Positions 1 to 64,000 of a stretch of 64,000 nucleotides of DNA are shown here, piece by piece. The first letter of the stretch is position 1, and each line of letters begins with the position of its first letter. The position numbers and the translations under genes were made by a program. Below the pieces are notes generated by a model. That model saw nothing but the letters and a program-made list of their open reading frames with translations, did not search any database and was not told the DNA's origin. This DNA comes from an uncultured Nitrososphaeraceae archaeon (lineage in GTDB: Archaea > Thermoproteota > Nitrososphaeria > Nitrososphaerales > Nitrososphaeraceae): the NCBI GenBank assembly GCA_963729045.1, contig CAVSMN010000021.1, positions 32,001-96,000 of the forward strand, read 5' to 3'.

Positions 1-163
1 TATTTTGATTTGAGGGTTCCCATTTTTATTAATTATCTTTGATTAAGAAATTTTTTCACGTATAATGACATAATAATTATCAACCAGATTTACGGAAGGG
101 TTTACGAATGAAATTTGTAATATATATGAAATAATAAAGTTGTGGTGGTGGTAGTGGCGGTGG

Positions 164-505
164 TTAGTTTACAATTACTTTTCCTGTCATAGTGGGATGT
201 AATTTGCAATGATAATCAAAAGTACCCGATTGATCGAACATGTATTCAAAAGTTTGATCTGGTCTGAGATCGTCTGAACTAAAAATATCATTATTTTCTG
301 TTACTGTATGAACACCAAAGTCGGTATTATCCATGTGACTGTATCACCTTGGCTTATAGTTATAGGATTTGGATTGTATGCTTTATCTCCTAGTGTAGAA
401 GCATCCGAAACTATTGATACTTCACTATTTGATTGTGCATAGGCAACTGGAATTATAGAGATGACTAATGTCAATGCAATCGATATTAATACGTAACATT
501 TCCAT
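164..505 (-). CDS. Secreted plastocyanin/cupredoxin-family blue copper protein (2 apparent 1-nt indels; absent from ORF track)
   Basis: Manual translation across indels: signal peptide LISIALTLVISIIPVAYA, then AYNPNPITISQGDTVTW..DFGVHTVT..GTFDYHCKLHPTMTGKVIVN*. Type-1 Cu ligands His + C-x2-H-x2-M are present. Confidence 0.9.
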
Positions 506-1510
506 TAGAGTAAAATTCAATCTATTATATTTCCTTTAGTTATTTTCTGTTTTGAGAATGATGTATTCTTAATCCTTGAAATAGTATGAATATAATATCA
601 ATATGTCACACTGGTTCTGCATGAATTATTACTCGAGATGCTCCAGTGTTTTTTGCTTAATGGATATATAATGACCTCATCTTTGATTGAACCAGGGGCA
701 TTTTCCTCTAAAACTTTATCTACATTATCGTTTAGTCCCCTTTGTGTGATTCTATTCTTGTTACCAATGATCCAATTAATTGAGTCATGCAGCTTTAATA
801 GCTACATTCGAGTCTTCCCTGAATCACAATAATACCTTCGGATGAACTAATCCGATCCATATCTGCCTCAGGATCATAATCTATCGCGCCAGTATCATAT
901 TCAGTATAGTTAAACTTTGATATTGCGTTAGACTATCTAGGTTCTGTTTGGTCGACATACGATATCCTACAAATTTACAGGAAATCCACAATCTGTTTTA
1001 CCCATTAGATTACGAAAAGTTGGTACACGCCTCATCTTACAATCTTTCATATCCTTTAATTCAGGTTATTGTCAAACGTTTATTTCCTTCTTGTTCTAAT
1101 AGTATTTGGAATCCAATTATTCTACCGGGATCGATATTGATGCCACTCTGTTCTAGTCAATTACCTGAATTCATCTCAATTGACAAAGTGTTATCTTATA
1201 TATCAAATTCCATGCACACTTGTGGCCTCACTTCACAGTAAGTATTTTTTGTTTTAATGTCCTGGTACTAACTCTTGTTCTCTTCCTGGTATTTCCCAAT
1301 ACTCCGTTCATAATTCGACTGTACTTGGGTATTTTGTATCTATGGTCAAAATATGGCAAAATAACACAACCGTTAAATACCAATTACTATAAATAAGTAT
1401 TAGTAATGAGACAGATTAAAAAAACCTACTTTATTCATAAACAGAACAATGTAGGATTTGAACTTAAAAGGAATTATCTGGAAAGATCAAAACAAGATGG
1501 ATTTATTTAA

Positions 1511-2098
1511 ATGATTCAAAAAATAAGATCCTCCATTAATACCTATGGATTGTTATCCGCTTTTTCCATCTCTATGTTTGTACTGGTAATGTTTGCATTT
1601 GATCATTCAAATTATGCTACAGTATTTTTTATTCCGAACGCATATGCTATCAATAATACTGAGGCAATAGGTGGTCTGGCCACAACTGTTGATTTAGGTA
1701 GTCCATTTTTTGTTCAGAAATATTAGCATGATCCTGAGCCGCCAAAATCGGAATCTGAACCAAATCTTTATGTGAACCATACAAACGATGGAATAATCAA
1801 TGGAAACTTGAGCGTCGTTCATGTGGGAAACGACACTGAGACTCTCAGAAATAATAACACAGTCTATCTCCAAGGTAACTATAGTCTAACGTCTCATAAT
1901 GGTATGGATACGGCAAGTTATAATTTCCAAGGAATAGGTACCTATGGTCCAAACGACACGTACGAAAGTAAGGGCGTGGCAATTTTTGATGAAGTCGCTA
2001 CTGGAAAACTATCATCCCTAGCGAATTCAGTTGCCATCTATAAGGTCAAGGTTGATGCCAATGATAACGGGGCATTTCTTATGTGGCACTGGAAGTAA
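1511..2098 (+). CDS. Secreted beta-rich hypothetical protein, interrupted by an in-frame TAG at 1724-1726
   Basis: ORFs 1511..1726 and 1772..2098 are in the same frame. N-terminal signal peptide. Clear paralogy with 22313..22839 (LGSPF/LGNPF ... G(V/I)AIFD..ATG.LS ... FLMWHW). Confidence 0.75.
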
Positions 2099-2844
2099 GA
2101 TATGTGGCACTGAAAAACTATAACCTAGAATTAAGAGTCAATGCGGGAATGGCACATAAGAGCAGCAAAATATTTCGATACAGTTTAACCAATTGGAGGA
2201 ATGGACCTGGAAACCTCAACTATTACAGGAATAAATAATACGGAAGTGGCCGCCTTTCTTCATAGAATTGTAAAAGCCAGCACACTTTGACTGGCACTTC
2301 ACAATGAAATATTTTTTGTTTTAATGTCCAGATCGTAATACTTGTTATAATTCTGGGATTTTCCCGAAATTCTGTTCATAATTCCAAAGTTATACCACCT
2401 TTAAATTAAATAACGATAGAAGATTAAAATTAAAAAACGGAAGGCTTTCTTGATAACTTTGATGTTTGCATCTATCGAAACGAAGCCGCAGTGTAAATTT
2501 CATCAAATTGCGATATGGTATTAGTTTATTCTATTCCAATGATTTTATAAATCATATAATTACATTTTCTAATAGTTAGTATCTACACCGATAGTTAAAT
2601 ACATCAATACATCAATATATTATTCATTTTTTAATATTTTTTTGGTTAGGTCGTACATATTATGGCGAATATATGAGGTCAAAACCAAAAAGTATAGCAA
2701 GCAATAAATAGCAATCGAAAGAAACGAGCATTACTGATGATACAGAATAATAACTATTACTTTTTTAATAAACAGTACAGTTTAAGAATTGAACATAAAA
2801 GAAATCATTTAGAAAGATCAAAATACTTGGTGGGATTTAATTAA

Positions 2845-4308
2845 ATGGTTAACAAAATAAGGTCCTCTATTAATAGCCGTGGCTTTGTATACACTTTTTC
2901 CATCTCTATGTTTGTTTATGATGATTATGTTTGCATTTGAATCATTCAAATTATAATGCTTTAGCCCAAAATCAATCTTCACCTTTGGCTGGAATGAACT
3001 TTTCAAAGCCTGTAGATGTATATAGTAAAGATGGAGTTTTGAAAACTACACTAGTTGCAGATTACAAGATAGGTCAAGTTGATAACCAGACAATTACTGG
3101 AATGGTCTATAATGGTTCGCTCCGGGGCCCGCTTTCCATGTCTATCCTGGAGATAGAGTTGAAATTGATTTAGTAAACAATCTCAATGAATCTACCAATC
3201 TCCATTTCCATGGAGTTCATGTATCTCCTGGAAATAATTCGGACAATGTATTTCTTGATGTTGCGCCAGGTAAGACACAGCATTATGTTCTCGATATTCC
3301 AAAAGATCACGAACCAGGTACGAATTGGTATCATTCACATTTGCATAAACTTTCTTATGGACAAGTTTCGGCAGGTCTGTCTGGGCTTGTTTATTGTTGA
3401 AGGTTTAGAAAAGTTATTGCCAGAGCCATTACAGAATATCACACAACATACCATTGCCATGAGAGATTTTCCATTTGACAATCTATTCGTTACTACAGAT
3501 GATTTGAGTAATACGATGACAGGCCATGAAAGCCTAACTGTTAACGGTGAAGTCAACCCGACTATCAACATTACATCAGGAGAGACCCAGCTTATGGCGT
3601 CTTGCAAACATCGGTCCTGAGAATGAACTACATATTCCACTGCCTGGCAATACATTCAATGTTATAGCAGAAGATGGAAGCCCAGTTTGGAAGGTGTGGA
3701 ATAATGATACTCTTTTCTTACCTTCTGGAAAACGGTTTGATGTATTGGTGACTGCCAACGGGAGCGGGTCTATTCCATTAGGATCCTGTTAATACCATTT
3801 ACTGCACCATATGATTCACACATTGCGACTGTAAATATACAAGGTAACCAAACCAGATGAAAAACCTGCAGATATCCTTCCAACAAGCTTAATTCCAAAG
3901 AGAGACCTCAAGTAATGCGAACATAACTAATCATAGAGTCCTTAATTTCTCATCAAACGATAGAGATTGGATATACATGATAAATAACACGACCTTTGAT
4001 CCTAACAGAGTAGATATAACAGCGAAGCTTGGAACTGTAGAGGAGTGGAAGTTAGTAAACCTTGATAAAATCTCATCTGGCAATATTCATCCATTTCATA
4101 TCCATGTAAATGATTTTCAGGTAATGTCAGTTAACGGAAAACCATATGACGCTCACGGATACCAAGATACAGTTATTATTCCGACTGAGGAGGTGAAGTG
4201 GTTATTAGGATACCGTTTGATGATTTTGTAGGAAAAACTGTTTATCACTGCCACTTGATGTTCCATGGGGACTTTGGCATGATGGGTATCCTTGAGATCG
4301 TTAAATAG
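2845..4308 (+). CDS. Secreted three-domain multicopper oxidase (laccase/CueO-like), multiple frameshifts
   Basis: All four Cu motifs are readable across frames: TNLHFHG (~3194), WYHSHLH (~3326), HPFHIH (~4088), YHCHLMFHGDFGMM (~4243). Signal peptide from ATG 2845. Confidence 0.9.
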
Positions 4309-4336
4309 GTGATGATGTGATTGGAGATTAGTAAAA

Positions 4337-4894
4337 TGTTTAAGACAAATATATCCCAAAAAGGAAAAACAGTGGCTTTGTTCGTTGTACTAGCCTTTGC
4401 CGTAGCCGGACTTACAGCAGTAACCTTTCTTTCAGATCCGTTTGCGTTAGCGCAAAGCCCCGGAATTGACCCAAATGATTGTTTTAGGTCAAACGTTACA
4501 ATAGATACTTGTCCTACAAACCCAAATATCCAAAGCTCAAAATGACACAACGGATTGTTTTAAGAAAATTGAAGAAACCAAGGTAGGGACTGGCGAAATT
4601 CAAAACTACACAAAAACCGTTCAGAACTTTAACTCCTTATACCTACTAACAACAAAATAACAGCAATAAATGAGAATATTGCTGGAGGTAGCGGTCCAGT
4701 AACTGATATGGATGGCGTATGGGATTTAATGAAAAATCAAACTATGACTCGACAAGATAGACAAATGGTATTGGACGAAGTTAATATTCTCTTGGCAGAC
4801 GCCAAACCCGGGTTTACCAAAATACAAAACGGATGAACTAAGTTTGTGTATCACCACTGAACTCAATTCTTTAGGTCCTGCACTTAACTATTAG
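4337..4894 (+). CDS. Secreted hypothetical protein (frameshifted)
   Basis: Signal peptide ending FALAQ. Reading continues after indels to ...DMDGVWDLMKNQTMTRQDRQMVLDEV...LGPALNY*, followed by a T-tract. Confidence 0.55.
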
Positions 4895-5167
4895 GCCCAC
4901 CCTTTTTTCTATAGACAAGACAATAGCCTGCAAGATTATCATTTCTTTTCATCTATTATTTTTGTCGCGAACCTCGACACTCAAAGAGACTGACCACTGA
5001 ACCTGAATCCCAACAATCAAGATGTTATAATAGTTCCATGTCATTTTTGCCGCCTAGCCCACTCGATTCGCAATTGTATACTGCGTTCAATATCTTGCCC
5101 AATAAAAATCCGAAGTGGGATATATTTAATACACAAACTCTTAAAACTTTTCAAAAATTTATTATAG

Positions 5168-5226
5168 ACTCGTGTGAAATTTAATACTCGTCCAATCGAA
5201 CCATTATACCATACAGAACTTAATCA
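5168..5226 (+). repeat. Dispersed CCACCGAAC-core motif copy (modules A+B)
   Basis: ACTCGTGTGAAATT..CCAATCGAACCATTATACCATACAGAACTTAATC; matches 28579-28640. Confidence 0.7.
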
Positions 5227-5665
5227 TTATAAATCAACTCTTCATTTTGGTAACGATATCCAATAGAAGTCAAGCCAAAAACCCTATCCTAAATTCTTCC
5301 TTTTCACATACAAGAACAAAGTATACAGTATCACAAATAGTAATCAAGTTAAAGACATCTAATACTCTGATTCCGTAATATTTATGTCCTATTAAGTCAT
5401 ATAATCAACTTTTAGACTCTAACACAGACGTTATAATATTTGAATGAAACATAAGCAAAACTATGTCTCAGGCTACCAACTATCAGTAATTCATGGGCTT
5501 ATCATACGATAAAAAGGATAAATAAAATTCATAGTAATTTTTGTTTTGGGTTTATTATTTGCTAGATAATACACTTATCATATTACTTTGTCTTGGCTAT
5601 TCACAGAAGATGATCATTAAACATGACAAAGAGTTTATCAATAATATCGATGTAGAATTGGAGAA

Positions 5666-5890
5666 ATGAAAACATGTGAAATTTGTGGCGGTACAGTATC
5701 ATCTGGAACTACCACCACTATATGTTCATCTTGTACCAGTATTAAAGAATCTACAACGGCTTCAAGAGGTTCTCTTGAAGATCATATATGTGGTTGTATC
5801 AATACAGACAGAAGAAATTGCCCATGGTGCAAGAAACCATGCCATCATGATACATCCTTGAACCCTAAGATATTAATTTCACCAATGTGA
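5666..5890 (+). CDS. Small Cys/His-rich zinc-finger-like protein
   Basis: CxxC...CxxC...HxCxC...CxxC-x3-CHH in 74 aa. GGAG upstream of the ATG. Confidence 0.7.
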   Translation: MKTCEICGGTVSSGTTTTICSSCTSIKESTTASRGSLEDHICGCINTDRRNCPWCKKPCHHDTSLNPKILISPM

Positions 5891-6092
5891 TATCTAGCCC
5901 ACAACTACTTCAGTCCTAATAAGAAATGGTGTTAAACTAGAAAATACCTGCATAATTCTTAAGGATTGGATTTGAGATGTATTAGGTATGGTCATCGTTC
6001 AAAAACATTTACCTTTACCTTCATTCTAATACGACCTCAACGAATCCTCAGTATGTACTTTATCTATTTTTCCTTAATAGTTGAAATGCAAG

Positions 6093-6119
6093 CAAATTTG
6101 GGGTTGTTCCCACCGAAAC
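6093..6119 (+). repeat. Dispersed motif copy (module D)
   Basis: CAAATTTGGGGTTGTTCCCACCGAAAC. Confidence 0.5.
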
Positions 6120-6267
6120 AGCTTACTAACATGGTCTCATGGTAAGAATGCTTTCATGAATTATTCAACCAATAATATAATGAAATGATATCCAGAAAAA
6201 CGCAATTGATTGCAATTGATTACAACAAAAACGTGGACATTATTAGTCCAGATTTTCAATCATTCTT

Positions 6268-6612
6268 ATGAATTTTCAAAACATCAATTCACAACAATAT
6301 ACTGATCAAATGTCGAAACTAACATCGATATTTTCAATTCTTTTTGTTTCCATGTTTATTATGACAATCATTTTGACAGATGATAAAGGGGGCGTAAATG
6401 AGAAATCAATACCAAGACCGCAATTACCAACTTCTGAATCATCATCGACAATCGGAGATGATTTCGAATTAAAAGATCTTACAATCCCGTCACATAAATA
6501 TTTGGATGAATCTAAAATCACAAAGCAGTCAGGAACGAGTTATTTCATATCAAACTATATCAATGCGTGGAAACTAAGTAAAGCAAATTCGGCAATGCAA
6601 ATGATTGTATAA
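6268..6612 (+). CDS. Hypothetical protein with N-terminal TM helix
   Basis: 114-aa ORF with hydrophobic stretch IFSILFVSMFIMTIIL. Confidence 0.4.
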   Translation: MNFQNINSQQYTDQMSKLTSIFSILFVSMFIMTIILTDDKGGVNEKSIPRPQLPTSESSSTIGDDFELKDLTIPSHKYLDESKITKQSGTSYFISNYINAWKLSKANSAMQMIV

Positions 6613-6684
6613 AATGAATAATACGTCTCTTTCAATAGTAGTTATACACATCATGGCGGTACAAACTAGGTAACCATAGTCATC

Positions 6685-6728
6685 AAACCGATGTTATATC
6701 CTAATGATTTTAACCGAACCCGCCTATT
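6685..6728 (+). repeat. Dispersed motif copy (module A)
   Basis: AAACCGATGTTATATCCTAATGATTTTAACCGAACCCGC. Confidence 0.75.
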
Positions 6729-6783
6729 ATACGGGTTATTCTTTAATATATTCGTCATAAAAATATGGATCTTTATGATTTTC

Positions 6784-7019
6784 AGCTCTATTCACTTCAG
6801 CATTTCTAACTCCTTGCTATGATGGTGGATAAATAGTTTCAGCAAATTCTTTGAATGATTAAGTTTGCAGTTTTTCAACCCATAAGGATAGTAGTCATCA
6901 AAACTCTCGGTTTTGTCCTTGATATACTGCATCGTCCTTTCGAGAATGCTTTTCTCGTAAGAGGCATGATTGTGATTGGATATTTGATATTTATATGTTT
7001 TAGTTGTCATCATTTCCAT
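6784..7019 (-). mobile_element. IS6-family (DDE) transposase 3' remnant with degenerate terminal IR
   Basis: EKSILERTMQYIKDKTESFDDYY..KNCKLNH resembles the C-terminus of archaeal IS6-family transposases as I recall them. AGCTCTATTCACTT at 6784-6797 overlaps the stop codon like an IS6 IR. Confidence 0.65.
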
Positions 7020-7829
7020 GATAATGAAAACAAATGAATAGTGCTATGAAAATGAATGCATCTATAACTAATAGGGAAGAATAGTAACAGTATAATATAC
7101 CTAACTACAATTTTCAATGGATATATGATTTGATAATCCATACATCATAAATTTACTTAGTTCATAGTCTCTAGTCTCAAAGGTAATGGTTACCATGAAG
7201 CTTATCATCGATTAAGATTATTATATATCATCTAATTTGACAAAGAAATAATCAGAACAAGAACATATCAAAATTATCAGGATTTGATGATACAATATCT
7301 ATTTTTTCTAATCAAAGTCGTTCACTTCCTTTAAATCCGTACATAGAGGTTATTTAACCTTAAATATTCTGATAGACTCTCTAAAGTTCAAAGGATCTAG
7401 TAATTAAACTGAATAGAACGGATTTTGAATCTGTATTATCCGATGTGACATCCAAAGCGTTTACCCGTAAAATATACTTAGACCACTTTATCATATTTCG
7501 TCAACGGTATTTGCTTTTTGTGTTAACGCTGATGGTTTTAACAATAGACCTCACAGATCTTGTCTTAAACCTCAAAGAACCTAGCTAACTGAAAAGTTAT
7601 ATGAATTGATTCTCCAATGAGAAAGTTACATTCTTAGTTTCTTTATGCTCCCTCTTTTATGGGTGTCTTATCACAAGGTATTCAATTATAAAAAATCGAC
7701 ATTATCACAAGAAATTAATTCATACAAGAAGGATGAATCGGTTTGCACTTACAATATTGTTTGTTTATCCACAAAAGTTTGCTAGACCTTTATCTTTATG
7801 AACAAAGAAAAATAAAGTATTTTTAACAT

Positions 7830-8643
7830 CTAGTTGAGCAGATAGGTTATCTGCACACTGACAGAAACCTCTTGTTGTCCTGGAATTATAGGAGTTGAGG
7901 AAGCTCCAGAAGCAAATGATCTTTGCATAAATTGATCGCTAAAAGGCATGGGGTTGAATCCATCTGTATTAACTGATATTGATTTGATACCTACGATTGT
8001 AGACCCTATTGCCGATGAGGCTATATCTGCATTTTGTTTGGCGTTGCTAATAGCTTGTTGTATTAGTGTATTTTTGACCTTGTCTAACGATTTGTCAGAA
8101 ACTTTAAAATCCACCCCATTAATGGTATTGGCTCCTGCAGTTACAGCAGAATCAATCCATGATGAAATATTATCAAAGTTCGGACTTTGAACTGTCACGA
8201 TGTTAGACACTGTGAACCCAGTTTTTACCATATTTCCTGTTTCTGTAAAATTGAAATTAGGTTGAATACTATATTGAGAAGTACTGATCTCATTTTCTTT
8301 GACGCCATTATCTCTTAAACTAGCGATTATTTCGTTTGCTATTTTCGAGTTTGATGTTACTGCATCAGTGACAGATTCATTTGTAGATTGTACATCCAAT
8401 CGAGATAGTTACCAAATCGGTATTTACTTTGTCCGTTGCAGAACCTGACACAAATAAAGTATTATTGAGAGATGCTGTTTGAGTTTTATTGACTTGGTTA
8501 GAATCCGTGACTTGGGCAAATACCTCAATAGGCTCCATGTACATAACAATAAGAGATACAAATCCCAATCCCAATCCCAAAAATAATAAGATTGTAAGAT
8601 TACTCATATTTCGTTTCAAATTTTTTTCATAATAATTTGACAT
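7830..8643 (-). CDS. SIMPL (DUF541) domain secreted protein, one frameshift near 8399
   Basis: Signal peptide, then VSGSATDKVNTDLVTISI.V..., AVTAGANTINGVDF, AISNAKQNA, PGQQEVSVSVQITY. Confidence 0.85.
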
Positions 8644-9028
8644 CGATTTATTAGAACCTACTCCAATATATAAGAAGACCCTATTTTTTAAGGCTAGACG
8701 AGTCTATAATGAATTCTGAAATCTTCTTTTTATTGATAAATTTTCTTGTGGGTTGTGCTTTTGAATCAACTTTCAACTCGCGCCGTGGCGCTTCTTTTGA
8801 CTTTGTTTAAGAATGACATTGTTTTGACAACGTTTCTAGTCGACAAACCAGGATAGAACAAATGAAGACTAAATTCCAAATCTAATAGAAATGTCTTGCT
8901 TCTTTTAAAAATCATACTAGAGATTGAGCCATTTCAAGGAATAGTTTTGTCGTTAAATTATTAGAGCCACTAAACACATCATATTAAATTATTTGTTTTC
9001 AAAAAACTGGACCTGGCTTAGGCTTTGT

Positions 9029-9310
9029 CTAAAATTTACTTTTAGATCCAATGCTTTCTACATTCGTGTTATCAGTAAAGAAATCTGAAGAATTACTAGT
9101 ATCCTTAAGTAAATCATCTTTGTCGTTATTAGTAAAGTCACTAGATCCTAAGTTATCAGGAGTAAGGTTCTTAAACAAGTTGTATATCTCCTTAGGAGTA
9201 ATCATGTAATATACTTTTGAGTCGTTTATATTCACATCAACAGCAGCTCCCAGATGCATTATAAACATTGAATAAATGATGAGAGATTTTATCAAATTTG
9301 TCTTAATCAA
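9029..9310 (-). CDS. Hypothetical protein
   Basis: 93-aa ORF with hydrophobic N-terminus and acidic tail; no motif recognised. Confidence 0.3.
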   Translation of the reverse strand: MIKTNLIKSLIIYSMFIMHLGAAVDVNINDSKVYYMITPKEIYNLFKNLTPDNLGSSDFTNNDKDDLLKDTSNSSDFFTDNTNVESIGSKSKF

Positions 9311-9659
9311 CTGGAGTATAACTTATGTATGTCAAAGGATAAAAGGTTATCTTGAGTTTTTGCATTAACATTAATACTATTGTCTCTAGAAGCCATTATT
9401 CCTGCAATAACATACTAGACAAAAGCCGGGAATGCGACGAACTGATTATCCACGAATACGAGGATCAAATTAGGAGCCCCAAGAAAAGTATACCAATACT
9501 GTTTCAGACTCAAAGTATCAATATCAATCCTCTACAAGTTCATCCTACGATGACGTCGGATCCCCATCAGGACATATTTTCTAAGATACAACCTTCAAGT
9601 AACTAGAAATAACATGAAAGTTATAAAAGTAGCCATTTCCTTATTGCAATGTTGAAAGA

Positions 9660-11117
9660 TTGAATACAACAAGTCACTTTCAAAGGGCATTGATATTTCA
9701 GGGAGGCGGATCTTTAGGAGCTTATGAGGCTGGCGTTTACAAGGCTACTTATGAATTGCTTTCTGAGAGGGATGTAAAACTGGGTAGGAAAGGAAAACCG
9801 ATATTTCATATTGTAGCTGGTACCTCTATAGGCGCAATGAATGCAGCCGTACTAGTCAGTTATGTAAAAGAGAACAAGAGCTGGCAAGGATCTGCGGATC
9901 GGCTGATTGAATTCTGGGAATATATGGCGACGGAATCCTTTATGGATGCAATTCCAAGTTTTAATGAATGGTGGAATTATTGGCAATATTTTAATAAAGA
10001 TTTGGCATCAAGCGAATCAGCGAGAAGATATTATGACACTAAACAATTCATGCTTAGAGGAGTACCAAATGTATTTACCCTTTCCAAAATGTTGGAAGAT
10101 AGGAGGTTTTTGGATCCTGTTAATACTCAGTATCTTTATAGTAACGAACCGCTCAGAAAGAGTCTTGAGAAATTTGCAAAGTTTCCGATAGCGACCAGTT
10201 ACCAAAATAACGAACCTCGGCTACTTTTGGTGAGCGTCGACGTACAGGAAGGAAGCACTGTAGTATTTGATAGTTACGAAAAGGAGGATGGCACTCGGAA
10301 AACTGAATATGGTCGTTACGGTCCTGAATATGTAAGGGGACCCAATGACCACGGAGGATTTGAGTTTGTAATAAGTCATAATGACGGGATAGAAGTTGAC
10401 TTTGTTCTTGCAAGTGGTTCAGTACCAGTTAACTACGAATATACCAAATTACAGGTCGAAGATACCAATGGTAGTAATCGAATTAAAAGTGGAATCGAAC
10501 AGCAGAAAGAAGAGGTAAATAGTCCTACTACCAAGAAAGTTCGGTATTTTTGGGATGGTGGCATTATAGCAAATACTCCACTTAGAGAGGCCGTTATTGA
10601 ACACCGCAGGTATTGGGCTTCCGTTAGAAAATCTGAAGTACCTCCTCTACGCGTTTTCATAGTTAATGTACATCCAATTAAACAAGACTCCTTACCTACT
10701 GATCATGACTCTCTCGTGGACAGAAAAAATGACTTGACGTATCATGATAGGACCTTATTTGATGAAAGGATGGCGTTACTGATGACCGATTATGTTAACA
10801 TCGCTAATAGCCTCATTAAGCTAGCCGAAGATAACAACGTTAAAAGGTCTTTAATAGATGACATTCTAAAGCGGCAGGCCGATACGAGAAATTTTAGCAC
10901 TGGGAAGCACTTAAAATACGCGGATCTGGTTGAACATATGGTTTCTGTAGAACAGGTAATTAGAATAGAACGCAAGAACGACACACATACGATATCGAAT
11001 AAAACTTTTGATTTCTCAAGCACCACAGTTAGAAATCTAATAAGAGACGGTTATAAAGAAACATTAGAGCAGGAAGCTAAAATACTACAAGTGTGGGACT
11101 CGGAGCACCCAAGATAA
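9660..11117 (+). CDS. Patatin-like phospholipase/esterase
   Basis: GGGSLG oxyanion loop, GTSIG nucleophile elbow, DGG catalytic Asp. Intact 485-aa ORF. Confidence 0.92.
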   Translation: MNTTSHFQRALIFQGGGSLGAYEAGVYKATYELLSERDVKLGRKGKPIFHIVAGTSIGAMNAAVLVSYVKENKSWQGSADRLIEFWEYMATESFMDAIPSFNEWWNYWQYFNKDLASSESARRYYDTKQFMLRGVPNVFTLSKMLEDRRFLDPVNTQYLYSNEPLRKSLEKFAKFPIATSYQNNEPRLLLVSVDVQEGSTVVFDSYEKEDGTRKTEYGRYGPEYVRGPNDHGGFEFVISHNDGIEVDFVLASGSVPVNYEYTKLQVEDTNGSNRIKSGIEQQKEEVNSPTTKKVRYFWDGGIIANTPLREAVIEHRRYWASVRKSEVPPLRVFIVNVHPIKQDSLPTDHDSLVDRKNDLTYHDRTLFDERMALLMTDYVNIANSLIKLAEDNNVKRSLIDDILKRQADTRNFSTGKHLKYADLVEHMVSVEQVIRIERKNDTHTISNKTFDFSSTTVRNLIRDGYKETLEQEAKILQVWDSEHPR

Positions 11118-11214
11118 TATAATATTAACAGTTCCGTATCTATTACGATTATAACGCAATAATTTTTCCAGTTAATCTCTTATTCTTAATTGCTCTTTCC
11201 ATTTCTTAATTTCA

Positions 11215-12685
11215 TTAAGATATCTCTGGCAAGAGCAAAGGGTATAGGTAGATTGTAAATACCGAAATCATAATGATTCCAACAATGGTGAGTACCAATT
11301 CCATTCTTGATCATCTCTTTGACCTGTATTTTGCCTTGTTCATAAACTAGTGCATTAGGAGGAGTCCCCATTGGTAGGAGGAATGCGAGGGAACTAGATA
11401 ATGTGATAGCAGCAAGAAACGGTAATGGGGGCCATTGATTTAATGCAGCCATGCTTGCAACAACGGGTATGAATATAGCTGCCGTTGCTGTATTTGACAT
11501 AGTATTACCTATAATCATTGTTATAGAAACAATAACAATTACTATTACTGGGAAGGGCAGAATACTTAATACTGATAATTTGGTCCCCAGATAGTCAGCA
11601 AGGCCAGATGTTGTAAACGCTAATGACAGGGAAATTCCTGCACCCAGGATAAATAAAACGCCAAGTGGGACTTTTTGCACATCTGACCAGTTCAGAAATT
11701 TTTCAGTTCTATTTTTTGGTATCACAAATAATGATACACCCCCAAAAATTGCAATAACTGCAGTTTCAAGATATGAATCATCACCAGCCCAATATGGAGC
11801 CGCGAACATTAAGATTAAGACTGATAGCAAAATTATTAATGAGGCCTTTTGCTCCCTTGTGATTTTTCCTAATCTTTCTTTTTCAGCGATAATTATCTTC
11901 TTAATGAGGGATTCATCCATTTGCTCCTTTCTTACTTGAGCTGTGAAATATAGGATAGATATCATCAACATTGTAATTGCCAGTGGAGCAGCTACCGAAG
12001 TCCAAGTACCAAATGTGATAGTTTTGCCGAATAACTCGTTTACAATTTCTGCATAGATTAGATTAGGAGGGGATGCAATAAGGGTTGTAATACTCCCAAT
12101 TGAAGAGGAGAATGCAACCCCAAGTAAAAGGCTAACTTTAAACTTTCTACTAAATTTAATACCGTTATCAGATAACAGGGATAGAGTGGCGAAAACCATT
12201 GGAATAATCAAAATAGCTACTGTAGTGCTCATAATAACCGTGGAAATTAAAGCCGTACAAATCATAAAACCAAGTATTATTCTCTTGGGTGAATATCCGA
12301 AAATGTTAATGATTCCTAACGCAATTTTTCGTTGTAAACCGGATTTCTCAACTGCGAGAACGACCAGAAACATCCCCAATAGAAGAATAATTATTGGGCT
12401 CATGTATTCTGCTCCTACGACTCGTAGTGGTAAGACTCCTGTTATAGGAAACAGAGCTAGAGGTAATAGAGCAGTTGCATAGATACTAACAGCTTCGGTG
12501 ACCCACCACACGACAAGCCAAAGTGTTATGCCAGCAACTAGTTTACCTTGATCTGGTAAACCTTCTGGGGCAGGAATAACAAGAAGGATGAAAAACAAAA
12601 CTGGACCTAAAATGAGTCCAATTATCTTAGTCTTGCTTACTTTTGCAGATGGGGAGGAAAGGCTGTTCTGCATCCATGCTAGCAT
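11215..12685 (-). CDS. SLC13/DASS family Na+:dicarboxylate/sulfate symporter (probable frameshift ~11295 near C-terminus)
   Basis: Many TM helices, WWVTEA, SPPN, MSNTATA and PMGTPPNA motifs. The alternate frame gives a final TM helix (LTIVGIIMISVFTIYLYPLLLPEIS*). Confidence 0.9.
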
Positions 12686-12779
12686 TATTTGACAGTAATA
12701 TAAGTGAATAATGTGTATCAGAAACAAACAATGGCAAAGACCAAACTGACTCGCTTAATAGCTGGAGTTAGTGAAAGAA

Positions 12780-13072
12780 ACATAATGCAAATGAATATTT
12801 GGATTGTGATAGATATTTAGCCTGAAATTTTCAAAGCCACAACTTCCAGACGATTCTACCGATGACAGTTTTGAGGATATAAGCAGAGTCGTGAATACAA
12901 ATAGTCCATCTTCAGTATCGTATTATTCATCTTTATTCGAAGGTTTTTGGGAACAGGCAAAACTCTACGAAAGGACAAAAGAAGAACTGGACACCACCAA
13001 AGACGAATTGACAAAGATGAAGGACTATATATAGACAATTGCAAAAGAACTCTCGATTATGTCAGAAGATAG
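12780..13072 (+). pseudogene. Remnant of a thaumarchaeal sensor/histidine-kinase-associated domain
   Basis: DDSTDDSFEDISRVVNTNSPSSVSYYSSLFEGFWEQAKLYE plus a coiled coil resembles segments preceding HisKA domains in Nitrososphaerales (recalled similarity). No clear start. Confidence 0.35.
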
Positions 13073-13238
13073 AATGGGTTAATTTTAATAGGAAATAAGA
13101 TAAATTTTGTTATCAATTTGGCTTCAGTTGAATATGATTGTTCCTCTATTTGAATTTCACAGAATGGACAACAGACTATATCTTAATTATGAAGTTTTGG
13201 ATATGAGAACATGGTAGCAATAGATATTTTTTTATTGA

Positions 13239-14100
13239 ATGAAGTCACCAAAATTGGCAATGAGGTTCGAGTTTCCCAAAGGCGTAGCCGTGGATGCTTC
13301 AGGTTATGTGTACGTAGCTGACGATGCGAATCATCGTATTCAGAAATCTGATAGCAATGGAAATTTTAGAAAAGAATGGGGAGAAGAAGGCTCTGACAAA
13401 GGAGAGTTCAAGTTTCCCAAAGGCGTAGCCGTGGATACATTCAGGCTATTTGTACGTAGCTGATGATGGCAACTGCCGTGTCCAAAAGTTTGACAGCAAT
13501 GGCAACTTCATTGGTGAATGGGGACGCAAAGGCTCTGACAAAGGAGAGTTCAAGTTTCCCAAAGGCGTAGCCGTGGATACATCTGGCTATGTGTATGTAA
13601 CTGACGACGAAAATCATCGTGTTCAAAAGTTTGACAGCAATGGCAACTTCATTACAACGTGGGGTTCAGAGGGTTCGAGAGATGGTCAACTTAAGCATCC
13701 TTATGGGATTCGAGTTGACTCCAATGGCTATGTGTACGTAGCTGACGATGCGAATCATCGTGTTCAAAAGTTTGACAGCAATGGCAACTTCATTGGTGAA
13801 TGGGGACGCAAAGGCTCTGACAAAGGAGAGTTCAAGTTTCCCAAAGGCGTAGCCGTGGATACTTCAGGCTATTTGTACGTAGCTGATGATGGCAACTGCC
13901 GTGTTCAAAAGTTTGACAGCAATGGCAACTTCATTGGTGAATGGGGACGCAAAGGCTCTGACAAAGGAGAGTTCAAGTTTCCCAAAGGCGTAGCCGTGGA
14001 TACATCTGGCTATGTGTATGTAACTGACGACGAAAATCATCGTGTTCAAAAGTTTGACAGCAATGGCAACTTCATTGGTGAATGGGGAAGACGCGATTGA
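13239..14100 (+). CDS. NHL-repeat six-bladed beta-propeller protein (1-nt insertion ~13440)
   Basis: Six copies of F.FPKGVAVD.SGY.YV.DD.N.RVQKFDSNGNFI.EWG. Confidence 0.9.
13266..14088 (+). repeat. 141-nt tandem repeat x6 with 423-nt higher-order period
   Basis: For example TTGTACGTAGCTGATGATGGCAACTGCCGTG occurs at both 13450 and 13873. Confidence 0.9.
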
Positions 14101-14459
14101 CAATGTGATTTAATCATAATCACAAAAAATAAAATATGTCTAAAACAAAAATTATCATTTAACTATAAGTCTAGAATGTTAAAATCCTAAACGTAACCTC
14201 CGGACCCGTTACCTGTCCTGATCCATTTTATAGTTTTTATTTATATTTTCTTGATATTGGATTCTAAATATACCAAAGTATTGCAGTAAGGTTATTGAAC
14301 CCCTTTACCTACACAACTCTAATCCATTTGTGGCCAGTCCAATAATAGTAAAACATTTATCATCATTAGCAAAACAATAAGGAACTGCTTAATTTAAAAG
14401 TAAATTAATTGACTATAATTTGGTCACATAGTTTTTCATTTATGTAAATTGGTTAAATT

Positions 14460-14491
14460 GAGTCAAATTTGTTTCACATATCCGAACCCGC
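14460..14491 (+). repeat. Dispersed motif copy (module D)
   Basis: GAGTCAAATTTGTTTCACATATCCGAACCCGC. Confidence 0.7.
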
Positions 14492-14552
14492 ATCAATTTT
14501 GGTTTCTCACTTCTTGCATGAACCAGATCTTACCACATATCAAAATTTAGCA

Positions 14553-14789
14553 TTAATTAGTCAACCCGTTGAATATCGTATTAAGTATTGTTCGGTAGGA
14601 TTTTATTTCAATATACTTTGGTTCAGGACCAGAGATTTGTGAAACGAATTTGACATCAAGAATGGAATCCGCTAAAAATATTATTACGGTATTAATCACT
14701 ACCCTGTTCCGAATTACTATTTGACATTGTTGAGCAATCCCTTTTTGAAAAAATTTGTACTTAATCTCAACTCTATCAACCAGTCTCAC
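14553..14789 (-). CDS. Hypothetical protein
   Basis: 78-aa ORF only; no motif. Confidence 0.25.
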   Translation of the reverse strand: MRLVDRVEIKYKFFQKGIAQQCQIVIRNRVVINTVIIFLADSILDVKFVSQISGPEPKYIEIKSYRTILNTIFNGLTN

Positions 14790-15290
14790 CTATTGGAGTA
14801 GATGGAATTTGAATATAATATTAAAAGTCAAATATTTGTGGATCCATACTATGATCTAAACCTAACATATTTACTTGTACCCAATAATATTCACCCAACC
14901 TGTTATTTATGAAATTCTTCCTTACACAAATTCGATTTAGAAAAATATTTATTTCCTTTTCGCTCATGTTAGTTAACACACTTTTCTTTGGGATTAAAAA
15001 GGCCCCCGGATATCTTAAAATTGAGATAGCTTGTAATGCGATGGACTTGTTTTTAAAGAGTTTTTTCAGTGACCCCACACACAAAGAATTGCACACATGA
15101 AAAACATCTAAAGTTTGAAAAAGTTTGTGAAAATATAAATAGAGTTTTGCAAATGTCAGACAAGAAATAAACATGTCTTCAATTTAGATATATACTGGCT
15201 TGTTACAAATGGATAAGCAATGTACGGATAAATATTTCAGCGAACGTTGCTCCTACCATAATTTAAAGTAAGCTGGATGAAATATTTCCT

Positions 15291-15680
15291 CTATCTTACC
15301 TTAAATTGGCCACGCGGAGGCAATTCCTGAAGTGTCCAAGCGTTGCCATCAGGATCATTAAAACGAATGAACTTCCCCCAAGCTTGTACATCGACGTCAG
15401 TAACATCCACTCCGCGCTTTACAAGTTCATCATTAGCGGCCTGAGCATCCTTGACTACCATTTGTAAACCTTTAATGCTACCAGGTTTCATATTCTCGGC
15501 AATGCCAATCCCAAAACAAATTGAACAGGCAGACCCAGGAGGTGTCATTTGAACAAAACGTAGCTTTTCGTTCACGGTATGGTCATGGTCTAAGTTAAAA
15601 CCTATTTTATCTTTATAAAAATCAAGTGCACGATCCACATCAGTTACTGGAATTGCAATCAATTCAAGTTTCATTTCCAT
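15291..15680 (-). CDS. VOC/glyoxalase/bleomycin-resistance family protein
   Basis: IPVTDVDRALDFYKDKIGF, RFVQMTPPGSACSI, WGKFIRFNDPDGNAWTLQE. Confidence 0.92.
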   Translation of the reverse strand: MEMKLELIAIPVTDVDRALDFYKDKIGFNLDHDHTVNEKLRFVQMTPPGSACSICFGIGIAENMKPGSIKGLQMVVKDAQAANDELVKRGVDVTDVDVQAWGKFIRFNDPDGNAWTLQELPPRGQFKVR

Positions 15681-16800
15681 CAACAATCCACCCAACACTA
15701 TATGTAAACAAGACAATACTCAAATACTGGTTGGTCAGATGAGTTCTTTGAATAGATATCCATGAATATCTATTATATATCCATGAATAAAAAGATGCGG
15801 TAGTATTGATTTTGATATGACACCATTTCCTTCTCATATCGGGATTTTTGCGGGGAGGAATGTAAAATATTAATTGAGTATCATACCTTGTTGATTGTTC
15901 TTGAAACATTGGAGAGTCGGAGTGCATGTTTCCGTTATCTAATTATATTGCCACGTTACTACCAAAGTTTAATTGAATCAGGATGTTCATGTTGTTACAA
16001 AACCTGATTTTCCTTCGGTTCGACAACAAAGAAAACATTTCTAAATAAATATAATCAAACTGTTTTTGTAAGTCAGGAGGATAATAGATATTCTAGGTGA
16101 TACTGTAAAACCCACACTCTTAAAACTATTTGAGTCAACTCTATTGAAATTAGAATAGATGGTGCTTTATGACTATAATATCAAATACGAAAAAAATGAT
16201 ATTAGATCTTATAGTGGAAAAGAAACAAAAGGTGTTAACTAAGTCAATTTTAGCGAAAATCACAATAGGAGGTGATTCTAATCTTATCGAGAGAGAAAAA
16301 TGAAGACAATCATGAAATTGAACCATTAATGATTTCCGTCCTGCCTATCATATCAGCTCAAACAAAGTGGAATTGTTTTAGAGATTGAGGACCTTTTTCA
16401 ATTACTCTTATCGAAGGAAACGAATTTCATGACAAGTGTTATTTCCACTCGAAAAAGACAAAAAAATCCACAATGGGTTTTAAACCTATTCTTGATTTTA
16501 TTTAATTCCAGAATCAGGATATAGTCCAAAACTAATGGTGGCACCTAAAGAAAGCATCAAAAAAAACAATCAAGTAATTTTGTGAAGCAACGATTATCCT
16601 CATTTGACGGATAGAAATTTCGAAGAGACTACATAGAGGGAAAAGTTGCCTAGAGTTTCATGCTCCTACAATTGAAGAAGTGAGGAGGCCTATTCGTTGC
16701 TATCCCGATAGGCGTATTCGTTCAATCGTGATTGTAATGACATGGAATCTATTTAATATGGGTCATATATCTCCAATTAGGACCTAATATCATTTTGATC

Positions 16801-16808
16801 TTTATATA
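16801..16808 (+). promoter_or_regulatory. Archaeal TATA box for a probably leaderless transcript
   Basis: TTTATATA located 28-21 nt upstream of ATG 16829. Confidence 0.55.
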
Positions 16809-16828
16809 CGAAGTTATCATAACATAAT

Positions 16829-18209
16829 ATGCAAGTTGCTGTAAGATTTAATGGAGTACTTCCAAATGTCTCTGAGTTAGGAGAAGAAGAAATCTCTGAA
16901 AGAACCTTCAAAGTAATGAAGCAGAATATCGCATCAAACACGTCTTGTTCTATTTTTTCAAAAAATGAACATAATGAAAATACATCTCATGTACTTGTGG
17001 ATGTTGGCCGTGGAGTAGTCCAAAGCATTGAGCGAGGATTCTCTAGTCTTGAATTCAAATCATCATCTTTACCAGACCCCCATCTTCCTAACGCAATTTT
17101 GATAACTCATTCACATGATGATCATATTGCAGATCTTCCAGCCTTAATAGAAAAAATTACTAATAGTTCCAAGAATTTACAGATTTTCTGTACCTGAAGA
17201 ATGCTATACACAGATTGTTCAAAAGTTTCCCCAACTTTCATCTATTATTTCATCCAATCCCTCTTCTGTAATAAACAATAATGCTGTTTCAGTTAATGTG
17301 ATACGTCCAAACAATATCTTTAACATTGATAATCTTTCGATAACTCCTATTTTGGCAAACCATGGTAGCGATACTCCTACTGGTTCAGTCATTTATGTAG
17401 TAGATACAGATAATATAAAAATGGTATTTGGATGGGATTTTCTTTCTCTAGTAGACGTAGACGAAAAGATACTCTGGAATCCTGATCTTGTTGTACTGGG
17501 GGCTCATAGCTATAATCCGCATCCAGAAACAGGAATGATCTCTGTTTCAGATGCTTACTCACTAATAAGACAATGGAATGCTAAAGATAGCTATATAGTG
17601 CATTATAGTGGGTTAGCAGATCTTGAGGATGCTAAAAATCAATGGTTTAGAGGACCTACAAAACCTATGACATCGGAGGAACTACAAAAGGTAATAGATT
17701 CTAGCGGTCCTATAACAGGTGCAGAAGATCATTATTCTTTTAAAATAATAGTAGCAAAGGAAGGAATGATATGGCATTCAAAAACACAATTTGAAGATTC
17801 CATGGAACAAAATGTTAGCAATGAAAAAATAGGAAATGAACTATTAATTGAAGGGCTTGAAAAATATGTATTGAAATTTGAGCATAATTCTATAGACAAT
17901 AATTTAAAAATTATGGTTGAAGATCGAATTAATAGACGCGATTTATCCTTTGTTAATCCACACAAAGATAGTAAATACGATAATATAGTTTATGCAGAGG
18001 CAGAGAAAGGAGGAATGATGACTCGTGGTCCAGAATTGAGAATGGAGGTAATGGATACAATTCCACAATCCTCGCAGTCACAAGAAGATTCTGCTGTTGT
18101 TAAAATACTTGCTTACAAAGGTAAAAAGGATGTTTATAGAAACGATATACGGATTAATAATTCAGACGCAGTAAGGTTGAAAAGATATCTTCAAGAAAAT
18201 TTAACATAA
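16829..18209 (+). CDS. MBL-fold metallo-hydrolase (PhnP/PqqB-like) with C-terminal extension, one frameshift ~17195
   Basis: LVDVG, ILITHSHDDH (HxHxDH), ANHG, FGWD, VHYSG. Removing 1 nt at ~17195 joins the two ORFs. Confidence 0.85.
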
Positions 18210-18555
18210 TATCCTAAGCAATTAATATATCAGAAAAGGTACCTATTTCTTTATACATGTCTATAGGTACGGAAAAGATATTCTATTTAATATATGAACA
18301 TTCCTTATAATATGAAACTTTTGAGCAATAGTTAATTGGTCTATTTTATTGATAGTAATCTTAAAGTAAAAATTTAAGAGATCAATAAACTTATCGACCA
18401 TACGATGTTTACAAAACAATGAATTATGATATCTATGATGTAAAATAGTGATTTGTTGACATTATTATCGATGAATCTCTTGCTATAGACACAACAATGT
18501 ATTTCAAAGCGGATATCACATACTAATTCAATTCAATACTCAAATTAAAAAATAA

Positions 18556-18586
18556 GGACAAATTTGTTTCATATACCGCCTAACCC
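18556..18586 (+). repeat. Dispersed motif copy (module D)
   Basis: GGACAAATTTGTTTCATATACCGCCTAACCC. Confidence 0.65.
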
Positions 18587-18849
18587 ATATCAGATCTGTA
18601 ATGGATATTTGTATAATCTGATGAGAATGGCAGCAGCCCTAGAATGTCTGATTTGAACACTTTAGATGAACTAGTTTATTAAGCAAGTATTTCGGCTAAA
18701 GATAAATCAAAAGCTACGTCACGACAATTGAAGCATATAACTATCACTTTTGCTTTCACTTTAAAGCAATTACAGTGATTTTTCAGACGAGGGCTTAACT
18801 AGGAAGGATTAATTGACCGATCTGATTGAGTTCATGAAAGATTTACAAA

Positions 18850-20350
18850 ATGAGATGCGAGAACCCTGTCATGAATCAGATACTCGATGCTTATAAACCG
18901 ATGTGGTCGCTAAAACATGCCATTTCTCTAATGGGTTGGGACTTTGAAACTTATATGCCTAGAGAAGGGGCAGAAGAGAGGGGAGTGGCCGATTCTCAGC
19001 TTCACATGATGCATAAAGATCTTCTGCTAAAGAAAGATTTTAGTGGTCTTGTTGAGTCAGCGAAGAAACTGAGGAGCCTTAGTGACTTTGAGAAGGGAAT
19101 TGTACCAGGTACTTGATAGGGAAATAACTAAGCAGGTCAAGATACCCAAAGAATTGACTGAAGCAGAATCTTTGGTAAGGATAAGGGGAAATATGGCATG
19201 GAGGGAAGCAAGGGCAAAATCTGCTTTTAAGATGTATGAACCGCACTTGAAGAAGATGATAGAAATAAAGAAGCAAATCGCTGCGAAGATAGGTTATGAA
19301 AAACATCCATATAATGCACTCTTAGATACATTCGAAGAGCAGCTTACCGTAAATGACTTGGATAAAATATTCGATGCATTAACCCCTCGTATTCAAACGC
19401 TTCTGAAAAAACTCGTAGATTCAAATAGCCCGTTCTGCAAAACGAACAAACTTGCAAAATCAAAATATGATATCAATAAAGTGAATGAACTCAATCACGA
19501 TATTTTGACTCTTCTGCAATACGACATGAAACGTTTCAGAATGGATATATCCACTCATCCTTTCACCGAGACTATGGGGCTAAACGATATCAGAATAACT
19601 ACTCGGTATGAAGGGATTGATTTCAAAAAGTCGATATTTAGTACCATTCATGAAGCTGGTCACGCATTGTACAATCTACAATGCGATCAATCATTGTCTT
19701 TTTCTCCCATTGAAGGAGGATCTTCACTTGGACTCCATGAATCTCAGTCAAGGTTTTGGGAGAACATTGTGTGCAGAAGTATGCCTTTTGTTCAATTGAT
19801 AAGTCCATTGATTAGAAAACAAATAGATTTCACAAACCAAACTACAGATGACGAATTATACCTTTATTTCAATAATGTCAAAGCTGACTATATACGAGTT
19901 GACGCCGATGAAGTTACTTACAATTTACATATAGCAATTAGGTATGAGATAGAGAAAAAAATATTTGGAGATGAGCTCAATGTATCTGAGATTCCTGAAT
20001 TCTGGAACGATAGAATGGAGCAGCTTCTTGGTGTGAGGCCAACTAAGGATTCAGAGGGAGTGCTTCAGGATACCCATTGGAGCAGCGGCCTTTTTGGGTA
20101 TTTCCCAACTTACACTCTGGGAAATTTGGTTTCAGCAATAATTGCTTCAAAGATGCGAAAAGATCTAGAAGACTCCGAGGAAGACATTAAGAGGGGTAAT
20201 TTTGATCCTATCAGAAAATGGTTAAGATTAAAAATACATCAGTATGGATCTGCTTTTGCTCCCAAAGTACTTCTTGATAAGAACCTAAATGAAGGATATA
20301 ACCCAGATTACTTTGTTAACTACCTTGAGACTAAATATCTTGGCTCCTGA
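18850..20350 (+). CDS. M32 carboxypeptidase (carboxypeptidase Taq family), one frameshift ~19105
   Basis: HPF, DIRITTRY, HEAGH zinc motif, HESQSRFWEN, IRVDADE, QDTHW, GYFPTYTLG. Confidence 0.95.
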
Positions 20351-20734
20351 ACCATTGTCTGGATGATATCTAGAATCCGACTCATTATCGGTTCAAATGA
20401 ATTGCAATGTTTAAACATGTATCCGGATAGAAGATGCTAATTCAGCCTAGTTGGAATTGAGTTTGCAGGTTGAAGCAAAATTCCAATATTGGCTACCGTT
20501 CTCTGATACCAATTAATGGAAATAATACTAATCATTGTTAAACTCAGTTTTGACTGTTACGGGATGGAACATGAAACTTGGAGCATTTCTTAGGATAATA
20601 GCGGATATTGTTGACAAGTTCCACAGGTTATCTTCTGTGGAAAATGATTGGATAAGTTCTTATGTAATCATTCAAGAAATATCAAGAAGCTGAGTCAGGA
20701 CTAGCATGTATACCTTGTGGGTGAACCAAAGTTT

Positions 20735-21062
20735 GTCACAAGTCACAACTGTCCGTGTTGTACCCGTCTCCAGATGGAGAATGACCCACCGTTACAGTCT
20801 CCACCACATTATTATTTTGGTCTACTACCGAAACTGAGCCCTAGAATTGATTCATCACATACGTATGCCCATTGTCCGCGTTAAAGACGACACCACTTGG
20901 ACGGTTCCCAACCGTTATAGTTACTATGACCTCATCCTGAGCTAGAACTTTAACTAAATCAGCAAATGAAACCGCTAAAACAGCAAATACAAAAAAGGTT
21001 AGAAAACAAAAGATAATGAAGTCAAGATCGAAAATGAACTTATTGTATACACAAATCTTCAT
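20735..21062 (-). pseudogene. YncE/YVTN-type beta-propeller fragment
   Basis: Signal peptide, then TITVGNRPSGVVFNADNGHTYVMN, an in-frame stop, and GSVSVVDQNNNVVETVTVGHSPSG before decay. Confidence 0.65.
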
Positions 21063-21254
21063 TTTGAACTGGCCACATAATAATGACTATTAATTTTACT
21101 TTTAGATGTTTCTTCTATATCACTTGATGTTGTTCTAATAGAATAAATTTGATTTCGTGGTCTGTGATCATCAAAAATATCAAAGTTATTTTGTTATAAC
21201 CTGTAACCACGGAATGATAATATTCCAGGATTTCAAAACTGAGTTGCAAATTCT

Positions 21255-21286
21255 GTCAAATTTGTTTCATCTACTATCTTACCCGC
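21255..21286 (+). repeat. Dispersed motif copy (module D, degenerate)
   Basis: GTCAAATTTGTTTCATCTACTATCTTACCCGC. Confidence 0.55.
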
Positions 21287-21531
21287 ATATTATGCGGGAA
21301 TATATGTCAGATATTCTTTATTATATTCGTCATGATGTAAGGAACTTTATTATTTTCATATTAACTGGAGATTAAATATATCTCTGGAAAATTAGAGATC
21401 ACAAAAAGAAATATTTAATTGTTGGACAATCTCTCATGTTTAAGCTTTATTCTAAAATCTTATCCAATCTAGTCAAATTACAAATCAGGCCAATAACTGT
21501 AAAATATTAGAACTCTGAATATTGAGTATCT

Positions 21532-21930
21532 GTGAATATTATGGATAGTCAAGGAAACGGAAAAAACAATATTAACAACAATAACACCAAAGATGAGCAA
21601 AACATGAACAACCCTAACCAGTTTAGATTGATTACGGATTGGTGGCAACAGAATTCGCCTATGGCTTGGGGTGAAATGTATAATGAATATATTGAATACA
21701 TTACGTCCATGACTGAAATATACAAAGAGTACATTAAGCGCTCAGAAAAAATGACCGAATTGTATAAAGAATTGGCAATAAATACCGAAAAAATGACTGA
21801 CCTGTATAAAGAGTCTGTTAAGAGTACCGAAAGAATGAGTAATCAATGGCTAAATAAATTTCCTAATCCTCTATTTTCAAAAGAACAAAGACCAGAAAAA
21901 CGGGTTAGTAAACTAAAAGATAAAAAATAA
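21532..21930 (+). CDS. Amphipathic helical protein with four 14-aa repeats (phasin-like candidate)
   Basis: MYNEYIEYITSMTE/IYKEYIKRSEKMTE/LYKELAINTEKMTD/LYKESVKSTERMSN. Confidence 0.65.
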   Translation: MNIMDSQGNGKNNINNNNTKDEQNMNNPNQFRLITDWWQQNSPMAWGEMYNEYIEYITSMTEIYKEYIKRSEKMTELYKELAINTEKMTDLYKESVKSTERMSNQWLNKFPNPLFSKEQRPEKRVSKLKDKK

Positions 21931-21966
21931 CTATGATTTGAAATTATTTACAAACAAACTTGAAAT

Positions 21967-22018
21967 ACTCATGTGGATATCCTTATGATTTCCACCGATC
22001 CAGATCTCTATGTTAGTA
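21967..22018 (+). repeat. Dispersed motif copy (modules A+C)
   Basis: ACTCATGTGGATATCCTTATGATTTCCACCGATCCAGATCTCTATGTTAGTA. Confidence 0.9.
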
Positions 22019-22312
22019 TTGATCAGGATTTTATTGCAAATACTACAAATTCAAGGTGGGATAGTAGCGAACTAAGACATAAAATTTTTCTTGTCCTTTC
22101 TCATCATTCAGGTAAATATAACCACTTCTTGTTGAAGATGGGGGCCATATGGTCAAGTTCTCCGATTATCAACGAAAAATTTGGTGGTCGGTCTCATGGT
22201 CAAATGTTCAAATGTCGAATTAATGTCAATTACTAACGTCCAAGGCAAATTTTCAAAAGCCCCGATTCAAACATGTCTTCTACCCTATCCGATATCGTTA
22301 CTTCGCCTGTAT

Positions 22313-22839
22313 CTATCTCCAATGCCACATAAGAAATGTACCTGTGCCATTTTTGTCGACTTGATCCTTGTAGATTCCTGCTGAATTGCTCGGAAATGAG
22401 AGTTCACCTGTAGCACCATCATCAAAAATTGCTATTCCGTTGCTATCAAAACTACCATCTGGGTTATAATTGCCAATCGCATAAAACTTATAAGTTGCTA
22501 TATCTTTATCATCAGTAACATATTTTGATTTTCCTTGGATGTAGGATGTGTCATTGTTTCTGAAAGTCTCAGTGCCATTTCCAGCTGCAGTTATGTTTAA
22601 TGTACCATTAATTAATCCCTCGCCTGTGAAACTTGCGGTAATACTGTTGTCTGTAGTTTTCGGCTTCCCTGCGGTAGTCTCATAATGTTCAACAAGAAAT
22701 GGGTTTCCCAAATTCAAAATTGAGATGTGTTGGTGTTATCAATGGCCTGGGTGTATTGTGTGATGGCGGCCATAGAAGAGAGGGTTACAAATCCAATAAT
22801 CAATGCTAAAGCACTATTGTTTTTGATTCTGAATTTCAT
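22313..22839 (-). CDS. Secreted beta-rich hypothetical protein (paralogue of 1511..2098), frameshift ~22720
   Basis: Signal peptide MKFRIKNNSALALIIGFVTLSSMAA from 22839 joins ORF 22313..22717. Confidence 0.75.
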
Positions 22840-23204
22840 ATCAATCTTTTTGATATAGTAGATTAATAAGTTTGCGTCGTATTTCAAGGAGGAATGCTGA
22901 AAATAATATTGATTATAAATTGGTAAATATTCCTTACTCTGTTGTTTGATGATTCTTTTGACAAAATCATGTTCAATATTCTAGTAACTAACTAAATCAT
23001 TCAGATTATAACAATTGAGAATCTATTTAACAACAAGAAATGGACTACAGAAATTTCCAGGCAATCAAACTTTAATCGCGGCTTATTTTCATATCTATAG
23101 ATTTTTTCTTATATTACAAAAACATGTCATATTTGTTACACTTACCCATGAAGCCATCTAGGGTAACTAATCTCAGGTATCTTGAGTAGGCTATCTGCCC
23201 AATG

Positions 23205-24758
23205 TCAGTCACTATGTCTCTTCGATATTTTCATTCTTATACCATTTTTTGGTCTGAGTGTTACTAGTGACTGTATTTTTATATTTACACTATCTTTCTC
23301 TTCAAGTGTAATCTTCCAATTATTGACAACATTTGCTAACACGATAATACCTTCAATCCAAGCTAATGGTTCTCCTATGCATGATCTAGGACCGCCACCA
23401 AAAGGAAAGTAGCAAAATCGTGGCATTGATGTTTTAAATTCTAAAGACCATCTTTCAGGAATAAACTTTTCAGGATCTGAAAAATACCTGACATCATGAT
23501 GCATTAGATATTGACTCATTATAATAACTGAGCCAGAAGGTATGGAATACTTTTCATTTAGAGAGTAATCCTGTATAGTCTGACGACCTATAGCCCAAGA
23601 AGGAGGGTAGAGTCTCATTGACTCCATCAAAACTTTTTCTGTATATTTTAATCTTGTTAAATCATCAACGGTGATAATTTTTCTGTTGCCCTCATCATCC
23701 TCTTTCTCCTTAAGTATGGTGTAAATTTCATCCAGAATTTTAGATTCAATCTTAGGATTACAAGATAATAGATACAAAGTCCATGTCAACGCATTAGCAG
23801 TCGTCTCATGCCCTGCTAAAAATATCGTCATTACTTCATCTCTAAGCTGTTTATCAGTCATTTTTGAAGTAGCTTTCTCTTGTTCTTTACCTTTCTCGAA
23901 TAATAATTGTTCGTCATTATCATTTACTTTTTTATCTGTTGAACCGATAAGAACAGAAAGAATATTTAATTCGTTTTCATATTTTTGGAAATTCTTTTGT
24001 TGTCCTAATTGAGTACCATTAGTTTTAGATTCATTTATTTTCTTGTTTTCATCAACAGGTGTTTTTTGACGTTGCAGATCAATTTTACTATAAATTGTAT
24101 TATCTAGTTCTTTTAAAGCCTCTTTATATTCCAAGGTTAAGGGTATAGGGAGTCTTTCAATAAATCTTAAAAATGGAAGTCTGAGTTTGTTAATATACTC
24201 TATAATTAGTGTAATATGATCACTAATTTTATCGATCTCATTTAATGTTATTGCATTTTTTCCAAATAGTAGTTTACTAATTATAGAGAGTGTTAATTTA
24301 GTCATTTCTTTATGGATATTTACTATCATTCCTTCTCTCCAGTTTGTATTTGTATATTCAATACAATGTTCTGTTATTATGTTTCCAAATGTCCTTACCT
24401 TGTCTTTGGTAAATGCTTGCTGGACCATTCTCCTTTGCTTTGAGTGACTTTCTCCCTCATTTGTTATTAACCCATTACCAATTACTCGTTTTGCTAACTG
24501 CAATCCTGGACTTTTAACAAAATTTTGATTATGTTTTACTAGAATATTCTCAATTAGATATGGGTCATTTATGAGATATACATGTAACTTTGGTCCAAAT
24601 TTAAAATGAGAAATATCGCCGTACCTAGTGGTGATTTCTTTTAGTATTGGTAAAGGATTTGATATGAATTTAAAAGCCAACCTGTAAGGAAATATCTCAC
24701 GTGGTCCTGGTGGATATACATGATCTGCATTTTTATTAGAAATTGACTTCACTTTCAT
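23205..24758 (-). CDS. Cytochrome P450
   Basis: AGHETT I-helix, ESMR (ExxR), PERW, FGGGPRSCIG heme-thiolate motif. Confidence 0.97.
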   Translation of the reverse strand: MKVKSISNKNADHVYPPGPREIFPYRLAFKFISNPLPILKEITTRYGDISHFKFGPKLHVYLINDPYLIENILVKHNQNFVKSPGLQLAKRVIGNGLITNEGESHSKQRRMVQQAFTKDKVRTFGNIITEHCIEYTNTNWREGMIVNIHKEMTKLTLSIISKLLFGKNAITLNEIDKISDHITLIIEYINKLRLPFLRFIERLPIPLTLEYKEALKELDNTIYSKIDLQRQKTPVDENKKINESKTNGTQLGQQKNFQKYENELNILSVLIGSTDKKVNDNDEQLLFEKGKEQEKATSKMTDKQLRDEVMTIFLAGHETTANALTWTLYLLSCNPKIESKILDEIYTILKEKEDDEGNRKIITVDDLTRLKYTEKVLMESMRLYPPSWAIGRQTIQDYSLNEKYSIPSGSVIIMSQYLMHHDVRYFSDPEKFIPERWSLEFKTSMPRFCYFPFGGGPRSCIGEPLAWIEGIIVLANVVNNWKITLEEKDSVNIKIQSLVTLRPKNGIRMKISKRHSD

Positions 24759-24970
24759 GAATTCTATTTATGTTTCAACATGCCAATGTATAATTATTTT
24801 TACGTGATTTAGTTATTTTTTGTGAAATATTCATATTATTTGATAACTTTTCGCTGGCGCCATTCGAGATTAATGGTATAAGGAGTTTCATTATATAGTT
24901 AGAAAGATGACGAAATATTCGCAGATCCGTAAATCATCTTCATCTAACCTCCCACTAACAAGTCCGTATT

Positions 24971-24999
24971 CCCACCGATTGCGCTACCTTATATAAGTA
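24971..24999 (+). repeat. Dispersed motif copy (core+C)
   Basis: CCCACCGATTGCGCTACCTTATATAAGTA. Confidence 0.5.
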
Positions 25000-25215
25000 A
25001 CGAGATTTTATGAAAGGGTATCATTCACTTAGAATAATATTACTTTTAGATGCCCCTATAAAATTTAAATCACCGTAATAACATTGCACTACCACAATCT
25101 AACCATTAAATCAATTTGAGGAATTAAGGTCCCAGAGCTTATTATGGTGAGAACAATTTGAAGAGTGATAGCAGCTTGCTCTATATACTAAATATAATAT
25201 AATTTAGTTTGTCAA

Positions 25216-25609
25216 GTGGAAGAAATGAATTTGGAGGGTAATAGAGTAGTGATGATTTTTTTGGTAAGATCCGATATAAAAATGAGCAAAGGACAAATTG
25301 CAGGTAAAGTAGCAGATGTTACTCAATATGTTATAGAGGAATGCATACAGAGAAAATACATTACATATACAACGTGGAAGAAATTCCATGGTTCTCAAAA
25401 AATTGTCTTAAGGGTAAATTCAGAAAATGAATTTCATGAATTACATTCAAAACTAATTGAGTTATCTCATGAACTCAGTTTTCCAATCAAGATTGTAAAA
25501 GATGATCAAAAAATAAAGATAGTCTGAAAATATGCCCACAGTTTTAGTATTTGGACCCATAAAAAGAAGCAAGGTTGAACATATTGTTGCTGATTTAAAA
25601 TTATTGTGA
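25216..25609 (+). CDS. Divergent peptidyl-tRNA hydrolase 2 (Pth2)-fold protein, frameshift ~25523
   Basis: VRSDIKMSKGQIA, W...GSQKIVLRV..E.E, and after the shift PTVLVFGP...V.HIVADLKLL*. Confidence 0.8.
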
Positions 25610-25773
25610 ATTGCTATAATAATAAATTATTACTCTCGTACGACGCAATGTGCTTAGATAGATTTACCTATTCAATTATATTTTGTTATAGATTGATGAC
25701 CTTCTTGTAATGGTTCCCTTGTATAACAAGGCCCAAGTCAAAATCTGTTTTTTAACCCATTGTTTGTTGCTCG

Positions 25774-25818
25774 ACTCATAGAGATATCCATATGATTTCC
25801 ACCGAACACGATACCTAT
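25774..25818 (+). repeat. Dispersed motif copy (modules A+C)
   Basis: ACTCATAGAGATATCCATATGATTTCCACCGAACACGATACCTAT. Confidence 0.9.
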
Positions 25819-25924
25819 CCATGGTAGCTATTGGACATTCTTTTGTTGATAATGCAAACGAGAGTATTGATACGCTGAATTATGTTATGAATCTACTTAT
25901 GACTATTCTTATAATTACTTAATA

Positions 25925-26455
25925 TTATTGAAGAGGATTTTCTATTTCATTTTTCGTATAGATCTTAAACATTCTTTTGATTTCATCTCTCATTCCTTCC
26001 GGTACTTCATAATAGACTATTATCTGTAAGGAATTGTTTGGTAGACTGTGAGATTGAGAGCCATGAGTTTTTCCTTTGAATTCTTTTATTAAATCAGATA
26101 GCGTCTCATAATGTGTTATGATCGTATCGGGTGACCCTTCTAGTATTTCCACAGAGTTATCCATCGGCTGTTTGTTGTTTGAGTTAGGCCATGATTTTTT
26201 ATAATTGTAATTATTCTTACTGCTATAATTATTCTGGAAATCATTTTTGTAAAGCGTGGGCTTTGACGAGATATTATTGTCAATTGTTCCTGCACCTGCC
26301 GATTTATTGCTATAGATTGCTCTGTTTGGACAAAAATGTTTCTTCTTTGTTAGAACCTCTGAATATTCGCTATTTAGGGTATTCCAGTAAATTTTGGTGT
26401 TACAACCATAGACACAATATTTTGAATTAGTGTTGGAGACCTCGGATGAACTCAT
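25925..26455 (-). CDS. Hypothetical protein with N-terminal CxxxC..HxC motif
   Basis: Intact 176-aa ORF containing YCVYGC...KHFCPN. Confidence 0.65.
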   Translation of the reverse strand: MSSSEVSNTNSKYCVYGCNTKIYWNTLNSEYSEVLTKKKHFCPNRAIYSNKSAGAGTIDNNISSKPTLYKNDFQNNYSSKNNYNYKKSWPNSNNKQPMDNSVEILEGSPDTIITHYETLSDLIKEFKGKTHGSQSHSLPNNSLQIIVYYEVPEGMRDEIKRMFKIYTKNEIENPLQ

Positions 26456-26659
26456 CTAAATAATTATACTTTTTAGTTAATATATATTACGCTGTGTAAC
26501 AATAGGTAATTTATCAAGATATTTTCATTATTGAAGTTACGGACTTTGACGAATTAATTACTATTATGTTTCGTTAAGTCATTAATCATACTGAAGACCA
26601 TTATTTTAATAACCCTCTCATGATCAATATGGAATGTTTTCTGTCTCAAATAAGTAAGA

Positions 26660-26837
26660 CCTACCTTCTGCAACAGGAACTGATGTCGTAGGTCACTACA
26701 CGCAGATGGTATGGAAATCTACAACTGAGGTTGGTTGAGGGACCGCCAGCGGTGGGCCAGATGACTCCAATGGGTGGGACATTCTAGTTTGTCGCTATAG
26801 CCCACCGGGCAACTACATGGGGCAAGCACCGTATTAG
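26660..26837 (+). pseudogene. CAP/SCP (PR-1-like) domain C-terminal fragment
   Basis: GHYTQMVWKSTTEVG*GTASG...DILVCRYSPPGNYMGQAPY*. TGA sits at the conserved Cys (26736-26738) and the 5' half is missing. Confidence 0.85.
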
Positions 26838-27245
26838 GAGAGTTTTTCCTGTCACTATAAATATCCCACTATCACTCTGTACCAAGATCACGAACGGAGT
26901 TGCTCCAAACAAAATAAGCAATGATTGATGAGAAGAGGTAAACAATCCTATATGCACACAACTATTAGGATCAAACATCCTTTTTGGTTCGAATAAAGGT
27001 TGATCGAGAATATAATTATTCCTGTTGAAGATATACGATAATTAAGAGGATTGCAAATATTATCAGAGAAACAAAAATAGTAGAATGCTCTTAATTTATA
27101 TCGAGTTTATTTTGTAGAAAACTATGAAAGTAGATATTTAACTGAGCCAGGGTCCTAATTTTATTTTGATGATTTTGTTCTATAATACCAACCCAATTAG
27201 ATTAATATCATATCATCTGTTTTACTCTATTAGGATCATGGTTTT

Positions 27246-27448
27246 CTATTGTGCGATTGTAATATTTCCTACAGGTAGTGTACGATTAGAAAGTTCTAAA
27301 GGCGAATTAGATTCATGCACTAGGGGTTCACCCGGATCTGCAATTGCAAGTGGCTCTCCATTTACGGCTGTTGGGTACAATGTGAAAATCCTAATATTGA
27401 AAAACTAACCATTATGACGGCTACCAAAAATACCTTAAGTACATCCAT
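27246..27448 (-). CDS. Small secreted protein (1-nt indel; not in ORF track)
   Basis: MDVLKVFLVAVIMVSFSILGF..TLYPTAVNGEPLAIADPGEPLVHESNSPLELSNRTLPVGNITIAQ*. Confidence 0.45.
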
Positions 27449-28107
27449 GTTCCTATAACTTTAGCACGAGTATTATAACATATATATTTCTTTATCTGTA
27501 TGATTTCAATGTTGTCATTTGATATATCAATACCTAACCATTTAGTGAATGACGTGTTAGTATAATTCATAACTTCAAAAAATAGAATTCATCTCAAATT
27601 TGCATACTTATGAATTTCATTGTATAACACTAGTTAACAATGTAATTATAAATTTTGTATGACCTCATATATTTACATAAATTTTATCATAAATATGAAA
27701 GCCGTGACAAACTTGGTGATATTGCAGTTGCTACTTCAGTTAAATATCTCAAAAACAGATAAATCGAATATACATGGAATAGATTTTTACTATTCAGGAT
27801 TACATTTTCCAAGGATTGATGAAAGTACCTTGCTTTTGCTATGATCTCTTATCCACCAACAAACTTGATCAAGTAGATGATTATCTAAATATGATTGACA
27901 ACCTTTTGGATCAATTTGATATGATGATCAATAAAACAAAATAGAATTGCCAATTAATTAATAGAATGTTCTATTTGTTCTAATCTTTTATAATAGTCTT
28001 GACATAAAAAACTGATGTGGGATTCGCGATATTAAGCTCTAGTAAAAACCTGAGTTGATCTTGGCCTTCTAAATTCAAAATCCATTAATATTGTTATAAT
28101 AGGCCCT

Positions 28108-28332
28108 TTGATGAATTCGAAAATCATTGCCACAATCGTAATTATTTCAATGTTTGCAGGCTTTGCAGCCTTAGTCGGCCAAATATCTCAACAGGCTTCT
28201 GCCGCTTCTATTCCTTGTGATAGCAAAGGGTCAAGTGGTCAAGGAGCTACACATTGTAACTTTGGAGATTGTAAGGTATTAATTACACCAAGTGATAAAA
28301 TAAATAAATACTCAAATAGCAAATGCAGATAA
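28108..28332 (+). CDS. Small secreted Cys-containing protein
   Basis: Signal peptide ending QASA, 4 Cys in the mature part, T-tract downstream. Confidence 0.65.
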   Translation: MMNSKIIATIVIISMFAGFAALVGQISQQASAASIPCDSKGSSGQGATHCNFGDCKVLITPSDKINKYSNSKCR

Positions 28333-28578
28333 TACCTACAATGATCAGCTATTGTATGTATAGCCTTTTTTTATTACACCAAAATTAAAATTGGGTTAAG
28401 AGTACATTATCAAGATATTTTATTATCGTTTTTGTGCCTGTAAATATGAGATTTCATTATTTGACAATATGATAACAACAAAAGGTCAAAATAAAAATAA
28501 GTTTTGCTAGTAATAAAATCAAATATTCTCAGATTATCAATCCATTTACCGGACTGACTCCAGTTAGAAAAACCTATT

Positions 28579-28713
28579 AAACCCATGTGGATCTCCTAAT
28601 GATTTCCACCGAACCCTTATACCATAGGAACTTAATCCCACTGAACCCGCTAGCTGTTTTACTATTATTGAGTGATAGAAATGGGTCAAATTTGTTTTAC
28701 ATACCACCGAGCC
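28579..28713 (+). repeat. Dispersed motif cluster (modules A+B, then D)
   Basis: Cores CCACCGAAC at 28606, CCACTGAAC at 28638 and CCACCGAGC at 28704. Confidence 0.9.
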
Positions 28714-29026
28714 TGTTATGTTATTGTTCCTTTTTCAGAACTTTATCCCAATAACCAGAGAAAGGTAGATTGATAGAAATAGAATACAGTGATCAATATT
28801 CAATGATCCTGTTTGCAATGCGGACATCCAAAACTTGAGAAAAATGCGTAGGAGGATTAAATATGTTCATTGACATTGTGGATAATCTTCCTGGGAAACA
28901 GGTACAAAAATGCGTCAGGAGGTATGAGATGAGTCTATACTAATTATCAAGTTATATATAACGATAATACATAGAATTGGGATTTATTACCAATATATTT
29001 AATAGGATCCATTACGATACTAAAGT

Positions 29027-29323
29027 ATGGTTTTTAAAGTTATTATCAGACACCCAAGTGAAGATGATGATGAACACACTTATTATGGGATAGTTTTTCC
29101 CAACCGAGACATAGGGCAAATAAAGCGACTTGGATTTGATGCACCTGATAAACTGAAGGCTACGTTTACTTTTGATTCGGATAAAGTAAAACCAGGAGAA
29201 CATTTTCTAGCTATACTAGTACCAGTTAACGAAAGTGAAATTACGGAAAGCACTTGCGGCTTGCTTGCATGTAAGATGGGAACGAACTCAGATAAACCTA
29301 TGCCAGAAGTAGTTGATTTCTAA
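29027..29323 (+). CDS. Hypothetical protein
   Basis: Intact 98-aa ORF with a TATA-like element upstream; sits alone between two dispersed-motif copies. Confidence 0.6.
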   Translation: MVFKVIIRHPSEDDDEHTYYGIVFPNRDIGQIKRLGFDAPDKLKATFTFDSDKVKPGEHFLAILVPVNESEITESTCGLLACKMGTNSDKPMPEVVDF

Positions 29324-29496
29324 ATATTTATTAGAAACAACAGAAAAATCCAGCCATTTGGTTTATCCTTTGAGTCAAACAAACTCTAAGAATTTTTAAA
29401 CTCATCGATACTGAAATTAAATTCACTTTTCTGAGCCTTATCTTTTTCATCCATATGAAGAAACTTGATTTAATAATTAGACTAATTTCAAGGAGT

Positions 29497-29531
29497 AACT
29501 CATGTGGAAATTCTCATGATATATACCGAAC
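29497..29531 (+). repeat. Dispersed motif copy (module A)
   Basis: AACTCATGTGGAAATTCTCATGATATATACCGAAC. Confidence 0.8.
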
Positions 29532-29599
29532 GTGCCACATGTTTTGGTAACGATGTAATATAATAGTCACTGGCACGACGGATTTAGAGATTGACGATG

Positions 29600-29830
29600 G
29601 ACAGACCTGGGCAGACGAAGTGTGGTTGCCGAAAAGTAAGATTATCAAGATGCACCGTTCTAGACTATGGGCTGGAACGGTGCTCCCGGTCATTATGCTA
29701 ATAGGGTCTGGCGGACTACGATCGAGGTTGGTTGTGCGACTGCCCATAGTGATATACTGTGGTTCCCGTTTCTGGTGTTTCGCTACACCCCGACGGACAA
29801 CATCTTTGGGCAGCCAGTGTATTGGAAAAG
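29600..29830 (+). pseudogene. Second CAP/SCP domain C-terminal fragment
   Basis: GHYANRVWRTTIEVGCATA...LVFRYTPTDNIFGQPVY; visibly GC-richer than its flanks. Confidence 0.75.
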
Positions 29831-30084
29831 CCTTGTTCCAATCGCGGTAAGTATCTATCTATCACTATCTGCCAAGACCCTGATAAAGTTGCTCCAAGCA
29901 ACATATACCCTATTAAACTAAGGATAGGTAGAATCTTAATCATCTCCATCTTTACCCTATTCCCCTACTTCCTCCGCTGTCCCCTTCCCCAGTAGTCGTA
30001 TAAGGAGATACTATGGATTCACTGTTATAATATATGGTAACCATATTTTATCAGTTCAATCCATTCTTTATATTCTCATAGGCA

Positions 30085-30709
30085 TTAATGCCCATGTTCA
30101 GGTGGATTATTACCATAAATGTTTAATGTCCCTGTACCATTATTATATTGATAAAACGATGCAACCGGTCCAGGATAAACCTTATTGTTTACAGTTATTG
30201 GTGTATATTTGCTAATTCCTTGATATAATTGACCATTATTTTCCTTTGTAATGTTACTCACACTAAAAACTCGACTTATTTCTTCAATGTTTTGTGAATT
30301 ATTTTTTTGTAAATCAGCCAATTCTAAATGAGAATGATGGAAAAATGCTAATATTTGAAATAATCACTTTGTTATTTTCTGAGTTGAACAATGGATGTTG
30401 GTCTATCCTTTGATTTCCACTTTCATTCACTAGAACCGTGACACTTCCGTTTGTAGGGTTGTATCGCTCTCCTGTAGAACTATACCCTCCAGGATCCTTG
30501 ATTGTTTGCATGGTAATAGATAGGTAAGGCTTATTTACCGTATTTGCATCAGGAATTTGAGTTGCATTTTCAACCGAAGATATTGTCGTGTTTCGTTGTT
30601 GCGAATATGATTTGTGAATAATAGGAATGCCACCATAAATCACACAAACAGTTGTTAGAAATATTGATACAACACATATACATAACCAACTATTAAAAGT
30701 TCTATCCAT
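30085..30709 (-). CDS. Secreted hypothetical protein, frameshift ~30320
   Basis: Two overlapping ORFs; N-terminal signal/TM ending SYSQ. Confidence 0.55.
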
Positions 30710-30896
30710 TGTTAATATGATGATTACCTAGTAAAATACTTTAAAGGTCGTCTATTCATACGATGATTTCAAATACTTTAGAAATCATAGTCGATTATGT
30801 TATTAAAAATGGCTTTCGAGTCAAATATATGTGCGATGCAGCTGAAGTCTATTTTTCGATTATAAGTTTGTACATATCCCTTACCTTATTGAATTG

Positions 30897-30934
30897 ACTC
30901 ATCTTAATATCCTCATGATTTCCACATGACCTGC
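30897..30934 (+). repeat. Dispersed motif copy (module A)
   Basis: ACTCATCTTAATATCCTCATGATTTCCACATGACCTGC. Confidence 0.75.
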
Positions 30935-31031
30935 TTAGAAATACACACTAATATAACAGACCTAGGACTAGCAAGTCAAAATCGCAATGTTAACTTGTCA
31001 AGTAAATCTATAGTAGTTTTCGTGTGCTGGA

Positions 31032-31898
31032 TCATTGTTTTTCACCCACTATACATATAGCTTCATTATCTAAAACTATGGAATCTGTATTATTTTTTAC
31101 ATATTTTGTTGCTGCTTCTGTAACTGCTTTCCATATCTGTTCTTTGCGATCTAAAGTTTGATCGGCTAACATTGCAAGAACCGGAGCGGCTATATCTTTA
31201 GTGAAATTTGTGTATTCTTCAGCAGAATCAAACTCAAAGGTTACATTAATCCGTTCAATCTCGATATCTTTGAATCCACACCTGATAAAAGAATTCTTGA
31301 GAATTGTTTCATCAGCTAGACTATATGGTCCCGGTGTTCTACGAGAAGATGGTGATGGAATATTAAGTTCCTTTCTTACAGTATCCATAGCCAACGCAAG
31401 TTGAGGAACTTTCTCTGATGTTGCCCAGACACTAGCCGCAAAACGCCCACCGGTTACCAATGATTTATAGATATTAGATAATCCTGAGTCGAGCTCGTCT
31501 AAAAACATCAATCCCAATCTACATAATGCCGCGTCAAAATTTGATTCGGGTAAGTCAATCGTTGCTGCATCACCTTCTTTAAAGTCAATTATTCCTTCCA
31601 AGTGCTCTGCGATGGCCCTCTTTTTTGCTATTGACAACATTTGTAATGATATGTCTGTAGCCAACACATGACCACTGGTACCCACGCATTTAGCTACAGC
31701 AATTGCGGGTTCTCCTATCCCAGTCGCTATATCAAGAACTTTTGAAGCTGGTTTTATTTTTGCCATATCTATTAATTTGTCACTCATTTTATAAGCACCA
31801 TTTTCAAATGTCTTATACCACTTTTCCCACCCTGCAGCTACACTTTCCCAATCTTGACGTTGATCTCGTCTCAATTGATCCACATCTGAATTAGGCAT
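31032..31898 (-). CDS. Class I SAM-dependent methyltransferase (UbiE-like)
   Basis: VLDIATGIGEP motif I, ATDIS..ML, EGDA, FDAALCRLGLMF. Confidence 0.93.
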   Translation of the reverse strand: MPNSDVDQLRRDQRQDWESVAAGWEKWYKTFENGAYKMSDKLIDMAKIKPASKVLDIATGIGEPAIAVAKCVGTSGHVLATDISLQMLSIAKKRAIAEHLEGIIDFKEGDAATIDLPESNFDAALCRLGLMFLDELDSGLSNIYKSLVTGGRFAASVWATSEKVPQLALAMDTVRKELNIPSPSSRRTPGPYSLADETILKNSFIRCGFKDIEIERINVTFEFDSAEEYTNFTKDIAAPVLAMLADQTLDRKEQIWKAVTEAATKYVKNNTDSIVLDNEAICIVGEKQ

Positions 31899-32060
31899 AT
31901 TATCTTAACTCTATCGATCACATTATTATTTTTTAATTGTATTGACTTTAAGGATCAATTTGACTTGGCAAAATTAATAAAACCTAAGCTGATCCGTCTT
32001 TGCATAAATTCTAATCGATGATCTAAAGACTACCGAATTACTCTATCTATTATTTAGAAG

Positions 32061-32088
32061 TGTGGATATCTCATTATTTTCACCGAAC
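32061..32088 (+). repeat. Dispersed motif copy (module A)
   Basis: TGTGGATATCTCATTATTTTCACCGAAC. Confidence 0.75.
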
Positions 32089-32257
32089 ACCCTTAGGCCT
32101 ATACAATAATATATCAAATTTGGACTATATGTATTGTATATTAATTACAGAAATCTGGCCCATCACCATATCAAAATTTTGTATGCATTAAAATCAAAAG
32201 AGGTTAAACGACAGTATTCGATGATGCTTTCATGATTTTAGTAGGTTATGTTTCATA

Positions 32258-32610
32258 ATGCTTCAAAAAAAGAAGTATACTGATACAATGGAAACTTACA
32301 ACATCAGAAATATTCAAATCCTTCTCTCATTTATTGAACCAGACATAGAGAAATCCGGTCTTGAATCAAAACTTGGAGCCTATGATAAAGTAACTGAATT
32401 TGATTTTGTTTTACTTTATCCAAATATCGTTTTAAAGAAAAACATATCGTCTGACACTATTAACTAGTGATTGTTGTGAGTTAGAATCAAATAACAAGGT
32501 CCCAGAATTGGAACACATATTTCAATTCTGAACAAAAAGAAAAGGTATAGTGCCACTATTTTTGAGGACGATTTTAGAAAGAGGACTGGAAATATAAAAA
32601 AGAAAATATA
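32258..32610 (+). pseudogene. Internal fragment of a family B DNA polymerase (PolB2-like)
   Basis: LGAYDKVTEFDFVLLYPNIVLKKNISSDTIN is a decayed motif A (DFxSLYP..NIS), followed by DCCE..NKVPEL..KRKGIVP with stops. Confidence 0.75.
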
Positions 32611-32680
32611 TGACAAATTTCTACTCGAATTAGTAATCATATACATGACTTTATATACCCATATTCGTAATAAGTGCTGA

Positions 32681-34511
32681 ATGAGTAGCATTATCTAATG
32701 TAAATACTCTGTCTTTAGTTATAGTTTCAATATCATTCATTTTACTTTTAGGTCCAACTTCAATGACCATGAATGTATTTGCTACAACCAATACAGCCAA
32801 TCAAGGCATAGGCCAATCACAATCTGCAATCCAACTTGGTGTTTGTGTATCGGGGAACGGTACACTTTTTTCGTGTAATAATTCGAATACACAAAACCAA
32901 GCAAACACTGGAAACAACGCATTAGTACAACAAGGTGGCAGTGGTAGTGGTGGCAATTCAGCCAATCAAGGCATAGGCCAATCACAAACCTCCAACCAAG
33001 GTAGTGGCGTAGCCTCTGGTGGCAACACTACTAATTCTGGAAACAACGCAAATACTCAAAACCAGACTAACACTGGAAACAACGCAGCAGCTCAAAGTGG
33101 CGGTAGTGGTAGTGGTGGCAATTCAGCCAACCAAGGCATAGGCCAATCACAAACCTCCAACCAAGGTAGTGGCGTAGTATCTGGTGGCAACACTGCTGGT
33201 TCCGGAAACAACGCAAACACACAAACTCAAAATAATACCGGTAGTAACGCTGTCGGACAACAAGGTGGCAGTGGTAGTGGTGGCAATTCAGCCAATCAAG
33301 GCATAGGCCAATCACAAACCTCCAACCAAGGTAGTGGCGTAGTATCTGGTGGCAACACAACTGATTCTGGAAACAACGCAAATACTCAAAGTCAAACAAA
33401 CACTGGAAACAACGCAGCAGCTCAACAAGGTGGTAGTGGTAGTGGTGGCAATTCAGCCAACCAAGGCATAGGCCAATCACAAACCTCCAACCAAGGTAGT
33501 GGCGTAGCCTCTGGTGGCAATACTGCTGGTTCCGGAAACAACGCAAATACTCAAACTCAAAATAATACCGGTAGTAACGCTGTCGGACAACAAGGTGGCA
33601 GTGGTAGTGGTGGCAATTCAGCCAATCAAGGCATAGGCCAATCACAATCCTCTAACCAAAACGCACAATGTGTTTCTGGTGGAAATACCGCAAATTCATG
33701 TAATAACACAAGTACTCAAAACCAAGCAAATAGTGGAAACAACGCAGCAGCTCAAAGTGGTGGCAGTGGTAGTGGTGGCAATTCAGCCAATCAAGGCATA
33801 GGCCAATCACAATCCTCTAACCAAAACGCACAATGTGTTGGTGGCGGAAACGTAGCTGATTCATGTAATAACACCAGTACTCAAAACCAAGCAAACAGCG
33901 GAAGCAATGCAGTAGGACAACAAGGTGGCAGTGGTAGTGGTGGCAATTCAGTGCCAATCAAGGCATAGGCCAATCACAATCCTCTAACCAAAACGCACAA
34001 TGTGTAGCAGGCGGCTCCTTAAGCAATTCATGCAGTAACAAAAATACACAAAGTCAAACAAACACTGGAAACAACGCAGCAGCTCAAAGTGGCGGTAGTG
34101 GTAGTGGTGGCAATTCAGCCAATCAAGGCATAGGCCAATCACAATCCTCTAACCAAAACGCACAATGTGTTTCTGGTAAAGATGCTATAGTATCTTGTGA
34201 CAATGAAAACTTCCAAAAACAAGTAAATAGTGGAAGCAACGCATTAGTACAACAAGGTGGCACGGGGTAACACTGCTAACCAAGGCATAGGACAATCACA
34301 AACATCCAACCAAGGTAGTGGCGCAGCATCTGGTGGCGACACAACTGATTCTGCAACCAGCGCAAACTCACAAAGTCAAGACAACAGTGGAAGCAATGCA
34401 GCAGCACAACAAGGAGGTAACGATGATATTGATAGCGGTGATAGCGGTGATAGCGGTGATAGCGGTGATAGCGGTGATAGCGGTGATGATGGAGGAAATT
34501 CATCTGACTGA
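32681..34511 (+). CDS. Secreted Gln/Asn/Gly/Ser-rich 55-aa repeat protein with acidic DSG tail (frameshifts ~32700-32750, ~33951, ~34262)
   Basis: Signal-like segment ending NVFA. The 165-nt repeats continue through the ORF breaks. Confidence 0.8.
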
Positions 34512-34575
34512 GGCATAAGCCAATCACAAACCTCCAACCAATACAGTGGCGCAGCATCTGGTAGCGTAACAACTA
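32790..34575 (+). repeat. 165-nt tandem repeat, about 11 units
   Basis: GGCATAGGCCAATCACAA-type anchor at ~32805, 32970, 33135, 33300, 33465, 33630, 33795, 33962, 34127, 34285, 34512. Confidence 0.92.
34431..34484 (+). repeat. (GATAGCGGT)x6 microsatellite encoding (Asp-Ser-Gly)6
   Basis: Perfect 9-nt tandem repeat. Confidence 0.95.
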
Positions 34576-35048
34576 ATTCTAGAAAAGACTTTATGATGCT
34601 GTGACCCTTATTCATCACATCAATATTTTCAATACTTTTGTTTCTGCCTAGGAAAGAAATACCGAAGTTGATTTTGAAATATTTGATAATATAACTGCTG
34701 GCGTTCCTTTCAGGATATCCCAAATATAAGTGATAAAGATGTTTAGACCAGAAGAGAAGGATTACCTAATGAAGGAATATTCTTAAATCAAAGGAGATAG
34801 TGAGACAACATCTGTCACTATTGAATAGGTTTTCGAATTTTTTGAATTTGGAGGATGTCTTGATGAAAGGTGATATCAACTTGTAAATCTTACTGGAAAC
34901 GACTCCGAATTACTCCTGAATACAAAACCACAAAAAAGATTGCAACTTCAACATTCGAGATATGCTATTTTACTATTTACCGACTCAGTTTCTGTTAACA
35001 TAGGACTATGCTGACCTCTTTTGATATTTCTTTGGTACTATTCCCTTG

Positions 35049-35618
35049 TCACTTTTCTAACGATGTATCTATTGTAAGTGTATTAGATACCTTTTCTGAA
35101 CCTTGAGTATTAGTCAAATAAACTTCCGCTTTGATTTTTTGTATTGATTTATCTGTAAAAGAAGTTGCAAATTGAATTATGCCTGATTGACCAACTACGT
35201 ATCCTTTTTGAATAGATGATGTTTTTAAAGGAGTTCCATCAGACAAATACACTTTCATAGTTCCTTTCATAGGGGTGTTTACCAATGATTGGTCATTTGT
35301 TTGATAATTAACAAGAACCTTAAGCTGATTAAAATTACTATCTGTCAGAGGAGCAAACTTTGCAGAGTCTAGTTGAATTGTTATCTTGTCCTGTGAGGTT
35401 GGAATATCAACCTTTTGTTGGGCTTGTGCGTATACATCGTTAATAATTCCAAAATTCTCACTATTTATGACAACAGATAGCGAAATTATCAACGTAATTG
35501 CAATAGTGATGATAGCAATTTTCGGGTTTGGGATAAAAATAAGCCGGTTGCAATTCTTGTCTATGGAGTTTATGGTTCTCATTAATACGTTTGATATACA
35601 TTCTACATTTACAGACAT
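35049..35618 (-). CDS. Secreted/membrane-anchored hypothetical protein
   Basis: Intact 189-aa ORF; hydrophobic helix followed by VYAQ cleavage-like site. Confidence 0.65.
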   Translation of the reverse strand: MSVNVECISNVLMRTINSIDKNCNRLIFIPNPKIAIITIAITLIISLSVVINSENFGIINDVYAQAQQKVDIPTSQDKITIQLDSAKFAPLTDSNFNQLKVLVNYQTNDQSLVNTPMKGTMKVYLSDGTPLKTSSIQKGYVVGQSGIIQFATSFTDKSIQKIKAEVYLTNTQGSEKVSNTLTIDTSLEK

Positions 35619-35981
35619 TAAATTAAGAGTAATACTATATTATATAGCCAATAATGCAAATATATAATTAAACATAATTAGAACAAAAAGAGATCGTCCT
35701 TTTTTCTTTTATTTTCTTCTCTTCAGGTATTATGGTTTTAAGATATTTAACAATTAATCAATTGCATTGATTCGTATTTCTATGCAGAATTTCATTCATA
35801 AAATAATCTACCAATCCTTTGAAAATATCTCATCTTGATAAAAATAGTGCTTTCTAGATAATTACAAATCTACTAGTACACATAGATATCAGTTAACAAT
35901 TATTAGTGACTGCTTGGTTTAATCCAAAATAACTATGTTATCATATTGAAATAAAAAATAGAAAATCAATAGGGGATTAAA

Positions 35982-36095
35982 TTAAAGCTTGCTTCGTATA
36001 ACCTGAAATATTCTTTTTCTAGCTAATATGCCCACAGAAATTGATATAAACAGTACCCATAGACCTACCATCGTGGATTCTGAATACTCTATCAC
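35982..36095 (-). CDS. Putative 37-aa single-TM protein (GTG start)
   Basis: MIEYSESTMVGLWVLFISISVGILARKRIFQVIRSKL*: TM helix followed by a basic tail, with a TATA-like sequence ~25 nt upstream. Confidence 0.4.
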   Translation of the reverse strand: MIEYSESTMVGLWVLFISISVGILARKRIFQVIRSKL

Positions 36096-37054
36096 TTTCT
36101 ATTTAGTATGCTAGTATAATTATATGTTTTATCCTCTCTTGTGAATCTATTCATATTAAAAAAGTATTTATTATTTTTTGAGATCCAATTACTGCAATAC
36201 TTGTTCGATAATTATTAATAACTTAATCTTGCCTTTGCAAATTTTACCCACATAAAGATTGTAAGATTTATAAAATATATTTTCTTGATTCCGTCATGTT
36301 ATATAAATAAATCATTTACCAGATAAAATATGTATTTTCCCACCCTTCATTCAGAGGTTGGTATCATTGATTATACCCTTAATCGATTTCAGATACTGGT
36401 AATCCGTCTATACAAACCAGCAATATCTATTTCATCCTGTCTTATGTACTACATAGTAGAAAAATTAAATGTCACACTTTAATAGCCACGCATAGATACC
36501 AAAGGTAACAAATAAATCCAATGTGCATTTTTTTAGATTTGGAACTCACAATTCTAATCCATCAATATGCTATCTATAGAACTTGTGGCTGAATTGAAAA
36601 TAACTATGTAGTTATTTTAATTATTAGTAACATCATGTACTCAATCACCTACTTTGAAAAATTATTTTGCAGAACCTTATGAGACAAAAGCCTCTAATAC
36701 CAAATTGGAAGATACATCTTTTTTTTGATTTGACCTCATCAACAAAAACTCTGTTTTCTATTTAATTTATGAGATAAATATTTCGATAATCTGAAAAATC
36801 TTCGAGTATAGTTCTTTTAGATTGATTATCGTTAACTTGTATCCTGCCTTAAATTAAATTCAAATAGAAAATATCGAAAATTAAGATAGATGCTTATTTC
36901 ATTGTGATCTCCGGTACTAACACCTTCCATATTGATTCAAAACAATCTTATTATTTATTAGAATAAATTACTCGTCATTTAGTATAGAGAAAAATTGCAG
37001 TATCAAGTGTCTAAACTGTGATATTGGTAATTTCACTTATAAATTATAATTACA

Positions 37055-37327
37055 ATGAGTAACATAACAAAAAACTATAAGGTTGGACTTTTTGCAATGT
37101 TTATCGCAGCTGCTTTAATAGGTTCAGTAGTAGCATTTGGAGATAACATGGCATATGCAGGCGGAAAACACAAAAAATCTAATGACGCAGAACAGGCAAT
37201 TGAACAAGACCAAGAGAACGAACAGAATGCACAATGTGTGTCTGGTGAATTTACAATAGCTGGATGCAACAACTTAGGCTTCATGTTCCAAAACAACGAA
37301 GGTAACTTAGCCTTAGGTCAAAGATAG
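37055..37327 (+). CDS. Small secreted protein with one copy of the 55-aa Q/N repeat
   Basis: Signal peptide ending AYA; NDAEQAIEQDQENEQNAQCVSG-x5-GCNN..FQNNEGNLALGQ. Confidence 0.8.
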   Translation: MSNITKNYKVGLFAMFIAAALIGSVVAFGDNMAYAGGKHKKSNDAEQAIEQDQENEQNAQCVSGEFTIAGCNNLGFMFQNNEGNLALGQR

Positions 37328-37332
37328 ACCTC

Positions 37333-37340
37333 TTTTTTTT
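37333..37340 (+). terminator. Oligo-T terminator
   Basis: T8 tract directly after the stop of 37055..37327. Confidence 0.55.
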
Positions 37341-37635
37341 GCTTTTATTAAGATAATATTTAAAAAGTAATTATTAAAATTGGTAAAACTTCGTGCAATC
37401 CAAGTTGATATTATCTTCCAATTTATCTTACTTATTTCCAAAGATTAAATTTGTTAGTAAATACTAAAATATTCTAATTAAGCAAGAGATCTAATGAAGC
37501 AGAATTTCAGAGATAGAATTTGATAGATTGTTTGTAAATATGTATAGACAATAATGGAATAAGCATAGGATACTAACGGTCTTGTGAAGATATACTATAT
37601 AGTTTCTTAATATACTATTAGTCAAAAGAAGATAT

Positions 37636-39153
37636 ATGAATCCTAATACTAAATTAAATAAAAATAACCATATTACAAATACCAATACCAATGATGATCA
37701 TGTCAAACCTCAATTAATGGAAACCTATATTGATGCCTTTGCTTCTTCAATCGAATTCTATTCTAGGGTAAACCGAGCGTTTATTGACGCCTTCTCTGTG
37801 CCATTAATTGATGCGAGAGAAGATCTAAAAGAAATAAAAAAGGAAGCCATAGCTGGAAAGGACTTGATGTTTAATAGCTATGATAAACAACAAGAAATCT
37901 ACGATAAATCTGAAAAAATAATACTTTCTAAAATACGTAATAAATTTGATACAAACTTTAGAGATAAAACATTTGTGGCATCTCTTTCAGAATTTATTAA
38001 AAGCTATTGCGACCTTGCAAAAATTACAGGTACTGGATTGATATATCAATATATCTCCAATGTAAACTCCTTTTGGAATACTGAATTTATCGAACCTTTG
38101 AGAGACGTAATATATAGAACCCCATCTCACAAAATCCACTCTGAAAACAAATATTCTCTGTTTCATTATGATTTGCCTCAAGAAAATAATGATAGACAAA
38201 AAAACGATGAAGATAAGATTGTTAAAAAGAGGATATCAGGTACAAAACTAACAACTGGTGGATATACTACACCTGTTTCTACACCACTACTGATTATCTA
38301 TGCCTTTATTAACAGAAATTACATACTTGACCTTCTTCCCGATTCGAGTATCGTTAGAAATTTTCAAAAACAAGGCTTTGATGTATTTACAACAGATTGG
38401 GGGACTCCAAGTGCATATGATAAGGAATTAACTGTGGGACATTATGTGAACCATTATCTTACCGACGCAATCGATCACATATTAGAGCATTCAAATTCTA
38501 AAAAGGTTTCATTATTGGGTTATTGTTGGGGAGGTGACCTGGCTCTTATGCTAACAGCACTCCATCCTGAAAAAATAAAGAATATAGTGACTTTTGCAAC
38601 ACCAGGTGATTTTAGCATTGATAATAATCTTTTAAGTGTGTGGACAAAAAGTATAAACGCAGATTCTATTGTAGATACTTTTGGTAATACGCCTAGTGGG
38701 TTTATTAACAGTTCATTTTTGCTAAGAAGTCCAATAGATTTTCTGCACAAATATCCTCACTTTTTCTTTGAGGGAAAACCTAAGGACATGGATTCTATAA
38801 TCCAATTCTTTGCAACAGAGACTTGGCTGTATGATAGTCCTCCTATAATAGGTGAGATATACAAACAATTCGTAAATGACTGTTATAAGAAAAATCTACT
38901 AATAAAAAATGAAATGATAATAGGGAAAAATGATAAGATTGATTTGAGTAAAATTAAACAGCCTTTCTTAAATGTAATAGCAAAGAGGGATGATTTGGTT
39001 GATCCTGCATCAAGTAGAGCGATAAATAATGCGATAGGAAGTTTAGACAAATCGACTATAGAATTCAATTCAGGTCATGTTGGTGCCTGCATAAGTTCTA
39101 GGGCACATGAACAGTTATGGCCCAAGGTAGGCGACTGGTTAAAGAGCAGATAA
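37636..39153 (+). CDS. phaC: Class III polyhydroxyalkanoate synthase PhaC with ~150-aa helical N-terminal extension
   Basis: PLLIIYAFINRNYILDL.P, DWG, lipase box GYCWGG (catalytic Cys), DDLV (Asp), GHVG (His). Confidence 0.92.
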   Translation: MNPNTKLNKNNHITNTNTNDDHVKPQLMETYIDAFASSIEFYSRVNRAFIDAFSVPLIDAREDLKEIKKEAIAGKDLMFNSYDKQQEIYDKSEKIILSKIRNKFDTNFRDKTFVASLSEFIKSYCDLAKITGTGLIYQYISNVNSFWNTEFIEPLRDVIYRTPSHKIHSENKYSLFHYDLPQENNDRQKNDEDKIVKKRISGTKLTTGGYTTPVSTPLLIIYAFINRNYILDLLPDSSIVRNFQKQGFDVFTTDWGTPSAYDKELTVGHYVNHYLTDAIDHILEHSNSKKVSLLGYCWGGDLALMLTALHPEKIKNIVTFATPGDFSIDNNLLSVWTKSINADSIVDTFGNTPSGFINSSFLLRSPIDFLHKYPHFFFEGKPKDMDSIIQFFATETWLYDSPPIIGEIYKQFVNDCYKKNLLIKNEMIIGKNDKIDLSKIKQPFLNVIAKRDDLVDPASSRAINNAIGSLDKSTIEFNSGHVGACISSRAHEQLWPKVGDWLKSR

Positions 39154-39519
39154 TGACAAATAAGGACATTCGCTTAGTTCTTGGACTAGGGCAATTTATC
39201 CTTCTTGATTGACTTGCCTTCCCGTAACGACTCACTAATCAGACGAGGGGAGATACTTTTCTCACATGATTTCCTTGACATATGCGGCTAGTCAAATGCT
39301 TAAGTGGATAAATCCTATTTGTGGTATTTGCTTTTCTATGTAAGATATATATCATGCAATTCGTTCAAAGATTGATACGACAATTTTGTTATAATGATGA
39401 ATTACGGTAAGACTTAACTATGTACAAAATGACTGTATTTGCTGGATTTCCAAATGACAAATAGAAAAATAAAAATTAGAAACAGAACTATTATTAAGTT
39501 TATTTAATACAATATTTTT

Positions 39520-39899
39520 TCAGGCTGTGGAGTTGGTCTCATTTATGGTTATTAACGACACATTGTCTGAATTTTCGTTAGTCACATAGATATTACCATT
39601 ACTTGGGTTGTCATTCTAAAGTTGCGGACTTTATCTGTTTACTGCAGTCAATATGTATGGATCACTTTGTTGGTACCGCTATCTATTACAGATATATCTC
39701 CTGAATTAAAATTGGATACATAGATATTACCATTACTTGGGTTGTACTCCATATTCTGTGGAGACTCTCCCACTTTGATAGTAATCATTGTCGATTGTGC
39801 CCATACTTTCCAGGTATTCAAAAAAGTAGGAGACAAAACAATTGCCATCAGCAAAACAATATAACATATATATCTAGAAATAGATTTTTTATCTTTCAA
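39520..39899 (-). pseudogene. Short YncE/YVTN propeller fragment (two blades), frameshifted
   Basis: Signal peptide; YNPSNGNIYVSN and NPSNGNIYVTN repeats. Confidence 0.65.
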
Positions 39900-40316
39900 T
39901 TCCTCTTGTTTTTCAGGTAATCACATAAACAGATTGATAAGTTTTTTATACACTTTCATAAAATTTCTGTTCTTCGTATTAACCTCGTTAGCTTAAGGAT
40001 GTTTTTACATGGATTTATACAATTCAAAACCAGTAAAGGCGGCGGATGAAACCGTGTATAATCAAGTGGTGCTAATTCCTGTTCTATCTTTAAACAAGAG
40101 CAATCCAAAAATGATTATCATAAACTCGCAATTTAGACTCCTCAGGGTAGTACAAATAAGTCTTATTTGAGTAGCAGCTTGCAATAAAGTTGGAGATTAA
40201 AATTGAGAATATTTTAGCATAATTTAGTAGTTATTACCTCCTATTCAATGCATGAAAACTTGTTGGACTGATAAGTCAAAAAGCAATTTTATATATTATC
40301 ATTCATTGTTATTGAT

Positions 40317-40860
40317 ATGCAACCTATAATATTATTTATTATAATACTATTTAGTGCAAGTATGTTATTACAAAATGACAAAGAGGCATTCAGTCAACCA
40401 TATCAAAATGAAAATGAAACTGCAAATCACGATTTCAAGACGTTAGTAACGAACTCCTTGAATTTTTCTGCATCCAGTATATCAAGCATACTCAGGAATC
40501 TTCCTAGGAACTAAAAATTTATCATCCGGTCCACCTATAATAAGCGAAGATTATGCTATCGAAAAAGCAGTTATGAAAAACGTGGGCAATGTAACCAATA
40601 ATATGACCTTCATAAATACTCATTTATCAGATGGTACAATTCAGAGCGCAGCCAAGGGAGTGATTACATCTGAAGACGGACAGAGCATTAGTTGGATCTC
40701 TTCAGATATTGGAATGATTAATGACCAAGGTGAATTGTTTCATGGAATTGTCCAATTTGATAGTACAAATAGTTCAAGTTTCTCATTTCTAAATAATGCC
40801 ACAGGTATGGACAAACAGACTCCAGAGATTAAAAGGACAATTTGGTTAATTGAGAAGTAG
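40317..40860 (+). CDS. Secreted beta-rich hypothetical protein, frameshift ~40500
   Basis: Signal peptide ending AFSQ. GNVT...GVITSEDG..ISW...GIVQFDST...SFLNNATG resembles the 1511/22313 family. Confidence 0.6.
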
Positions 40861-41441
40861 ATGGAATGGTGTGGAGGGTAAACAACCCAGTAAATGAGTT
40901 AGTTGACATGTCTCTAGACCGCGTTAATATCCTATGATCATATTTGTCTGACATGCTTTTATTTTATTCTTATGCTCTATGATTCTGTTAGTTTTCCTTA
41001 CAATCTTTTAATTCTTTTTTAATTCTTTGTTTCTGTTTCTAGAATTTGATTAATCTACAATATGTATAGATGGTAGTTGTCATAGTAACAAGGTCTTGAT
41101 TAGGAATATTTCATTATCATTGTTGATAATTGGCATAATCTCAATTACAATTGCTCTCATCTTAATAGTTTATAAATTAACAAAGAATGTAAGAACGGTT
41201 ATTATCAACTTTATAAATACTGAATTGGCTATTCCTCGACTGAAAAAATTATTCATATAGTGGAGATAAAATAGCGACCTTAAGGATCGATGTTATGTTA
41301 AAAGTAGTCTTGAAATTAGAACATATTTCGCACAGTGAAGTATTTCCGATATCCGAAAATGGTTTATGTGTATTCTTCTCCATTGAAATGATTATTCATT
41401 CGAAGGCTGTGGGATCCGTATATTATGGGTGGCAACATTAT

Positions 41442-41469
41442 GTCAAATTTGTTTTACATGCCACCAAAC
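41442..41469 (+). repeat. Dispersed motif copy (module D)
   Basis: GTCAAATTTGTTTTACATGCCACCAAAC, nearly identical to 28685-28712. Confidence 0.8.
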
Positions 41470-41804
41470 GCCCAATTGTATATCTCTGATAGGGGATTTT
41501 ATCTAAAAGATTTTAACATGTCCCAAAAATCTCAAACAAAAAAAAACAAGAGCTCATTTGTCAGAGAATAATAATGATTATGCCGTTAAACTATTCGCAT
41601 TGTCTATTTGCCGAGAGTTTATAATGATGTCACCTGACAGGTCAACAATTCAAACTACATTACAAGGTATGAAGTATCTGGGATAATGCCCTTCTCTGAT
41701 TAATTCATAATTCATAACAACGGTTTAAAAAGTTGAATAACAGGACAATAGAATTCCGATTTGTTTAAATATAGGTTTCAAGAAATTTCCAACGATTCAC
41801 ATTA

Positions 41805-43078
41805 ATGTCTGGAATTTTTCTCACAAGTGCGATAATTCTGGTATTCATATCTCTTATTCTAGGTAATATTATACCTGGTTATTCAATCGACAACACATAC
41901 CAAACATGGTGCACACATGTCGATGCAGAACCAACAGAATACTAACATAGAAGAGCATGGTGTGTTAGTCAATAATTCATCTAATTCATATGCAGAACAA
42001 ATTATGACATCATGCCAAGATGATGACGATCCATTGTCCTATGATGGCCCTAGACGAACTCAATAAAACAGTAAGCCGTCAATTGGTTTTAGGAACTTTT
42101 TCGGATCTTGTTCAGCTATATGATAAAAACAATTATTCTTGTCATCATGAGGGTCATCACTTGGAATGTGGTTGAATGATTATACAGGAAATTTAAAAGA
42201 GGCACTCAATTATGCTACAGTACTCTGTGGAGGTTCAGTTTACCATGGAATCTTTCAAAGCTATTTTGGGGGAGAACAATTTGTTCACAATGTAGATAAA
42301 AACCAGATCATGATTACACATCTTTGTCCTATAGGCCAGGAAAACGTCACTTGGCTACACGAACGGGACTGCATCCATGGAATAGGACATGGTTTAGTGA
42401 AATTATACAATTACAACACTACTGCTGCAGTTGATCGTTGTAATGAGTTTATACCACTATGGGCACAGAGTGCATGTTCAAGAGGTGTATTTATGGAAAA
42501 CACTGATTATTTCCTCGAAACAGGAAAAGGCGATTTTGACAAAAATGATCATTTATTCCCCTTGTAACAGAACCGTTGAAAAATTTGCACCTCAGTGCTA
42601 TTACTATTACCCGGAGTATAATTTGATAAAAAACAATCTTACCCTCGGATACAATCTCACAGATTATTTGCTCAATGCGATAATATATCTCCAGACAAAT
42701 TTGTCAAATATTGTTATCAAGGTATTGGCAGGATGTTAGCACCATTTGCCTACGCAAATCCAGAACCATCAATTGCGGCTTGTTATGTTGGAAATCAGCC
42801 AACCTATCATGATGATTGTTTGATAGGGACGCTGAAGACAATCCTGAAGACGGATGCAAAAACAGACGTTGGGGTCAAGTTCTGCAGTCTTTCAAAACAA
42901 GATTTTAAGGCGGCATGTTACGAAATAGTAGGAATGTGGATTAAGGCGTTCCTCTATCCTAACAAACAAGAATTAGTAAAGCGAATGTGCGAAGGCGCCT
43001 GATGTTGATTATGTTATCAATTGCATAAATGCAAATCCCAAGACTAGCAGAGATGTTCCTATGTTTGAACCAGTCTAA
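41805..43078 (+). CDS. Secreted Cys/His-rich helical-repeat protein (several frameshifts)
   Basis: Signal peptide from ATG 41805; recurring CHHEGHHLG, CGGSVYHG, CIHGIGHG, CSRGVFMEN, CYQGIG, CLIG, CYEIVG. Confidence 0.75.
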
Positions 43079-43289
43079 TTAGTGGCAAGTGGTGATGCAA
43101 GCGGCTGTTGTCCGGAATAACCACTAGACCATGAGAATTGATCTAAACCCACAACATTAGACAATTATTTTTTCTCATTTTATCTCTTCTTCTCATTAGA
43201 TGGTCAAACTGGAGATCATTTAATTTGAACCTCTATATTCCTCACAATATTTTAGATACATCGGAAATCTTTTTTGATAAATACCAAAA

Positions 43290-43530
43290 TTTAAGGCTTA
43301 TCGTTTTCATGTCGTCTATATGAGTGCGACTGGAATCATGACAACCGTGAATACAAGCAATGATGAAAGTGTGTCCTGTTTTGATAGAGGAGTTATTGAG
43401 GGAGAAGGCCACCCATTAGTCAAAGAACTTTAGATAATTGTGGCGATGACAATTACCAAGGATCTATTCAAAGGTCATATCAATAGAAAGAAACAGTAGA
43501 GATTCGTGTGAAAATGCTACAGATGGTTAA
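43290..43530 (+). pseudogene. Decayed small Cys-rich secreted protein
   Basis: SCFDRGVIEGEGHP..LDNCGDD.YQG...RDSCENATDG* read across indels; resembles a small protein type I recall from Nitrososphaeraceae. Confidence 0.4.
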
Positions 43531-43752
43531 ACGCCTTTGTAGATAATAATTATAATAGATTGAGATTAAGGCATTGTTAAATTGATATTCAATAAAGATC
43601 CATTATTTGTTAATGTGATATTTAGACCATATCGATGCTTGTAATTAAATGAAGTAGTATTGAGTTTGATGTTTTGAGTAATTTTTTACTGCACTTAAAT
43701 ATTTTAGATGATGTTTATTTTATGATTGCAAAATTGACTTGATACCTTTATC

Positions 43753-43834
43753 AGTGGCGGATATTCCTGTGATTGACCCAATCCCTTATTCCGCAAGGAA
43801 CTTAATCCCACCGAACTAGATACCCATGTTAGTA
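43753..43834 (+). repeat. Dispersed motif copy (modules A+B+C)
   Basis: ..CCCTTATTCCGCAAGGAACTTAATCCCACCGAACTAGATACCCATGTTAGTA. Confidence 0.85.
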
Positions 43835-43987
43835 ATGATAGTTATTAAATTAATAATAAAAAGTCATAAATCAATGACATATAAAAAAAGTCAAAAATTT
43901 ATGATAATCTCAATAATTAATCAGTTATCTATTCAGTCTTCTTTTGATATAGGGAAGTTGAATACACTAAATATTATTTTATCTGCT

Positions 43988-44836
43988 TTATCCCCTTATC
44001 GATCCCAAAGTAAATCCTTTTATCATTTGTCTTTGGAAAGCCACGATGAGAATAATCACAGGCAACAGCGCTATAGTGATCCCTGCAGCCAGGTATCCCC
44101 ATTCGATCCTGTACAAAGATATGAATTGGTATAGTGCCACCTGAAATAGAGTGGAATTCGGAGAATTTGCGAGTACGATCGGAAGAACAAATTCGTTCCA
44201 AGAAAAAATAAAAGAAAATATCGATGCTACTGCAAACCCGGGCATAGATAGTGGAATGGTGATTCTTCTCAATACTCCAATCTTTGAACATCCATCGATT
44301 AATGCAGATTCTTCTAATTCTTTCGGTATCGTTTCAAAATAATTTTTTAATAATATCACGTTCAATGGTATAATGAGTATTTGAAAGGTTAGAATCAGGG
44401 AAACTAGGGAATTAAGTAGACCTAGATTTGCAAGAATACTATATAGAGGTATTATGTTTATAACAACAGGTATCATAAATAAACCCAGTATAAGGGAAAA
44501 CAAGATCCTTTTAGCTTTAAACTCAAATCGAGCTAGAGCGTACCCAGCTAAAGCACAAATAGTAACATTTAGAATCATACTCCCAAAACTAACTATTAAA
44601 CTATTGTACAGGCTTTTTACAATAGTAGAATTTGTAAATACAAAAACATAATTTTCAAATGTAACATGTTCAGGAATTAGTTTCGGGGGAAAACTCATAG
44701 TTTCATCATTTGGTTTTAATGATGTAGTGAAAACCCAAATCAAAGGAAATAAGGTGAGCCCAATGAAGATAAATATCGCAATATAAATAAAGGATTTTTC
44801 AATTTTTTCAATCCTACTATTAGAAAGTATACTCAA
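43988..44836 (-). CDS. Carbohydrate ABC transporter permease (MalG-like)
   Basis: EAA loop ELEESALIDGCS, FSWNEF. Confidence 0.95.
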   Translation of the reverse strand: MSILSNSRIEKIEKSFIYIAIFIFIGLTLFPLIWVFTTSLKPNDETMSFPPKLIPEHVTFENYVFVFTNSTIVKSLYNSLIVSFGSMILNVTICALAGYALARFEFKAKRILFSLILGLFMIPVVINIIPLYSILANLGLLNSLVSLILTFQILIIPLNVILLKNYFETIPKELEESALIDGCSKIGVLRRITIPLSMPGFAVASIFSFIFSWNEFVLPIVLANSPNSTLFQVALYQFISLYRIEWGYLAAGITIALLPVIILIVAFQRQMIKGFTLGSIRG

Positions 44837-44843
44837 GTTTATG

Positions 44844-45713
44844 TTATCCCCTCCGTTTTAACGCGATGATATAGATAAAAGCAACTACTATGTTGATAGA
44901 TAGCAATATAATTCCTGATGCCGAACCCTTAGACAAAAGTCCAAATTCAAAGGCCTGTCTGTACATGTAAAGCGACGCAGGAGTACTAGCGAATAATGGA
45001 TTACCTCCAGTCATTATTAATGGTATTTCAAAAAAGTTTATCGACCAGATAGTTATCAAGATGATGTCAATTATTATAAATGATTTTATCATAGGAAGCG
45101 TTAGATAGAAATACGACTTGATTTTAGAGGCGCCATCCACCTTAGCAGATTCATAAATAGATGGATTTATAGATAATAATCCTGCAGTGAGAAATAAAAT
45201 AGTAAATGGTGTTCCATACCAAACATTTGCTATAACTATTGACCATACAACTATGTTAGGATCTGACAGCCATGCAATAGACGAAAATCCCAGATATTCT
45301 AGAATGTAGTTTATAATTCCAAAACTGTTATCAAAAATAAATTTAAATGAAAAAGCAGCAATCAATCCAGATGTAATCCAGGGGATCATAATTAAAGCGA
45401 TCAAAATTTGTTTTCCTTTAATATTTTGATTTAATAGGGATGAAATAAGTAGACCAATCAAAAACTGAAATGCTACAGATCCTCCTACAAATATTATCGA
45501 AATTTTAATTGAAGTATGAAAATTTGGATCATTTAAAACTTGTATAAAATTATCAAGCCCTACAAATTCCCATTCTTTTAAAATTGTTGTTATCGAGACT
45601 CCATGTGTGGAGATATAAATATTCCATACGAATGGAAACAATAGAAATACACACAAAATTGAAATGGCCGGTAAGAGATAAAGATAGGGCTCATATTTTG
45701 CTATAGAATGCAT
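44844..45713 (-). CDS. Carbohydrate ABC transporter permease (MalF/UgpA-like)
   Basis: FVGLDNF, YESAKVDGAS, MTGGNP. Confidence 0.95.
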   Translation of the reverse strand: MHSIAKYEPYLYLLPAISILCVFLLFPFVWNIYISTHGVSITTILKEWEFVGLDNFIQVLNDPNFHTSIKISIIFVGGSVAFQFLIGLLISSLLNQNIKGKQILIALIMIPWITSGLIAAFSFKFIFDNSFGIINYILEYLGFSSIAWLSDPNIVVWSIVIANVWYGTPFTILFLTAGLLSINPSIYESAKVDGASKIKSYFYLTLPMIKSFIIIDIILITIWSINFFEIPLIMTGGNPLFASTPASLYMYRQAFEFGLLSKGSASGIILLSINIVVAFIYIIALKRRG

Positions 45714-45747
45714 TTCTATGAAAAATAATGTATGGATGTAGACTTTG

Positions 45748-47075
45748 TTACCAGCCTAGAATTTCAGCAGTCTTTTTGGCGGCATCATCCAGAGCCTGTT
45801 TAGGTGCTTTTATGTTGTAAAAAACTTCATCGATAGCCTGTTTTATGTTCTCAGCAATTTGAGGATATTCTGGGATGTTTGGTCTACTATGACCCTCCGG
45901 AATCATAGATATCAGTTCAGAGTAATAAGGTATAGTACTATTTAGTTGGGATGAATAGTTACCCTCGCCAATTGGTTTTTGAGTTGGAAGATACCCTTCT
46001 TGTTGTAACATGGGGGTTAAAATCTCAGGATCCACCATTAGTGTCAACAACTCCCATACCAAATCCTTGTTAGGAGATGTTTGTGGAATACTTAATATCC
46101 ACCCACCCATCATTGTGGTGGTATTAACGTTTGATGATGGGGTTGGGAACAGCGGAAGCATTCCAATCTTTTCATCCAGTGAGTTCCATTCACTTTTAGG
46201 AAAAGTACCTAACAACCATGATCCTTCTAGCATAACTGCAAACTTTTTATCCGCAAATTCCTGTCCCCAAAAGTGATTAGGTTGAGGTGAAATACCTGCG
46301 TCTACTTGTTGCTTTAAGAATTCCAATGCCTTTACACCCTCCGAGCTGTTGAATGCCGGATACCAATATGATCCCTTAACAGGATGATTGTCTCTTTGTT
46401 CAAGGATTTGACCGCCTAGCATCCATAAATATGGATACCACATATCAGGAGAATGAGCGGCTCCCACAAGATGTCACTCCCTGGATCCCACGGTCTTTTA
46501 ATAAATCATTTAACTTCTTGGCGGATTCGATATATCCATTCCATGTAGTCAAATTCTCTGGATTAATCCCTGCTTCTTTGAGAAGATCTTTCCAATACCA
46601 CATCGCTCGAACATCAGTCCAAGACCAAATACCATAGGTTTTATTTTCATATTTTCCTCCTTCCCAATTGGTTGGATACCATTCATTTGCTCTTCCCCAC
46701 TCATTTACTTTATCGGTAATGTCCGATAAGAAAACCACCCTCTGCAAATTCTCCGAGCCATATTTGATCAACAGATATCAAATCTAAGGGAGTTTGTCCT
46801 GCCATAGAGGTTAAGATCTGTGTTCTGGTTGCGTCATATGGCAATACGCGATAGTCAATTTGAATGTCTAATTCTGGATGGTTTTGTCTTAATTTGTCCA
46901 ATGCCTTTTCAAATAAAATATCCCATCTTTCTTTAGGTTCTGCTACAATCGCAGTAAGTGTAACTTGCTTTTGCTGCTGCTGCTGCCCATACACCTCCCC
47001 GTAATTATTTTGTATAAAAAAAGTTACAAAGACTAATAAAACTAGTATAGAAAATGAATGCACATATAATTTCAT
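45748..47075 (-). CDS. Sugar ABC transporter substrate-binding protein (2 frameshifts)
   Basis: Signal peptide, DQIWLGEFAEGGFL, DVRAMWYWKDLL, TMMGGWIL; three overlapping ORFs. Confidence 0.9.
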
Positions 47076-47160
47076 TAGCCTTATAAGTACACCAACTTTT
47101 TTAAGTATTACTCAATCTATAAAATTTCATCTAATTAATCTCAAAGTTTTGAAGTTGCAT

Positions 47161-48306
47161 CTACCGTATTTCTAAAAGTCGGTTCATATTACAAGCAGAA
47201 AAACACATTTTGATAAGTGTCACTCTATTCTCTCTTCCTTCATCGTCAAAAAAATGCATCTTTGAATACTCAATTCCTATTTCTATTTTATCACCCACAT
47301 GCCAAGGATTTAAAATATTATTTGTAGTAACAAGCAAATTATCCGATCCAATTTTTACTTCGATTGTTGTGTCATCACCAAGCATTTCAATAAAGACTAC
47401 AATTCCATCCAACCTGATTCCTGTTGAAATGTCAGTTTCCTTAAGGATAATTACATCTCTTGGTCTTATCCCAACAATGAATTTTGGAGTTAGTTTTTTC
47501 TCAAGTAGTATTTTATCAACTGGCTGAATAACAATTGGCTGTGAGAATAAAAATAGGGATTTATCCCTAATAGATCCATTGATCAAATTCATTTGTGGGT
47601 TACCAATAAATTGTCCAACAAAAGTGTTCTTAGGTTGATGATAGACTTCAGTAGGAGTTCCAATTTGCTGTATATTACCATTTTTCATAATGGCTATCCT
47701 ATCTGCCATACTCATGGCTTCAACTTGGTCATGAGTTATATACAAAGTAGTTATTCCAATTTTCTTTTGCAGTTTCTTTATCTCGGTTCTCATATGTGTT
47801 CGAAGCTTTGCGTCCAAATTGCTTAGAGGTTCATCCATGAGAAATAATTTGGGTTCTCTTACCAATGCTCTACCAAGTGCTACTCTTTGCATTTGTCCAC
47901 CGCTCAATTCCTTTGGTTTTCTGTTAAGAAGATCCTTTATTCCTAATAGCTCAGCCATTTGGATGACCTTTTCTTGTATGTGAGATTTAGATATCTTTCT
48001 CATTTTTAGTGGAAATGCGATGTTATCATGAATAGACATATGTGGGTATAGTGCATAGTTTTGAAAAACCATCGCTACGTCTCTATCCTTGGGGGATAAT
48101 TCGTTTACCTTTCTATTTCCCAAATAAATTTGTCCATTTGTGGGGGTTATTAATCCTGCTATGCATCTAATAGCGGTAGTCTTTCCACATCCAGATGGCC
48201 CCAACAATACCATCAATTCACCCGACTTTATATCGATACTAAATTTATCCAAAGCTGTCGTCTCTCCGTATTTTTTTGTGAGGTTTTCTATTTTGAGATC
48301 GACCAT
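47161..48306 (-). CDS. Sugar ABC transporter ATPase (MalK-like)
   Basis: GPSGCGKT, FQNYALYPHM, LSGGQMQRVALGRA, LMDEPLSNLDAKLR, THDQVEA. Confidence 0.97.
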   Translation of the reverse strand: MVDLKIENLTKKYGETTALDKFSIDIKSGELMVLLGPSGCGKTTAIRCIAGLITPTNGQIYLGNRKVNELSPKDRDVAMVFQNYALYPHMSIHDNIAFPLKMRKISKSHIQEKVIQMAELLGIKDLLNRKPKELSGGQMQRVALGRALVREPKLFLMDEPLSNLDAKLRTHMRTEIKKLQKKIGITTLYITHDQVEAMSMADRIAIMKNGNIQQIGTPTEVYHQPKNTFVGQFIGNPQMNLINGSIRDKSLFLFSQPIVIQPVDKILLEKKLTPKFIVGIRPRDVIILKETDISTGIRLDGIVVFIEMLGDDTTIEVKIGSDNLLVTTNNILNPWHVGDKIEIGIEYSKMHFFDDEGRENRVTLIKMCFSACNMNRLLEIR

Positions 48307-48454
48307 ATCTTATCTCTCCTGGTGTATATCATAATTTACCCTACATAAAGAATTACATCAGAAAAAAATTAAGAGAAAATGAAATTGCTAAAGTACTTTA
48401 ATTCATTTTTCTATCTACAATATATAACTACTTGAACAAGAAAAACATCATATC

Positions 48455-48505
48455 AAACCCATGTAGATTTCGAGATCACCACAGAAGTCGATATCTATAT
48501 TAGTA
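48455..48505 (+). repeat. Dispersed motif copy (modules A+C)
   Basis: AAACCCATGTAGATTTCGAGATCACCACAGAAGTCGATATCTATATTAGTA. Confidence 0.75.
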
Positions 48506-48733
48506 ACGAATATATCATGAAACTATTCTAATTATTACAAAAAAAGGTCATTGCTAATGGCTATGATATCTTCGACCTTCGATGCTAATGGGTATGATAG
48601 TAGGATAAGTCCTATTGGTGAAGAGCCATACATGCTATAAAGGATACTCCAAATACCACACCCATATAAAAGGGTAGATGTCGCCCAGAAAATTACTAAA
48701 GCTCATCTATACCTTTTTGTTTTTATTTTCAGA

Positions 48734-49015
48734 TTATATTGTTTTTTCCTTATTATATTCGTCACCCAGGTCTTTGTCAGTATCTTTGACTTTATTGACA
48801 ACGGCTTTTGTTCCTGCCTTTACCTTATCAACTGCTTCAGTATCTTTGACTTTATTGACAACGGCTTTTGTTCCTGCCTTTACCTTATCAACTGCTTCAT
48901 CGAGGACACTCTCAGATTCATCTTGAGGCCTTTCATTTTTATTATAATCGTCTGTTATATCCACAAGGTTTTCACCGCGATTCTCTGTCTTTTTATTATT
49001 CTGATTCTCAGACAT
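48734..49015 (-). CDS. Small hydrophilic LEA/CsbD-like protein with 20-aa duplication
   Basis: EAVDKVKAGTKAVVNKVKDT x2. Confidence 0.7.
   Translation of the reverse strand: MSENQNNKKTENRGENLVDITDDYNKNERPQDESESVLDEAVDKVKAGTKAVVNKVKDTEAVDKVKAGTKAVVNKVKDTDKDLGDEYNKEKTI
48777..48899. repeat. Perfect 60-nt tandem duplication
   Basis: The sequence lines beginning at 48781 and 48841 are identical over 59 nt. Confidence 0.95.
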
Positions 49016-49557
49016 TGCAAATTAGATTGTATAACACAGTATAAATAATCAATACAATTGTTACCTATTTTCTCGTATCATTTGAAAGTACAACTAGTCA
49101 TCCGATGCATGGAGAAATTGGTAAATCCGGTTTGTAAAATAGCGATATGGTGAGTCAAATATCTAGTGGGAATAAATCAACAAAAGTTTGTATGAGTATT
49201 TACTTACTATTGTTCTTATTTAGATAAACAATAGATCAGATCTATTTATGCTGACACGGTCTCTTCCACTATACCCATACATTGGGAAAGATGACCATCA
49301 GATCTTATTATATAATTAAATAAATCGGCATAATGTCAGCTATTTTATTAATTACCTTTCATAGTACCACACTTTCTGATTTCATTGATTTGAACATATT
49401 TCACATCGATTTTGCATCATCACAATGAATATAATTAGACAGGTTAAAACGATGTGATTGTTTTGTATGTTGATATTATGAGAAACGAATAAAAGAAAAA
49501 TTGAATTGATATTTGAGTTTGTTTTGCTATTTTTATTAATAATTACATCAAATTTAG

Positions 49558-49827
49558 TTATTGGCTTGAGCCATTAACTACGTCTTGAATCCCTTCTAGT
49601 ACATTTCCAGTAGCATTCGAGAGGGCTTCACCAGTTTCATTCACTGCTTTTCCTAACCCTTCAGTTACATTGCCTGCAGCTTCACCAGTTTCATTCACTG
49701 CACCCTGTGTGTATTCTCCAGTTTGATTAGCATCCTCAGTGACATTTTGAGCAAAGGCGTTGACCCCTACAGTTCCCAACAATAGAGCTAGAGCACCAAT
49801 TATAGTGAACAATATGTTATTATTCAT
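49558..49827 (-). CDS. Small secreted acidic protein with AVNETGEA repeats
   Basis: Signal peptide ending AFAQ; many N-x-T sequons. Confidence 0.75.
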   Translation of the reverse strand: MNNNILFTIIGALALLLGTVGVNAFAQNVTEDANQTGEYTQGAVNETGEAAGNVTEGLGKAVNETGEALSNATGNVLEGIQDVVNGSSQ

Positions 49828-50026
49828 TAATCATGAGTGGTAAACATGCCATTTAAGCTTTATATATTTACAATGCACATTTGAGATGGAAATTAATTCA
49901 TCAAATCTGTCTGAGATAAATCTCTTTAATCCCATCTGCTGTATTTAAAAATTTTCTATTGATTGGACTATCATATCTACATGAATTTCGTTCTGATATT
50001 GAACTAGTAATACATCTTTTACAAAG

Positions 50027-50061
50027 TCCACCAGGCCCGCATTATATTACCTATGTTAGAT
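50027..50061 (+). repeat. Dispersed motif copy (core+C) / dif-like 28-mer
   Basis: TCCACCAGGCCCGCATTATATTACCTATGTTAGAT. Confidence 0.5.
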
Positions 50062-50086
50062 ATCAAGATAGAAGGGTATGTAATTT

Positions 50087-50955
50087 CTAATTAACATCTA
50101 GAAATGTTTGTACCACTTTAGTGAATTTTTCCGGATATTGGTACATCCATCCGTGTCCTGCATCCTTAATTTGTATAAGCGATGCCAAAGGGATTTTTTC
50201 AATTAGTGTTAATGCAGCTTTGGGTGTAGTAATTATATCCTCTGTACCCATCAAAACTAAAGTTGGTTGGATAATCACTGAGGGAGAATAGTATATTCCA
50301 TTCCATCCAATGATTGCTTGTGCTTGTTTTTGTGTAGTTTCAATAGATACAGTGTCTCTTGAGAAGTGGAAAATGATTAATGAAGTCGGGATTGTCGAGA
50401 AGCCAGGACGAAGGGAAAAAAAACGAAAGTATTTGTCTTGCTTGTTCCTCAGGAGTCCCAGACACTCCACCCAATGTTTGCATTAGTTCAGCACTTGAAG
50501 GAATTGCTTTGTCTCCACCAGGCCCAGAGCCATACAGAATAAGATTACTTACTTTATCCGGATAAAAGAGTGCTAATTCCTCTGCGATATATGCACCCAT
50601 TGACCATCCAATAACATGTGCTTTCTCTATATTGAGTGAATTTAACAAATCTGCAGCGTCCTTGGCAAGCTGGTTAATAGAATAATCTTTAGTTCCAGTT
50701 GAAGAGTTACCTGTACCCCTATTATTATAGATTATAACGCTACGATTAGACTGAGCAAGCTCGTTTAGTATTCTAGGTGGCCACATATCCATAGTTATCC
50801 GCAGTCCGGCAATGAATAGAAGTGGAGTATTTTCATCACTGCTGGCCAATATTTTTATTCTTGAGAATTTTATATTCTATTTCTATATCGTCTACTGTGG
50901 CCTTTTGTATAGGAAAACTGTCTACTATATCCCTAGCTTGAGATTCATTAGACAT
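50087..50955 (-). CDS. Alpha/beta hydrolase (frameshifted)
   Basis: NRGTGNS, GWSMG nucleophile, PTLVLMGTED, AGHG. Confidence 0.88.
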
Positions 50956-51430
50956 GCCTTATTCCTCCAAATATTGTATTTAATATCAGAAAATTCATAA
51001 ATAATACAGAAAATAACACAACTTTTAGATGAAATAATATATTCTTGTCAGTTTTATGAATTATTTGATTCAATGTGTAAGTATACAGGAGTGAGTATAA
51101 GAACATTACGGGGTTGTTATCTAATCATTTCTAATCAAGGATCTCAAGAGGTATTCCTTTTTGTTGAAGTATTTTTCTTCCTTTGATTTAAGAAGATTTG
51201 AAAAGTATTGTTTAGTGGTTTACTATTTCTTAGGAATTAACAATAGATTGAGGAATCCAGAATCATAGCATATCTATTGCGAAACCGACAGGTCCTGATC
51301 TATTGAAGTTCTGATTCCTTTTCACAACGAGGACAAAAGAGGCTGACGGAATCCGATTGACACATGTCACTTAATTAGGTAAAATTCCATGATATAGTTA
51401 TTGATAGGATGGTAAAGTGATTGAATTAAA

Positions 51431-51474
51431 TCAAGAGTATTTCACACTTCACCCAAAGCCGCTACCTATTTTAG
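51431..51474 (+). repeat. Dispersed motif copy (D+C, degenerate)
   Basis: TCAAGAGTATTTCACACTTCACCCAAAGCCGCTACCTATTTTAG. Confidence 0.45.
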
Positions 51475-51565
51475 AACCGACTCAGTAATTACCAAAATAA
51501 AAAATGTTGACTTTTAAATTAGGAAATAAATAAAAGGGTACGGTCTCAGGTTTAGAAATTAATCA

Positions 51566-51800
51566 CTAGTTTGCTTTTATTGTATTAGCCATACAGTCTC
51601 CAAGTTGCGGATTTAGATTACTAGGTAACTTTATCCATCCTTCACGACAATCCATTTCCTTCTTTTTGAATGCAGCTGCATTAACATCACCTATAGTTAC
51701 AAAAGTACATCATCATCAGTGCTAATGCAACCACTATTGCTATTGAAGCAACTACTATTCTTGTGTTTTTATTTTTGTTTTTGAGAGTTGTTATACTCAT
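51566..51800 (-). CDS. Small secreted protein with a Cys pair (1-nt indel; not in ORF track)
   Basis: MSITTLKNKNKNTRIVVASIAIVVALALMM..TFVTIGDVNAAAFKKKEMDCREGWIKLPSNLNPQLGDCMANTIKAN*. Confidence 0.5.
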
Positions 51801-52149
51801 ACGATCTAAATGTAAAAATAATTATATTGAAATTGCTAACTAATTGCAATACTCTAATACTCTAGCAACACTAGAAAATTGCTTATGTATTTCCAGCAGG
51901 TAAGGTAACTTGGAATCCACTATGAAATCTACAAGTTTTTCTTTATCAACAAAAAGGTAGTCTTATCTTTGGTAAATGTCCGTAAGTAAATCTTTTGCAT
52001 AATTAGCACCATTAAGAAAACTTGCAAAAGAATGAGACAACATAGTCGTAATTCGCAAAACAAAAATTGTATTTATCATATTTTGCTCCATAGGATGCAA
52101 AATCCATAAAGCTTTAAATGAATAACAATTAAGTCTTTAAATATTTGAT

Positions 52150-53077
52150 ATGGATATCAAGCCACAGAATGTATTAGATTATCATGGTAACAACGCCATA
52201 TTTATGGTTTGGAATTTTAAGAAAGATATAGACTTCAAAGATGGTTTTAAGAGGATTAGCAAATTGGTTATCAATCTTAATAATTCAGCTGATGACCGTT
52301 TTCCTGATTCCGGGGCAAGTTGCGTAATGGGGATTGGACATAATGCATGGCTTCGGCTTAATCTCCATGTTCCGCTCCCTAAAGAATTAGAGAACCTTTA
52401 TGCCTATTGTTGGTGAAAAACACACAGCAGTTTCTTCCAAAGGAGATTTGCATTTTCATATCAGAGGTAATGGTAGCAGTATGTGTTATGATATGGCACA
52501 TGCATTATCTGACGTGTTGGAACCGGTGGCTATAAGCACGGAAGAAATCCATGGTTTCAGATATCAGGACGGTCGTTCCATTTTAGGTTTTGTTGATGGG
52601 ACTGAAAATCCTCATGAACAGGAACGGGCAATATTTGGGTTGGTTGGAGATGATGATCCTGTTTATAAAGGTGGAAGTTATCTTTTTGTTCAAAAATTTG
52701 TTCATGATTTAAATGCATTTGAAAGATTATCAACTGAAGAACAGGAAAAGGTAATTGGCAGATATAAAATGAATGATATCGAAATGCCGGATAATATAAA
52801 ACCCTCAAATTCTCATATTGCCTTGGCCAATGTTGGTGACGAATTCAAGATTATTCGTGATAACATGCCTTTTGGAAACATATCCACCAATGAAATGGGC
52901 ACTTATTTTATCGCATATGCCAGCACATTCAGTACCGTAAAGAAAATGCTTAATAATATGTTTATTGGTTCTCCTAAAGGAAATTATGATAGGTTATTGG
53001 ATTTCAGCATACCCAAAACAGGAACTCTATTTTTTGTTCCAACATTAGATATGTTAGATGACTTTTCATCAAGTTAA
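52150..53077 (+). CDS. DyP-type (dye-decolorising) heme peroxidase, one frameshift ~52398
   Basis: GDLHFHIR, GFVDGTENP (GxxDG), GGSYLFVQK, EQEKVIGR, SHI proximal His, IIRDNMPFG. Confidence 0.95.
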
Positions 53078-53581
53078 ATCAATATTTTTGATAGACTAAA
53101 ACTTTGTTTTATTTTGAACTTTAATTCAATAAACTAGAAAAATTGGTATGGTGATATCCATTTGAACGAGTATTAAGTGAATTAAGAATACCGACAATAA
53201 TTTTTTTCTAATGTCTAATTTTTTTGTTCATTGTTTGTGTAATTCTACCAAACTTTTGTCAATTTCATTGATGTTCCCATCATGGTGGTACTATCACGGT
53301 AAGAATATATATCTACATACCCATCTTTGACTCCACTGGATATGATCTGATTACAACAATTATTATGTCGCTCCCTGAAAAGAGATATGCTAGAATATCA
53401 TAATAAGTATCTGGCCATCGATCTTGTCAAACATATCAAGTTCGTCAGCACTCTTAGATCAGTATCAGAAAATGGGAGAGGTATGCATGTAAGGAAGGAA
53501 GCGACTAAACACAATGATTTGTTTTGTTTGCTACATTCATGTTTAAACCCATTGCTATGACATTAGAAGGCCAACCCTAAT

Positions 53582-53959
53582 TCAGCAAGTTTTCTCGACC
53601 CACTTGGATCTCCATTCAGGAGGTTCGAATGGATCTCCAAAGTAGAGTGTTTCATGTGCGATTTTTTCATCTATGAACTCCATGATACATACTACATTAA
53701 CTGGACGACCATCATAAGTTATAATATATTCAGTTACCCAAAGACTTCCTTCTCCACGCGTCCGCAGGATCTTAAATCCAAGTTTGGCAGGGTAGTGTTT
53801 CCTGAGTTCGTATAGGTTTTTTTTACCTAAAATTCGTTCACCAGACTGAGGAAATTCAACAATGACGTCGTCACGATAGATCTCGTGTGACTTGTCTATA
53901 TCTACACCAGTAAACTCCCAGTGGCGATCCAATGCAGTGCGTATTTCTAGATTGCCCAA
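53582..53959 (-). CDS. SnoaL/NTF2-like protein
   Basis: HEIYRDDVIVEFPQSGERILG...HETLYFGDPFEPPEWR. Confidence 0.88.
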   Translation of the reverse strand: MGNLEIRTALDRHWEFTGVDIDKSHEIYRDDVIVEFPQSGERILGKKNLYELRKHYPAKLGFKILRTRGEGSLWVTEYIITYDGRPVNVVCIMEFIDEKIAHETLYFGDPFEPPEWRSKWVEKTC

Positions 53960-54120
53960 TCTACTCTTAAACTATTTCAAAAACCTAGATTATTAGGTTT
54001 CTCATCGATTCCGACCCTGACAAAGAATGGGAAAGGCAACTTATGGTTGGAATCAACGGATATCAAGTCCTGTCATTGATATACTGGATCCTTTTAAGAA
54101 AGCATCGTCTAAAAAGTATC

Positions 54121-54158
54121 AAACTCATGGAAATCCACATGATTCCACACCCACCGAA
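54121..54158 (+). repeat. Dispersed motif copy (module A)
   Basis: AAACTCATGGAAATCCACATGATTCCACACCCACCGAA. Confidence 0.7.
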
Positions 54159-54436
54159 TTTGTACATACTCTATTATGTCACTATTTCATTTTATAGGCG
54201 ACCTGTTAATCATTATTATGATTACACATCATCATGTTTTTGATATAGGCATTCCAATAGTTCTGACTGACAATTTCAGATGATTATCTATCTAAAATAC
54301 TGGCTACTGGCTACTGGCTCCAGATATCGAACCTGTTCGTTCATCATGGTTATACTTTCTATTCTTATAATCATGTTAAATTGAGATAAATGGATGCTGC
54401 TCGAAAATGTGAAAAAATTGTATCTTGAAAATTCAA

Positions 54437-54595
54437 TTAAAAGCTATAATCTGATTCGTCATACTTTGATACAAATCCACAGCTAGGACAACTTTCAAGA
54501 TTTGAGAAATGTCTCTGAAAATGATGTTCTTCCAATCGATATATGTTTGAAATATGATTAAAATCACATTGTTTGCATTTTATCCTAAGCGTCAT
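54437..54595 (-). CDS. 52-aa zinc-ribbon protein (below ORF-track cutoff)
   Basis: MTLRIKCKQCDFNHISNIYRLEEHHFQRHFSNLESCPSCGFVSKYDESDYSF* (CxxC...CPxCG). Confidence 0.7.
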   Translation of the reverse strand: MTLRIKCKQCDFNHISNIYRLEEHHFQRHFSNLESCPSCGFVSKYDESDYSF

Positions 54596-54939
54596 GATAC
54601 ATATGAGATGGCATAATACTTTAGTCTTTTTTATGAGAAGACATTAAACAATTGTCTCTCTAGGTTTTTTGATTTAATATATAGAAAAAACCTCATAAAC
54701 TCGTTTGACATTAATTATTATTTTGGGCTTGCAGGGGTGATACGTGTTAGAGTCAAATATTAATAAAATCTATCGAGATTATCTGAAATCGTAGTAATTC
54801 ATAATGGTGAATTCATAGATCTGTAAATCTTCCTATCGAACTGAACGCTTCTAATTTGAATTTTTGATTTGTATCTTCTTAATTAAAATGGATTAGATGA
54901 CAATAGATGAAGAGTCTGCAGATTGATTTTCCAAGTTTG

Positions 54940-55719
54940 TTAGTTACATGGTATTAGTGTTTTAGCTTCAAGGTTTCCTTTTTTTATTTCATTTCTTAAT
55001 GCATGTTTTATTATCCATTGAGTGTCAGTATTTCGAGACATCTGACCATTTTTTTAATACCTCGATTCCAATATCGTAGTTATCTTTTAGAATATCATTG
55101 AGGTTATTCGCTACCGATTTTTTTACAAATAATGATTCGTCCTGTTTTAGATTCTCGAGTATGGGTAGGATTGGTTTCGGATTTAAAATAAATTGGTCAA
55201 CTTTTTTGCCCATGGAAGTCTTGGTCTAATACCTTCAGAAGACAACCTTCTTACATGAACGTTTTTACTTTGCGACCATTTTAGCATTAAAGATGTCATT
55301 TTTTTTGGATATTTTACAAGAAAAGGACGTACTGCATATTCTCCAGTATTTCGTTGTGTTATTTGATAGATTGCATCAGTTGATATCTCAAAATCGTCAA
55401 TACCATACTTTTCTACAAGAAATGCTAATGGCATGATCCAGTAACCCTCTCTAAACATTCCAGTCTCATTTTGATTCGGAGGCCCAAGAATGCTCATCAT
55501 TATATTGATGGCTTCTTTGTAGTCTCTGGGAAGAAATTCATGTAATGTGTCGGCAATTACCTCGACACGACCCTTTAGTTCCAAATTTGTGATTTTCTTA
55601 TCCACTGTATCAATAAACTTTTGTTTTTGAAATTTCGGATATATTTTGTAAACTTTATCTGCAAGAAGTTTTGCAAGGTCTCTACCATAATAAGATTTTA
55701 ATTTAGTATATTCTGTCAT
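54940..55719 (-). CDS. DNA alkylation repair protein (AlkC/AlkD-like HEAT-repeat glycosylase), 2 frameshifts
   Basis: LELKGR, EYAVRPFL, HVRRLSSEGIRPRLPW, VKKSVANNLNDILKD, WIIKHALR. Confidence 0.9.
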
Positions 55720-55879
55720 TTACTTTCATTTCGCCTTACTAGTTGAATTCCAATTTTCCATTACCGATAACAAATTTATGAGTATTGTGGTTCATTCCTT
55801 AAATTTTTTATTGTATTCGATGCGAACAAATATTTTAGATGAGTTGTAATTGATTGAAAAAAGTCAAAAAGAAAGAATT

Positions 55880-56290
55880 TATTGCAGGAACCCTAAAACA
55901 CACCTAAACCACCTGAGTTTATAAAATTGCAATCCGATATTGTAAACAAATCCCTAAATAATGTTCCAATCACTACAGAGGAATTAAAAGCACTTGTTTC
56001 TGCCTCAGTAGGATCAGGATGGATAAAACTACATCCTGAATCTGTGGACGTTCCGGCAAACATTACATCATTACAGCAATTAAAGCCGGGTTTGCCCCCA
56101 GAGGTAGCAAATAGTCACAATATCGAGGAAAGCATTGGGAGGATAACCCAAACTGGAATGGTGTTGTGATGTGCTTGCAAAATTGAATAAGCCTACTTTG
56201 GTCATAACTGTAACCGATGATGACAAAACCAACCTCATGTCAATTCTCGAAAAATCTAGATAATATTTGAGGAACATGGCTTGAGATATA
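55880..56290 (+). pseudogene. Internal/C-terminal alpha/beta hydrolase fragment
   Basis: GSGWIKLHPES... then CDVLAKLNKPTLVITVTDD in a shifted frame; N-terminus absent. Confidence 0.5.
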
Positions 56291-56903
56291 AAGAGCTGGC
56301 CATGCAGTAATGGATCAATATCCCGAGGAAATTGGTACGATATTAAATACATTCCTTGCAACTACAAATGTAAATAACTGACCCATTTTCATTGAAACAA
56401 CCTGAAGTCTTAAAGCTCCTCCAATAACCGGCGGGCAGAATGAAATCTATTTCTGTAGGATTCGTTTACCTACAAATTAACGATAAATTTTGATCATTTT
56501 GGATCAAAGATTGTTTCAGTGACGAATTATTGTGCTTCTTAATAGAAAGTGATCTAGAATATTTGTAAAAATGTTTCCTTGGACCTGAATTTCTTTCAAA
56601 AAGATTAAAGGTTAAAACTTGGTCAATTTGTAATATTATTCATTTGCAAATTCTGCGTAGAATTATTTGGGGGTATTGTTTATCTTTGATATTTTGTCTA
56701 ATATAATTCTAATAATAACTGCAAATAAGGCTATAATTGATAATATTTACTATAATAATGGGTTCCATCATGTAACCTCCTTATGCATTTAGCAATTTCA
56801 AAATGCATATATAAAATTAAAAAAAGTTCTATAAAATTAATTTGTATAAATTCAATATTATTTGATCGAGTATTTATATAACAGTAAATTTAACTCTACA
56901 TGC

Positions 56904-57369
56904 ATGAATAAATTTAATTTATTCCTTATTATGAGCATAGGCGCAGTATTTGTCACAGCATTGATTTTTGGATCAACCATGACAACTGCATTTGCACAAG
57001 GAAATGACACAGGTGAAGTTCAGGTAGGATCGCCACTGGTATTTACAGCAGAAAATGCAACAATGGCTGCCAATAATGCGAGCAATGCTACTACAGCAGC
57101 AGCAGCAGGTGATTCGGTTGTAAGCCAAACACCCCAAGTTGATGCTCCTCAAGGCCAAGCAACCTCTGATGGTGGAGAAAACCTCTGATGGTGGAGAAAC
57201 CTCTGATGGTGGAGAAACCTCTGATGGTGGAGAAACCTCTGATGGTGGAGAAACCTCTGATGGTGGAGACGAAGGCTCTGATGGTGGAGACGAAGGCTCT
57301 GATGGTGGAGACGAAGGCTCTGATGGTGGAGACGAAGGCTCTGATGGTGGAGACGAAAACAATAACTAA
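56904..57369 (+). CDS. Secreted protein with acidic SDGGET/SDGGDEG repeat tail (extra A at ~57180)
   Basis: Signal peptide ending AFAQ. Removing one A from GAAAA joins it to the repeat tail. T-tract downstream. Confidence 0.8.
57162..57357 (+). repeat. 18-nt x6 followed by 21-nt x4 tandem repeats
   Basis: ACCTCTGATGGTGGAGA(A/C) x6, then GAAGGCTCTGATGGTGGAGAC x4. Confidence 0.95.
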
Positions 57370-57907
57370 AATAAATTAACCAATTTTTTTTCTCCTTTTT
57401 TTCTTTTATATTTTATCTGACTTTTGTTAACCTCTAATTGAGTAGAATACAATAGAATAATTAAGACTCGGCAAAGTCCCAAAATCTAGTAAATTTAGAT
57501 CCATAGTAATCGTGCTCTTTTAGTAGGGCAAGATTGAACGGGAACTTTAGGACTCGCTATACTTTTACTATCTCATTAGGGCTTGAAATCATATCTCTAC
57601 TAATTTTAGAATTAACGATACCTGTTTGGTCTGATAGAAATTAGACATCAAGTCTTTGTGCCTACTTACAATTACACAAATGTTATGTGAAATATTTTGC
57701 TTACTTGAATTATTGGTTTGTCGTAGATGAATTTGTCGATGCAAAAGAGAATAAATGTTTTTTAATTCATCTAAATTCTAGCAAAAATTAAGAAGTGATT
57801 AAACCTCTACTTCTCGCGTACTGATGATTATATTGCTTAGAGGACCTCCTTCAGAAATCTTGGAAGAGTGAAGGGCGAGTACTTACCGTGATAGGAAGGA
57901 GACTCCT

Positions 57908-58436
57908 CTAATATGGTGGTTGGCTATTGAAGTTGCCAGGTGGATTATATTGACAAACCAATACATTCGTTCCACCATATTGAGCGAATTAACCACCGGG
58001 TCCACTAGTGAATGCGCAACCAACCTCAGTTGAACGCTGGTCAACCATCTGAGTGTAGTGACCATTGCCAGAGCCGCAGGGTGCCAGGTACATAGTGACT
58101 CTTTTCGTTGACCCAGGACTGCTGCAGGACGTCCACAGTAGCGTATGACGGACCTCCTCCACTTGCCAAGTTCTCACCATAACCTGTGCCGGTGGAATGG
58201 ACCATCTGGCCTGTTGAAAGCAAATTATCGGCCCAATTCTGTGCGCTGGCGGCGATGCTGTCGCTCCACGTCAGCGGTGCAACTCCAACTGCAGCGCGTT
58301 CTTGGTTGTGGGTATTCAAGATGGTATTTTCTAAATCCCCTTGTGCATACGATAATTGCAGAACTGATGATGGTACTACTAGAGTTGCCGTCATAATCAA
58401 GATCATAGTAATTTTTACTGATATTTTGTTATACAT
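57908..58436 (-). CDS. Secreted CAP/SCP (PR-1-like) domain protein, frameshifted
   Basis: ILNTHNQERAAVGVAPLTWS, GENLA, SWVNEK, GHYTQMV..STEVGC, LVCQYNPPGN. Confidence 0.9.
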
Positions 58437-59448
58437 GATTTGTATCAATATTAGAAACAATTTAGTTTATTAATGAATCGATTAGTTTAAATACTAGTGT
58501 CTTAATAGGGAATTTTCGATTGGTCATTCAGGATTGTTCATAATGTTTATAACTTTTTAGCCCTCTTATTCACTAATTTATATCTTAAGGAATCACCGAA
58601 TAATAACGAAGGTCTAATCTTAGAGGACATAGTCAACAAATTGATTAGAATGTTTGTTTTTGAATTTATGGACCGTTGGTAAAAAGATATGTCTTAGTAT
58701 TTCTATGCAAAAGAACAAGGAACATACTTCTCAATCGGAGCATTCACTTAACTTAAGTTTAATCATAAAGATACTAAAACCTAGATGTTAAGTAACTTCC
58801 ACTATCTATACCTATCAAGTATTTGTCTAAAATAAATTAACTGTTGAATTTTGATTGTGAAATGTTCGAGAGTTGTGCAATAATAATAATAATAGTAAAT
58901 TCAGTATCCCATCTAATCTAATCTCCTTTAATTGTTTTGTATCTGTTCAAATAACACCAATCGGACCAACATCAAGGATGCTCTAATTAGGATATGCTCA
59001 TATCAGACAAGAGATAGTTAAAACAACTACAAAATGGATCTGAACATCAGCCTTGTGATTTAATGAAGGGCTGTATGAAAGTGTTCATTGAGTGGTACCA
59101 TTAGAAAGTATTCCTGTTATGTTCAAGACTAATTTATCGGAATGAACTATGAGGGTATGACGGGTCAATTTAATAATGAAAATTATGATATATGTGGTTC
59201 TTCCTGTATGACGGTTATGTGTTTGGATGTATATCTGTGCCAGAAAATGCTAAGTATGCATTAAAGTTTCGTAGGCAATATCAGTGTGTATTGCACCATC
59301 TATCGTACAGTCAGCTCATTCGTTTCAAATATCAAATAATGTCCATGCGAAATGAGAAGAAAAAAAAGTTAAGAGGAGGAACTCATAATCACTGTCAAAA
59401 GTAAATACGCGATTACCTTATAAATGACAAAACTATAGATACGTTACA

Positions 59449-60010
59449 ATGAAGCAAGATCGCAATAGATTTGTGAACATAGAAAGTAGCAAGTTTGTAG
59501 TAGCAGTTACATTGTGTTTTAGTCTTTTATGTTATAATAACTGCGACAAATATGATGTCGCCATCAGCCATCAAATTTCCATCTTTTGCATTAGCACAAG
59601 AGCAGCAAAACTTTACCGCAAACCTTGTCGGGCAGGATGTGGTTCCACCAACAAATTCTAAAGCTACTGGTACTTCTGAGTTTACTCCTAGCAGCGATGG
59701 AATGAGTATGAATTATGAGGTGTACGTTACGGATATAGATGGTGTCACACTTGCTCAAATATATCAAGGTCAAGAAGATGGAAATGGTCCTGCATTTATC
59801 AACACTCATACGCTTCAAAGATATAACTCCGAGCGGTCCAGTGAATGGGCTGTTAACCCAAGGCGTTATAACATTGATGATCTTCAAGGGCCATTGATTG
59901 GAAAACAGGTGTCTGATCTGACCGAACTTATGGAAAATAACAATACATACGTGGAAATCCAGACTACAGAAAATCCTAACGGAGAAATTAGAGGACAAAT
60001 AATCAAATAA
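59449..60010 (+). CDS. Secreted CHRD-domain protein (frameshifts)
   Basis: FTANLVGQDVVPPTNSKATG, NGP, DLQGPL.G, YVEIQTTENPNGEIRGQI. Confidence 0.85.
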
Positions 60011-60291
60011 AATAATTGACTGTACATATCGATTATTTTCGAAAATAACCGATATGATTGATTTCTGATAGAATTTTATGGATCTTGATAATCAACAAGA
60101 ATCGCCTAGTCATATATAGAAACCTTTCGGCTAGCCACAATACCAAAAATATGTGCCAAACAACTGCACATGTTATGAAATATATATAATGATCTAAACG
60201 AAATATTTGAATTCAAAAACCCACTATATATAAGAAAAGAAAAACCAGTTAAAGCAGACTAATTTAATTTAAAATTTTATTTCGATATAAT

Positions 60292-60344
60292 AAACTCATA
60301 CTGATATCCTTATTATTCCGCCAAGCTCGCAACTTATTTGAGTA
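60292..60344 (+). repeat. Dispersed motif copy (A+C, degenerate)
   Basis: AAACTCATACTGATATCCTTATTATTCCGCCAAGCTCGC. Confidence 0.6.
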
Positions 60345-60468
60345 GCACTTTATAAACGACTCATCTAATAGTAACACGTCCAAACATTAAAGAACTAGAA
60401 TTATCTTATTGAATGATAACTAGGAAACATTCAGATATCATTTATTTATAGTTTTGAAAAGCTAACCA

Positions 60469-60864
60469 ATGAGTAGTGACGATATAAAAAAGGGCGAGTC
60501 AACTGAGGAAGTATTAATTATAAAAAAAACACTCGCTCAAGAATTTTTTTATTTTCTAAAAACATTTGGTATAATTGGTTTAGCAATAGCCTTTGTTATT
60601 GGTCAGGCTGCCTCTGGACTAGTGACTTCCTTCGTAGACGACATCATAAATCCCCTAATTGGATTATTTTTACCTGCGGGAAATCTAGATGCAGTGTCTG
60701 TACAGGTACCTAATATATCAAGTGGAACTACAGAGTTTAGAATTGGACAACTTATATCAAGTATTATTGACTTTCTGATAATCGCTCTAGTCGTGTTTCT
60801 TGCATATAAGCAACTATCGCGATTTAAATTGGTAGATGATAAAATTATACCTGAGAAGAAATAA
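60469..60864 (+). CDS. mscL: Large-conductance mechanosensitive channel MscL family
   Basis: EFFYFL..FGIIGLAIAFVIG.A...LVTSFVDDIINPLI; GQLISSIIDFLIIALVVF. Confidence 0.9.
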   Translation: MSSDDIKKGESTEEVLIIKKTLAQEFFYFLKTFGIIGLAIAFVIGQAASGLVTSFVDDIINPLIGLFLPAGNLDAVSVQVPNISSGTTEFRIGQLISSIIDFLIIALVVFLAYKQLSRFKLVDDKIIPEKK

Positions 60865-60902
60865 TCTTCTATATCTTTTTTGATCTCTCATATTCTTAAT
60901 CC

Positions 60903-60968
60903 AACTAGTGTGAATATCCTATGATTCTCACCAAATCCTCTATACAATACTCTATTTAATCTCACCAC
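60903..60968 (+). repeat. Dispersed motif copy (modules A+B)
   Basis: AACTAGTGTGAATATCCTATGATTCTCACCAAATCCTCTATAC..TTAATCTCACC. Confidence 0.7.
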
Positions 60969-61124
60969 ATTATACGTCAATTATTAATCTTGGTGACAAA
61001 AGTGAATTAAATATGTGCGTACATATTAAATGATGACGGTAGGATTAATTTACATTTTATAGGATCTGACTTTGAAACAACTGGTAATCTTTTTATATTC
61101 ATAAAGAAAATAATTACTAAACAA

Positions 61125-61496
61125 ATGGACTACTATTATCGTGTTACGTTAATTGTTTTAGTCTCAATTGCAGCAACAGGTTTAATTGCAATCCCATTTG
61201 GAAATCCCAAATTTATTGATAGGGCAATTATTTTGGAATTAACATTTATCACACTATCCGTTTTAATATGGAAAGGATATGATAAAGCACTGTATGCATG
61301 TATCCCGTTAGCTACATTAATTATCATTGGCAATAGCCTTGCTCCACCACATGTTAATTTGATGATGACCTTTTCTAAACCACTAAATGCAATTGTTCTG
61401 ATTATAGGGGGATATGTATTGCAAGGTATTCTTATATATACCAGCTTAAGGTCAATACTGAATATAAGGTCAAAGAGATTGACCGCCGCTACATGA
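61125..61496 (+). CDS. Hypothetical 4-TM membrane protein
   Basis: Intact 123-aa hydrophobic ORF. Confidence 0.7.
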   Translation: MDYYYRVTLIVLVSIAATGLIAIPFGNPKFIDRAIILELTFITLSVLIWKGYDKALYACIPLATLIIIGNSLAPPHVNLMMTFSKPLNAIVLIIGGYVLQGILIYTSLRSILNIRSKRLTAAT

Positions 61497-61702
61497 TTTT
61501 ATGAGATTTACCCTACCAGGATTACGATAAACTTGTCAGCCTAAATTTGAAAGGCAATTATCATATGAATGTTTCAATTGGTATACAAAGTGTCTACCAC
61601 TATCCAAATTTCCAATTTTTAAAAAAGGATTAATGACAGATTTGTAGATCATCCTACTGAATCTGTTAACAACTATTACAATTTTTCAGATAAACTGAGA
61701 AA

Positions 61703-62953
61703 TTACTTGAAGTTTCTAACTGGGTCTGAAATCCATTTAAAGAGGTCTTCCAGAACCTTTTTTTCTATTGGTCCTCCTACAGTGGTAACCCATTGTGATG
61801 ATGGATAAAATAGATGCCCCAGGTTTGGATATGTAATCAATGCATGATCAGGATGTCTTAGTTCTGTAAGTTTTTGTTGTAAAAGTAATGCTTGTTGTAA
61901 TGGCGTGTCTGAATCATTCTCTCCTTGAAGAATTAAAACAGAAATGTTGGATGGAACTTTATTATGATATCTAAGTTGGGTAACAAAGAAAACTGTGAAT
62001 TAACCCAAATAGGACACGGGCCGGATAGACCATTGCATTTTTCACTGGGATCATATCCGAAGAAGACTTGAGTTTGTCTACTTGCCTGGGCTTGAGCTCT
62101 CATTAATACTTATGAGAGTATCGTTGTTAATATCGTATTGGGGAACTAGTCGTTCTCCCGTACCTCCAGTTCCATTCACTGAATCAACATTTTTAGCAAG
62201 AACCAAGGTAATATTTCCAAACAGCGATCTGAAAACAGGATCCTCGGAAGCCTCTTTTACTGAAATTAAACCATTATGGTCATGGTCTAGAACCTGCTGA
62301 GCGTACAACACGGGTACCATTGCCTGGCCGTATCCTATTTCGTACAAATTTTGGGCCAAGGTGCCCATAGGTACAATTGCATCTACCTTATCTGAATTGT
62401 TAATCGCAATTCTTGGTAGTATCATCAGTACCCTCGCTATGCCCAACCAAAACCACTTTGTTAGGGTCCACTTCTGGTTGCTGGAGGAGGACATCCAATG
62501 CTTTCTGAGCATCTCGTGCTAGATCGTCAAATGTTACATTTCCCCATACATCATAATCTAAAATTGTAAAATTTGCACCTACGCCTCTTTTGTCATATTG
62601 CAAAACTGCGAAACCTCTTTCTGAAAGATATTCAGCTATATCAAAGAATGGTCTAGCAGATGGGTAGATAAAAGAATTTGTATCGTTATCTATACGAATA
62701 TAACCCGCAGTTTCATTCATATCTGTAATTCCAGAGCCAGGTACTAAAAGAACAGCTGGGTATGGGCCGTCCCCAATAACTGGGAGATTTAATCTTGCAT
62801 TAGTCTCTAATCCATTATCCAGATCTATTACCATATTTCTATATTTTGTTGTCTTTAGATCTGATTGACCATGAACTGTGAGAGTGACTACTAAATAGGA
62901 AACATAAAGTTAAAACAGAAAATACTATTGATACCTGATTTAATGACAAGACA
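61703..62953 (-). CDS. Secreted alpha/beta hydrolase (several frameshifts; start approximate)
   Basis: PAVLLVPGSG, YDKRGVG, GHSEG nucleophile, ILQGENDS, YPNLGHLF; EF-hand-like DHDHNGLIS. Confidence 0.85.
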
Positions 62954-63595
62954 AATGTAATTATAGGATCTATGATTTAAGCATTGTTTGGGATGACCTT
63001 ATTCGAAGAGGTGTTTATGCCTTGACTTTTTTATGGATCATCACTTTTGTAGTTGACCATATTCAAGTGACAACCACTGCAATTTGAAGAAAACAGATGT
63101 AATAACAGGATTAACACTAACAACAATAGTTAACAAAATATAAGTTAGTGGCCGTTTTAGATGAAGTGTCGACCTACAATAAAGTATATTTTAACTTTCG
63201 GCAAACATCTGCAATGGTTGTATCATCTGATCGTTGAAGAACAAATAAGTGATATGGAAAGAGAAGAAAAGTGGAAATAAACTACATTACAACTATTATG
63301 ATAGGGAATTTGATGCCTCATTAATAACATAATTAAAGATAAGAAATAGATAGAAAATAAAAAAATTCAATATGTAAATTTCCGCATCATCACTTCGTTA
63401 AAATAGCAACAGAATAAATAATATGGTTCATGTCGAATGATCCGAAATTATGAGAAAAGCGATATATTGAAGAAGAAATAACTGATATAATTGCAAGTGA
63501 CACTCCATTTGTCGTTCAATGTTCTTAATGTAATCCACATTATTGTAATAAACACAAGGTACTTACAAATATCCTCTTTATTAAGCAGATTCTGT

Positions 63596-63946
63596 TCATT
63601 TACCTTGAAATTCTAAATCATAATTATTTGATTCAACCCTGATAATAAGATCAGTATAATCTGATATTGAACTCTCACGCTGTGAATAAATTCTGTATAA
63701 GAGATCCCAACCGTTTGCCTCAATTAAATATACTTTTCTGACTCTATTATAGGATATCAATGAATTATTTACCAAATGATGCAAATGTTCTCTCAAAACT
63801 GCTTTCGATGTAGGAATAACTCTAGGAATATGTAATTCGATTTCTGAAAATGACGACCCCTTTATGCACGCTAACAAGATTGATTCCGTGATGGCTACCT
63901 TTAGACAAATCGGGTTTATGTCTTCTTTGCTGCGTTCCCGATTCAT
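63596..63946 (-). CDS. Winged helix-turn-helix domain protein
   Basis: ILLACIKGSSFSEI...LREHLHHLVNNSLISY....YLIEANGWDLL. Confidence 0.7.
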   Translation of the reverse strand: MNRERSKEDINPICLKVAITESILLACIKGSSFSEIELHIPRVIPTSKAVLREHLHHLVNNSLISYNRVRKVYLIEANGWDLLYRIYSQRESSISDYTDLIIRVESNNYDLEFQGK

Positions 63947-64000
63947 TTAATCCTTGTCACCTTTTATTTTGTGATTTAGAAAAGTCGGAAAATCGTCCTT

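Follow-up and report, generated by a model that had tools for sequence, protein, structure and literature searches.

In streptococci, cis-mobilizable elements are integrase-less, att-flanked units that accrete beside integrative elements. For archaea, She et al. (2001) reportedly described integrase-mediated insertion into the chromosome as "gene capture", in which an SSV-type int gene is said to be split with its halves at the borders. Among integrated elements of thaumarchaea, 57% reside in tRNA genes, the att sites have a short median length of 17 bp, and arrays of elements arise through site re-use, as reported in PMC6563490, the main text of which contains neither "Nitrosocosmicus" nor "tRNA-Lys". 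The general principle of genomic islands in tRNA genes with displaced 3' fragments is set out in PMC4383910 (Islander).

The window analyzed here, a stretch of 64,000 nucleotides from an ammonia-oxidizing archaeon, contains many co-oriented copies of a short repeat between its genes. We read these sites as tRNA-Lys(CUU) 3' ends copied away from the gene, that is, as att sites, and place the window within an accretion island formed by repeated site-specific recombination, with a probability of roughly 0.85. This organism and its relatives would accordingly carry a long, fast-changing gene island built at a lysine tRNA gene.

A directional repeat with a common core

A preliminary description of this DNA listed 22 sites as copies of one degenerate motif. 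The repetition is indeed far above chance, but the copies fall into two arm classes, A and B, that share one core. In class A the core is preceded by ACYCATGTGGATATCCTCATGATTT, and in class B by GGTCAAATTTGTTTCACATA; a shorter variant, with ACTTAAT in front of the core, is also present. The right arms that follow the cores are hairpins of types 1 to 4, and left and right arms combine independently around the core. The class A arm forms an imperfect palindrome of 20 bp, likely a protein-binding site.

The exact 9-mer CCACCGAAC occurs three times in the window, always on the + strand, compared with 0.14 expected; with up to one mismatch it has 14 matches (13 on +) compared with 4.0 expected. For the 13-mer CCACCGAACCCGC with up to three mismatches, 15 matches lie on + and none on −, compared with 2.19 expected on both strands, and a count of 15 was reached by 0 of 100 shuffles. 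Scanning of the window with filters off by R1, a sequence-only covariance model of class A, gave 12 matches at E<0.001, all on +, and the only minus-strand matches at E<0.2 were same-place echoes of the class A palindrome. Five copies of class B were found in the window by nhmmer, again all on +. The earlier inspection by eye had noticed no convincing reverse-complement copy, and by the 13-mer the window has none.

Seventeen of the 22 listed sites are robust (6685, 14460, 18556, 21255, 21967, 25774, 28579, 28683, 29497, 30897, 32061, 41442, 43753/43808, 48455, 54121, 60292, and 60903), four are marginal (5168, 6093, 24971, and 51431), and one, 50027, is unsupported. The sites, in window positions, are as follows.

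5168: marginal; R1 E 1.7
6093: marginal; R1 E 0.12
6685..6751, +: class A arm, core TAACCGAACCCGC, type 3 right arm; R1 45.6 bits, E 3.5e-13; 13-mer with 2 mismatches
14462..14491, +: class B arm, core TATCCGAACCCGC; nhmmer E 3.8e-5
18557..18587, +: class B arm, degenerate core; nhmmer E 4.6e-6
21255..21300, +: class B arm, degenerate core, type 3 right arm; nhmmer E 6e-4
21967..22028, +: class A arm, core CCACCGATC, right arm; R1 58.6 bits, E 3e-17
24969..25007, +: marginal; core CCACCGATTGCGC and a typical (type 2) right arm, without class A or B arm; R1 E 0.26; 13-mer with 3 mismatches
25773..25838, +: class A arm, core 25799-25807, right arm; R1 50.3 bits
25803..28686, no strand: strain-variable segment, corresponding to the module bounded by class A cores 25799 and 28606
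28579..28650, +: class A arm, core 28606, type 1 hairpin, ACTTAAT, second core 28638 CCACTGAACCCGC; R1 51.6 bits; 13-mer matches at 28606 and 28638
28685..28716, +: class B arm, core 28704; nhmmer E 3.8e-7
29497..29563, +: class A arm, core ATACCGAAC, right arm; R1 48.1 bits
30895..30959, +: class A arm, degenerate core, right arm TTAGAAATACACACTAATATA; R1 38.4 bits
32061..32116, +: partial class A arm, core TCACCGAAC; R1 20.2 bits, E 2.9e-5
41442..41473, +: class B arm, core CCACCAAAC; nhmmer E 4.4e-6
43753..43846, +: hairpin, ACTTAAT, core 43808 (exact 9-mer), type 2 right arm; R1 18.5 bits, E 9.7e-5
48455..48509, +: class A, decayed; R1 16.4 bits, E 4.6e-4
50027: unsupported; sole match a 13-mer with 3 mismatches
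51431: marginal; R1 E 0.087
54121..54191, +: class A, decayed, core CCACCGAAT; R1 18.2 bits, E 1.2e-4
60292..60351, +: class A, decayed; R1 18.1 bits, E 1.4e-4
60905..60965, +: class A, decayed; R1 18.5 bits, E 9.8e-5

The two class A copies with cores 25799 and 28606 (family D9) are separated by 2807 nt, and the cores at 28606, 28638, and 28704 enclose two "empty" units, one of 32 nt and one of 66 nt. On contig C21, about 36 candidate cores lie in 94 kb, spaced at a median of 2.3 kb, and the R1 score declines along the contig (Spearman −0.79, p 1.6e-4, n=17), which we take as an age gradient.

As had been claimed, the copies keep to the + strand and to the spaces between genes: all 26 strong copies on C21 lie outside ORFs of at least 80 aa, which occupy 51% of the region examined. 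Their polarity is likewise independent of gene direction, with flanking genes arranged +/+ in nine cases, +/− in eight, −/− in five, and −/+ in four, at distances of 31 to 1491 nt. A small-RNA gene, or a regulatory element common to many genes, such as a promoter, a terminator, or a site for a transcription factor, would account for the intergenic placement, for the palindrome of the class A arm, and for the type 3 right arm that stands upstream of an integrase gene in the related genome G015. We nevertheless consider it very unlikely, given that neither orientation nor distance follows the flanking genes, that the window has no Rfam match at E≤1, that the palindrome mismatch is uncompensated in variants, and that the copies form one island instead of a regulon-like distribution.

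Identity of the core with the tRNA-Lys(CUU) 3' end

What the preliminary description overlooked is the identity of the core. The 13-mer CCACCGAACCCGC exactly matches the 3' terminus of the gene for tRNA-Lys(CUU) at C14:114694-114783, on another contig of the same assembly, where ARAGORN calls tRNA-Lys(ctt), the Rfam tRNA model scores 61.8 bits, and the terminal sequence reads ...GTGGGTCCGAATCCCACCGAACCCGC. Across 2.85 Mb the exact 13-mer occurs at this site only, and this gene is the one of 32 predicted tRNAs that has such a 3' end. In the predicted tRNA, the core corresponds to the 3' strand of the T-stem, the 3' strand of the acceptor stem, and the discriminator base. Contig C14 continues beyond tRNA-Lys for a 9.5-kb tail without further cores, and C21 begins with a piece of the rRNA operon and an HflX-like gene; because the assembly leaves the two contigs unjoined, the linkage of tRNA and array is seen in relatives only. 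The right arm TTAGAAATACACACTAATATA of the copy at 30895..30959 resembles the sequence that now follows tRNA-Lys on C14.

Since the core is a tRNA 3' end, the array is of the familiar kind that results when elements integrate site-specifically at a tRNA gene time after time. The insertions were presumably the work of tyrosine-type integrases, and the sequence of steps that we propose is derived from established knowledge of tRNA-targeting integrases. Every insertion would restore the tRNA and displace older material downstream behind a core copy. The sequence to the left of each core (class A, class B, and others) would then be the right end of one inserted element, and the hairpin to its right (types 1 to 4) the left end of the next, older element. 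Insertion always at the restored tRNA end would leave all core copies co-oriented regardless of the direction of the cargo genes.

Short, numerous, gene-free copies with a tRNA-like core could also be a MITE- or SINE-like repeat derived from a tRNA and spread by transposition or local duplication instead of by an integrase. We regard this as improbable: copies in both senses and dispersal through the genome are lacking, all matches at E<0.01 in the assembly being on C21 + except for one copy each on C12 and C20. The independent assortment of left and right arms, the start of the array at the tRNA itself, and a 23-kb integrase element delimited by the same repeat (below) likewise speak against it.

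The array in related genomes

In three complete genomes of the same genus (G041, G012, and G015), synteny with C14:101.8-114.78 kb ends exactly at tRNA-Lys, and co-oriented arrays of 9 to 31 copies extend downstream of it over 70 to 160 kb. The R1 matches have the same sense as the tRNA in each: 31 on + at 1.344-1.506 Mb in G041, all nine on + at 2.095-2.196 Mb in G012, and 13 on − at 2.476-2.408 Mb in G015. Beyond the islands, G041 has strong copies of opposite sense at 1,836,874 and 1,057,550, in the same replichore, and G015 a weak + cluster at 2.85-2.87 Mb.

Of 24 other genomes of the genus, 20 contain a class A 26-mer, which is absent from all 16 other genera of the order that were searched. 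By our own count, 26 of 27 contigs with at least two 26-mer matches carry them on a single strand. Species whose intergenic DNA is otherwise unalignable share many identical copies of the 26-mer, and relatives hold the genes of the window as shuffled modules with module orientation kept. As far as these sequences indicate, the genus carries the island as a fixed feature.

A replichore-polarised motif, related to replication forks or segregation as are KOPS, Chi, or Ter, had been offered as an alternative reading. Strict co-orientation independent of genes would suit it, as would the fact that in all three complete genomes the copies occupy the leading strand as seen from orc1. This alternative is refuted by the distribution of the copies and we give it almost no weight: they are limited to one island of 70 to 160 kb per genome, 0.22-0.27 of the circle from orc1/cdc6, and are neither genome-wide nor antipodal; the core is identical to a tRNA end; and the outliers in G041 have the opposite sense within one replichore. 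The orientation is common to the genomes because synteny with the tRNA is conserved.

Breakpoints at the cores

Homology between the window and its relatives switches at cores. Against G004:C25, it ends at the core start at 14480, where the left arm is the same and the right arms differ, and begins at 21281, where the left arms differ and the right arm is the same; the G004:C25 counterpart of the 21255..21300 site joins a class A arm to that right arm. Homology to G041 begins at 18559, in a class B copy, and homology to both G041 and G004 ends at 24940-24945, near the marginal copy at 24969..25007. In three relatives, matches begin at 25799, a core start. Over all comparisons, about 7 of about 60 BLAST-block endpoints lie within 35 nt of a core and the majority elsewhere, the blocks mostly coinciding with genes, which weighs against the accretion reading, as do the outlying copies in G041 and G015.

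Strain-level indel breakpoints at the core, which the preliminary description had proposed as a test, are found in soil and sediment metagenome contigs (X1, X5, and X6). A 2.9-kb indel with the joint 25802->28687 occurs in contigs of two studies, X1 (one contig) and X5. Record 20 of X5 spans the joint, with 25803..28686 swapped for 87 letters that may be a diverged form of 28610-28686. Loose ends in X5 at 28611 and 28708 each lie inside a core, and contigs of X5 (n=2) and X6 (n=3) diverge leftward of 21967, an arm edge. Homologous recombination between 46-nt repeats could also yield the deletion 25802->28687.

An integrated element and modules without integrases

One complete genome, G015, contains an element still joined to the tRNA. 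A 454-aa integrase-like gene directly follows tRNA-Lys (PHROG integrase E 2.5e-5; PF00589 E 1.5e-3, below the cut-off), with an ORF of 364 aa and a gene for an MCM helicase (PF00493 E 4e-39) downstream, and the element closes after 23 kb with the core repeat TTCCACCGAACCCGT. Its left arm, upstream of the integrase-like gene, is type 3 and its right arm is a different one; neither is class A. Integrase scraps lie about 60 to 110 nt past cores in G005 and G012.

The window itself encodes no recombinase by a Pfam search of 71 ORFs of at least 70 aa, in agreement with the preliminary description. Several of its gene assignments fared less well: the truncated PolB at 32258 is a sub-threshold match only (E 0.0022), the truncated CAP (ORF 29667) and IS6 (ORF 6792) have no Pfam match at E≤0.01, and the "phasin-like" gene was not confirmed among the window ORFs. 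In the whole genome, which is 87% complete, PF00589 has no match at E≤0.01, and the integrase traces are scraps on C18 and C12 only. This array, with no intact integrase detectable in the assembly, is probably inactive unless a helper arrives. The modules on C21 are unusually small and carry ordinary cellular genes; replication, conjugation, and virion genes were not found in them. Like the lack of an integrase, this speaks against the accretion reading. No int halves were found flanking modules.

Two traits of this locus are unusual, the dense candidate cores and the failure to find a recombinase in most of the arrays examined, and together they leave room for cassettes mobilized by an integrase in trans. 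Most modules, above all those from a type 2 arm start to a class A arm end, could be small integrase-less cassettes that are cut out and then inserted anew, either at the end of tRNA-Lys or at another core, with the junction of class A arm, core, and type 2 arm (about 60 nt) in the role of attC and the tRNA end as attI. We hold this integron-like platform to be possible but doubtful. On C21, at least seven modules of 0.8-9.3 kb begin with a type 2-like arm, end with a class A arm, and carry no integrase, and the arrays of G041, G012, G004:C7, and C21 contain no PF00589 match. Also in keeping with it are the conserved class A 26-mer, the presence or absence of module 25799-28606 between strains, the shuffled interspecies order at constant orientation, and the "empty" units. 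On the other side, no helper integrase is tied to class A arms, the sole integrase-bearing element using other arms. No free element with the site was found: the 26-mer has no match in IMG/VR, two shorter patterns gave 14 matches, all in unrelated contexts, and the metagenome matches are three short contigs only. That full elements do undergo ordinary decay is evident from the integrase scraps next to cores in G005 and G012, and cargo genes on both strands imply no common promoter logic.

Comparison with known systems

The earlier observations are partly confirmed and their interpretation is partly supported. The preliminary description was right to see directional recombination sites at the borders of gene modules, but the locus is not an integron. 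An integron was rejected on three counts: no IntI was found, the sites have no attC-type inverted-repeat architecture, and genes run in both directions. Like chromosomal integrons, the locus has long co-oriented arrays of sites between small, mostly single-gene modules, keeps its best-preserved, newest sites near the anchor, and shuffles module order between species. Unlike them, it has no intI beside the anchor, which is a tRNA gene instead of attI, its sites are tRNA-end copies with heterogeneous arms and not attC hairpins, and its cargo genes lie on both strands.

The streptococcal cis-mobilizable elements share with this locus att-flanked, recombinase-less modules in tandem at a tRNA-type site and candidate movement by a neighbor's integrase; those, however, come as one or few, bacterial and conjugation-coupled, whereas here there are dozens. 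With gene capture the locus would share the retention, in an archaeal chromosome, of cargo from elements that inserted at a tRNA gene and then lost the ability to excise; it differs in that no int halves flank the modules. The locus resembles tDNA islands in its intact tRNA at one edge, in displaced tRNA 3' fragments as same-sense direct repeats, in an integrase adjoining the tRNA in at least one genome (G015), and in content that differs between strains and species. It differs from them in its finer grain (about 36 candidate cores per 94 kb on C21, and 31 model matches over 160 kb in G041), in that most modules lack integrase or backbone genes, and in that the island appears to be a fixed feature of its genus, with the 26-mer in 20 of the 24 other genomes searched.

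Copies of the repeat in the window

The preliminary description had taken the recurrent sites of the window for 22 copies of a single motif. The repeat stands, but repeat finding and nhmmer resolve it into two families with a common core, each defined by the arm that precedes it. We distinguish the following elements, and we call the DNA between successive cores a module.

Class A: ACYCATGTGGATATCCTCATGATTT, then the core
Class B: GGTCAAATTTGTTTCACATA, then the core
Shorter form: ACTTAAT, then the core
Right arms: several kinds, hairpin-like (types 1–4)

The exact 9-mer CCACCGAAC occurs three times in the window, always on the plus strand, against an expectation of 0.14; allowing one mismatch gives 14 matches, 13 of them on that strand. 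With R1, a covariance model of class A built from sequence only, 12 window copies reach E < 0.001; nhmmer identifies five class B copies, and in both sets all copies lie on the plus strand. Because of these R1 and nhmmer copies, 17 of the 22 sites are robust; four others are marginal, and the site at 50027 is left nearly without support. An RNA hairpin formed from the class A palindrome was considered and rejected, as the variants show no compensation.

The other properties first ascribed to the sites were borne out. No reverse-complement copy had been seen, and a 13-mer describing the core (≤3 mismatches) matches 15 times on the plus strand of the window and 0 times on the minus strand, with 2.19 matches expected. 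On the whole of contig C21, whose positions 32001–96000 are the window, the same pattern with ≤2 mismatches matches 11 times on the plus strand and once on the minus strand. The copies are intergenic: all 26 strong copies on C21 fall outside ORFs, in a region of which ORFs of at least 80 aa make up 51%. Their orientation is independent of the genes, all four flank arrangements being present on C21. Overall, ≈36 candidate cores, of which a few are weak, are spread over 94 kb of this contig at a median spacing of 2.3 kb (range, 31–9381 nt).

A tRNA-Lys gene at the edge of the array in complete relatives

In three complete genomes of the genus (G041, G012, and G015), the left flank of the array is syntenic with positions 101.8–114.78 kb of contig C14 of our genome, and in all three the synteny stops at a tRNA gene. 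On C14 we find:

C14:114694–114783, tRNA-Lys(ctt) gene (ARAGORN; Rfam tRNA, 61.8 bits)

This gene ends in GTGGGTCCGAATCCCACCGAACCCGC. Since these are the letters of the core, the core is the 3′ strand of the T-stem, the 3′ strand of the acceptor stem, and the discriminator base. The exact 13-mer occurs in our genome only at the end of this tRNA-Lys gene, and that end was not found in any other of the 32 predicted tRNAs. Rfam (E ≤ 1) and ARAGORN return nothing on the window alone, the tRNA-Lys gene sitting on another contig. The genes upstream of it encode an iron-containing alcohol dehydrogenase (Fe-ADH) and a polyketide-cyclase-like protein, and the downstream ORFs have no Pfam match. C14 and C21 are not joined in our assembly; in G041, G012, and G015 the tRNA lies at the array edge. 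Two features by which a tRNA-targeted island is recognized are thus observed: an intact target tRNA at one boundary, and displaced tRNA 3′ ends that recur as co-oriented direct repeats.

The first 2579 nt of C21 hold, on the minus strand, the 5′ 740 nt of a 23S rRNA gene and a full 16S rRNA gene. These are followed by genes for an HflX-like GTPase and a small winged-helix protein, the latter starting at a distance of 81 nt from the contig's first class A copy.

Distribution in the genome and the genus

Our assembly (2.85 Mb, 22 contigs, 34% G+C) encodes an archaeal AmoA. Within it the copies are concentrated on one strand of one contig, the plus strand of C21. At E < 0.01, class A is found nine times there and once each on C12 and C20, and all nine class B copies lie there. 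The exact core occurs eight times on the plus strand and once on the minus strand of C21; the other 2.66 Mb hold four copies on each strand, which is the background level.

Among the other genomes of the genus, 20 of 24 carry the class A 26-mer (≤3 mismatches); none of 16 further genera of the order does, and the reversed 26-mer, used as a control, has 0 matches everywhere searched. Contigs with at least two matches carry them on a single strand in 26 of 27 cases (exception, G002:C182; manual count). Many copies of the class A unit are identical to the letter across species. In the complete genomes, R1 delimits one array each, which shares its orientation with the adjoining tRNA:

G041, 1,344,265 (the tRNA end) to 1,505,737, plus strand, 31 R1 matches
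G012, 2,095,254–2,196,197, plus strand, 9 of 9 R1 matches
G015, 2,476,445 (the tRNA) down to 2,407,968, minus strand, 13 R1 matches

The minus strand of G041 holds five palindrome echoes and three R1 matches outside the island, and G015 has two further matches on the minus strand near 1.80 Mb and five weak ones on the plus strand at 2.85–2.87 Mb. Beyond the tRNA-Lys island, strong copies of class A, class B, or the core are seen at G041:C1:1,836,874 (minus strand) and in G015 at ≈1,797,634 and 1,800,219 (minus strand). They lie a few kilobases from tRNA-Ser genes, in G015 also beside a 442-aa integrase-like ORF, and may be modules carried into other islands.

The proposal that the motif is polarized by replichore does not survive these maps, which show one island per complete genome and background elsewhere. 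The orc1/cdc6 gene lies at 563,580 in G041, 1,480,951 in G012, and 132,132 in G015. Because the islands are 0.22–0.27 of the circle away from it, and not antipodal, the replichore and fork-trap readings both fall; a terminus or fork trap was dropped once orc1/cdc6 had been mapped. KOPS, Chi, and Ter sites are distributed genome-wide or are centered on the terminus, and their sense switches at origin and terminus; the core copies are neither genome-wide nor centered on the terminus.

A second family of co-oriented repeats, with the core CCACCGG(A/G)CCCGC, occurs on our contig C20 at 3403, 4267, and 5356 (plus strand) and in G041 at ≈1.054–1.062 Mb (minus strand). Because one copy is preceded by GGATTCGAAGC, its core resembles another tRNA's 3′ end, and the family may mark a second tRNA-anchored array. 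No matching tRNA is among the 32 that ARAGORN predicts in our assembly.

Breakpoints at the cores and probable growth of the island

The genes of the window recur in relatives as shuffled modules. In the comparison with G004:C25, homology over an NHL-repeat gene and its class B arm ends at the core (window 14480, subject 7065), and the right arms differ beyond it. At window 21281 (subject 18915), the reverse is seen: right arm and gene are shared, but the left arm is class A in G004 and class B here. In three relatives, the matching DNA starts at window 25799, where a core begins. Against recombination at the cores, only ≈7 of ≈60 BLAST-block endpoints lie within 35 nt of a core, and most lie at gene borders; this test is not decisive, because the blocks mostly follow genes.

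We also aligned metagenome contigs from four runs of four studies (soil, sediment, and rhizosphere) to window 16001–36000; as contigs rather than reads were aligned, the comparison does not reveal frequencies or circles. Contigs of runs X1 and X5 contain a joint from 25802 to 28687 that skips 2884 nt and has 87 letters between. Since 2807 nt separate the class A copies at 25763 and 28570, this joint most plausibly reflects presence/absence variation of a single module. Loose ends of 221–255 nt fall within cores at 28611 and 28708, and five contigs (two from X5, three from X6) depart from the window sequence left of 21967, where a class A arm has its edge. A stretch at ≈26.7–28.0 kb has no contig cover in X5, X6, and X10; uncovered stretches were not counted as evidence alone. 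The expectation that strain-level indels would break at the core is therefore upheld by the joint and the loose ends, and presence/absence polymorphism with breakpoints at the core, a further feature of an island, is observed both there and in the arm exchanges with G004:C25.

At window 19108, 25523, and 30317, one base is missing in all covering metagenome contigs. The first and last of these are split points of ORFs (an M32 peptidase at 18850–19116 and 19082–20350; 30085–30321 and 30314–30709), and assembly indels or strain-specific frameshifts may account for several of the split genes in the window.

The copies also differ along the array. R1 scores on C21 are 38–65 bits over the first 63 kb, apart from a single copy at 28 bits, and 16–21 bits beyond, and they fall with position (Spearman −0.79, p = 1.6e-4, n = 17). 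In G041, 28 of 31 R1 matches lie within the first 97 kb of the array. The distal part, window 32–57 kb, is also the one whose order is conserved in G041 and G004. Score gradient and conserved distal order fit insertion at the tRNA end, by which older material would be displaced outward.

An integrase-like gene in one relative

One complete relative, G015, carries the following genes behind its tRNA:

Adjoining tRNA-Lys, integrase-like gene, 454 aa (PHROG integrase, E 2.5e-5; PF00589, E 1.5e-3, below the cut-off)
After the integrase-like gene, ORF of 364 aa
After the 364-aa ORF, MCM helicase gene (PF00493, E 4e-39)

The integrase call consists of weak profile matches, and the protein has no PDB sequence match. 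Beyond the integrase-like and MCM genes, 23 kb after tRNA-Lys, the repeat TTCCACCGAACCCGT is found. In G005, a frameshifted homolog of the integrase-like gene stands behind a class A copy; in G012, a core is followed by an N-terminal scrap of it, and further scraps lie on C18 and C12 of our genome. Our genome (87% complete) has no PF00589 match, and none was found on G004:C7 or within the G041 and G012 arrays. A search of our genome for remnants of the proteins of the G015 element gave none on C21.

A conserved, single-copy serine recombinase of the resolvase family (≈200 aa) is encoded at C12:250206–250649. One such gene is present in each of five genomes (ours, G041, G012, G015, and G004), far from the array. 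As an enzyme for the core sites it was rejected, nothing connecting the gene to them.

Content of the modules

Pfam searches of 71 window and 63 flanking ORFs identify transporters, oxidoreductases, a P450, Pth2, MscL, and sensors; many of these ORFs have no match, and no match to an integrase, replication, conjugation, or virion gene is seen among them. At least seven modules start with a type 2 arm and end with a class A arm.

A 176-aa protein (25925–26455, minus strand) combines an N-terminal cluster of Cys residues with a low-complexity middle part and has no Pfam or PHROG match. Genomes across the genus each hold several copies of DNA homologous to its gene, and the homology starts at the adjacent core in three relatives. 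At 32763–34420, a 401-aa ORF without a Pfam match consists of ≈10 tandem 165-nt repeats; their copy number varies in metagenome contigs (joint from 32851 to 33716), and the gene is multicopy in relatives. NHL-repeat ORFs at 13265–14100 are built of 141-nt tandem repeats. On G043:C59, a module of ≈9 kb matches window 32.2–42.6 kb twice, with one copy inverted.

Comparison with known gene-capture systems

The array locates the main hypervariable region of the genus, 70–160 kb behind one tRNA-Lys gene in three complete relatives. Gain, loss, and reordering in this region affect accessory genes such as those for transporters, oxidoreductases, P450, and MscL. A striking sequence pattern is thereby given a testable mechanism, and the cores can serve as precise landmarks in pangenome comparisons and in the search for the integrase and its att site.

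As for the integron-like array first suggested, an integron proper is contradicted on each point of comparison. Integrons carry intI beside attI, whereas no intI adjoins tRNA-Lys here: the upstream genes are those for the Fe-ADH and the polyketide-cyclase-like protein, in a genome (87% complete) with no PF00589 match. The paired inverted sites of attC (R″/L″ and L′/R′) have no counterpart among cores that copy a tRNA end and have no minus-strand match in the window. Integron cassettes are mostly co-oriented and promoterless and are served by a common promoter; here the flanking genes lie on both strands.

Whether archaea have cassette systems that work like an integron and yet are unrelated to it is a question that these data raise. 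The island would then be a tRNA-anchored functional analog in which dozens of small integrase-less cassettes, framed by tRNA-Lys-end cores with conserved class A and type 2 arms, are cut out, reshuffled, and put back by an integrase acting in trans, a tentative reading to which we give roughly three chances in ten. We keep it open because modules run from type 2 to class A arms, class A is letter-perfect in many copies, and the arrays searched show no PF00589 match. Against it, we found no helper integrase tied to class A arms and no free element with the site; the class A 26-mer has 0 matches in IMG/VR. The 16-mer and the 17-mer tRNA end match at 9 and 5 loci, whose contexts are all unrelated and whose flanks do not resemble the arms. 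A 34-mer recurs in three short metagenome contigs (2–4 kb), none of which matches the G015 integrase. If true, the cassette reading would provide the soil ammonia oxidizers of an entire genus with a standing gene-capture platform.

The literature searches returned no description of this tRNA-Lys array, and the main text of a survey of thaumarchaeal mobile elements (PMC6563490) contains neither tRNA-Lys nor Nitrosocosmicus as a term. According to the portion of that survey consulted, 57% of thaumarchaeal integrated elements reside in tRNA genes, their att sites are short, and arrays arise by site re-use (PMC6563490). Compared with the elements in that portion, most arrays examined here are free of a recombinase, and their candidate att copies are both denser and more numerous (PMC6563490).

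Follow-up and report, generated by a model that had tools for sequence, protein, structure and literature searches.

A 9-nt core, CCACCGAAC, is the joining point of independently inherited DNA segments, each with its own arm and all with one polarity. The arms belong to several unrelated families, each inherited with the DNA on its own side of the core, and within a region the junctions face one way, lie between genes and recur every 1-3 kb. These same-facing joints separate blocks of one or two genes in a variable region of ammonia-oxidising soil archaea. For the 135-bp feature at 28579-28713 of the window (the whole 64-kb stretch of DNA that was analysed), we see an even chance that it is a composite, three-core junction in a long gene-cassette array of a Nitrosocosmicus-type archaeon.

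A composite junction with three cores

The initial annotation of this DNA had placed cores at 28606, 28638 and 28704, and direct reading of the sequence bore this out. The 135-bp feature is made up of the following parts:

28580-28605, + strand: left arm A1 of the first junction, a 26-nt imperfect palindrome touching the core (A profile match of 44 bits)
28606-28614, + strand: core 1, CCACCGAAC
28615-28637, + strand: B body, 23 nt here versus 24 nt in the consensus, with a short hairpin-like head and then the tail GGAACTTAATC
28638-28646, + strand: core 2, CCACTGAAC, 32 nt past core 1
28647-28669, + strand: degenerate C-like right arm (a remnant), an arrangement also present in CAVWZU contigs 1 and 4
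28670-28703, + strand: left arm D, with an 8-nt perfect palindrome
28704-28712, + strand: core 3, CCACCGAGC

The start of arm A in this feature (28580-28586) is the reverse complement of the bases just 5′ of the D arm (28682-28688). The same relationship was observed in related loci L060 (near 2039-2140) and L075 (near 13724-13810), with the variable base agreeing in three of three cases.

Matches to CCACYGARC numbered seven in the window, all on the + strand, compared with a shuffle expectation of 0.55; the maximum in shuffled sequence was three, and none of 100 shuffles reached seven. About 22 junctions were counted in the window, all of them on the + strand. Those outside the composite feature include:

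5167-5225, + strand: A3 arm, degenerate core (5193-5201), B body
6088-6118, + strand: core CCACCGAAA (6110); homologous in its left flank to that of one CAVWZU contig 4 site
6693-6735, + strand: partial A1 arm, core TAACCGAAC (6711-6719), E-type right arm
14462-14505, + strand: D arm, truncated core, F-type right arm
18557-18584, + strand: D arm, degenerate core CCGCCTAAC
21255-21298, + strand: D arm, degenerate core, E-type right arm
21966-22021, + strand: A1 arm, core (21992), C arm; left flank in common with JBGTFK contig 182
24972-25004, + strand: core CCACCGATT, C-type right arm; left arm unclassified
25773-25830, + strand: A1 arm, core (25799), C arm; homology to two places in CAWKJS contig 7 begins at the core
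29497-29555, + strand: A1-like arm, core ATACCGAAC (29523), C-like arm; end point of four homology blocks
30896-30930, + strand: degenerate junction with A1-like arm, CCACATGAC
32056-32088, + strand: degenerate A1 arm, core TCACCGAAC
41442-41469, + strand: D arm, core CCACCAAAC
43749-43838, + strand: degenerate A arm and degenerate core, B body (43784-43807), core (43808-43816), C arm
48456-48511, + strand: A1-like arm, core CCACAGAAG (48479), C arm
54122-54159, + strand: A1-like arm, core CCACCGAAT
60294-60325, + strand: degenerate A1-like junction
60903-60960, + strand: degenerate A-B junction

All of the combinations proposed in the initial annotation were present, namely A-B at 5168, 28579 and 60903, A-B-C at 43753 and A-C at 21967, 25774 and 48455, several of them in degenerate form. 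Copies of arm D were present at 14462, 18557, 21255, 28685 and 41442, and here too several of the window copies were degenerate.

Genomic context and the sample of related loci

The G+C content of the window was 34%, in agreement with the 33.9% that part of the text of PMC5398378 gives for a Nitrosocosmicus genome, and the window host looks like an ammonia-oxidising archaeon of the Nitrosocosmicus type. The window encodes ordinary accessory proteins, including a P450, NHL repeats, a DASS transporter, a sugar ABC operon, hydrolases, a DyP peroxidase and MscL, and no tRNA gene was found in it. Eight window genes are broken into two or three adjacent frames (3113-4228, 16823-18206, 18838-20347, 45751-47111, 50090-50876, 52141-53074, 57992-58466 and 61706-62909); they encode a multicopper oxidase, a metallo-beta-lactamase, an M32 peptidase, a solute-binding protein, an alpha/beta hydrolase, a DyP peroxidase, a CAP protein and an S9 peptidase. 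The splitting reflects either array decay or assembly indel errors. The density of ORFs in the window is low because many genes are split; an alternative genetic code was considered as the cause, and no code stood out.

Related loci were found by scanning a species-representative genome collection with a single 19-nt A-core pattern, which returned 98 stretches. About 54 of these were loci from 13 assemblies labelled Nitrosocosmicus, Nitrososphaeraceae or Nitrososphaerales, with one labelled Nitrosopumilus, and the remainder were single chance matches in bacteria without arrays. The loci were gathered by the A1-core pattern with 10 kb on either side, and the sample is therefore biased to A1-bearing loci; the contigs are mostly from metagenome bins, and the ORF calls are rough. 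Pattern matches were confined to the first 54 kb of one 446-kb contig, and an isolate contig held five exact cores inside 5.6 kb of a 20-kb locus, both of which indicate local arrays.

Several features of the cargo were observed along the way. Defence-like genes carried by the arrays (L016, L003 and L043) encode TIR, SLATT, SLOG and DUF4062-NB-ARC-TPR proteins. One multi-copy cassette, found at L033 786-1427, L031 10227-10847 and L006 421-1074 and 9173-9829, has a conserved upstream region of ∼230 nt and encodes a helical protein of ∼210 aa without a Pfam family; it occurs in several copies per assembly, with a different left neighbour each time. The label 'phasin-like' was considered for this protein and found to be unsupported (no Pfam signal at E ≤ 0.5). 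Directly after a junction, positions 29540-29900 of the window are richer in G+C, carry ORFs overlapping on both strands and resemble a structured RNA; this segment had no Rfam match and no homologue among the fetched related loci. Coding tandem repeats were seen at window positions 32789-34500, 13298-14076, 57158-57378 and 48777-48896. The repeats include a 165-nt unit in a Gly/Asn/Ser/Gln-rich protein with some cysteines, a 141-nt NHL unit, acidic repeats of 18-21 nt and a perfect 60-nt duplication.

A constant core between interchangeable arms

Every site follows the plan of left arm, CCACCGAAC and right arm, with at least seven left-arm and four right-arm families that combine freely. A search with the core only recovered A1, A2, A3, D, G, H and the tail of B as left arms abutting it, more than the three that had been distinguished from the window at first. 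Arm A1 (RACYCATGTGGATATCCTCATGATTT) is a 26-nt imperfect palindrome with its foot at a sharp conservation boundary and its other end at the core; across 93 A-type copies, conservation started abruptly at RACYCATG and ran for 38 nt through the end of the core. A3 is also a 26-nt imperfect palindrome, G is a palindrome of 16-18 nt, and D (27 copies among the related loci and the window) has an 8-nt perfect palindrome. The right arms were of four kinds. C is a short word, hairpin-like, that ends with GTAACG; E is a GC-clamped hairpin with a conserved gene leader after it; the other two are F and the head of B. The word CCGC, once taken for a right flank of its own, is merely the start of the C, E and F arms.

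In a cross table of 180 sites, C followed all seven left-arm families, B followed six, and E followed A1, A2 and A3. The bases flanking the core differed among arm families, and the constant part was the core alone (9-10 nt). The commonest architecture kept its module order (about 50 A-C, about 19 A-B-(C) and one A-B-B-C). The tandem spacing of 32 bp that had been described for B holds between the cores at 28606 and 28638, but elsewhere the B unit measured 33 nt from core to core (13 of 14 single-unit cases in the related genomes and the window), and 32 nt was seen only in the window. B combines a head similar to the E right arm with a tail that amounts to a short left arm, and therefore fits a cassette without cargo. 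The earlier suggestion that B is an empty cassette is thus plausible, although slippage between cores may give rise to the same unit.

Behind the E-type right arm come two direct words of the ATATTCG type, an AT-rich box and the conserved start of a gene. This leader was observed at L040 (CAVWZU contig 4, near 7700-7860), L016 and L063 (near 18715), L026 and L023; in the window copies, at 6720-6790 and 21283-21340, the gene is absent or broken.

Flanks reassort around the core

Pairs of sites were compared for their outer flanks across 180 sites from the 13 assemblies and the window. Both flanks were in common in only one pair, compared with 37 pairs that had only the left flank in common and 26 that had only the right. 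In the left-sharing pairs, which like all pairs in this linkage test are not independent, the left-arm class was the same in 30 of 37 (an expected fraction of 0.27 from the cross-table margins) and the right-arm class differed in 23 of 37. Right-sharing pairs, likewise not independent, gave the mirror image, with the same right-arm class in 22 of 26 (0.35 expected) and a different left-arm class in 14 of 26. In one example a D arm and an A1 arm precede right flanks that are 91% identical, and in another D and B precede right flanks that are 99.5% identical. After the core, identity in right-sharing pairs was 0.70, compared with 0.41 for unrelated pairs (p = 4e-7) and 0.40 for left-sharing pairs. 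Over the left part of A it was 0.83, 0.81 and 0.73 in left-sharing, right-sharing and unrelated pairs, respectively (p = 8e-4 for left-sharing versus unrelated). The claim of the initial annotation that flanks reassort around a fixed core is upheld by these comparisons, in which left and right arm classes travel with their own flank and a single pair keeps both flanks.

Breaks in synteny coincided with the sites. None of 91 A-type elements had both flanks colinear in another genome, as judged from the DNA within 10 kb of the elements, and synteny was kept across 0 of 54 testable intergenic gaps with a site versus 16 of 48 without one (Fisher p = 1e-6). Only 2 of 167 homology rows of at least 300 nt (each block counted in both directions) spanned an element, and 25% of block ends fell within 150 nt of an element, compared with 7.6% for random points. 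In the window itself, none of 30 homology blocks spanned a site and 10 started or stopped within about 25 nt of a core; both flanks of the junction at 21255-21298 (21274) matched CAVWZU contig 4, at places 21 kb apart. An S9-peptidase gene was found between sites, with differing neighbours, in four genomes. The crossover interval was no narrower than from arm A position 20 to the start of the right arm. One left flank of 99% identity stopped at the outer edge of arm A, and in two near-identical right flanks the first 10-30 nt past the core were far more diverged than the cassette.

We also observed that several short-read contigs (L004, L026, L055 and others) terminate at a distance of about 140 nt from an element. 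In one bin, two contigs with the same left-flank sequence part ways within the element, suggesting structural variation between strains at these sites.

Enzyme genes and element ends

No gene for a tyrosine or serine recombinase or a Y1/HUH transposase was found among 85 window ORFs of at least 90 aa and 83 of 55-89 aa, and no recombinase or HUH gene was found among 257 ORFs of the related loci (about 340 kb). These loci reached no array end with certainty, so a recombinase gene may lie at a distance. Traces of transposases in the window and related-locus ORFs amounted to two stray DDE fragments. Recurrent array ORF families of unknown function, considered as hidden enzymes, gave no Pfam signal at E ≤ 0.5. 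The site-specific crossover put forward in the initial annotation is therefore supported as to flank reassortment and putative as to its enzymatic, site-specific nature, given the lack of a recombinase gene in these ORFs, the loose placement of the crossover and the few breaks at the outer edge of an arm.

A decayed MITE or IS end with terminal inverted repeats and target-site duplications had been named as the contrary reading, and these ends were looked for. The longest word common to the two flanks was 4.25 nt, compared with 4.33 ± 0.15 nt for re-paired flanks, and the score for terminal inverted repeats was 3.55, compared with 3.95 for shuffled sequence. With neither target duplications nor terminal inverted repeats, and with no empty sites in the DNA within 10 kb of the elements (0 of 91), a classical MITE or IS end was rejected. 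The idea that A and C are the inverted repeats of one hairpin element applied to some window copies only and was not general.

An alternative that we consider unlikely, but that deserves real weight, is that the sites are a passive, REP- or BOX-like modular repeat (A, variable B, C) that spread by an unknown route and became a hot spot for general or microhomology-mediated recombination, with the DNA between copies deleted, duplicated and re-joined. The fixed module order of the commonest architecture is what such a repeat would display, and arm A is very uniform over 38 nt, sufficient for short-homology exchange; that some breakpoints lie outside the core and that no dedicated enzyme gene was found in the window or the related loci is also in keeping with it. 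However, exchange occurred between families that have only the 9-nt core in common (14 of 26 right-sharing pairs), and exact cores in 405 kb numbered 115 on the dominant strand of their contig and none on the other, a co-orientation unexpected for random insertion. In addition, the terminal inverted repeats or target duplications of an inserting element were lacking, and insertion into otherwise colinear DNA was seen for 0 of 91 elements.

Polarity, position and spacing of the sites

When up to one mismatch was allowed in the core, 177 matches fell on the dominant strand and 9 on the other in the same 405 kb. Two contigs showed a real convergent switch of polarity, both adjoining an FkbM-type methyltransferase gene; the switch flanks a cassette with this gene in L076 (JBGTFK contig 182, 418-2601) and in L066 (JBBRRF contig 111, 1451-2871), and could represent an inverted segment, a place where two arrays meet or a landmark of replication. 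In 63 of 69 cases homologous segments faced the same way with respect to the sites, and by our reading 4 of the 6 exceptions fall in the two contigs with a local polarity switch. The sites are intergenic, with 6 of 254 site marks inside predicted ORFs (A-profile matches and core matches counted separately). Spacing among 161 junctions had a median of 1565 nt (interquartile range 1064-2630 nt), and one ORF per inter-site interval was the mode (57 of 120 intervals).

The polarity was also weighed as a sign of polar chromosome sites for a DNA-tracking or fork-related protein, with functions in replication arrest, segregation or domain boundaries and with site direction following the direction of replication. 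Strict local polarity regardless of transcription agrees with such a role, as does the convergent switch at the same cassette in two assemblies, which would be expected at a terminus. We nonetheless regard this as improbable. It leaves both the unrelated arms flanking the core and the consistent synteny breaks at the sites unexplained, and one site per 1.6 kb within local arrays is a density that, to our knowledge, known fork-trap or orienting sequences do not reach.

Genes did not follow the direction of the sites. Upstream neighbours were in the same direction as the site in 41 cases and opposite in 29, downstream neighbours in 37 and 34; gene arrangements around the site were convergent (17), divergent (17), tandem and co-oriented with the site (16) or tandem and opposed (9); and single-ORF cassettes were co-oriented with the site in 31 cases and opposed in 26. 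Rfam searches of the window gave no hit at gathering score, and relevant matches were lacking both around the locus (E ≤ 10) and in three canonical-copy loci (E ≤ 1); a C/D-box or other known RNA was discarded for want of a match. Gene starts in the arms were also discarded, since the CAT of arm A and the ATG of arm C open ORFs of only 8-58 aa; one 102-aa ORF that begins at an arm triplet overlaps a real gene on the other strand. A role in gene expression, whether as the operator of a dimeric regulator, as a terminator or insulator or as a gene for a small RNA, is thus improbable: the palindrome of arm A has the size bound by dimeric regulators and the E-type right arm precedes an AT-rich box and a conserved gene start, but neighbouring genes are oriented at random relative to the site and occur in all four arrangements, the arm triplets open no real ORFs, Rfam gave no match, and the synteny breaks are not predicted.

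Proposed mechanism

With the balance of evidence close to level, we favour the reading that the sites join the units of an integron-like cassette array and arise from site-specific recombination at the core. The 9-nt core would be the point of cleavage and strand exchange for a system that takes up, releases and rearranges cassettes of one to a few genes with fixed polarity. Each cassette would begin with a right arm and end with a left arm, so that neighbours form hybrid sites, like attL and attR in tandem integrations, and B would be a cassette free of cargo, in which the head of a right arm runs directly into a minimal left-arm tail. That exchange occurs between arm families with only 9 nt in common argues against plain homologous recombination.

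The enzyme might be a conservative recombinase or one of HUH type, acting on a single strand and recognising a short sequence next to a palindrome, and a duplex-acting recombinase with loose arm requirements is an equally open option. Some enzymes recognise a hairpin together with adjacent single-stranded sequence, and the varied, dyad-symmetric left arms beside an invariant short word resemble the sites of such hairpin-reading enzymes. Hairpin propensity was higher in the arms than in random 30-mers (left, p = 8e-11; right, p = 4e-4), with a mean folding energy of −1.75 kcal/mol for left arms compared with −0.74 kcal/mol for random 30-mers. Single-strand folding was weak (z of −1.7 to −2.6 for a canonical copy and +0.9 for the window locus), and no significant covariation was found either for the arm A palindrome and C hairpin or for a rival GTGGA/TCCAC stem.

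The gene blocks differ in their order from species to species through rearrangement at these joints, in a manner that recalls the integrons of bacteria. In its fullest form, which we advance more tentatively, the proposal is that Nitrosocosmicus and its relatives possess an undescribed gene-cassette system, an analogue of the integron, in which an enzyme, possibly one acting on single-stranded DNA, recombines at CCACCGAAC between palindromic and hairpin arms and builds co-oriented arrays of more than 55 kb with accessory and defence-like genes, hybrid junctions and empty (B) cassettes. The main-text portions of the literature on islands, repeats, mobile elements and coding density in Nitrosocosmicus, Nitrososphaera and Thaumarchaeota that were covered hold no description of these sites.

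Ammonia-oxidising archaea are key nitrifiers of soil, and how they acquire accessory genes is poorly known. If the proposal is correct, it would add a new gene-flow route to those of Archaea, through a cassette platform whose recombination site is of its own type, and would lead to a recombinase that might serve as a tool. It could also help to explain the many strain-specific genes of Nitrosocosmicus and its coding density, which at 74-77% is the lowest of these archaea according to part of the text of PMC6657660 and PMC5398378. The sites are simple to search for, and the idea is therefore directly testable in complete genomes and long-read metagenomes.

Comparison with known systems

Xer/dif sites have two conserved, inverted binding arms around a short spacer, whereas the bases adjacent to the core vary here by arm family. 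Elements derived from IS200/IS605, as well as REP/RAYT elements, lack terminal inverted repeats and target duplication, are strand-specific and place a palindrome beside a short conserved sequence. The present sites are like them in all of these respects, having palindromes beside a short conserved word, strand-specific orientation and no terminal repeats or duplication. They differ in that the left and right arms are dissimilar, in that the elements bound cargo genes and are not self-contained, and in that no Y1 transposase gene was found in the window and related-locus ORFs.

The pneumococcal BOX elements are short, non-coding and intergenic, with modules in the order A, a variable number of B, and C. 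The sites described here are likewise short, non-coding and intergenic and in their commonest architecture have the order A, variable B, C. In contrast to BOX, however, D, A2, A3, G and H can replace A, and E and F can replace C, by families that are unrelated; furthermore, all copies are co-oriented and synteny was kept across a copy in 0 of 54 gaps.

The closest parallels are tandem integration arrays and the cassette arrays of integrons. Tandem arrays of integrated elements that re-use one attachment site are mentioned for archaea in part of the text of PMC6563490, and Prochlorococcus islands are a related case of tandem integration, as far as part of the text of a preprint (10.1101/2020.12.28.424599) describes them. 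The likeness lies in direct repeats of a short core, hybrid junctions with arms from different neighbours, and islands of accessory genes. Unlike such arrays, the units here are only about 1.6 kb, carry no integrase and form dozens of junctions per array, and the core lies outside any tRNA gene, none having been found in the window.

The sedentary chromosomal integron arrays of attC sites and IntI, including the archaeal integrons of PMC9668308 as part of its text describes them, are also similar, being long arrays of short cassettes, most often of one gene, with accessory functions, separated by co-oriented, species-typical repeats and shuffled between genomes. Integron cassettes are mostly single co-oriented ORFs; here single ORFs are the commonest content of an interval (57 of 120), but these genes face either way (31 versus 26), and no integrase gene was found in the window and related-locus ORFs. 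The paired boxes that define attC were absent from either strand of a 47-copy consensus; instead, the site consists of a palindrome, the core and a second short hairpin, with the fixed 9-nt core standing between two unrelated arms where attC is one long imperfect hairpin.
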